In this document: piece by piece, positions 1-26,342 of the stretch | How the letters are laid out: every line of letters starts with the position of its first letter | Position numbering within the stretch: position 1 is the stretch's first letter | NCBI GenBank assembly: GCA_039799445.1 | Contig: JBDLSO010000001.1 | Coordinates: forward strand, 1-26,342 | DNA length: 26,342 bases | Direction of reading: 5' to 3' | DNA from: Candidatus Parcubacteria bacterium | Lineage (GTDB): Bacteria > Patescibacteriota > Minisyncoccia > Phycocordibacterales > UBA5272 | Position numbers and translations under genes: made by a program | Notes under the pieces: model-generated | What the model was told of the DNA's origin: nothing | Database searches by the model: none | Seen by the model: only the letters and a program-made list of their open reading frames with translations

Positions 1-1
1 A

Positions 2-2689
2 ATCAATGCCGAAGCAGACAACCTGATACATGTACGTATCGACAAAAAGCGAAAGTTCGGTATCGTGTCGCTACTGCGTGTATTTGGCATGGGAACAGAC
101 GAGCAAATACTTGCGTCATTTAGTAATGAGAAAACTCGCAAAGTGATAGCAGAATGTCTGGCAAGCGAGCCAACCAAAACACTCAGTGACTCATATATCG
201 ATATATACAAAAGACTACGCGATGGTGACCTCGCTACTCCTGAGAATGCAAAAGAATACATAGATGCACTATTCTCGGAAGCTCGCTATGACTTTTCGCT
301 CGTTGGGCGTCACCGATTCAACAAACGCTTTGGTAAGCCACTTGAAGGAAAGGAAGTAGAGCGAAAGACTCTTTCAAAAGAAGATCTTGTTGCTATTGTG
401 GACAATATAGTAGAGCTGAACTCAAATCCAAATGCAATACCAGACGATATAGACCACTTGGCATCACGCCGCGTGCGTTTCGTGGGTGAAATGATGCAAC
501 AGAAAATCCGTGTTGGTATGACACAGATGAAGCGAAATATTCAAGACCGTATGTCAGTTATCGACACTGAGACGACTCTTCCTATTGCGATTGTGAACCA
601 ACGTCCACTACAAGCTCGTATCAAAGAGTTCTTTACAACCAACCAACTTTCTCAGTTCATGAATCAAGAGAATGTACTTGCTGAAATCGAGCATTTGCGT
701 ACTCTCTCTGCGCTTGGGCCGGGAGGACTGACCAAAGAACGTGCAGGCTTCGAGGTGCGTGACGTACACAGTAGTCACTATGGACGTGTATGTCCTATTC
801 ATACACCAGAAGGTCCAAATATCGGACTCATCTTGCGTCTTTCGGTATACGCTCGCATCAATCAATTTGGTGTAATAGAGACTCCATATGTCAAAGTAAA
901 AGACGGTAGAATCACGGGCGAAGTAGTATATCTGAACGCTCTCGAAGAAGAGCTCTATACCATAGCGCATGCTGGAAACGACTACGATGCACAAGGGAAT
1001 TTCACTAGTGACCGTATCGAAGCTCGTATCAAAACCCACCCAGGAGTGGTAGGCAAAATGGACGTAGACTTCATCGATACTGCATCTGATCAAGCGTTCT
1101 CTATCGCGACAAATATGATTCCATTTTTGGAACACAATGACGCAAAGCGTGCTCTCATGGGTAGTAACATGCAAAAGCAAGCAGTGCCTTGTATTATCCC
1201 CGAAGCACCGCTTGTAGCTACTGGAACAGAATCAGAAGCAGCACGCTACACTGGTCGTATGATACTTTCTCCAGAAGATGGTGTCGTAAGCTATGTAGAT
1301 GCAAACAGAATAGTACTCGAAGGAAAGACAAAGAAGCATACATTTGAGCTTGTTACATTTTCACGTACAAACAGTTTTGTACTCTTTCACCAACGTCCAA
1401 TCGTTTCAACTGGACAAAAAATCAAAAAAGGTGATGTACTCGCCGATACCTCAACAACAGACGACGGACAAGTAGCACTCGGACAAAACTGTCTAGTAGC
1501 CTTCATGACATGGGGAGGACAAAACTATGAAGACGCTATCATTCTTTCTGAGAGATTAGTGAAGAATAGTAAATTCACCTCAGTACATATCGAAGAATTC
1601 GTAGTCAATGTCCGTGATACCAAGCTTGGGCCAGAGATTACAACTCACGATATACCAAATGTGGGTGAAGCAAAACTCAAAGACCTGGACGAAGACGGTA
1701 TCATACGTGTTGGTGCAGAGGTGCGCTCTGGAGATATTTTGGTTGGTAAAATCACACCAAAAGGAGAGACAGAACTCACACCAGAGGAGCGACTACTACG
1801 ATCTATATTCGGTGAGAAGGCTCGCGATGTGAAAGATACATCGCTTCGAATGGAGCACGGCAAACGCGGGCGTATTGTTTCTGTCAAAGTATTCTCACGA
1901 GAGCGTGGAGATAATTTGGAAAGTGGTATTATCAAACGCATATTCATAGAAGTTGCAGAACTTCGCAATATATCAGTCGGTGACAAGCTTGCAGGACGTC
2001 ACGGTAACAAAGGTGTTATCTCGACTATACTTCCGGTAGAAGATATGCCATATATGGCCGATGGAACTCCTGTTGATGTTGTGCTCACTCCGCTTGGTGT
2101 GGCATCTCGTATGAACCTCGGACAAATTCTCGAGCTTCACTTGGGTCTTGCTGCACATACTCTCAACTATCAAGCGATAGTACCAGCCTTCCAAGGTGCA
2201 AGTAGTACTGAAATCGCAGACGAACTAGAGAAAGCAGGATTCGCTCGCAATGGTAAAATGCCACTTTTTGATGGGCGAACTGGTGAAGAATTCGAGCAAG
2301 ACATTGCTGTTGGATATATGTATATACTCAAACTCCATCACATGGTGGAAGACAAGCTGCACATGCGTTCGATTGGACCCTACTCGCTTATCACACAACA
2401 ACCGCTCGGTGGGCGTGCACAAAGTGGAGGTCAGCGTTTCGGAGAAATGGAGGTATGGGCGCTCGAAGGATATGGTGCATCACATACACTACGTGAAATG
2501 CTAACAGTAAAATCAGACGATATAGTAGGGCGTTCAGCAACATTTGACTCTATCATCAAGGGACAAAAGATACGCGAACCAAATGCACCTGCATCGTTTA
2601 GTGTGATGCTCAATACACTACGAGGACTTTCACTCGATGTATCACTCGTTTCGGTCGACAATCGCAAAGACGATGAATCACGTGACTAA
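2..2689 (+). CDS. rpoB: DNA-directed RNA polymerase subunit beta, 5'-truncated by the window edge
   Basis: Frame is open from base 2 ([18 protein letters not shown]...), so the ORF-track start at 65 is not the real start. Motifs [55 protein letters not shown] and [13 protein letters not shown]. Stop TAA 2687-2689. Confidence 0.99.
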   Translation: [895 protein letters not shown]

Positions 2690-2712
2690 TTACTCTGACA
2701 TAGAAAATATTT

Positions 2713-5700
2713 ATGAAAACAATTGATACAAAAAACTTCAACGCAATCGGAATCAAATTAGCTTCTCCAGAGGCTATACTCGGTTGGTCATATGGTGAAG
2801 TTACAAAACCTGAGACAATCAACTACCGTACAGGACGTGCAGAACGCAGCGGTTTATTTGACGAGAAAATATTTGGACCAACAAAAGATTACGAATGCTA
2901 CTGCGGGAAATACCGTCGTATTCGTTACAAAGATATAGTATGTGAAAAATGCGGGGTAGAAGTAACCAAAGCTATTGTTCGTCGCGAGCGAATGGGGCAT
3001 ATTGAGCTTGCATCTCCTGTGGCTCACGTATGGTTCTTGCGTGGTATTCCAAGTCGTATTCCACTACTACTGAACACACCACTCAACCAAGTAGAGAAGG
3101 TTGTGTACTTTGCAGCTTACATCATCACAAAAGTAGACGAGGCAGAAAAAGAAATCATCAAGAAAAATCTTGATTCGGAATTCAAATCAAAAATAAAACT
3201 AGCAGAAAGCGAAGATACTCGAGAGAAACTAAGCTCACTACTCGGTTCAACAAAGAAAGAAATAGACGAGCTAGCGCTTGGTAATGTGCTTGACGAGTCT
3301 GTCTATCACAAATATGTAGTAAAATACGGAACTTGTTTTGAAGCTGGAATTGGAGCAGAAGCTATATTCAATATATTAAAAGGTATAGATCTCAAAGCAC
3401 TTGAAACATTTATCGCAGAGAATATCGCAAGTTACAGTACTATAGATAGAGAAAAAGCAGAGAAAAGACTTTCGCTTGTTCGCTCACTGATTTCTTCAAA
3501 ACAACGACCAGAATGGATGTTCATTACTCATTTGCCAGTTATACCACCTGATCTTCGTCCTATGGTTGCCCTTGAAGGTGGTCGCCACGCAACATCAGAC
3601 GTGAATGACTTGTATCGCCGTGTTATCAATAGAAACAATCGTCTTCGCAAACTCAAAGAGATAGGTGCGCCAGACGTGATCCTTCGTAATGAAAAACGTA
3701 TCTTGCAAGAAGCTGTAGACGCGCTTATAGACAATTCACAAAGACGCGGACAAGATGCGATTATGAATCAATCACAAAAGAGACAGCTCAAATCTCTTTC
3801 TGACTCACTCAAATCAAAACAAGGACTCTTTCGTCAGAATCTACTCGGTAAACGTGTAGACTATTCAGGACGTTCGGTGATTGTGGTTGGACCTGATCTT
3901 GATTTGAACCAATGCGGTCTTCCAAAACACATGGCACTTGAATTGTTCAAACCATTTATCATCTCTAAATTACTTTCGAGTGAGCAAGCATTCAATATCC
4001 GTGGTGCAAACAAATTGATAGAAGAAGGCGACCCAGAAGTATGGGCAATACTCGAAGAAGTGATCAAGGGAAAGTATGTACTCTTGAACCGTGCGCCGAC
4101 ACTTCACCGCTTGGGTATACAAGCTTTCAATCCAAAACTTATCGAGGGTAATGCTATACAATTGCACCCGCTTGTATGTTCTGCATTCAATGCAGACTTC
4201 GACGGAGACCAGATGGCAGTGCATGTGCCACTTTCAGAGAAATCACAAGATGAAGCTCGTACTCGTATGTCAGCTGCAATCAATATATTGAAACCAGGAA
4301 GTGGAGATATAGTATTGTTGCCACAACATGATATCATTCTCGGCTCATTCTGGATGACCAAGGACATCGAAGGAGAGAAGGGCGAAGGTAAGATGTTTGC
4401 CACACCCAACGAAGCTATTACAGCTTTGGAGTTCGGACATGTTTCATACCGCGCAAAGATATATGTATTGCCGACTGATACTGCAAAGTATTCTGTATTC
4501 GAAGGAAAAGTATTCCAAACAACAGTAGGAAGACTACTCTTTAATGCTGCACTTCCATCTGACTATCCATATATCAACGAAGTAATAGAGAAAAAATATC
4601 TCGGAGTTTTGTTTGACAATGTGATAGAGAAATATGGTGTTGAAAATGTATCATCTATATTTGATAAAATCAAAAAGTTTGGTTTCAAATATGCGACAAA
4701 GTCTGGTGTCACATGGAGTATGGACGATGTACGAGCGCACAATAGTAAAGGTGCGTTGGTGCAAGCAGGAAGAGACAAAGAGTACGCTGTGCGAAACGAC
4801 TTCGAAGAGGGGCTACTCTCAGATGAAGAGCGTTATGAAAAAGTAATTGAAATCTGGCAGAATGTTGTCAATCAAATACAAAAACTAGTACCAGAATCAA
4901 TCGAGAAAGATGGATCTGTATACGATATGTTCACTTCTGGTGCCCGTGGTAGTATCGGACAAATCTCACAAATGGCTGGTATGAAGGGTCTTATCCAAAA
5001 CAATCAAGGTAGGGTAACCGACTATCCGATTGTCTCATCTTACAAAGAAGGATTAACACCACTTGAATACTTTATTACAACTCATGGTGCCCGCAAAGGA
5101 CTCTCTGACACTGCTCTCAATACTGCAAAAGCTGGGTACCTCACTCGACGTCTTGTTGATGTGGCTCAAGATGCAGTTGTTTCAGAAATCGATTGTGGTA
5201 CTAAAGAAGGTAAATCTATTAAACGTGCAAGTGCATCTGGTATAGAGATTCCATTCTCAAAGAGTCTGCGTGGACGTATAGTAGCGAAAGATATTGTAGA
5301 TCCAGCAACAAATACGACATTGTTTAAAAAAGGAACACTACTCACAAAGAAGGATGCGTTACTGGTAGAACAAACATCACTTGAAACTGTCGAAGTATTT
5401 TCTCCGCTGACATGTAAGTCAATACATGGAGTATGTCAAAAATGTTATGGTACAGATCTTGGACGCAATCGTATTGTAGCGCTTGGTGAAGCGGTTGGTA
5501 TCGTTGCAGCACAAGCCGTAGGTGAACCAGGAACACAGCTGACAATGCGTACAATACACTCGGGAGGTGTAGCGGGTGTTGATATCACACAAGGTCTACC
5601 ACGTGTCGAAGAGATTTTCGAACGTCGTATGCCAAAAAGTCCAGCTATTGTATCTCATACAAACGGTGAAGTACTTGGTATCAAACAAGAAGGCAAAGAA

Positions 5701-6339
5701 AAAATCATTGTTGTGCTCTCTGATGAAGGTGAGAAATCAAAGAAAAAAGATATTAAAGAAATTGAGTACTCAGTACCGTTCCGACGTATCATACAAGTCA
5801 AAGTTGGTCAGCGTGTAACACGTGGTCAATTGCTGACAGATGGTTCGGCTGATATAGATGAATTATTCAAATACGGTGGTAAAGAAATTGCCGAAGAATA
5901 TATCATCAATGAAATCAATAAAGTCTATGAACTACAAGGTGCGTCAATTTCGCGAAAGCATATAGAAATTATTATTAGACAAATGTTCGGTAGACTACGT
6001 GTTCGTGAAGTTGGAGATAGTAAGTTTAGCCAAGGAGACTTAGTAGAGCGTTCAGTATTTATGACTGAAAACAATCAATTACTAGAGCGTCATTTACTTC
6101 CTGCAATAGGCGAACCAGTAGTACTTGGTATCTCAGAGGTCTCACTCTCAACTGAAAGTTGGTTATCGGCTGCATCGTTCCAAAATACAACACGTGTACT
6201 TATCGGTGCTGCTGTCAAAGGCTCTATCGACTCACTACGTGGACTCAAAGAAAACGTTATCATCGGTCGTCTCATACCAGCAGGAACTGGAATAGAAGAA
6301 GAAGTAGAGGACTATTCAGACGAGGCAAGCGAGTATTAA
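2713..6339 (+). CDS. rpoC: DNA-directed RNA polymerase subunit beta' (1208 aa)
   Basis: N-terminal Zn finger (CYCGKY...CEKCG), catalytic NADFDGD, bridge helix [15 protein letters not shown], trigger loop [12 protein letters not shown]-terminal [17 protein letters not shown]. Confidence 0.99.
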
Positions 6340-6360
6340 TACATTGAAACCACATTGAAT

Positions 6361-8055
6361 ATGAATCCTGTAGAACAAATAAAAGAAAGGATTTCAATAC
6401 TAGATGTGGTTTCAACGTATGTGCGTGTCGAAAAATCTGGCAATCAATACAAAGCACGTTGCCCATTTCACAATGAAAAAACTCCGAGCTTCTACGTATC
6501 ACCCAGTAGAAATTCATTTCATTGTTTTGGTTGTGGAGTAAGTGGTGATATATTTAGCTTTATTGAAAATATAGAACACATCCCATTTAGAGAAGCTTTG
6601 GTACTCCTTGCAGAGAGAGCTGGTGTCAGTCTCGACAATCGAGGAAACAAAAACAATGGCTCGCTACTTGAAATACTTGCCGAAACCACACAATTTTTCA
6701 AGACCTCACTTCAAAAACACCCAAGCGTACTTGCGTATGCACTTGGAAGAGGTATGACTGAAAGCACACTTGATGAATTCAATGTTGGTTACTCTGAAGT
6801 AGCTTGGCGAACAGTGTATGAGCATCTAAAAAAGTCTGGTTTTGCAGATGAAGATATAGAGAAGTCTGGTGTTGTTATCAAAAGTGAAAAAGGATACTAT
6901 GATAGATTTCGCGGGAGACTTATGTTTCCTATACAATCACCAAGTGGCAAAGTTGTTGGTTTTACAGGTAGGGTCTTGCCTGAAATAGAGAAGGCGAGCG
7001 ATAAGCCACTGGCAAAATATGTTAATACACCAGAAACAGAACTGTATCACAAGTCCAAAATACTGTTTGGGTATGACAAAGCAAAGTCAAAAATAGCAGA
7101 TGAAGACTTGTGTATAGTTGTAGAAGGGCAGATGGATGTGATACTGTCACACCAATGTGGTATGACAAACACGGTAGGGGTGAGCGGTACAGCCTTTACA
7201 GAAGAGCAGCTCACACTCATACTACGAATGACCAAAAATATCGCACTTTCGTTTGACTCAGACAAGGCAGGACAAAGTGCAATGCTTCGTAGTGCAGAAC
7301 TTGGACTTCTTGCAGACGCAAATATAGAAATCATACATCTCGGTACACAAAAAGATCCAGCAGATATCATAGTCCAAGATCCAAATATCTGGTACAAAAA
7401 AATACAAGAGAGAGTGCATGTTATTGACTATTTACTAAAAACCATTCGCACCGAACTTAGCGACGACAGAAACTTCGCATTAGAGGTAAAGAGAGTTGTG
7501 CTACCTCTCACTAGTCGAATCAAGAGTCATATAGACAGGGAATACTTTCTAAAGAAAATAGCAGCATCACTTCAAGTATCAATTGAGTCAGTACATGAAG
7601 ATTTGAAGCAATACATTTCTGTGCATCCAATATCAGAGGAAATCGAAACACCCAAAACCACCAACAAGAACACTTCGAGGCTTGTATCAACGTACGAAGA
7701 ATTAATTGGACTCATTGAGCTGCATAGTGATATACTTTCAGACGAAGTACGTATATTGCTACAAGAAATATACACTCATAATGCAGCAGAGATAATACCC
7801 TATGATGAGTTTCCAGAATCAGAAAAAATACGACTACAAATCAGAGCAGATATATTGAACCCAGACCCTGATTCGAGAAGAAAAAATGTACCGATTATTC
7901 TGATGGAGTTGCGTGAGCGTTTACTTGATACACAAATAGAAAAGTTGCATACCGATATTTCACTACATGAATCCGAACAATTACTAGCTACTTATCATGA
8001 ATTAATTAAAAAACGTAATATTATTAGAGATAACAAAAATACAAAACAAAAATAA
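6361..8055 (+). CDS. dnaG: DNA primase
   Basis: CHC2 Zn finger (CPFH...CFGC), [26 protein letters not shown] motifs VVEGQMD and FDSDKAG. ATG at 6361 preferred to the TTG at 6355. Confidence 0.97.
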
Positions 8056-8056
8056 T

Positions 8057-9451
8057 ATGAAAAAAATTGTAAAAAAAGTGAATAAAATAGTATCAAAAAA
8101 AGTAGTTAAGAAAGTTACTAAAAAAAGTGTGGTGAAAAAGGTAGTGAAACCAATTGCAAAGAAAGTAACCAAAAAGGTCGCTCCAAAAAAAGCAGTAGTT
8201 AAGAAAGTAGTCAAAAAGATAGTCAAGAAAGTAGTCAAAAAGATAGTCAAGAAAGTAGCCACAAAAGCTGCAGCCAAAAAAGTAGCTCGACCAGTTATCA
8301 AAAAAGTAGCAAAAAAAGAGACAACTACAAAAGTGGCACCCAAAAAGGCTGTGACACAAAAAAAAGTGCAGCCAAAGGTTACACTTACACAGGAACAAGA
8401 AGAATGGCTACGCAAAGAGAATCTACTTATCGAAAAAGGCACGAAAACAGGCTTTACAACATTTGATGAAATTCTAAAACAATTTCCAACAATTGAGACA
8501 GATATACTTTTTCTTGACGAACTACAACAAAAACTTGAAGAAGCGGGTATTGAGGTACTTGAAGGCGGAAACCTACTTGATCTTGACCAAGTAGACGCAA
8601 TTGCAAAAGAAGAAGGTAGTCACGATTCTATACAAATGTATCTCCGTGAAATTGGGCGATACCCACTTATCAATGGACAAGAAGAGCGTGAACTTGCTCA
8701 ACGTATTGAGCAAGGAGATAACGAAGCGAAACAAGTACTTGCCAAGGCCAACTTACGTCTCGTTGTATCTATAGCAAAAAAATACGTGGGAAGAAGTTCA
8801 GATCTCACACTACTTGATCTCATACAAGAAGGCAATCTTGGGCTATTCAAAGCAGTAGATAAATTCGACTGGAACAAAGGCTTTAAGTTTAGTACATATG
8901 CAACATGGTGGATTCGTCAATCAATCACTAGAGCATTGGCAGACCAGTCGCGTACGATTCGTATACCAGTACATATGGTAGAAACTATCGCCAAATACAA
9001 GCAAGTGTTCCGTCGTCTATCACAAGATCTTGGACGTGACCCTCTTGCAGAAGAGATAGCTATGGAAATGGGAGTTGATGTAGAAAAAGTACATATCATC
9101 GAAAATATCAATCAAGATACCGTGTCTTTAGAGAAGCCGATTGGAGATGACGAAGACAAATCAACACTGGGTGAGTTCATTGCAGATGACAAAATACTTT
9201 CACCTGACCAAGAATCTTCACGTCGCATACTTGCTGACCAAATCAATGAGATATTGAGTGATTTATCTGAAAAAGAACGCAAAATTGTAGAAATGAGAAA
9301 TGGACTTGGGGAGTACGATGGAGTGATGCACACTCTCGAAGAGGTAGGACTAGAATTTGCTGTCACACGCGAACGCATACGACAAATAGAAGCCAAAGTA
9401 CATGAGAAGATTCGCGATCATCACAAAATAGAGCGATTGAGAAACTACTAA
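8057..9451 (+). CDS. rpoD: Primary sigma-70 factor with Lys-rich N-terminal extension
   Basis: Region 1.1-like segment (LIEKG..GF.TFDEI), region 1.2 [11 protein letters not shown], region 2 [13 protein letters not shown] / [16 protein letters not shown] / RTIRIPVHM, region 4 [17 protein letters not shown]. Starts 1 nt after the dnaG stop. Confidence 0.98.
8201..8258 (+). repeat. Exact 24-bp coding tandem repeat, about 2.4 copies (KKVVKKIV) inside rpoD
   Basis: aagaaagtagtcaaaaagatagtc at 8201-8224 and 8225-8248, plus partial aagaaagtag at 8249-8258. Confidence 0.95.
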
Positions 9452-9461
9452 ATTATGTTTG

Positions 9462-9479
9462 ATTCAGATATATCTGAAT
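9462..9479. other. Perfect 18-bp palindrome between rpoD and the obgE promoter (operator or hairpin)
   Basis: attcagata|tatctgaat is its own reverse complement. Function unknown. Confidence 0.5.
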
Positions 9480-9514
9480 ATGTGTTTAATAAAATAATCT
9501 CAAACGAGAATAAG

Positions 9515-9543
9515 TTGATTTTTAAGACATTTTATGTTATAAT
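9515..9543 (+). promoter_or_regulatory. Sigma70 promoter for obgE
   Basis: TTGATT (9515-9520), 17-bp spacer, TATAAT (9538-9543) with extended -10 TG at 9535-9536. Confidence 0.8.
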
Positions 9544-9609
9544 ATTTTTATTACTCATCTTACTTTTTGTAGGGATACTCTGGACTAGAATCAGTCAATA
9601 TATAAAATA

Positions 9610-10632
9610 ATGCTCGTAGACAAAATAACAATCAAAGTAGAAGCAGGTAGGGGTGGTCCCGGTGTTGTTCGTTGGCGCAAAGAAAAATTCATCGATAGAG
9701 GAGGTCCTTGGGGAGGAAACGGTGGTAAAGGCGGTGACATATATATGCGCGCTATTCGTGATGTATATGCACTTCGTCGTTATGACAACAATCGAACATA
9801 CAGAGCAAAAGATGGTGAATCAGGACATAGCAGATTGATGGACGGTGAGTCCGCACCAGATATAATACTTGATATACCAGTTGGTTCTATTGTATATAAT
9901 CACGAATACAACACGTATACGCGTTTTGATACAGAAGGCGAAGTCAAGCTTATTGTACGTGGGGGCAAGGGTGGATACGGCAATAACCATTTCAAGAGTT
10001 CTACGAATCAAACTCCAATGGAGTCTACTCCCGGAGCTGCTGGTGACTTTGCGACTCTTGATATTGAAGTAGAGATGATTGCCAAAGTTGGTTTTATTGG
10101 GCTACCAAATGCTGGAAAGTCGAGTATATTAAATGAACTTACTCGTGCAAAAGCCAAAACAGCCAATTATGCGTTTACAACACTTGAGCCAAATCTAGGC
10201 GACTTCCATGGTTTCATTCTGGCAGACCTTCCGGGACTCATCGAAGGTGCAGCAGAGGGCAAAGGTCTTGGACATAGATTCCTCAAACATATTAAACGTA
10301 CCGAAATAGTGGTGCACCTAGTGAGTGCAGAGAATGAAGATGTCACAGCAACGTATACTGGTATACGTTCTGAGCTCGGCAAGTATGATGCTGAACTCTT
10401 GGTAAAGCGCGAGATAGTTATATTGTCAAAAAGTGATATGGTCGATGCTACCGAGCTCGCGCAAAAACAAAAAGCATTAGAGAAGGTCTCAAACAATATC
10501 GTACATACCATGTCACTGTACGACAACGAAGCGATAGATAAATTTGCAAAATATCTCCGCAAAATTCTTGAAGATAGTGTTGCAATACCAGAGATTGTAG
10601 CAAATGAACATGTAGGTGACGCTCGGGAATAA
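9610..10632 (+). CDS. obgE: GTPase ObgE/CgtA (340 aa, short C-terminus)
   Basis: Gly-rich Obg fold (GGRGG..., GGNGGKGG), G1 GLPNAGKS, G2 YAFTT, G3 DLPG, EGAAEGKGLG..FLKHI.R, G4-like SKSD. Confidence 0.97.
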   Translation: MLVDKITIKVEAGRGGPGVVRWRKEKFIDRGGPWGGNGGKGGDIYMRAIRDVYALRRYDNNRTYRAKDGESGHSRLMDGESAPDIILDIPVGSIVYNHEYNTYTRFDTEGEVKLIVRGGKGGYGNNHFKSSTNQTPMESTPGAAGDFATLDIEVEMIAKVGFIGLPNAGKSSILNELTRAKAKTANYAFTTLEPNLGDFHGFILADLPGLIEGAAEGKGLGHRFLKHIKRTEIVVHLVSAENEDVTATYTGIRSELGKYDAELLVKREIVILSKSDMVDATELAQKQKALEKVSNNIVHTMSLYDNEAIDKFAKYLRKILEDSVAIPEIVANEHVGDARE

Positions 10633-10645
10633 TATATATACTAGT

Positions 10646-10684
10646 AGAAAGAGCTGTTATGGGTAATCCATAACAGCTCTTTCT
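10646..10684. terminator. Bidirectional intrinsic terminator between convergent obgE and gatB
   Basis: Perfect 17-bp stem agaaagagctgttatgg / ccataacagctctttct, 5-nt loop gtaat, T-rich tail on the + strand and a shorter one on the - strand. Confidence 0.88.
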
Positions 10685-10703
10685 TTATATACAACTTCCT
10701 GAT

Positions 10704-12110
10704 TTATTTTTTACTAGCAATGATATCCTGAAAGAGTCCAGGATTGCCTGAACCTTTGCTTTCTTTCATTGATTGCCCGACGAAGAACATCAAGAGTTTG
10801 TCATTGCCAGCTACGTACTCTGCCCACTGAGTAGGATTTGCAGCTATAACACTATTCACAATCGCTCCAAGCGCATCAACATCGTTCTTTTGTATCAGGT
10901 TATTCTGCTCTGCGTACGTTCGTGGGTCAATATCGTTTTCAAGTAATATTGGTAGCATATCCTTGACTGCGCGCGAAGAAAGCTCCCCAGATAATGCCAT
11001 CTCTACTAACGTAACATAGTTTTCTATGCTCGGTAATTTGTATGTCGCTTCTTTACGAAGTAACCCAAGTATATCCGAAGTCAAATAGTTTGCAGCCAAT
11101 ACGACAAAATCTGTTTTTTGATTGTGCGATACTTTGTCAAAATATGCTGATATTTCTGTCTCGGACAAAAGTACTTCGATGGTTTCTGATTTGATACCGA
11201 TAGCAGCGAGACGACTGCGTTTCTGATTTGGTAACTCCGGCAAATCTTTTTTCATTTGTTCCAAATCAAACATACTGTGCAAGTATAGCTTTGGTAAATC
11301 AGGATCAGGGAAATAGCGATAATCATGCGAGTTTTCTTTCATGCGCTGACTAAATGTCACCTGCTTATTTTCATCCCAACCGCGTGTCTCTTGTACTATT
11401 TCTGCACCTCTGCCACTATCGAGTAATTCAGTATGTCTTTTGTATTCGTACTCAATACATTTCTCTACTGTTTTGAATGAGTTCAGATTTTTAATTTCGA
11501 CTTTGGTGCCTAGCTTGTTTGGATCTTTTGATACAGAAAAATTAACTTCGACACGCATTTGCCCCATTTCCATATTGGCATCAGATGCATCAAGTGCGCG
11601 CAGTATCATTTGAAGCTCACGCCCAAAACGACCAGCCTGCTCGGCGCTATGTATACACGCCTCGGTCACCAACTCCATCAGAGGTACTCCCGCACGATTA
11701 AAATCGACAAGAGTGAAAGGTCCCTGATCGTGTAGCGATTTTGCCGTATCTTCTTCCAAATGCACTCGAGTGATATCTACTCCAGATAGATTGCCTCCAG
11801 AGACAATAGGGAATTTGTATTGACTGATTTGATAGCCCTTTGGAATATCTGGGTAAAAATAATTTTTTCGATCAAACTCTGTAAAATCTGCTATATCTGC
11901 ACCGAGTGCAAGTCCTACTTGTACTACTTTTCGTATTGCCTCAAGATTGGCAACGGGCAACGTACCAGGTTCTGCCATACATACTGGGCAAATGAGTGTA
12001 TTTGGTGCTGCGTTATAAGGGTCATTTGCACAACCACACCACATTTTTGATTTAGTTTTAAGCTCGGCATGTATTTCAAGTCCGATAGTTATTTTGTATT
12101 CAGTACTCAT
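10704..12110 (-). CDS. gatB: Asp-tRNA(Asn)/Glu-tRNA(Gln) amidotransferase subunit B (468 aa)
   Basis: IGLEIHAEL, CPVCMAEPGTLP, FDRKNYFYPDIPKGYQISQ, RVHLEED, DFNRAGVPLME, VEIKNLNSF, DYRYFPDPDLP. Start set to MSTEYKITIG (12110), not the ORF-track 12158, because the family motif begins right there. Confidence 0.97.
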   Translation of the reverse strand: MSTEYKITIGLEIHAELKTKSKMWCGCANDPYNAAPNTLICPVCMAEPGTLPVANLEAIRKVVQVGLALGADIADFTEFDRKNYFYPDIPKGYQISQYKFPIVSGGNLSGVDITRVHLEEDTAKSLHDQGPFTLVDFNRAGVPLMELVTEACIHSAEQAGRFGRELQMILRALDASDANMEMGQMRVEVNFSVSKDPNKLGTKVEIKNLNSFKTVEKCIEYEYKRHTELLDSGRGAEIVQETRGWDENKQVTFSQRMKENSHDYRYFPDPDLPKLYLHSMFDLEQMKKDLPELPNQKRSRLAAIGIKSETIEVLLSETEISAYFDKVSHNQKTDFVVLAANYLTSDILGLLRKEATYKLPSIENYVTLVEMALSGELSSRAVKDMLPILLENDIDPRTYAEQNNLIQKNDVDALGAIVNSVIAANPTQWAEYVAGNDKLLMFFVGQSMKESKGSGNPGLFQDIIASKK

Positions 12111-12116
12111 GTATAC

Positions 12117-12125
12117 AGTATAGCA
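12117..12125 (-). promoter_or_regulatory. Extended -10 promoter for gatB (probably leaderless)
   Basis: Minus strand reads TGCTATACT-gtatac-ATG (6-nt gap). Confidence 0.7.
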
Positions 12126-12149
12126 TTTCAGATAGTTTTTTACAGCCCT

Positions 12150-12177
12150 TTGATACATGAAAAAACTACGCTATACT
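12150..12177 (+). promoter_or_regulatory. Sigma70-like promoter for gap, back-to-back with the gatB promoter
   Basis: TTGATA (12150-12155), 16 bp, TATACT (12172-12177), 22 nt before the gap ATG. Confidence 0.6.
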
Positions 12178-12199
12178 ATACGGTATAAATATATATTAT

Positions 12200-13243
12200 A
12201 TGGAACAACAGAAAAAAATTCGTGTCGCAATAAATGGTTTTGGCCGCATCGGAAGAGCTTTCTTTCGTATCGCACAGAATCATCCAGAGCTTGAAATAGT
12301 AGCACTCAATGACCTTGGAGATATCAAAAATCTAGCATATTTACTCAAACACGATACAGTATACAAAACAGCAGAGTTTTCGGTAGAAGCAATTGAAGGA
12401 GAAAAGGCTTCAATACGAGTAAATGGTCGTGACATTCGTTTCATAAGTCAACGCGAGCCGACATTACTTCCTTGGAACGAGCTTGATATAGATGTTGTTA
12501 TCGAGTGCACTGGACTTTTCACTGCATATGACAAAGCACAAGTACATATAAATGCTGGTGCAAAACGAGTTGTTATCTCGGCACCTGCCAAGGAGGGGGA
12601 TGATACTACTGTGCATGGCGAAACAATACTTATGGGAGTGAACGAAGACAAGTTTGGTACTTGCCAGATAACTTCAAACGCTTCTTGCACGACAAACGCT
12701 GCAAGTCCACTTATTGGTATACTCGATGCTGCTGTTGGTGTTGAAAAGGCAGTACTCTCTACCACGCACGCATATACTGCATCGCAGTCAATAGTAGACG
12801 GACCCAACAAAAAAGATTTCAGAGAGGGGAGAGCAGCTGCACAAAATATAGTACCATCGTCAACTGGTGCAGCTATTGCAGTCACCAAAGCATATCCGTC
12901 GTTGATTGGGCTATTTGACGGTATCTCGCTACGTGTCCCTGTACCAGCTGGATCTATTGTCGATGTAACCTTCATCTCAAAGAGACCAACTTCAAAAGAA
13001 GAGATTAATGATATTTTAATGAAGGCGTCGCAGTCGGCAGAATGGAAACACATTTTTGGTGCAACATATGAGCCGCTTGTGTCTAGCGATATTCAAGGTG
13101 CAGATAAAGCATCTATCGCAGATCTTGAAATGACTCGCGTTGTTGGTGGTAACTTGGTAAAAGTACTCGCATGGTATGACAATGAATATTCATATACGCA
13201 TACACTTGTAGCACATGCTATTAAGACAGGGCAAAGTATTTAG
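12200..13243 (+). CDS. gap: Type I glyceraldehyde-3-phosphate dehydrogenase
   Basis: INGFGRIGR, LNDL, VIECTG, catalytic ASCTTN, GRAAAQNIVPSSTGAA, WYDNE. Confidence 0.98.
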   Translation: MEQQKKIRVAINGFGRIGRAFFRIAQNHPELEIVALNDLGDIKNLAYLLKHDTVYKTAEFSVEAIEGEKASIRVNGRDIRFISQREPTLLPWNELDIDVVIECTGLFTAYDKAQVHINAGAKRVVISAPAKEGDDTTVHGETILMGVNEDKFGTCQITSNASCTTNAASPLIGILDAAVGVEKAVLSTTHAYTASQSIVDGPNKKDFREGRAAAQNIVPSSTGAAIAVTKAYPSLIGLFDGISLRVPVPAGSIVDVTFISKRPTSKEEINDILMKASQSAEWKHIFGATYEPLVSSDIQGADKASIADLEMTRVVGGNLVKVLAWYDNEYSYTHTLVAHAIKTGQSI

Positions 13244-13261
13244 TTGCAAACAACTAAATAC
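13236..13261. other. 11-bp hairpin overlapping the gap stop codon
   Basis: gtatttagttg-caaa-caactaaatac is a perfect inverted repeat containing the TAG at 13241-13243. Confidence 0.5.
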
Positions 13262-13288
13262 CGAATAGGGGATGTAGAATTTTGAATT

Positions 13289-13320
13289 AAAGAGCGGCGC
13301 ACTTCGTGCGCCGTTCTTTT
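13289..13320 (+). terminator. Intrinsic terminator for gap
   Basis: aaagagcggcgcac-ttc-gtgcgccgttcttt GC-rich stem (one G-U pair) ending in a T run. Confidence 0.8.
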
Positions 13321-13330
13321 GCTCACATAT

Positions 13331-13378
13331 CAAATAAAAGAAAACCCACCCATGAGGACGGATTTCCTCGGGTGGGTT
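13331..13378 (-). terminator. Intrinsic terminator for the small minus-strand ORF
   Basis: aacccaccc(at)gagga-cggatt-tcctc-gggtgggtt hairpin with a 2-nt bulge, followed on the minus strand by TTTTCTTTTATTT. Begins at the ORF stop codon. Confidence 0.75.
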
Positions 13379-13580
13379 ATTTTGGTGCAAGATTTTCTCT
13401 CACTACATTTTTGATGTATTTAGTTAGACTGAAGCAGAACAGAAGTGCACACAACGCTGCTATTACTTCATCTCCATCTGAGGCAGAAAGTGCCATAAAG
13501 CAACAATACCATGCTGCTAGCGTTGCCCACACAGATGAGCTTTCCCATAGCACTTTCTGCAAGTGCAAAATTTTCTTCAT
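13377..13580 (-). CDS. Small orphan membrane protein, 67 aa, two predicted TM helices
   Basis: MKKILHLQK...SVWATLAAWYCCFMALSA-SDGDE-VIAALCALLFCFSLTKYIK...APK. Flanked by a near-consensus promoter and its own terminator; GGGG ends 7 nt before the ATG. Alternative start at 13598. Confidence 0.65.
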   Translation of the reverse strand: MKKILHLQKVLWESSSVWATLAAWYCCFMALSASDGDEVIAALCALLFCFSLTKYIKNVVRENLAPK

Positions 13581-13628
13581 TTTTTTTCCCCGAACCATTG
13601 GGTCACACGATATGAACCCTTCTGTAAT

Positions 13629-13657
13629 AGTATATCACTTATATATACTATTGTCAA
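13629..13657 (-). promoter_or_regulatory. Near-consensus sigma70 promoter driving the small minus-strand ORF
   Basis: Minus strand reads TTGACA (13657-13652), 17 bp, TATACT (13634-13629), with extended -10 TG. Confidence 0.85.
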
Positions 13658-13683
13658 GTCTTTTCTCTTACACTTATACAGAG

Positions 13684-13689
13684 TACACT
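13684..13689 (+). promoter_or_regulatory. Possible -10 box for leaderless rpiB
   Basis: TACACT-atatac-ATG has the same 6-nt geometry as the TGCTATACT boxes but lacks the TG extension. Confidence 0.4.
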
Positions 13690-13695
13690 ATATAC

Positions 13696-14157
13696 ATGAA
13701 TATATATATTTCTTCCGACCATGCAGGCTTTGAACTCAAAAATACACTTGTAGATTTCATTTCATCACTTGGACACACACCGATAGATATGGGACCAGAG
13801 ACACTTATTGAAAGTGACGACTATCCAGATCTCATTGCACCACTTGCTGCACATATCTCAAAAAAAGCCTCTCAAGGCGTACACGAGTTTGGTATCATTT
13901 TGGGTGGCTCTGGACAAGGAGAGGCTATGGTCGCCAACAGATTTGCTGGCGTGCGTGCGGGGGTGCTCAGTTGTGATACATTAGAGCTAGTTGTGCTGTT
14001 GAGAGAACACAATGACGCCAATATTTTGTCACTTGGTGCACGCTTTATTTCAGAAGAGACAGCCAAACGAGCAGTACAATTATTTATAGAAACTCCTTTT
14101 TCTCATGACGAGAGACATACGAGACGTATCAAAGAGATAGATATGGAGTGTGCCTAA
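13696..14157 (+). CDS. rpiB: Ribose-5-phosphate isomerase B (153 aa)
   Basis: SDHAGFELK, GGSGQGE, ANR, HNDANILSLG, RH.RRI. The ORF-track start at 13306 crosses terminators and the opposite-strand gene; family homology starts at MNIYISSDHAG (13696). Confidence 0.93.
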   Translation: MNIYISSDHAGFELKNTLVDFISSLGHTPIDMGPETLIESDDYPDLIAPLAAHISKKASQGVHEFGIILGGSGQGEAMVANRFAGVRAGVLSCDTLELVVLLREHNDANILSLGARFISEETAKRAVQLFIETPFSHDERHTRRIKEIDMECA

Positions 14158-14175
14158 TCCTTTTGTGCGAATTTT

Positions 14176-14204
14176 TTGAAATTGATTGTTCTCGGGAATA
14201 GAAT
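14176..14204 (+). promoter_or_regulatory. Candidate sigma70 promoter for rpe
   Basis: TTGAAA (14176-14181), 17 bp, TAGAAT (14199-14204). Confidence 0.55.
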
Positions 14205-14281
14205 GCATGCAAACCCTACTACAAACAAACAATGACTCTATATTCTTTACAAAATACTACTTACTAGATTGTCCAATACAT

Positions 14282-14995
14282 ATGGAAGAACATACTACAT
14301 ACAATAAAATAGAATTTATACCAGCAGTACTTACTACTGACTTCCTGAAAATAAGCGAACTCGTATTACGTACTGGTAAAGCTAGCAAATGGATACAAAT
14401 AGATATATGCGATGGTGTATTTGTATCGACAGAAACCTGGCCATATGTACGTAAAGTACTACCAGTATTCAATGATGATTTTGAGCTGCCGAGTTGGGAC
14501 ACAATGAATTACGAAGCGGATTTGATGATTGCGAATCCAAGCCAGCATATAGACAATCTCAAAAATATAGGATTTAGTCGCGCGGTGATACATATAGGAA
14601 GTGAATCGGTAGCAAATCTACTGATTGCTGCTACGAAGCTTACTTCATATGATATTGAAGTTGGTGTGGGTATCAGTGTACATTCAGAACAATCCGAAGC
14701 TATAGAATTTTTGAAATCACTTGTTGATACAAATATCCCTCACTATATACAGATAATGGGAATAGAGAACCTAGGCGTGCAAGGACAGCCATTTTCAGAC
14801 CAATGCACAAAGCTCGTAGATACATACAAATCACTGTACCCAAACACTGTTATACAGATAGATGGCGCTGTGAACGAAAGCAATATCAAAGAGTTATATG
14901 ACGCTGGCGCAGATAGTTTTGTGCTTGGTTCATACCTATCGGGCTATGGAAGTGTATCCGATAAAATACAGACGCTAAAAAATTTGCTATACTAA
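14282..14995 (+). CDS. rpe: Ribulose-phosphate 3-epimerase family protein (divergent metal site)
   Basis: IPAVL, QIDICDGVFV, EADLMIANP, QIMGI...G.QGQPF, IQIDGAVN, GAD.FVLGS, in an rpiB/transketolase context. Start taken as MEEHTT (14282). Confidence 0.88.
   Translation: MEEHTTYNKIEFIPAVLTTDFLKISELVLRTGKASKWIQIDICDGVFVSTETWPYVRKVLPVFNDDFELPSWDTMNYEADLMIANPSQHIDNLKNIGFSRAVIHIGSESVANLLIAATKLTSYDIEVGVGISVHSEQSEAIEFLKSLVDTNIPHYIQIMGIENLGVQGQPFSDQCTKLVDTYKSLYPNTVIQIDGAVNESNIKELYDAGADSFVLGSYLSGYGSVSDKIQTLKNLLY
14985..14993 (+). promoter_or_regulatory. Extended -10 box embedded in the last codons of rpe, ahead of the transketolase N-half
   Basis: TGCTATACT-aatact-ATG(15000), formed by rpe codons ttg cta tac taa. 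Confidence 0.6.
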
Positions 14996-14999
14996 TACT

Positions 15000-15857
15000 A
15001 TGTTATTACCAGAAAAAGAATTATACATCACCGATAAAGCGTCACAGATACGTCAATCAATTATTGAAATGCTAGTTGAGGCAAAGTCAGGCCACACGGC
15101 AGGACCACTCGGTATGGCAGATGTGTTTGCGACATTATATTTTGATGTATTAAAGCATAAACCAACAGATCCAACTTGGTCAGAACGTGATCGAGTCATT
15201 TTGTCCAATGGACATATTTGCCCGGTTCTATATGCAACTATGGCACATAGTGGTTATTTTGATACATCTGAATTGCTTACATTACGCAAATTTGGGAGCA
15301 GGCTTCAAGGTCATCCACATCGCGAATGGCTACCAATGCTTGAAACATCGAGTGGGCCACTAGGGAGCGGACTTTCTCAAGCGATTGGTATGGCTCTCGC
15401 CGAGAGGATAGACAATGGACGTAGTAGTGATAAAAAGTTCTATTGTTTTATGGGAGATGGTGAACTCAACGAAGGTCAGGTTTGGGAAGCTTTTATGCAG
15501 GGAGGAAAAGAGAAGTTGCAAAATCTTACTGTTATTATAGACAGAAACAATATACAAATAGATGGATTCACAGAGGATATAATGCCACTTGAACCCCTCA
15601 AAGATAAATTCGAAAGTTTTGGCTGGCATGTAATAGAAGTAGATGGTCACAATATTGATGATATACAAAGGGGTTTTCGTACCGCACATGCAGTCTTTGA
15701 AAAACCGTCAATACTACTAGCTCATACTATACCAGGCAAAGGGGTAGAGGAATTCCAGAAAAATTATAAATGGCATGGTATGCCACCAAACAAAGAACAG
15801 GGAGCATTGGCATTGCAGGAATTACGAAGTATGAACGGAATCTTAGATATCGACTAA
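15000..15857 (+). CDS. tkt: Transketolase, N-terminal (TPP-binding) subunit
   Basis: SGHTAG.LG, RDRVILSNGH, GSRLQGHP, SSGPLGSG, TPP motif GDGELNEG...DRNNIQIDG, HTIPGKG, WHG. Confidence 0.95.
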   Translation: MLLPEKELYITDKASQIRQSIIEMLVEAKSGHTAGPLGMADVFATLYFDVLKHKPTDPTWSERDRVILSNGHICPVLYATMAHSGYFDTSELLTLRKFGSRLQGHPHREWLPMLETSSGPLGSGLSQAIGMALAERIDNGRSSDKKFYCFMGDGELNEGQVWEAFMQGGKEKLQNLTVIIDRNNIQIDGFTEDIMPLEPLKDKFESFGWHVIEVDGHNIDDIQRGFRTAHAVFEKPSILLAHTIPGKGVEEFQKNYKWHGMPPNKEQGALALQELRSMNGILDID

Positions 15858-15913
15858 ATACTGCAACTATATTATACTAATACATATACATTAGAATATA
15901 CATTATTTACAAT

Positions 15914-16162
15914 ATGAAAAATAAAAATATAATAAAAAACTCACTCATTATACTCTTTGCGCTTGTGTTATTGGCTGCCTTTCTATATTCAAAACTAGCA
16001 GAAAATGCAACTATCACAAAAACGCCTTCTTCAGACGCACGCACAGATATAAGTACAGCACCTGTATCAAATGATATAGCAGCGCCAAGCACACCAAGTT
16101 CTGATGTACTGACTCCAAAACTTAATTCAGGAACAACTCTTCCAGAACCAAAAAGAAATTAA
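15914..16162 (+). CDS. Hypothetical 82-aa membrane-anchored or exported S/T/P-rich protein
   Basis: Basic N-terminus, hydrophobic helix LIILFALVLLAAFLY, low-complexity tail with TPSSD twice; 3 nt before the next ORF. Confidence 0.7.
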   Translation: MKNKNIIKNSLIILFALVLLAAFLYSKLAENATITKTPSSDARTDISTAPVSNDIAAPSTPSSDVLTPKLNSGTTLPEPKRN

Positions 16163-16165
16163 TAT

Positions 16166-16621
16166 ATGAGATTATTTTCAGTGATCAATATAATAGTTGC
16201 AACTGGGCTTATTGGTGCATTTCTATTCGTAGGTCTCCCAGAAATTGCAAAAATTCATCCAGGTAGTCCAAATACTCATGCGAATACAAAAGTAAATGTA
16301 GAACAAAATGTACCAGAAGTAGCTAGCGAGGAACAAATTTTACTAGATAAATGCAACAGCTATGCGGCTTCGCAAGCATTTGCAAATACCACTGAGCTCA
16401 ATAACTTCATCGCTAGTTGCATAGCAGGAAATGAAACTGCAAAAATAAATGTGATACAAGCACCGTCTAACACTACTGACGTGGCTACATCAAGCATCAG
16501 TTCACCTCGTTTGTCTGCACAAGAATTGCAAGTGAAGTGTAATGAATTTATGTCCAGAGCAAAATTCGAATCAGAGAATGCAGCTGCAGCATTTCTTACA
16601 AATTGTTTAGCAGGAAAATAA
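16166..16621 (+). CDS. Hypothetical 151-aa exported protein with two C-x21-C modules
   Basis: N-terminal hydrophobic helix, two similar Cys-pair repeats, 3-nt and 4-nt gaps to its neighbours. Confidence 0.78.
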   Translation: MRLFSVINIIVATGLIGAFLFVGLPEIAKIHPGSPNTHANTKVNVEQNVPEVASEEQILLDKCNSYAASQAFANTTELNNFIASCIAGNETAKINVIQAPSNTTDVATSSISSPRLSAQELQVKCNEFMSRAKFESENAAAAFLTNCLAGK

Positions 16622-16625
16622 TACA

Positions 16626-17606
16626 ATGAATTTAAATGTACAATTATTGAGCAAAGATATAGAACAAGTTCCGATCCGAAATGGATTTGGCGAAGGATTA
16701 CTTCTGCTTGGTCAAAGCGATGAACGCATAGTTGCACTGTGTGCTGATTTGACTGAATCTACCAAAACAGATGCCTTTGCAAAAGCATTTCCAAATAGAT
16801 TTATCGAAATGGGTATCGCCGAACAATCCATGGCAAGTGTTGCTAGCGGTATGGCCGCAATGGGTAAAATACCATTTATAACTTCGTATGCAATGTTTAA
16901 TCCGGGCAGAAATTGGGAACAAATACGAACAACAATTTGCTATAACAATGTACCAGTCAAAATAGTCGGGGCTCATGCCGGTGTTTCCGTTGGACCAGAT
17001 GGTGGTACACATCAAGCAATAGAAGATATTGCTCTTATGCGTGTAGTGCCGCGTATGGTAGTGATAGTTCCATGCGATGCTATTGAAGCCCGAAAAGCAA
17101 CAATAGCTATCGGCAAAACCAATGACCCAACATATATAAGGCTTGCGCGTGAAAAAAGTGGAGTTATAACAACAGAAGAAACACCATTTGAAATAGGAAA
17201 GGCTCAAATATTTCATGAATCACCACTGTCTGGAGAAAAGAAAATAGGTATCATTGCATGTGGTCAACTTGTACATACCGCACTTCTAGCTGCTGCTGAA
17301 TTAGAAAAAGAGGGTGTAGAGGTTGGTGTTATGAATTTAGCTACAATCAAGCCGCTAGACACAGCTGCTGTGATTTCGTTTGCACAGAAGTATGGTCGCG
17401 TACTAACGGCAGAAGAGCATCAGGTCGCAGGTGGCATGGGTTCAGCAGTTGCAGAAGTATTGGCTGAGAATTATCCAGTACCTATGTCATTTGTAGGTAT
17501 TAGAGATGAATTCGGTCAATCAGGTACACCAAGTGAGCTGATGACACATTTCAAAATAGATTTTTCTGGAGTGCTAGAACAAGCTCAAATATTGCTCAAT
17601 AAATAA
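16626..17606 (+). CDS. tkt: Transketolase, C-terminal (pyrimidine-binding) subunit
   Basis: R.GFGEGL, ADLTEST, RFIEMGIAEQ, EQIR, HAGVSVGPDGGTHQ, PTYIRL.R, TIKPLD, EEHQ..GGMG, FGQSG. Confidence 0.95.
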   Translation: MNLNVQLLSKDIEQVPIRNGFGEGLLLLGQSDERIVALCADLTESTKTDAFAKAFPNRFIEMGIAEQSMASVASGMAAMGKIPFITSYAMFNPGRNWEQIRTTICYNNVPVKIVGAHAGVSVGPDGGTHQAIEDIALMRVVPRMVVIVPCDAIEARKATIAIGKTNDPTYIRLAREKSGVITTEETPFEIGKAQIFHESPLSGEKKIGIIACGQLVHTALLAAAELEKEGVEVGVMNLATIKPLDTAAVISFAQKYGRVLTAEEHQVAGGMGSAVAEVLAENYPVPMSFVGIRDEFGQSGTPSELMTHFKIDFSGVLEQAQILLNK

Positions 17607-17608
17607 TT

Positions 17609-18208
17609 ATGAAAAAAGAAGAATTAGAAGAGTTGTTTAGAGATGGTAAGATTACAGAGATTGTTGAAGAGGTCAAAAAATACCTTGATACAGGTGTAAT
17701 TGAATATGATACTATTCTCAATTATTTACTGGTAATAGAACAAAATATCTACCAGTATTTTGGAACTGATTTGGACTATCTGTTGGATAGACTCTATAGC
17801 GTGGGATATACTTATTTTCCTCAACTAACAAAAAAATACATTGATTACCTTCAAAACAAAAAGCAGGATACGATAACAGCATTTAATATTGTTAAAAAAG
17901 ACAAAGAAATAAAAGAAAAAATCGGACCTTATTTATATTATCTAATACTAAGTGATGGATATGAGTTTGAAAAAAAATACAAAATTGCTCTTGACTGCTT
18001 AAAAGCTGGTTCTGAACAGTCAACAATTTTATGGCAGAAGGAGTTCTTTGAGATGAATATTAAAAGACTAAAAAATAAAAATAATATCTTCTTGAAGATA
18101 TCAGATGAGCTAACAATTTATGCAAATTTTATTCTGTGGATTATACTTATTTTACTCATACCGTATTTTGGAAGTATTCTAATTAAAATAATTTTTAATA
18201 TCCAATAA
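17609..18208 (+). CDS. Hypothetical low-GC protein (199 aa) with a C-terminal TM helix
   Basis: Open frame filling the space between tkt-C and mraY (2-nt and 1-nt gaps); C-terminal hydrophobic stretch FILWIILILLIPYFGSILIKIIF; no family recognised. Confidence 0.75.
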   Translation: MKKEELEELFRDGKITEIVEEVKKYLDTGVIEYDTILNYLLVIEQNIYQYFGTDLDYLLDRLYSVGYTYFPQLTKKYIDYLQNKKQDTITAFNIVKKDKEIKEKIGPYLYYLILSDGYEFEKKYKIALDCLKAGSEQSTILWQKEFFEMNIKRLKNKNNIFLKISDELTIYANFILWIILILLIPYFGSILIKIIFNIQ

Positions 18209-18209
18209 T

Positions 18210-19262
18210 ATGTTTATATTTGAAGCTATCAAAATTTTTGTTCCAACTATTGTATCGTTTGGCTTCGGTATGCTTATCGCTCCGTATGTTGTACGTTTTC
18301 TGAGAGCAAAAAAGCTATGGAAAAAAGTCAATGTCAAACTAGCACTTGGTGGTGGGGAAGCGACTATATCAAGCAAACTGCACAATGACGAGGAAAAGAA
18401 AATACCGCGTATGGGAGGCACGGTCGTATGGCTGAGCGTGCTCTTTACCAGCCTTGTCTTTTGGCTTTTATCGAATTTTCTAGGTGGTATTCCTGAGCTT
18501 GATTTCATCAGTCGTAGTCAAACATGGTTACCACTTTTTACTATGCTTGTTGGTGCACTCATTGGACTTGTTGACGATTTTGCTGTGACTGGTACCTTTG
18601 GTTCATATGTTGGTGGTGGATTATCATTGAAACTTCGTATTCTACTTGTTTCTCTAATGTCGCTCATTCTTGGGTATTGGTTTTATTTCAAACTTGGAAT
18701 GAGTGTTATTGATATACCTTTTTATGGCGGACTGTACATTGGAATACTGATCATACCTTTTATGATACTGACTATGGTAGCAATATTTTCGGGCGGTATT
18801 ATCGATGGTATAGATGGGCTCTCTGGAAGTATTATGAGTTCTATGTTTGCAGCTTACGGTATGATAGCGGTATTCAATGCTCAAATAGACATAGCGGCAT
18901 TTTGTTTCGTGGTTGTTGGAGCGATACTCGCTTTTCTTTGGTACAATATTCCACCTGCTCAGTTTTATATGTCCGAAACAGGGATGCTTGCTCTCACGAC
19001 TTCACTGACTGTCGTTGCTTTTCTTACAGACGCAGTGATGCTTTTGCCTATTATTGCTTTTCCGCTTTTCACGGCTAGTGGTTCATCTATACTGCAAATC
19101 GCATCAAAAAAACTGCGTAAAGGTAAAAAGATATTTACAGTAGCCCCTGTACATAATCATTTCCAAGCAAATGGTATGGCAGGCTATACTGTCACAATGC
19201 GATACTGGATAGTTTCATTTATGTGTGCTTTAACTGGGGTGATACTTCACATCATTGGATAA
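18210..19262 (+). CDS. mraY: Phospho-N-acetylmuramoyl-pentapeptide transferase (MraY family, divergent)
   Basis: Polytopic membrane protein with P.MGG, GLVDD, DGIDGL, N.PPA.FYM, AP.H.H, directly upstream of ftsW-murG. Confidence 0.88.
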   Translation: MFIFEAIKIFVPTIVSFGFGMLIAPYVVRFLRAKKLWKKVNVKLALGGGEATISSKLHNDEEKKIPRMGGTVVWLSVLFTSLVFWLLSNFLGGIPELDFISRSQTWLPLFTMLVGALIGLVDDFAVTGTFGSYVGGGLSLKLRILLVSLMSLILGYWFYFKLGMSVIDIPFYGGLYIGILIIPFMILTMVAIFSGGIIDGIDGLSGSIMSSMFAAYGMIAVFNAQIDIAAFCFVVVGAILAFLWYNIPPAQFYMSETGMLALTTSLTVVAFLTDAVMLLPIIAFPLFTASGSSILQIASKKLRKGKKIFTVAPVHNHFQANGMAGYTVTMRYWIVSFMCALTGVILHIIG

Positions 19263-19268
19263 CAATAC

Positions 19269-20375
19269 ATGGTAAAAAAAATACAAAAAATAGATCGTGT
19301 ATTTCTCGGAATAATAGCAAGTATTCTCATTTTTGGGTTACTTATGTTTGGTTCTGCTGCGCTTGGTGTACTTGCCAAAAATGAGACAAAGTTTTACAGC
19401 ATATTATTGAATCAATTTGTATATGCATTACTTGGAGGACTGCTAGCACTTGGTATCGGTCTTTTTGTACATTATACACATTTCAAAAAGTACTCATTTC
19501 ATTTCTATATAATAACCTTATTATTAACAGCACTTGTTTTTGTACCAGGTATCGGCTTTGCTCATGGTGGTGCAAGCCGTTGGATACATATATTTAATTT
19601 TAGTTTACAGCCTTCTGAATTCTTGAAAATAGGAACTGTTCTATTCTTTGCAAATTGGCTTGCAACAAACAAAAAAAGACTTGGTGATGTAGCCTTTGGA
19701 CTAGTACCATTTTGTATCATCGCTGGAGTGCCATTTATACTACTACTGCTACAACCAGATACAGGGACTGGTGCAATTATTTTCTTATCGGCATTTGCGA
19801 TGTATATTGTAGCTGGTGCAAAGTGGCGTGACGTTGGTATTGTATTTATCGCAGGAATACTTGGGCTTATTATACTTGCAACAATGCGACCCTATGTAAT
19901 GGATCGTATCAAGACATTCATAGATCCAAGTCATGACTCTACTGGTTCATCGTATCAATTGCAACAATCACTCATAGCGATTGGTAGTGGTGGTACATTT
20001 GGACGTGGATATGGTCAAAGTATACAAAAATTCAATTTTCTACCAGAGCCAATAGGCGACTCAATATTTGCAGTTGTTGGTGAAGAGCTTGGTATTATTG
20101 GAGGAAGTATTATATTGCTTTTATTTACAGCGCTGGCTATAAGAGGAATGAAGTTAGCGCGTATGGTAAAAGACTCTTTTGGTTCTTATTTAATTGTTGG
20201 TGTGACTTCTATATATTTGATTCAAGCATTTATGAACATTGCTTCTATGCTTGGTATATTTCCACTCACTGGTGTACCTCTTCCATTTATCTCTCATGGA
20301 GGTACAGCTCTTTTGACTGCACTCTTTGGTGTTGGTATAATACTAAACATATCGAAGTATCGTTCGAATATCTAA
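19269..20375 (+). CDS. ftsW: SEDS-family peptidoglycan polymerase FtsW/RodA
   Basis: GASRWI, QPSEFLK, QPDTG, YQLQQSLIAIGSGG..G.G.G.S.QK, LPEPIGDSIFAVVGEELG (catalytic Asp region intact), G.PLPFISHGG. Confidence 0.93.
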   Translation: MVKKIQKIDRVFLGIIASILIFGLLMFGSAALGVLAKNETKFYSILLNQFVYALLGGLLALGIGLFVHYTHFKKYSFHFYIITLLLTALVFVPGIGFAHGGASRWIHIFNFSLQPSEFLKIGTVLFFANWLATNKKRLGDVAFGLVPFCIIAGVPFILLLLQPDTGTGAIIFLSAFAMYIVAGAKWRDVGIVFIAGILGLIILATMRPYVMDRIKTFIDPSHDSTGSSYQLQQSLIAIGSGGTFGRGYGQSIQKFNFLPEPIGDSIFAVVGEELGIIGGSIILLLFTALAIRGMKLARMVKDSFGSYLIVGVTSIYLIQAFMNIASMLGIFPLTGVPLPFISHGGTALLTALFGVGIILNISKYRSNI

Positions 20376-20379
20376 CATT

Positions 20380-21507
20380 ATGAAAATTGCATTTACTGGA
20401 GATAGTACAAGTGGGCAATTTTATCCTATTATTGCCATTGCTGAGCGCGTACATGAACGTGCAGAAGCAAGGCATCTTGTAGCTCCCAAACTATACTTTA
20501 TAGCACCAAATGAATACAGTGCCGTACATCTTTTCAATAATCAAATCACTTTTGTAAAAACAACTGGATCAGAGAAAAGTCCGCACGGTGAAGCTGTTTC
20601 TTTTATTCAATACGTAAAATCATTTGTCAGTATCATACGAGCAACAACTCAACTCTTTTTCATATTTCCTGATGTATTACTTTCCAAAGGTGGTACTACT
20701 TCTTTTCCAATACTAGTCGCTGCACGAATACTTGGTATACCTGTGATGATACACGAGACTGACACCATACCAAGTGGTTCAAATCTCTGGGCAGCCAAAT
20801 TTGCAAAACGCATTGGTGTAGCATACAAAACCGCAGCAGCACTTTTCCCAGCCGAGAAAACAGCATATGTGGGGCAACCAATACGAAAAGAAATAGAGTA
20901 CCCACTCACCGAAGGTGCTCGTGAATATTTACACCTTGAAGCAAATGTGCCTGTGATACTTGTACTTGGTGGCACAGGTGAGGGAAATGTGATAAATGAT
21001 ACTATCGTCAACTCACTACCATTCTTACTTGATTCGTATCAAATAATTCACCAAACAGGCAAAGATCAGATACAAACAATGCGTGAGATTTCAAAGGTAA
21101 TATTGAAAGACAATCCTCATGCAAGTAGATATCATCCATTTAGTTATTTGGACGATTTGGCGGTGCGTATGGCGGCTGGCTCTGCTTCGATAGCAATATC
21201 CCAAGCTGGTTCTGTCATGTTTGAATTAGCTAGCTGGCAAGTACCTGCGATAGTGATACCTGTAACTCATTCAAAAGATGATCATCAGAAAAAAAATGCA
21301 TTTGCCTATGCACGCATTGGTGGTGCAGAAGTGATTGAAGAAGCGAATCTGACTCCACACTTGCTAGTGAACGAAATCAATCGTCTGATGCAAAATCCAC
21401 AAATTCGAAACGAAATGAAAGAAGGCGCGAGGGAGTTCCACAAAACAGATGCAGCTAGCAAAATAGCAGATGGATTACTCGATATTGCACTTACTCATGA
21501 GCAATAG
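20380..21507 (+). CDS. murG: MurG-like GT-B glycosyltransferase with degenerate signature motifs
   Basis: MurG position and layout (FYPIIA, KGG..S.P, IP..IHE, G.PIR, HQTG, E.A....P...IP, HQ..NA), but the G-loops and the conserved His are altered (see findings). Confidence 0.85.
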   Translation: MKIAFTGDSTSGQFYPIIAIAERVHERAEARHLVAPKLYFIAPNEYSAVHLFNNQITFVKTTGSEKSPHGEAVSFIQYVKSFVSIIRATTQLFFIFPDVLLSKGGTTSFPILVAARILGIPVMIHETDTIPSGSNLWAAKFAKRIGVAYKTAAALFPAEKTAYVGQPIRKEIEYPLTEGAREYLHLEANVPVILVLGGTGEGNVINDTIVNSLPFLLDSYQIIHQTGKDQIQTMREISKVILKDNPHASRYHPFSYLDDLAVRMAAGSASIAISQAGSVMFELASWQVPAIVIPVTHSKDDHQKKNAFAYARIGGAEVIEEANLTPHLLVNEINRLMQNPQIRNEMKEGAREFHKTDAASKIADGLLDIALTHEQ

Positions 21508-21550
21508 TCACTTATATTTTGAATAAAGTATATGAGCATATTGTCATATA

Positions 21551-21559
21551 TGCTATACT
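21551..21559 (+). promoter_or_regulatory. Extended -10 promoter for gltX (probably leaderless)
   Basis: TGCTATACT-ggatat-ATG(21566). Confidence 0.7.
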
Positions 21560-21565
21560 GGATAT

Positions 21566-23074
21566 ATGTTAAATACAAAAGTAGTCACCAGATTTGCACC
21601 AAGTCCAACAGGGTTAATGCATGTTGGTGGTGTTCGTACTGCACTCTATGCATATCTATATGCAAAGAAAATGAATGGCACTTTTATACTTCGTATCGAA
21701 GATACTGACAAAGAGCGAGAGATGGAGGGGAGTATAGATCATATAATGCAGTCACTACGCTATATACTTGCGGCTGACGAGACACTAGTCTCTACTGACC
21801 CGTGGGACTTTGGACCAAATAAGACTGGACCTTTTGGATCATGTGTGCAGTCTGAGAGACTCGATATATATGTAGAGTATGCACAAAGATTATTTGATGC
21901 AGGTTTTGCATATACAGACCCATATACAAAAGAAGAGATTGAAATATTTAGAACAGATGCTGAACTCGCAAAGAAACCTTTTTTGTTTAGAAATCACCGC
22001 CCAACAGAATTCAGTGCTACATGGGACAAAAACAAGCCACTTCGTTTCAAAGTAGCGCATATAGAAAGAACAGAGTGGGTAGATGAAGTACGCGGCACTC
22101 TCTCTGCTGGACCAGAAGCACTCGACGACTTTATACTAATCAAAAGCGACGGCTACCCAACATATAATTTGTGCCACATTATCGACGATATAGAGATGGG
22201 GGTGACACATGTAATGCGTGGCGAAGAATTCATCGCATCAACTCCAAAATTCATAGCTGTATACAAAGCATTGCAAGAAATATTTCCAGAGAAAAATATA
22301 CAGATTCCAGTATTTGTCACACTTCCTCCTATACTTGGAGCAACTGGTACAAAAAAGCTATCGAAACGAGACGGTGCCAAAGACGTACTTGAATATCATA
22401 CTGAAGGCTATTTACCAGCAGCACTTGCCAACTATCTTGCGTTACAAGGCTGGAATCCAGGTGGAGAACAAGAGATATTTACTATGAGTGAGCTCATTGA
22501 ATTATTCGATATATCTCGGATACAAAAGTCAGGAGCAAGGTGGAATGAAGACAAGCTGTTGTGGGTAAACAAAGAACATATCAAACTACTCACCTCAGAA
22601 GAGCAATCAATTAAAATTATAGAAAAACTACCAGAATCAATACTCACTCACACTGAATTTGATCTGAGATTCAAAAAAGTATTACCACTCATTATAGAGC
22701 GTATATCGGTTTTTGAAGATGTATCAACTCTTATAGAGCAGGGTGATATTGAGTACTATTTTAATGCACCGAAACTTTTAGACAAAAATCTCTTTCATTG
22801 GAAGGGCATTGTAGACCCTACAGCAACAGTCCTTCGACTTCAAAAAACAAAAGAAGTTGTAGAGAGCGCCAAGTCGTCTGATTTTGATTCACCTGAATCA
22901 ACAAAGACTCTACTACACGATATTACCGAGCAGGAGGGTCGGGGAGAGATTTTGTGGCCACTTCGCACAGCGCTTTCAGCCAAAGAAAAATCAACCGATC
23001 CATTTACAATTATGTATATTATTGGCAAAGAAGAAGTAATACAGCGAATACAAAACGCAATCAACACTATATAG
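21566..23074 (+). CDS. gltX: Glutamate--tRNA ligase (probably non-discriminating)
   Basis: RFAPSPTG, HIGH-like HVGG, LRIEDTD, KSDGYPTY, HVMRGEE, KMSKS-like KLSKR, LWPLR.ALS. Confidence 0.97.
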   Translation: MLNTKVVTRFAPSPTGLMHVGGVRTALYAYLYAKKMNGTFILRIEDTDKEREMEGSIDHIMQSLRYILAADETLVSTDPWDFGPNKTGPFGSCVQSERLDIYVEYAQRLFDAGFAYTDPYTKEEIEIFRTDAELAKKPFLFRNHRPTEFSATWDKNKPLRFKVAHIERTEWVDEVRGTLSAGPEALDDFILIKSDGYPTYNLCHIIDDIEMGVTHVMRGEEFIASTPKFIAVYKALQEIFPEKNIQIPVFVTLPPILGATGTKKLSKRDGAKDVLEYHTEGYLPAALANYLALQGWNPGGEQEIFTMSELIELFDISRIQKSGARWNEDKLLWVNKEHIKLLTSEEQSIKIIEKLPESILTHTEFDLRFKKVLPLIIERISVFEDVSTLIEQGDIEYYFNAPKLLDKNLFHWKGIVDPTATVLRLQKTKEVVESAKSSDFDSPESTKTLLHDITEQEGRGEILWPLRTALSAKEKSTDPFTIMYIIGKEEVIQRIQNAINTI

Positions 23075-23075
23075 T

Positions 23076-24371
23076 ATGCGATCTCAACCGAAAAAAAACT
23101 ATGCTCAATTCATAGCACTACTCTCTGTATATAGTGTATTTTCTCTGACTGTTGCTCACGCTGGTATAGTAGAAGACCTCAAAGAAAAAATTAACAATGC
23201 AGGTGATCAGGTAAAAAACATCGAAAAAGAAATTGCCGCATACAACGAGCAACTCAAAAAAACACAAGCAGAGAAAAATACACTCAACAGCGCAATCAAG
23301 ACGCTTGATATCAACAAACAAATTGTTACCAAAGATATTACACTTACTAAAACAAAAATAGTGGGTGCAAATGAAACAATCGAAGAGATAAACACTGGTA
23401 TACAGAAACTCGAAGCAAATATCAGTACAAGTAAATTATATTTAAGAAAATCATTACAAAATCTAGCACTCGACGACAGCCTTGCAAACTCTGGGTTGAT
23501 AGCAACTATGCTTGGTTCAGATTCTATATCAGAAGCTGTAGACAGAGCGTCGACACTAGCAAATTTTCAACGTAGCATGCTCACTCATATAAATGATATA
23601 CGTGACAACAAGCAAGATCTTCTGAGTGTACAACAAGTCAAGACAGAACAACGCAATGAACTACTCAATCTCAACCAAGAGCTCATCGCCAAACAACGTA
23701 TACTTGCAGATGCTGCAGCACAAAAAGCAAGCTTATTGAAAACAACAAAAAACAAAGAAGCCAATTATCAAGCTGAACTCAAAAAAAGACAAGAAACCAA
23801 AAAGAAGCTTGAGCAAGAAATGCTTGCGTTTGAAAACGAACTCAAAGTAGCAATTGATCCAAATACACTTCCAAAAACAGGAAAAGGTGTACTCGGATAC
23901 CCTGTTTCAAAAGTAACAATCACACAATATTTTGGCAACACTGCCTTTGCTAGTAAAAATGCACAAGTATATAACGGTGGTGGTCACAATGGTGTAGACT
24001 TTGGTGTGTCTACTGGCAACCGTATACTCTCAGCTGCAAGTGGTGTAGTACAAGGTACTGGTGACACTGATACTGCGTGCAGGGGTGCTTCATATGGCAA
24101 ATGGGTGCTAATACGCCACAACAACGGTTTATCGACCCTATATGCCCATTTATCGGCTATTTCAGTCTCTTCTGGGCAAGCTGTAGAGCGTGGTGGGGTG
24201 ATTGGGCTTTCAGGAAATACTGGGTACTCGACAGGGCCACATTTGCATTTTACTGTTTTTGCAAGTAAAGCGGTGTCAATAGTCAACAGACAATCAAAAG
24301 CATGTGGCACAATGATGACACTTCCGGTGAGTCCAACCAACGGGTATCTCAATCCACTTTCTTACTTCTAA
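23076..24371 (+). CDS. Exported coiled-coil protein with a C-terminal M23 (LytM) metallopeptidase domain
   Basis: Signal peptide ending in AHA, long coiled coil, ITQYFG, intact Zn ligands HNGVD and GPHLHF, YGKWVLIRH.NG..TLYAHL, NPL. Confidence 0.9.
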   Translation: MRSQPKKNYAQFIALLSVYSVFSLTVAHAGIVEDLKEKINNAGDQVKNIEKEIAAYNEQLKKTQAEKNTLNSAIKTLDINKQIVTKDITLTKTKIVGANETIEEINTGIQKLEANISTSKLYLRKSLQNLALDDSLANSGLIATMLGSDSISEAVDRASTLANFQRSMLTHINDIRDNKQDLLSVQQVKTEQRNELLNLNQELIAKQRILADAAAQKASLLKTTKNKEANYQAELKKRQETKKKLEQEMLAFENELKVAIDPNTLPKTGKGVLGYPVSKVTITQYFGNTAFASKNAQVYNGGGHNGVDFGVSTGNRILSAASGVVQGTGDTDTACRGASYGKWVLIRHNNGLSTLYAHLSAISVSSGQAVERGGVIGLSGNTGYSTGPHLHFTVFASKAVSIVNRQSKACGTMMTLPVSPTNGYLNPLSYF

Positions 24372-24388
24372 AATATACATTGCAAATG

Positions 24389-24397
24389 TGCTATACT
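24389..24397 (+). promoter_or_regulatory. Extended -10 promoter for the LOG gene
   Basis: TGCTATACT-gcactgtat-ATG(24407), 9-nt gap. Confidence 0.62.
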
Positions 24398-24406
24398 GCA
24401 CTGTAT

Positions 24407-25132
24407 ATGGATAATACAATAAAAAACATGACTTTGCCTCATTCGCTTGATGATATCAAAAACTCTTGTGCTGCAGTATACGGCGGAGATGGGGAACTAA
24501 TAGAGATTTGTAGTATTGCCAAAGAACTAGAACAAGGCATTGATGCAGTAAGCGCTCATCCACGTGTCGCGACTATATACGGCTCCGCAAGACTGGGGGC
24601 TGATCATCCAGCCTGCGTTGCTGTCGAAGAACTTGCGTATAGACTAGTCAATGAAGCTGGCTACGCTATTATGACTGGTGGTGCCGGAGGTATTATGGCA
24701 GCAGGCAATCATGGTGCTAATCGTGCAGGAGGTGTTTCTCTTGGTTCAACCATTAGACTCAATCATGAACAACACACCAACCCAGATGTGACCCAAGCTA
24801 TACCTTTTGAATATTTCTTTACTAGAAAAACTGTACTTCGTTATGGTAGTGAATGTGCGATATTTTGTACAGGTGGTTTTGGTACATTCGATGAACTATT
24901 TGAATTACTGACACTACTTCAAACCAACAAGATCAAAAAGATACCAGTGATACTCTTTGGTACCGAGTTTTGGAAACCACTCGACGACTACATACGAGCA
25001 ACACTGCTCGCAGAATTTGCAACTATTGAAAGTAGCGATACCGAGCTCTATGTTATTACTGACAACATAGATCTTGTTGTCGAAGTAGCTAAGGCAGCCC
25101 CAACCAAAGAATCAGGTATGATCAATGAGTAA
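24407..25132 (+). CDS. LOG-family (TIGR00730-like) nucleotide phosphoribohydrolase
   Basis: TIYGSAR, TGG..GIM.AGN.GA, YFFTRK, GGFGTFDELFE (canonical PGGxGTxxE, here P>T), IPVILFG.EFW. Start moved from 24302, which overlaps the M23 gene, to 24407. Confidence 0.88.
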   Translation: MDNTIKNMTLPHSLDDIKNSCAAVYGGDGELIEICSIAKELEQGIDAVSAHPRVATIYGSARLGADHPACVAVEELAYRLVNEAGYAIMTGGAGGIMAAGNHGANRAGGVSLGSTIRLNHEQHTNPDVTQAIPFEYFFTRKTVLRYGSECAIFCTGGFGTFDELFELLTLLQTNKIKKIPVILFGTEFWKPLDDYIRATLLAEFATIESSDTELYVITDNIDLVVEVAKAAPTKESGMINE

Positions 25133-25190
25133 TGTGCGTATATCTTGGCTCATCTTATATATTCTCCATTTTTTGAAATAAATCAACCTG

Positions 25191-25199
25191 TGTTATTCT
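25191..25199 (+). promoter_or_regulatory. Extended -10-like promoter for the EVE gene (probably leaderless)
   Basis: TGTTATTCT-agatac-ATG(25206). Confidence 0.55.
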
Positions 25200-25205
25200 A
25201 GATAC

Positions 25206-25679
25206 ATGAACTATTGGCTACTGAAATCCGAAGCTTCGTGCTACTCGATAGACGATATGCACAAAGACACAAATACATGGTGGAGTGGAGTACGCAACTA
25301 TCAGGCGCGTAATTATATGAAGCAAATGTCAGTTGGTGACTTGTGTCTTTTTTATCATTCAAACGGCACGCAATCAGCCCCTACGGGAGTATATGGCGTA
25401 GTACAAGTCAGCAAAGCCGCGCAGGCAGATACCACTGCCCAAAATCCAAATGACGAACACTTTGATCCAAAAAGCACAGTCCAAAATCCCATTTGGGAAT
25501 GTGTAGAGGTGTCTTACCTGACTCACTTGAAGCAGCCTGTATTTCTTGCCGATATCAAACTTGACCCACGACTCACTGGCATCATAGTCGCCTCCAAAGG
25601 AAGTAGACTTTCGGTGCAGCCTGTCTCCCGAACACATTTTGAATATATTGTAGGGGAGTTGGGGGAAACGATACTCTAA
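25206..25679 (+). CDS. EVE-domain protein (PUA-like; THYN1-type)
   Basis: YWLLKSE, W.GVRNYQARNYM..M..GD..LFYHS, D.....P...HFDPKS....P.W, L...GSRLSVQPV. Confidence 0.93.
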   Translation: MNYWLLKSEASCYSIDDMHKDTNTWWSGVRNYQARNYMKQMSVGDLCLFYHSNGTQSAPTGVYGVVQVSKAAQADTTAQNPNDEHFDPKSTVQNPIWECVEVSYLTHLKQPVFLADIKLDPRLTGIIVASKGSRLSVQPVSRTHFEYIVGELGETIL

Positions 25680-25680
25680 A

Positions 25681-25689
25681 TGCTATACT
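25681..25689 (+). promoter_or_regulatory. Extended -10 promoter for the MmeI-like gene
   Basis: TGCTATACT-gattagt-ATG(25697), starting 2 nt after the EVE stop codon. Confidence 0.68.
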
Positions 25690-25696
25690 GATTAGT

Positions 25697-26342
25697 ATGA
25701 TTAGTAAAAATGAAATCAGAAACAGAGCGAGAGCCTTTGCAACAGAATGGCAGGACGAAACAAGTGAGGATGCAGAAGCAAAAAGTTTTTGGGACAGCTT
25801 CTTTGAAGTGTTTGGTGTCTCTCGTAGAAGAATTGGTAGTTTTGAACATAAAGTCAAAAAAATAAACGGTGCAGACGGATATATAGATGTACTCTGGAAG
25901 GGGGTGCTCTTGTGTGAGCATAAATCAAAAGGTAAGGACTTGGACAAAGCATTCACTCAAGCCAAAGATTATCTACCAGGACTGTCGGACGCGGAGCTAC
26001 CTCGCTACATAATCGTATCAGATTTTGAAAAAATGAGATTGCTTGATCTAGAAACACAAAAAGAAGAGAGTTTCTTAGTTGCTGATTTACACAAACACAT
26101 TGACTCATTTGGTTTTATTTCAGGGTACACGATTGAGGACTACAAAGAGGAAGAAGCTGCCAGTATATACGCCGCCAAATTACTTGCAGACTTTCATAAT
26201 GAAATCATCAAAACAGGATACAATGGTCACGATCTTGAAGTATTCCTCGTACGAGTACTGTTCTGCCTCTTTGCCGACGACACGGGTATATTTGATAAAA
26301 ATCATTTCAAAGGATATATACAAAAAAGACTAAGCAAAGACG
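25697..26342 (+). CDS. MmeI-like type IIL/IIG restriction-modification enzyme, N-terminal nuclease region, 3'-truncated
   Basis: Not in the ORF track because it has no stop in the window. Hand translation: MISKNEIRNRARAFATEWQDETSEDAEAKSFWDSFFEVFGVSRRR...GYIDVLWKGVLLCEHKSKGKDLDKAFTQAKDY...ELPRYIIVSDF...GHDLEVFLVRVLFCLFADDTGIF. This has a PD-(D/E)xK motif (D..EHK) and the LFCLFA(E/D)DTG segment typical of the MmeI family. Confidence 0.88.
   Translation, partial: MISKNEIRNRARAFATEWQDETSEDAEAKSFWDSFFEVFGVSRRRIGSFEHKVKKINGADGYIDVLWKGVLLCEHKSKGKDLDKAFTQAKDYLPGLSDAELPRYIIVSDFEKMRLLDLETQKEESFLVADLHKHIDSFGFISGYTIEDYKEEEAASIYAAKLLADFHNEIIKTGYNGHDLEVFLVRVLFCLFADDTGIFDKNHFKGYIQKRLSKD

Follow-up and report, generated by a model that had tools for sequence, protein, structure and literature searches.

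The box in the window

The window analysed here, a stretch of 26,342 nucleotides, comes from an ultra-small freshwater bacterium of the Patescibacteria/Parcubacteria type. Five exact copies of the box TGCTATACT lie in it, one on the minus strand and four on the plus strand, in front of genes whose identities are confirmed by Pfam, with N-terminal domains aligned from residues 2-14 (Table 1). The preliminary description had placed these copies before gatB, tkt-N, gltX, the MmeI-like gene and the LOG gene at gaps of 6, 6, 6, 7 and 9 nt, as we find them, and had put the chance expectation at about 0.3 copies; in 100 dinucleotide shuffles the mean is 0.21 and the maximum 1, and none reaches five. 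Equally real are the two variants it listed, TGTTATTCT before the EVE-domain gene and TACACT before rpiB, each with a gap of 6 nt.

Two of the boxes touch on the preceding gene: that of tkt-N sits inside the final codons of the rpe-like gene, 4 nt from its stop, and that of the MmeI-like gene begins 2 nt past the EVE stop codon, so leadered read-through transcripts may coexist with leaderless ones at these genes. For the LOG-family gene we favour 24407 as the start rather than 24302, from which the coding sequence would share 70 nt with the M23 peptidase gene upstream; the mRNA likely has a leader of 0-4 nt. In contrast, the boxes of gap (GAPDH) and obg stand farther from their ATGs, predicting a short leader of about 15 nt for the former and a leadered mRNA for the latter, both without a Shine-Dalgarno (SD) sequence. 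The window also encodes a primary sigma-70-type factor, which is expected to recognise the boxes.

Table 1. Boxes, coding sequences and related features of the window
Feature	Coordinates	Strand	Details
Primary sigma-70-type factor	8057..9451	+	regions 1.1, 1.2, 2, 3, 4 all found
obg box TATGTTATAAT (contrast)	9533..9543	+	66 nt to ATG 9610
gatB CDS, predicted leaderless	10704..12110	-	GatB_N aligned from residue 8, E = 6.5e-105
gatB box TGCTATACT	12117..12125	-	gap 6 nt to ATG 12110; PWM 12.6
gap (GAPDH) box TACGCTATACT (contrast)	12167..12177	+	22 nt to ATG 12200
rpiB -10 hexamer TACACT, without TG	13684..13689	+	gap 6 nt to ATG 13696
rpiB CDS, predicted leaderless, weaker box	13696..14157	+	RpiB domain begins at ATG 13696
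tkt-N box TGCTATACT	14985..14993	+	gap 6 nt to ATG 15000; PWM 12.8
tkt-N CDS (transketolase N-terminal subunit), predicted leaderless	15000..15857	+	Pfam
gltX box TGCTATACT	21551..21559	+	gap 6 nt to ATG 21566; PWM 13.6
gltX CDS, predicted leaderless	21566..23074	+	Pfam
LOG-family box TGCTATACT	24389..24397	+	gap 9 nt to ATG 24407; PWM 12.9
LOG / lysine-decarboxylase-like CDS	24407..25132	+	Pfam
EVE variant box TGTTATTCT	25191..25199	+	gap 6 nt to ATG 25206; PWM 9.7
EVE-domain protein CDS, predicted leaderless	25206..25679	+	Pfam
MmeI-like box TGCTATACT	25681..25689	+	gap 7 nt to ATG 25697; PWM 12.6
MmeI-like CDS, exceeds window; predicted leaderless or 1-2 nt leader	25697..26342	+	Pfam

Position across the genome

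The genome measures 603 kb at 38.5% GC, is 92% complete and holds 574 genes, with gene and start calls made by a simple in-house caller based on ORFs and codon scores rather than by a validated gene finder. The preference for a gap of 6 nt is present already with leftmost starts and with ORF-free counts. The whole genome has 71 copies of TGCTATACT, and for 25 of these an ATG that opens an ORF follows at exactly 6 nt. The looser TANNNT stands at gap 6 before 116 of the 574 leftmost starts, where the 2,010 internal in-frame ATGs would predict about 8, a 15-fold enrichment, and the ATG candidates number 165 at gap 6 versus 31 at gap 5: the sharp peak at 6-7 nt that the preliminary description had expected.

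Scored by PWM (extended -10 box TnTGnTATACT, gap 6-9 nt), 169 of 574 starts are positive (29%), 60 of them at gaps of 7-9 nt. Their distribution follows gene arrangement: 41% of divergent genes are positive, 51% of genes spaced 41-100 nt and 35% of those spaced 16-40 nt, but only 2-4% of genes that overlap or lie 1-15 nt apart. Strong boxes have an ATG at gap 6-9 in 112 of 225 cases outside coding bodies versus 6 of 115 inside coding regions, and ATG is the start codon of 96% of PWM-positive starts versus 79% of coupled genes. Some 30% of genes, corresponding to roughly 40-50% of the transcription units, have box-abutting starts; the third of genes proposed earlier to have the leaderless layout compares with 29-31% counted.

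An extended -10 promoter

In the logo of 163 gap-6 sites, TnTGnTATA(C/A)T is followed by ATATAT and this by the ATG. A TG at -15/-14 is found at 135 of 169 sites (80%), T at -17 is frequent, and T precedes the ATG at -1 in 70% of cases. The -35 zone of the same logo offers only a weak TTG (at most T 0.49, T 0.41, G 0.30), in keeping with the earlier remark that most boxes lack a recognisable -35. TATACT is the commonest hexamer, at 46-63% of sites, with TATAAT at about 10%. Counts of TATACT-N6-ATG reach 88 in this genome versus at most 48 in each of 40 relatives, so the TATACT flavour, suspected from the window to be lineage-specific, is specific at the level of the genus.

Positional evidence comes also from tRNA genes: 17 of 27 have a box scoring at least 8.6 in the 120 nt ahead of them, in most cases at a distance of 9-26 nt from the mature 5' end. 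Standing before tRNA genes, the box acts as a promoter and not as a ribosome-binding site. Its presence there and near-absence before operon-internal genes are the behaviour of a promoter, and its sequence is of the TGn-TAnnnT class named originally: the TGCTATACT box is best read as a housekeeping promoter with an extended -10 element and a weak -35.

The ribosome side

Infernal alignment gives the 16S 3' end as GGAUUAAUUCAAUG versus the consensus GGAUCACCUCCUUU; it is without CCUCC. This inspection, proposed in the preliminary description, thus finds the anti-SD sequence missing, as it is in all 17 readable 16S 3' ends of the same family and order, while 40 of 50 ends from the wider phylum retain the sequence. 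SD 4-mers show no enrichment upstream of starts (38 versus 34 in the control zone), and G makes up 5-14% at -12 to -1. Where no promoter abuts the start, the upstream region is A-rich and G-poor, lacks SD and has U at -1 in 63%, an unusually high share. About 22-29 genes nevertheless show textbook SD sequences or SD-like 5-mers despite the absent anti-SD.

Could starts pair with the new 16S tail instead? AATTAA seemed enriched (23 versus 4) but was rejected as a neo-SD: other AT-only 6-mers rank higher, leaving it 14th, its position is not fixed, and it partly reflects TAA stops. No k-mer complementary to the 16S tail is specifically enriched or positioned upstream of starts. Among the proteins, uL1 (PF00687) was not found in this 92%-complete genome, with 14 of 14 control genomes positive; its absence is not proof, given the incomplete assembly. 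bS21 is at best sub-threshold and bS1 is short, at 382 aa. Loss of IF3 was considered as a fit to leaderless initiation and dismissed: neither IF3_N nor IF3_C was found in the assembly, yet 39 of 40 relatives have IF3_C, which makes the absence an assembly gap and not a trait of the lineage.

Relatives and age of the layout

In 11 other Patescibacteria MAGs the gltX orthologues keep TGnTAnnnT 6 nt from the ATG, and orthologous genes in other genomes keep the arrangement with different hexamers. Against a reversed control, TGNTANNNT-N6-ATG is 3.4-fold in excess here, and the median over 40 genomes of the same order is 2.9-fold; members of the phylum that retain the anti-SD also show an excess, with a median ratio of 2.5. 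One such anti-SD-positive genome from another class of Patescibacteria (G095) has a gap-6 peak at 67 of 391 genes and also uses SD (98 versus 32). The idea that the leaderless layout is a consequence of anti-SD loss was therefore rejected: the layout is broader than that loss and is probably older.

Proposed explanation and its rivals

The boxes are best read as promoters yielding leaderless mRNAs in a bacterium whose 16S rRNA has no anti-SD and whose other starts are SD-independent too, a reading to which we give a probability of about 0.8. Transcription by RNA polymerase normally begins 7 nt downstream of the -10 hexamer, on a purine preceded by a pyrimidine. At gap 6 that canonical position would coincide with the A of ATG, so an AUG is predicted at the very 5' end of these mRNAs; where the gap is 7-9 nt they may carry 1-4 extra 5' bases. 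Both kinds would be translated as leaderless mRNAs, probably through 70S-type initiation, and a 16S rRNA without the CCUCC anti-Shine-Dalgarno fits this picture. The remaining genes are operon-internal cistrons, mostly 1-5 nt past the preceding stop, or leadered first genes. Without SD, A-rich, G-poor and with U at -1, they too must start by SD-independent routes, the downstream cistrons presumably by reinitiation. All computational tests named in the preliminary description gave the outcome it foresaw and support the leaderless interpretation first put forward for the window, with transcription starts placed by promoter geometry. A search of public RNA runs found none that contains this DNA, and four metatranscriptomes chosen by a related protein yielded only conserved fragments below 90% identity, from other organisms and without molecule ends.

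Might the promoters be real and the leaderless form minor? Leadered read-through could dominate, leaving leaderless mRNA as a minor or conditional form, or transcription could start a few bases upstream and give very short leaders. The tkt-N box within the rpe-like end and the MmeI-like box just past the EVE stop agree with the former, and the 60 of 169 sites at gaps of 7-9 nt, with their possible leaders of 1-4 nt, with the latter. But at the commonest gap, 6 nt, with T at -1 and A at +1, canonical initiation falls exactly on the first base of the ATG, half of the strong intergenic boxes abut an ATG, and 41% of divergent genes, unreachable by same-strand read-through from upstream, are boxed; the 96% share of ATG is the signature expected of start-codon recognition at the 5' terminus. 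We consider this alternative rather unlikely.

That the motif is no promoter but a non-SD signal for ribosome binding, carried by leadered mRNAs in the manner of GeneMarkS-2 'group B', is very improbable. This would account for the short, fixed distance to start codons, and a 16S rRNA without a normal anti-SD could lead one to expect another signal. However, only 2-4% of operon-internal genes are boxed, though they need ribosome-binding sites most, whereas 17 of 27 tRNA genes, which are untranslated, have a box; the motif matches the sigma-70 extended -10 consensus, down to the TG at -15/-14 in 80%, and is not complementary to the 16S 3' tail. As for chance, base composition or remnants of a dispersed repeat, TA-rich motifs are indeed common in an AT-rich genome (38.5% GC), but no shuffle of 100 attains five copies, the gap-6 peak stands 15-fold over internal ATGs, and the copies share only an 11-nt core between differing flanks. 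Orthologues elsewhere also keep the arrangement with different hexamers, and this last explanation is refuted.

Beyond the leaderless reading, a more tentative proposal, which we hold somewhat less likely than its opposite, is that the clade runs a fully SD-independent translation economy built on a leaderless use that already pervaded the phylum. First cistrons would be caught as 5'-terminal AUGs, probably by 70S ribosomes, and downstream cistrons (1-5 nt past a stop, U at -1, A-rich) would be reinitiated. Loss of the anti-SD may have been possible since leaderless and SD-poor starts were common beforehand, a view supported by the anti-SD-keeping genome of another class that combines a gap-6 peak with SD use. 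On this view the few GC-richer genes with textbook -35 elements, leaders and SD, a minority, would be cassettes of foreign origin or recent acquisition, with SD sites unable to pair with the host ribosome.

Implications

No new mechanism is involved. The layout matters for start and promoter annotation of Patescibacteria MAGs, where many genes would have neither a 5' UTR nor an SD: 50 promoter-adjacent ATGs are not the leftmost possible start, and callers that extend ORFs would add false N-termini there. Published anti-SD loss and the phylum-wide leaderless layout together suggest a way in which SD pairing can be lost by a bacterium. For future genetics in this group, TnTGnTATACT-N6-ATG provides a ready-made expression signal.

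Comparison with known systems

Extended -10 promoters (TRTGn-TATAAT) are known from E. coli and Gram-positive bacteria. Those described here resemble them in the TG one base 5' of the hexamer, the T at -17 and the weak or absent -35; the consensus hexamer is TATACT here and TATAAT there. Bacteroidota initiate independently of SD, in Flavobacterium within an A-rich, Kozak-like context. The non-leaderless genes of our bacterium, A-rich and G-poor upstream and without SD, are like this 'group B' pattern, but Bacteroidota keep the anti-SD and have few leaderless genes, whereas here the anti-SD is lost, about 30% of genes are predicted to be leaderless, and U stands at -1 in 63%.

The closest promoter layout is GeneMarkS-2 'group C', in which 25-50% of operons have a Pribnow box 6-8 nt ahead of the start, with Mycobacterium tuberculosis, Streptomyces and Deinococcus deserti as members (PMC6028130; M. 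tuberculosis TSS map, PMC3898074). As in group C, the -10 box stands 6-8 nt before the starts of first genes and is missing at operon-internal genes. In group C, however, the other genes use SD and the 16S rRNA keeps its anti-SD, while here SD is unenriched and the anti-SD gone; moreover, the promoter here is of the extended TGn type with TATACT commonest, and Patescibacteria/Parcubacteria are not among the lineages named in PMC6028130.

Leaderless architecture and anti-SD loss are thus each already known, and we found no paper linking both. Our literature search found no paper joining 'leaderless' with Parcubacteria, and few that pair it with Patescibacteria or the Candidate Phyla Radiation, which mention it only in passing. 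For the ribosome, Tsurumaki et al. (RNA 2022; PMC9297842) described a subgroup of Parcubacteria without anti-SD and uL1, and our bacterium resembles it in its 16S without CCUCC(U), in uL1 not being found, in bS21 being at best sub-threshold, in its short bS1, and in its taxon. That paper covers the ribosome side only, and the word 'leaderless' is absent from it; the analysis given here adds the side of the mRNA and its promoter.

Recurrence of the box in the window and genome

The exact 9-mer TGCTATACT, an extended -10 promoter element (box) claimed five times in the window by the preliminary description, occurs there five times and no more; in dinucleotide-preserving shuffles it averages 0.21 copies and does not exceed one. 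The gaps first reported between its last base and the start codons of gatB, tkt-N (transketolase N-terminal subunit), gltX, the LOG-family gene and the MmeI-like gene all match (table). The variants described before EVE (TGTTATTCT) and rpiB (TACACT) are also present, each 6 nt 5' of the ATG (at 25206 and 13696, respectively), so that of the window's roughly 22 genes seven have a box or variant. Pfam backs the identities of the five genes preceded by TGCTATACT, and because the alignments of their N-terminal domains begin within the first few residues, these ATGs are the true starts.

Four further boxes in the window have a different setting. Three, scoring 10.0-11.6, lie within coding regions with no long-ORF start adjoining; they may drive internal or antisense transcription or match by chance. 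The fourth, the strong box AGTGATATACT (score 11.6), has an exact TTGACA 5' of it at 17-nt spacing and reads into a cassette of small ORFs located between gap and rpiB; in contrast to the leaderless promoters, this is a predicted leadered promoter with a -35 box.

The assembly containing the window (G000), obtained from a freshwater site, comprises 602,844 nt in 63 contigs at 38.5% GC and is rated 92% complete; our own ORF and codon-score calls gave 613 genes, 574 of them with complete 5' ends. TGCTATACT occurs 71 times in this genome, 25 times exactly 6 nt 5' of an ATG that opens an ORF of 60 codons or more. The sharp peak anticipated at 6-7 nt was found: TANNNT stands at gap 6 before 116 of the 574 leftmost starts, where the rate at 2,010 in-frame ATGs inside genes predicts about 8, and among all candidate starts the hexamer precedes 165 ATGs at gap 6 versus 31 at gap 5. 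The logo of these sites reads T(-17) n T(-15) G(-14) n T A T A C/A T, then a discriminator near ATATAT, then ATG, with T at -1 in 70%; it shows merely a faint TTG at -35, in line with the earlier remark that most boxes lack a recognisable -35. A weight matrix built on the 11-nt box finds a match 6-9 nt before the start of 169 of the 574 genes (29%), and the genes left over still show a gap-6 peak, worth about a dozen more. The earlier estimate that about a third of the genes are leaderless thus holds for genes predicted to be so from this layout.

TATACT makes up 51 of 111 (46%) unbiased TANNNT-N6-ATG starts and 106 of 169 (63%) matrix-selected ones, TATAAT about 10%. TATACT-N6-ATG occurs 88 times in G000 and at most 48 times in each of 40 relatives; among these are genomes whose overall leaderless signal is stronger, for instance G013 with 25. 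The flavour, originally called lineage-specific, therefore stands, and is a genus-level trait that one sister genus has in part.

Promoter or ribosome-binding site?

Could the box serve the ribosome rather than RNA polymerase? Operon position, tRNA genes, box-ATG adjacency and start codon bias show that it is a promoter. It precedes 41% of divergent genes, 51% of genes with a same-strand spacer of 41-100 nt and 35% of those with 16-40 nt, but only 2-4% of genes that overlap the upstream gene or lie within 15 nt of it. Of 27 tRNA genes, 17 have the same box on their 5' side, in most cases 9-26 nt from where the mature tRNA begins. An ATG follows at gap 6-9 in 112 of 225 strong boxes that lie outside coding bodies, but in only 6 of 115 within coding regions. 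The start codon is ATG at 96% of box-adjoining starts versus 79% of coupled genes, a bias to be expected if ribosomes have to recognise a start codon at the very 5' end.

Canonical sigma-70 holoenzyme places its hexamer at -12 to -7 and the start at +1, usually with a pyrimidine at -1 and a purine at +1. At the predicted leaderless sites the hexamer spans -12 to -7, with T and A occupying -1 and +1, which makes the A of ATG the expected first base of the transcript. At gaps of 7-9 nt the mRNA may instead carry a 1-4 nt leader, and the predicted leaderless transcripts may be accompanied by read-through ones. A search of public RNA runs for this DNA gave no match, and metatranscriptome contigs compared with it matched only in conserved fragments from other organisms, below 90% identity. 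The window holds a complete primary sigma factor gene.

Probable initiation without Shine-Dalgarno pairing

The 16S rRNA gene, a sole copy outside the window, aligns to Rfam SSU along its entire length. Inspection of its 3' end, proposed in the preliminary description, gave GGAUUAAUUCAAUG in place of the Rfam consensus GGAUCACCUCCUUU, so the CCUCC core of the anti-Shine-Dalgarno (anti-SD) is lost. CCUCC is lacking in all 17 readable 16S 3' ends of the same family and order; GGATCACCTCCTTT is kept in 40 of 50 ends of a phylum-wide sample. In the 92% complete assembly, uL1 (PF00687) was not found, bS21 gives a match of only 19 bits and bS1 is short (382 aa). IF3 (PF00707, PF05198) was not found either, but 39 of 40 relatives have it, so we dropped its loss and take its absence as an assembly gap.

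The regions upstream of genes are not enriched in G (5-14% at -12 to -1) or in SD 4-mers (38 versus 34 in a control zone). We also tested, and dropped, a neo-SD that would pair with the altered 16S tail. Genes without an abutting promoter are A-rich upstream, with U at -1 in 63%. Genome-wide, T at -1 reaches 63-70% in each class (leaderless, coupled, leadered); in G095, a genome that has the anti-SD, the figure is 53%. Such a T fits the pyrimidine(-1)/purine(+1) rule for transcription starts where genes are leaderless; where they are coupled, the preference must act in translation and might, speculatively, reflect extended pairing with initiator tRNA. Neighbouring same-strand genes usually overlap by -4 or -1, an arrangement seen here in 13 of 420 pairs; the modal spacing is +1 to +5 nt (66 of 420), which suggests termination-reinitiation coupling without an SD.

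A minority of about 22-29 genes carries a textbook SD (AGGAG/GGAGG 5-10 nt before ATG; 27 versus 11 in the control zone), although the 16S has no anti-SD and no pairing with the ribosome is possible. They are GC-richer (0.42 versus 0.39); in seven or eight of 22, a TTGAC -35 box is present as well and the leader measures 15-80 nt. Most encode small proteins without assigned function; others include dCTP-deaminase-like, cold-shock-domain and NUDIX proteins. They are possibly acquired cassettes.

Features discussed in the text; unprefixed positions refer to the window, C-prefixed ones to contigs of G000
Feature	Position	Strand	Remark
TGCTATACT box of gatB	12117-12125	minus	ends 6 nt before ATG
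TGCTATACT box of tkt-N	14985	plus	ends 6 nt before ATG
TGCTATACT box of gltX	21551	plus	ends 6 nt before ATG
TGCTATACT box of LOG-family gene	24389	plus	ends 9 nt before ATG
TGCTATACT box of MmeI-like gene	25681	plus	ends 7 nt before ATG
Box in coding region	7726-7736	plus	
Box in coding region	12713-12723	plus	
Box in coding region	11282-11292	minus	
AGTGATATACT box	13629-13639	minus	
Primary sigma factor gene	8057-9451		complete
Close same-strand junction (example)	8055/8057		
Close same-strand junction (example)	16162/16166		
Close same-strand junction (example)	17606/17609		
Close same-strand junction (example)	18208/18210		
Close same-strand junction (example)	23074/23076		
16S rRNA gene	C4:18800-20333	minus	
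SD-bearing gene (example)	C11:814-1716		
SD-bearing gene (example)	C6:8036-8851		
SD-bearing gene (example)	C30:4222-4875		
SD-bearing gene (example)	C10:9716-10372		
SD-bearing gene (example)	C16:9793-10368		
SD-bearing gene (example)	C25:6855-7277		
SD-bearing gene (example)	C38:5061-5375		
SD-bearing gene (example)	C9:1691-2800		
SD-bearing gene (example)	C4:16120-16692		

Age of the layout and comparison with known systems

The best matches of gltX (identity at most 57%) are Patescibacteria MAGs labelled Lloydbacteria, Paceibacteria or Nomurabacteria; eleven of these place TGnTAnnnT at a gap of exactly 6 nt to the gltX ATG, with differing hexamers (TAAAAT, TAGAAT or similar). TGNTANNNT-N6-ATG occurs 119 times in G000 versus 35 for the reversed control. 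Across 40 genomes of the same order the ratio has a median of 2.9, and across the 62 tabulated out of a 100-genome phylum sample one of 2.4; one family with a ratio of about 1 marks the baseline. By density G000 is among the top five of 103 genomes. In G095, which belongs to another class and retains the anti-SD, the 400 kb analysed show a gap-6 peak at 67 of 391 genes alongside clear SD use (98 versus 32); the leaderless layout is therefore phylum-wide and probably predates anti-SD loss. We dropped the idea that the layout is a consequence of that loss, since this anti-SD-positive genome has the peak too.

Anti-SD motif loss has been published for a uL1-lacking Parcubacteria subgroup, which the absence of uL1 here matches, in a paper that nowhere mentions leaderless mRNAs (PMC9297842). 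We found no paper connecting leaderless genes with Parcubacteria, Patescibacteria or the Candidate Phyla Radiation, and no published description of the leaderless layout in this lineage or of its combination with anti-SD loss. The mechanism itself is ordinary and already known. In GeneMarkS-2 group C, mainly Actinobacteria and Deinococcus-Thermus, 25-50% of operons carry a Pribnow box at a distance of 6-8 nt to the start (PMC6028130). The box-start geometry of G000 is the same; unlike in group C, its remaining genes have no SD.

Follow-up and report, generated by a model that had tools for sequence, protein, structure and literature searches.

A conserved dcw-cluster MurG with degenerate motifs and a second MurG of foreign type in a small clade of Paceibacteria

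MurG as an enzyme and as a suspected organizer

Wall synthesis is generally held to include MurG as a universal and essential step with a single function, and the suspected role of MurG as an organizer has been hard to separate from catalysis. Canonical MurG (EC 2.4.1.227) is a GT28 glycosyltransferase with a GT-B fold, represented by the structures 1F0K and 1NLM from E. coli, 3S2U from P. aeruginosa, and 7D1I from A. baumannii. In E. coli MurG, His19 is the catalytic base and Thr16 is also a key residue, the loop of Gly190, Gly191, and Ser192 contacts the beta-phosphate, Thr266 contacts the alpha-phosphate, Glu269 the ribose, Arg164 the uracil, and Gln288, Gln289, and Asn128 the GlcNAc, while membrane contact is made by a hydrophobic patch and a basic horseshoe (PMC5785501, citing Hu et al. 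2003). Mutation of the His to Ala results in undetectable activity and no complementation for E. coli MurG, and it inactivates the archaeal homolog Agl24. The GGxGGH and GGY motifs have been proposed as the binding site for the diphosphate group of the acceptor lipid, and archaeal MurG-like GT28 proteins of pseudomurein producers are without the His and often feature Asp at this position (PMC8993221).

Non-catalytic functions have been suggested for MurG and described for other GT-B proteins. MurG associates with MraY and MreB in E. coli (PMC2170320), and the oligomeric B. pertussis MurG is a scaffold that binds MurE-MurF (PMC6420597). In these two species one protein does both jobs, whereas in the system described here the jobs would be split between two genes, a dcw-cluster copy (MurG*) and a second copy (MurG2). 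In actinomycetes, a functional MurG paralog located outside the dcw cluster serves as a backup (bioRxiv 10.1101/2020.10.12.336396). The Kitasatospora and Streptomyces MurG2 case resembles the present one in that there are two murG-like genes, about 30% identical, with both Pfam domains and with one of the two outside the dcw cluster. In those actinomycetes it is the dcw copy that is canonical, with the outside copy acting as a functional backup, whereas the pair described here appears to have swapped roles: the dcw copy is motif-poor, the outside copy is a motif-complete xenolog, and both are retained across the clade. The inactive GT-B proteins GtfB and Asp1 lose positive cleft residues and have an acidic cleft (bioRxiv 10.1101/219105). 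These proteins of the streptococcal SRR-adhesin pathway keep the GT-B fold, have lost catalytic and positive cleft residues, and are kept for a binding or helper role beside an active GT-B protein, a role that MurG* may share. They differ in glycosyltransferase family and pathway, and MurG* would derive from the native enzyme after an import, not from a local duplication. A literature search found no description of a conserved dead dcw MurG in Patescibacteria.

The dcw-cluster MurG* and its clade

The window is the whole stretch of DNA that was analyzed, 26,342 nucleotides from a Candidatus Parcubacteria bacterium. It is contig C1 of an assembly of 603 kb in 63 contigs that is 91.8% complete with 0.85% contamination. 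The genes at the locus are as follows.

18210..19262, + strand: mraY, the sole GT4/MraY gene in the genome, which opens the mraY-ftsW-murG* run
19269..20375, + strand: ftsW, the sole SEDS gene in the genome, with its stop 4 nt upstream of murG*
20380..21507, + strand: murG* (P0001, 375 aa), the native dcw-cluster MurG ortholog with degenerate motifs, assigned by Pfam, TIGR01133, synteny, tree, and AF2/Foldseek

The spacing is 6 nt between mraY and ftsW and 4 nt between ftsW and murG*, and gltX followed by an M23 peptidase gene is located downstream, so that the mraY-ftsW-murG-gltX order is the same as for canonical MurG. The original prediction described an intact 375-residue frame in the ftsW-murG position; the frame at 20380-21507 on the + strand is open over 375 aa, and both it and its neighbors check out. 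A single MurG is found at the same locus in 40 of 41 related genomes, and the murG* locus features no new domain and no new partner gene. A search for RNA sequencing runs that contain the mraY-ftsW-murG* region listed none. The protein contains the two expected Pfam domains, PF03033 at the N-terminus (49.6 bits) and PF04101 at the C-terminus (95.1 bits). On the MurG equivalog model TIGR01133, MurG* scores 148.8 bits against a cut-off of 250.25, the other members of its degenerate clade score 150-169 bits, and the canonical Paceibacteria sister proteins score 236.6 and 254.3 bits.

The state of each functional motif in MurG* is given below.

20398..20418, + strand: G-loop 1, GDSTSGQ (Gly7 to Gln13), canonical GGGTGGH; the catalytic-base His is replaced by Gln13 and Gly8 by Asp
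20560..20631, + strand: residues 61-84, formerly the AGKxRRYFS..N..D loop and helix on the membrane and lipid-I side; variable in the clade, with a low-confidence model
20689..20697, + strand: G-loop 2, GGT (Gly104-Gly105-Thr106), canonical GGY
20770..20781, + strand: PSGS, canonical PGRV; Gly132 is Ser in 100% of the clade and the Arg is lost
20968..20985, + strand: G-loop 3, GGTGEG (Gly197 to Gly202), canonical GGSQGA; Ser is replaced by Thr and there is an acidic residue at 201
21199..21225, + strand: SQAGSVMFE, canonical SRAGSTIFE; Arg275 is replaced by Gln and Thr279 by Val, and the ribose-binding Glu282 is kept
21283..21300, + strand: the HQKKNA donor-sugar motif (His302-Gln303..Asn306-Ala307), kept

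Overall, MurG* reads FTGDSTSGQ, TGSEKSPH, KGGT, PSG, GGTGEG, and SQAGS.VMFE, and 17 of 17 orthologs extracted from related genomes are canonical, with FTGGGTGGH, AGKxRRY, KGGY, PGR, GGSQGA, and SRAGS.TIFE. The readings and coordinates given earlier for GDSTSGQ, GGT, GGTGEG, and SQAG, together with the kept Glu and HQ..NA, are all correct, and the alignment adds to that list the loss of the AGKxRRY loop (residues 63-84), the change from PGR to PSG (132-133), Thr164 to Val, and Val279 in place of the Thr that precedes the Glu by three residues. Three Gly residues of G-loop 1 are substituted, and nine conserved columns are lost in residues 61-84. The basic residues Lys65, Arg67, the PGR Arg, and Arg275 are gone, Tyr69 is also lost, and the acidic residues Asp8 and Glu201 are gained. 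In terms of canonical MurG, the equivalents of Arg164, Glu269, Gln289, and Asn292 are kept, whereas His19 is Gln and G-loops 1 and 2, the basic loop, the PGR Arg, the GGS Ser, and Arg261 are changed. The donor site retains Arg169, Glu282, His302-Gln303, and Asn306 and is changed at three points, GGS to GGT, the SRAG Arg to Gln, and Thr279 to Val. The last of these, at the position equivalent to Thr266, is given little weight because, although Val is found in 100% of the clade, the Thr itself is only 79% conserved among canonical relatives.

An AF2 model computed from a 66-sequence alignment has a mean pLDDT of 91.4 and a pTM of 0.88. Low confidence is mainly confined to residues 61-80, with pLDDT values of 59-74 in the loop. 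The top Foldseek matches of the model are all MurG structures (7D1I, 1F0K, 1NLM, and 3S2U; TM 0.72-0.87). The two-domain GT-B fold is therefore predicted to be preserved, in agreement with the view first taken of this protein.

Relatives of MurG* were searched for in a collection of 5.8 billion proteins. Close relatives with degenerate states were found at 93, 77, 75, 73, 73, 71, 66, 62, and 63% identity, and the degenerate clade consists of P0001, P0243, and P0003-P0011 (62-93% identity), with intact frames of 373-375 aa in all 11 aligned members. The states common to the clade are Asp8, Ser11, Gln13, Ser132, Val164, Gln275, and Val279, of which Asp8, Val164, and Gln275 each occur in 91% of members and Ser132 and Val279 in 100%. 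The G-loop 1 His is 100% conserved in 108 canonical Paceibacteria MurGs, related metagenome proteins that keep GGGTGGH, GKxR, GGY, PGR, GGSQGA, and SRAGS, and it is Gln in 10 of the 11 degenerate-clade members; clade member P0011 and the basal P0014 retain it. P0014 (51% identity) is intermediate, with GDDISGH, GGK, GSD, GGATGS, and SRAGA, and P0012 and P0013 (57-58% identity to MurG*) have fully canonical motifs. Within the clade, Arg169, Glu282, Gln303, and Asn306 are invariant or nearly so; variation is seen in the GGS Ser, which is Thr, or Ile in two members, in the GGS loop of P0004, which reads GST, at His302 (Tyr in P0008), and at Gln303 (Glu in P0010). Identical states recur in at least 11 independent metagenome or MAG proteins, so the motif changes are not assembly errors, a source of error that had been considered when they were first noted. 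The motif loss is specific to this small clade and is not the norm of the lineage.

The distribution of the changes was determined over 142 conserved columns, defined as those at least 85% conserved across the 108 canonical Paceibacteria MurGs. The degenerate clade retains 98 of the 142 at 90% or more, and its consensus is changed at 27. These changed columns comprise 20 of 67 in the N-terminal acceptor domain versus 7 of 75 in the C-terminal domain (Fisher p = 0.0024). Across the conserved columns the net charge changes by −6, in addition to the loss of the PGR Arg. Block 51-75 covers most of the former basic loop, and it alone among the 25-residue blocks shows lower conservation within this shallow clade than across the canonical MurGs. 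Fourteen surface positions, among them Arg31, Gln55, Lys60, and Tyr78, are invariant in a clade-specific way. The proposal that the changes concentrate in functional loops is supported by these data.

The second gene, MurG2, and the origin of both copies

A profile search of the genome revealed a second, canonical murG on contig C31 (4513-5574, − strand) that scores 221.9 bits on TIGR01133. The protein, MurG2 (P0002), features all of the canonical motifs, in the form GGGSGGH, GKLRRY, KGGF, PGLAN, GGSLGA, SRGGAGSVME, and SRGDQIEN, and all members of the MurG2 clade keep GGGxGGH, GKLRRY, GGF, GGSLGA, SRxGxxS..E, and DQ..N. On NF009102 (PRK12446-type), which has a cut-off of 339, P0002 scores 334.9 bits, 4 bits below it, and its homolog P0125 scores 348.7 bits; MurG2 members range from 335 to 349 bits versus 207-221 for native CPR MurGs. 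C31 belongs to the same organism: it bears the only infB, rbfA, and 5' part of gyrA in the assembly, its IF-2 shares 57-60% identity with that of genomes of the same family, and its DUF4446-infB-rbfA synteny is also found in relatives.

Both genes are present on one contig of 744,958 bp in a sister genome (JGI 3300071567, Ga0621872_00048). The MurG* of this contig (P0243) is 91% identical and has the context obg...tkt-mraY-ftsW-murG*-gltX-M23-LOG-EVE as in the window, and its MurG2 (P0125) is 72% identical and has the context gyrA-DUF4446-infB-rbfA as on C31. Because the two genes share one 745-kb contig, the pair is not a binning error. Co-occurrence is seen for two genomes on single molecules or genomes, and a third case is suggested only by shared samples, as MurG2 P0131 and the His-retaining MurG* P0011 were found in the same two ENA samples. 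No sample common to the P0014 lineage and a MurG2 was found. No MurG2-type gene was found in 95 other genomes of the family or in a sample of 400 genomes from 224 genera of the order, each of which has one MurG; the best MurG2 matches in the 400 are at most 37% identical and are their own native MurGs. The MurG2 homologs of six lineages all adjoin rbfA-infB-DUF4446-gyrA, a common site that indicates a single ancestral insertion. A search of C31 with Rfam yielded two tRNAs only and nothing that accounts for a GC-rich stretch upstream of murG2.

A maximum-likelihood tree of 66 proteins (LG+C20) separates the two copies. Its longest internal branch (100/100) divides native Paceibacteria MurGs and the degenerate clade from Bacillota-type MurGs and MurG2. 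The degenerate clade, P0014 included, is monophyletic (100/98), sister to the canonical P0012 and P0013, and placed within the native Paceibacteria MurGs (99-100% support). By synteny and tree, MurG* is the native ortholog. MurG2 and P0137 form a clade (100/99) among sequences named Peribacillus, Lachnospiraceae, and Sporolactobacillus, and MurG2 is 42-48% identical to Bacillota MurGs versus 30-36% to native Paceibacteria MurGs. A tree in which MurG2 arose by duplication of the family's own MurG is rejected (delta lnL 192, AU p = 1e-5). The nesting that would name Bacillota as the donor is insecure, since a tree with MurG2 outside the named Bacillota is allowed (AU p = 0.21), and therefore MurG2 is described only as a Bacillota-like, PRK12446-type protein that is foreign to the lineage.

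Selection was compared for 22 genes between the window genome and the sister contig. As dS is saturated in every gene, dN is the useful measure, and dN/dS can be given only as an upper bound of about 0.05. Amino-acid identity and dN for seven of the genes are listed below.

GAPDH: 92.7% identity, dN 0.048
IF-2: 90.7% identity, dN 0.060
GyrA (N-terminal part): 92.0% identity, dN 0.062
MurG*: 90.6% identity, dN 0.072
MraY: 85.4% identity, dN 0.108
FtsW: 83.7% identity, dN 0.117
MurG2: 72.0% identity, dN 0.228

The dN of MurG* is among the lowest of the 22 genes, similar to those of IF-2 and GyrA and one-third of that of MurG2. In the tree, the degenerate clade has a stem roughly double the length of the one leading to its canonical sister (path 0.77 vs 0.33), and within the crown MurG* is several times slower than MurG2 (0.11 for P0001-P0243 vs 0.51 for P0002-P0125). 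MurG2 evolves faster, yet its motifs are intact in every clade member. The rates show that MurG* changed in an early burst and then came under tight constraint, a pattern that differs from the relaxed selection expected of simple decay.

The wall pathway of this genome includes three Mur ligases, Ddl, MurJ, three PBPs, one MraY, one SEDS protein (FtsW), and MurG2. MurA and MurB were not found in the 92% complete assembly. No MurA is seen in 8 of 41 genomes searched, this one included, and nothing is concluded from these absences. The suggestion that the organism uses non-standard or host-derived lipid II is unneeded, since the encoded MurG2, ligases, Ddl, MurJ, MraY, FtsW, and PBPs make ordinary lipid II synthesis the simpler explanation. 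The MraY had also been called a variant. It is mostly typical of the lineage, as MSETG is found in every relative examined and 66 of 104 related MraYs have HNH; this frequency also rejects a change from HHH to HNH that tracks the MurG* clade. The MraY substitutions W323M, P324A, and K327T are more clade-specific, and the sister lineage with canonical MurG already differs at these positions.

Interpretation of the pair

It is observed that two genomes of this clade carry two genes, one native and one foreign, with a motif loss specific to the clade in the native copy and strong constraint on it. The reading we favor, with a probability of about 0.6, is that lipid II synthesis passed to the xenologous MurG and that the native copy was kept as a pseudoenzyme or scaffold with its lipid-I site dismantled. 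An ancestor of the small Paceibacteria clade would have acquired a PRK12446-type MurG2, inserted beside rbfA-infB. With every catalytic and substrate motif in place, MurG2 most likely makes lipid II. The native copy, no longer needed for catalysis, may then have lost the catalytic His, the phosphate-binding and lipid-I-binding loops, and the basic residues. An inactive enzyme with its lipid I binding intact would be expected to trap scarce carrier lipid, which could explain the coordinated removal of the diphosphate-binding elements, and the charge change of −6 would stop such sequestration. The GT-B fold, the place in the operon, and part of the UDP-sugar pocket (Arg169, Glu282, and HQ..N) were kept, presumably for something that the foreign MurG2 could not do, and both copies would then have been locked in. 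The role of MurG* is most likely to organize or regulate the membrane steps of precursor synthesis, with MraY, FtsW, and the Mur enzymes as candidate partners, possibly while binding a UDP-sugar. Features of a pseudo-glycosyltransferase that are found in MurG* are a kept fold, the loss of catalytic and positive cleft residues, and purifying selection beside a motif-complete MurG2. The loss of activity, the division of labor, and the scaffold role are inferred. A non-catalytic scaffold was one of the readings offered in the original prediction, and with a second canonical murG in the genome and strong selection on MurG* it is now the best supported.

The favored reading has to be weighed against the possibility that MurG* has a new job as an enzyme or ligand sensor, for example as a transferase or hydrolase of GT28 descent with a non-diphosphate acceptor, perhaps with Asp8 as the base, or as a UDP-GlcNAc-binding regulatory subunit of MraY/FtsW. 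The new states show conservation and not random variation (Asp8, Val164, and Gln275 at 91%, Ser132 and Val279 at 100%), the uracil, ribose, and sugar contacts Arg169, Glu282, Gln303, and Asn306 are invariant or nearly so, the constraint on MurG* is very strong, and the archaeal GT28 proteins of pseudomurein producers that lack the His often have Asp (PMC8993221). A Gln, however, cannot be a general base, and the phosphate contacts vary in the clade, as the GGS Ser is Thr or Ile, the loop is GST in P0004, and His302 and Gln303 are replaced by Tyr in P0008 and Glu in P0010. The acceptor-side loop 61-84 is unconstrained, and no domain or partner gene that would go with a new activity is found at the locus. 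A new job of this kind is a reading that we consider doubtful, though one to be taken seriously. The more specific proposal that MurG* is a new functional type derived from GT28 within the mraY-ftsW operon, either a UDP-GlcNAc sensor that gates MraY/FtsW or a transferase that uses Asp8 with a non-diphosphate acceptor, evolved after the lipid II role was outsourced to the import, is more tentative still.

Continued lipid II synthesis by MurG*, with the two MurGs either redundant or split between elongation and division as in Kitasatospora MurG/MurG2, is improbable. Functional MurG paralogs do exist in actinomycetes (bioRxiv 10.1101/2020.10.12.336396), the fold, Glu282, and HQ..N are kept, and P0011 and P0014 have the His. 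On the other hand, the His to Ala change leaves E. coli MurG with undetectable activity and inactivates Agl24 (PMC8993221), the change from His to Gln comes together with the loss of three G-loop 1 Gly residues, GGY, Lys65, Arg67, the PGR Arg, and Arg275, and the HMM score lies about 90-100 bits under those of the canonical sisters. Early decay of murG* after its replacement, or an assembly or binning artifact, has hardly any weight. The genome does carry a probable functional replacement, and the rate along the stem of the clade was about double that of the canonical sister (0.77 vs 0.33), but the frames are intact in 11 of 11 aligned members and the dN of 0.072 is three times below that of MurG2; an artifact is contradicted by the same motif states in independent assemblies and by the two genes on one 745-kb contig.

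If the favored reading of a retained, non-catalytic MurG* beside a catalytic MurG2 holds, this clade offers an apparent natural separation of function, in which one gene, under very strong selection, provides only the non-catalytic part and the imported gene provides the chemistry, and the pair could directly show what the non-catalytic role of MurG is. It would also be an example of xenologous replacement that locks in a pseudoenzyme in a minimal genome. For the automated annotation of Patescibacteria, the finding is a warning that a murG in the dcw cluster need not be an active lipid II synthase.

Genes ahead of and including mraY

Four features of the window lie in this part.

13306-14157, + strand, 283-aa ORF with an RpiB match
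14186-14995, + strand, rpe
17609-18208, + strand, 199-aa ORF between tktC and mraY
18210-19262, + strand, mraY

The 199-aa ORF features a hydrophobic helix at its C-terminal end and gave no matches in Pfam or NCBIfam searches. The 745-kb contig of the sister genome lacks it, with mraY lying 8 nt past tktC there, and the ORF is therefore a recent insertion into the operon. The rpe gene shares only 50% identity with its sister-contig counterpart (dN 0.49) and its neighboring genes share 74-93%; the window rpe may be a replaced copy or an unusually fast-evolving one. The RpiB match of the 283-aa ORF is limited to residues 133-278 and the sister rpiB encodes 153 aa, so the first 130 codons probably either form a small gene of their own or do not code for protein. 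This reading agrees with a separate remark on the stretch in the original prediction.

MraY had been described as a variant enzyme, and its motifs do depart from those of solved MraYs, with MSETG in place of MGDVG (Asp to Glu) and HNH in place of HHH. However, both are lineage-typical: SETG is present in 8/8 aligned relatives (7 MSETG, 1 LSETG), and HNH outnumbers HHH 66 to 38 among 104 related MraYs. Three substitutions directly past this motif, W323M, P324A, and K327T, set the wider clade apart.

Surroundings of the second murG copy

The motif-complete second copy, murG2, is located on contig C31 of the same genome, where two further features were mapped.

3517-4140, - strand, ClpP-like gene between rbfA and murG2
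5640-5745, - strand, GC-rich stretch of ~100 nt between tRNA-Cys and murG2

The ClpP-like gene is the only one in the genome. Neither the sister contig nor any of five relatives has it at this position, and the stretch downstream of rbfA is therefore a rearrangement hotspot. The GC-rich stretch can form several hairpins and had no Rfam matches. The sequence TGGTACAAT stands 6 nt upstream of the second ATG of murG2, in agreement with the leaderless-type promoter box that the original prediction pointed out elsewhere in the genome.

Wall peptidase and early precursor genes

23076-24371, + strand, M23 peptidase

A long coiled-coil N-terminal part precedes the M23 motifs HxxxD (HNGVD) and HxH (HLH); because both are intact, its description as active-looking is correct. 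The proposed genome search for murA-F, ddl, murJ, and PBPs found the Mur ligases, Ddl, MurJ, and PBPs, whereas MurA (PF00275) and MurB_C (PF02873) gave no match across the whole genome. MurA was also found in none of the four high-completeness genomes from one related genus. The missing MurA and MurB could reflect an assembly gap or a real truncation of the pathway.
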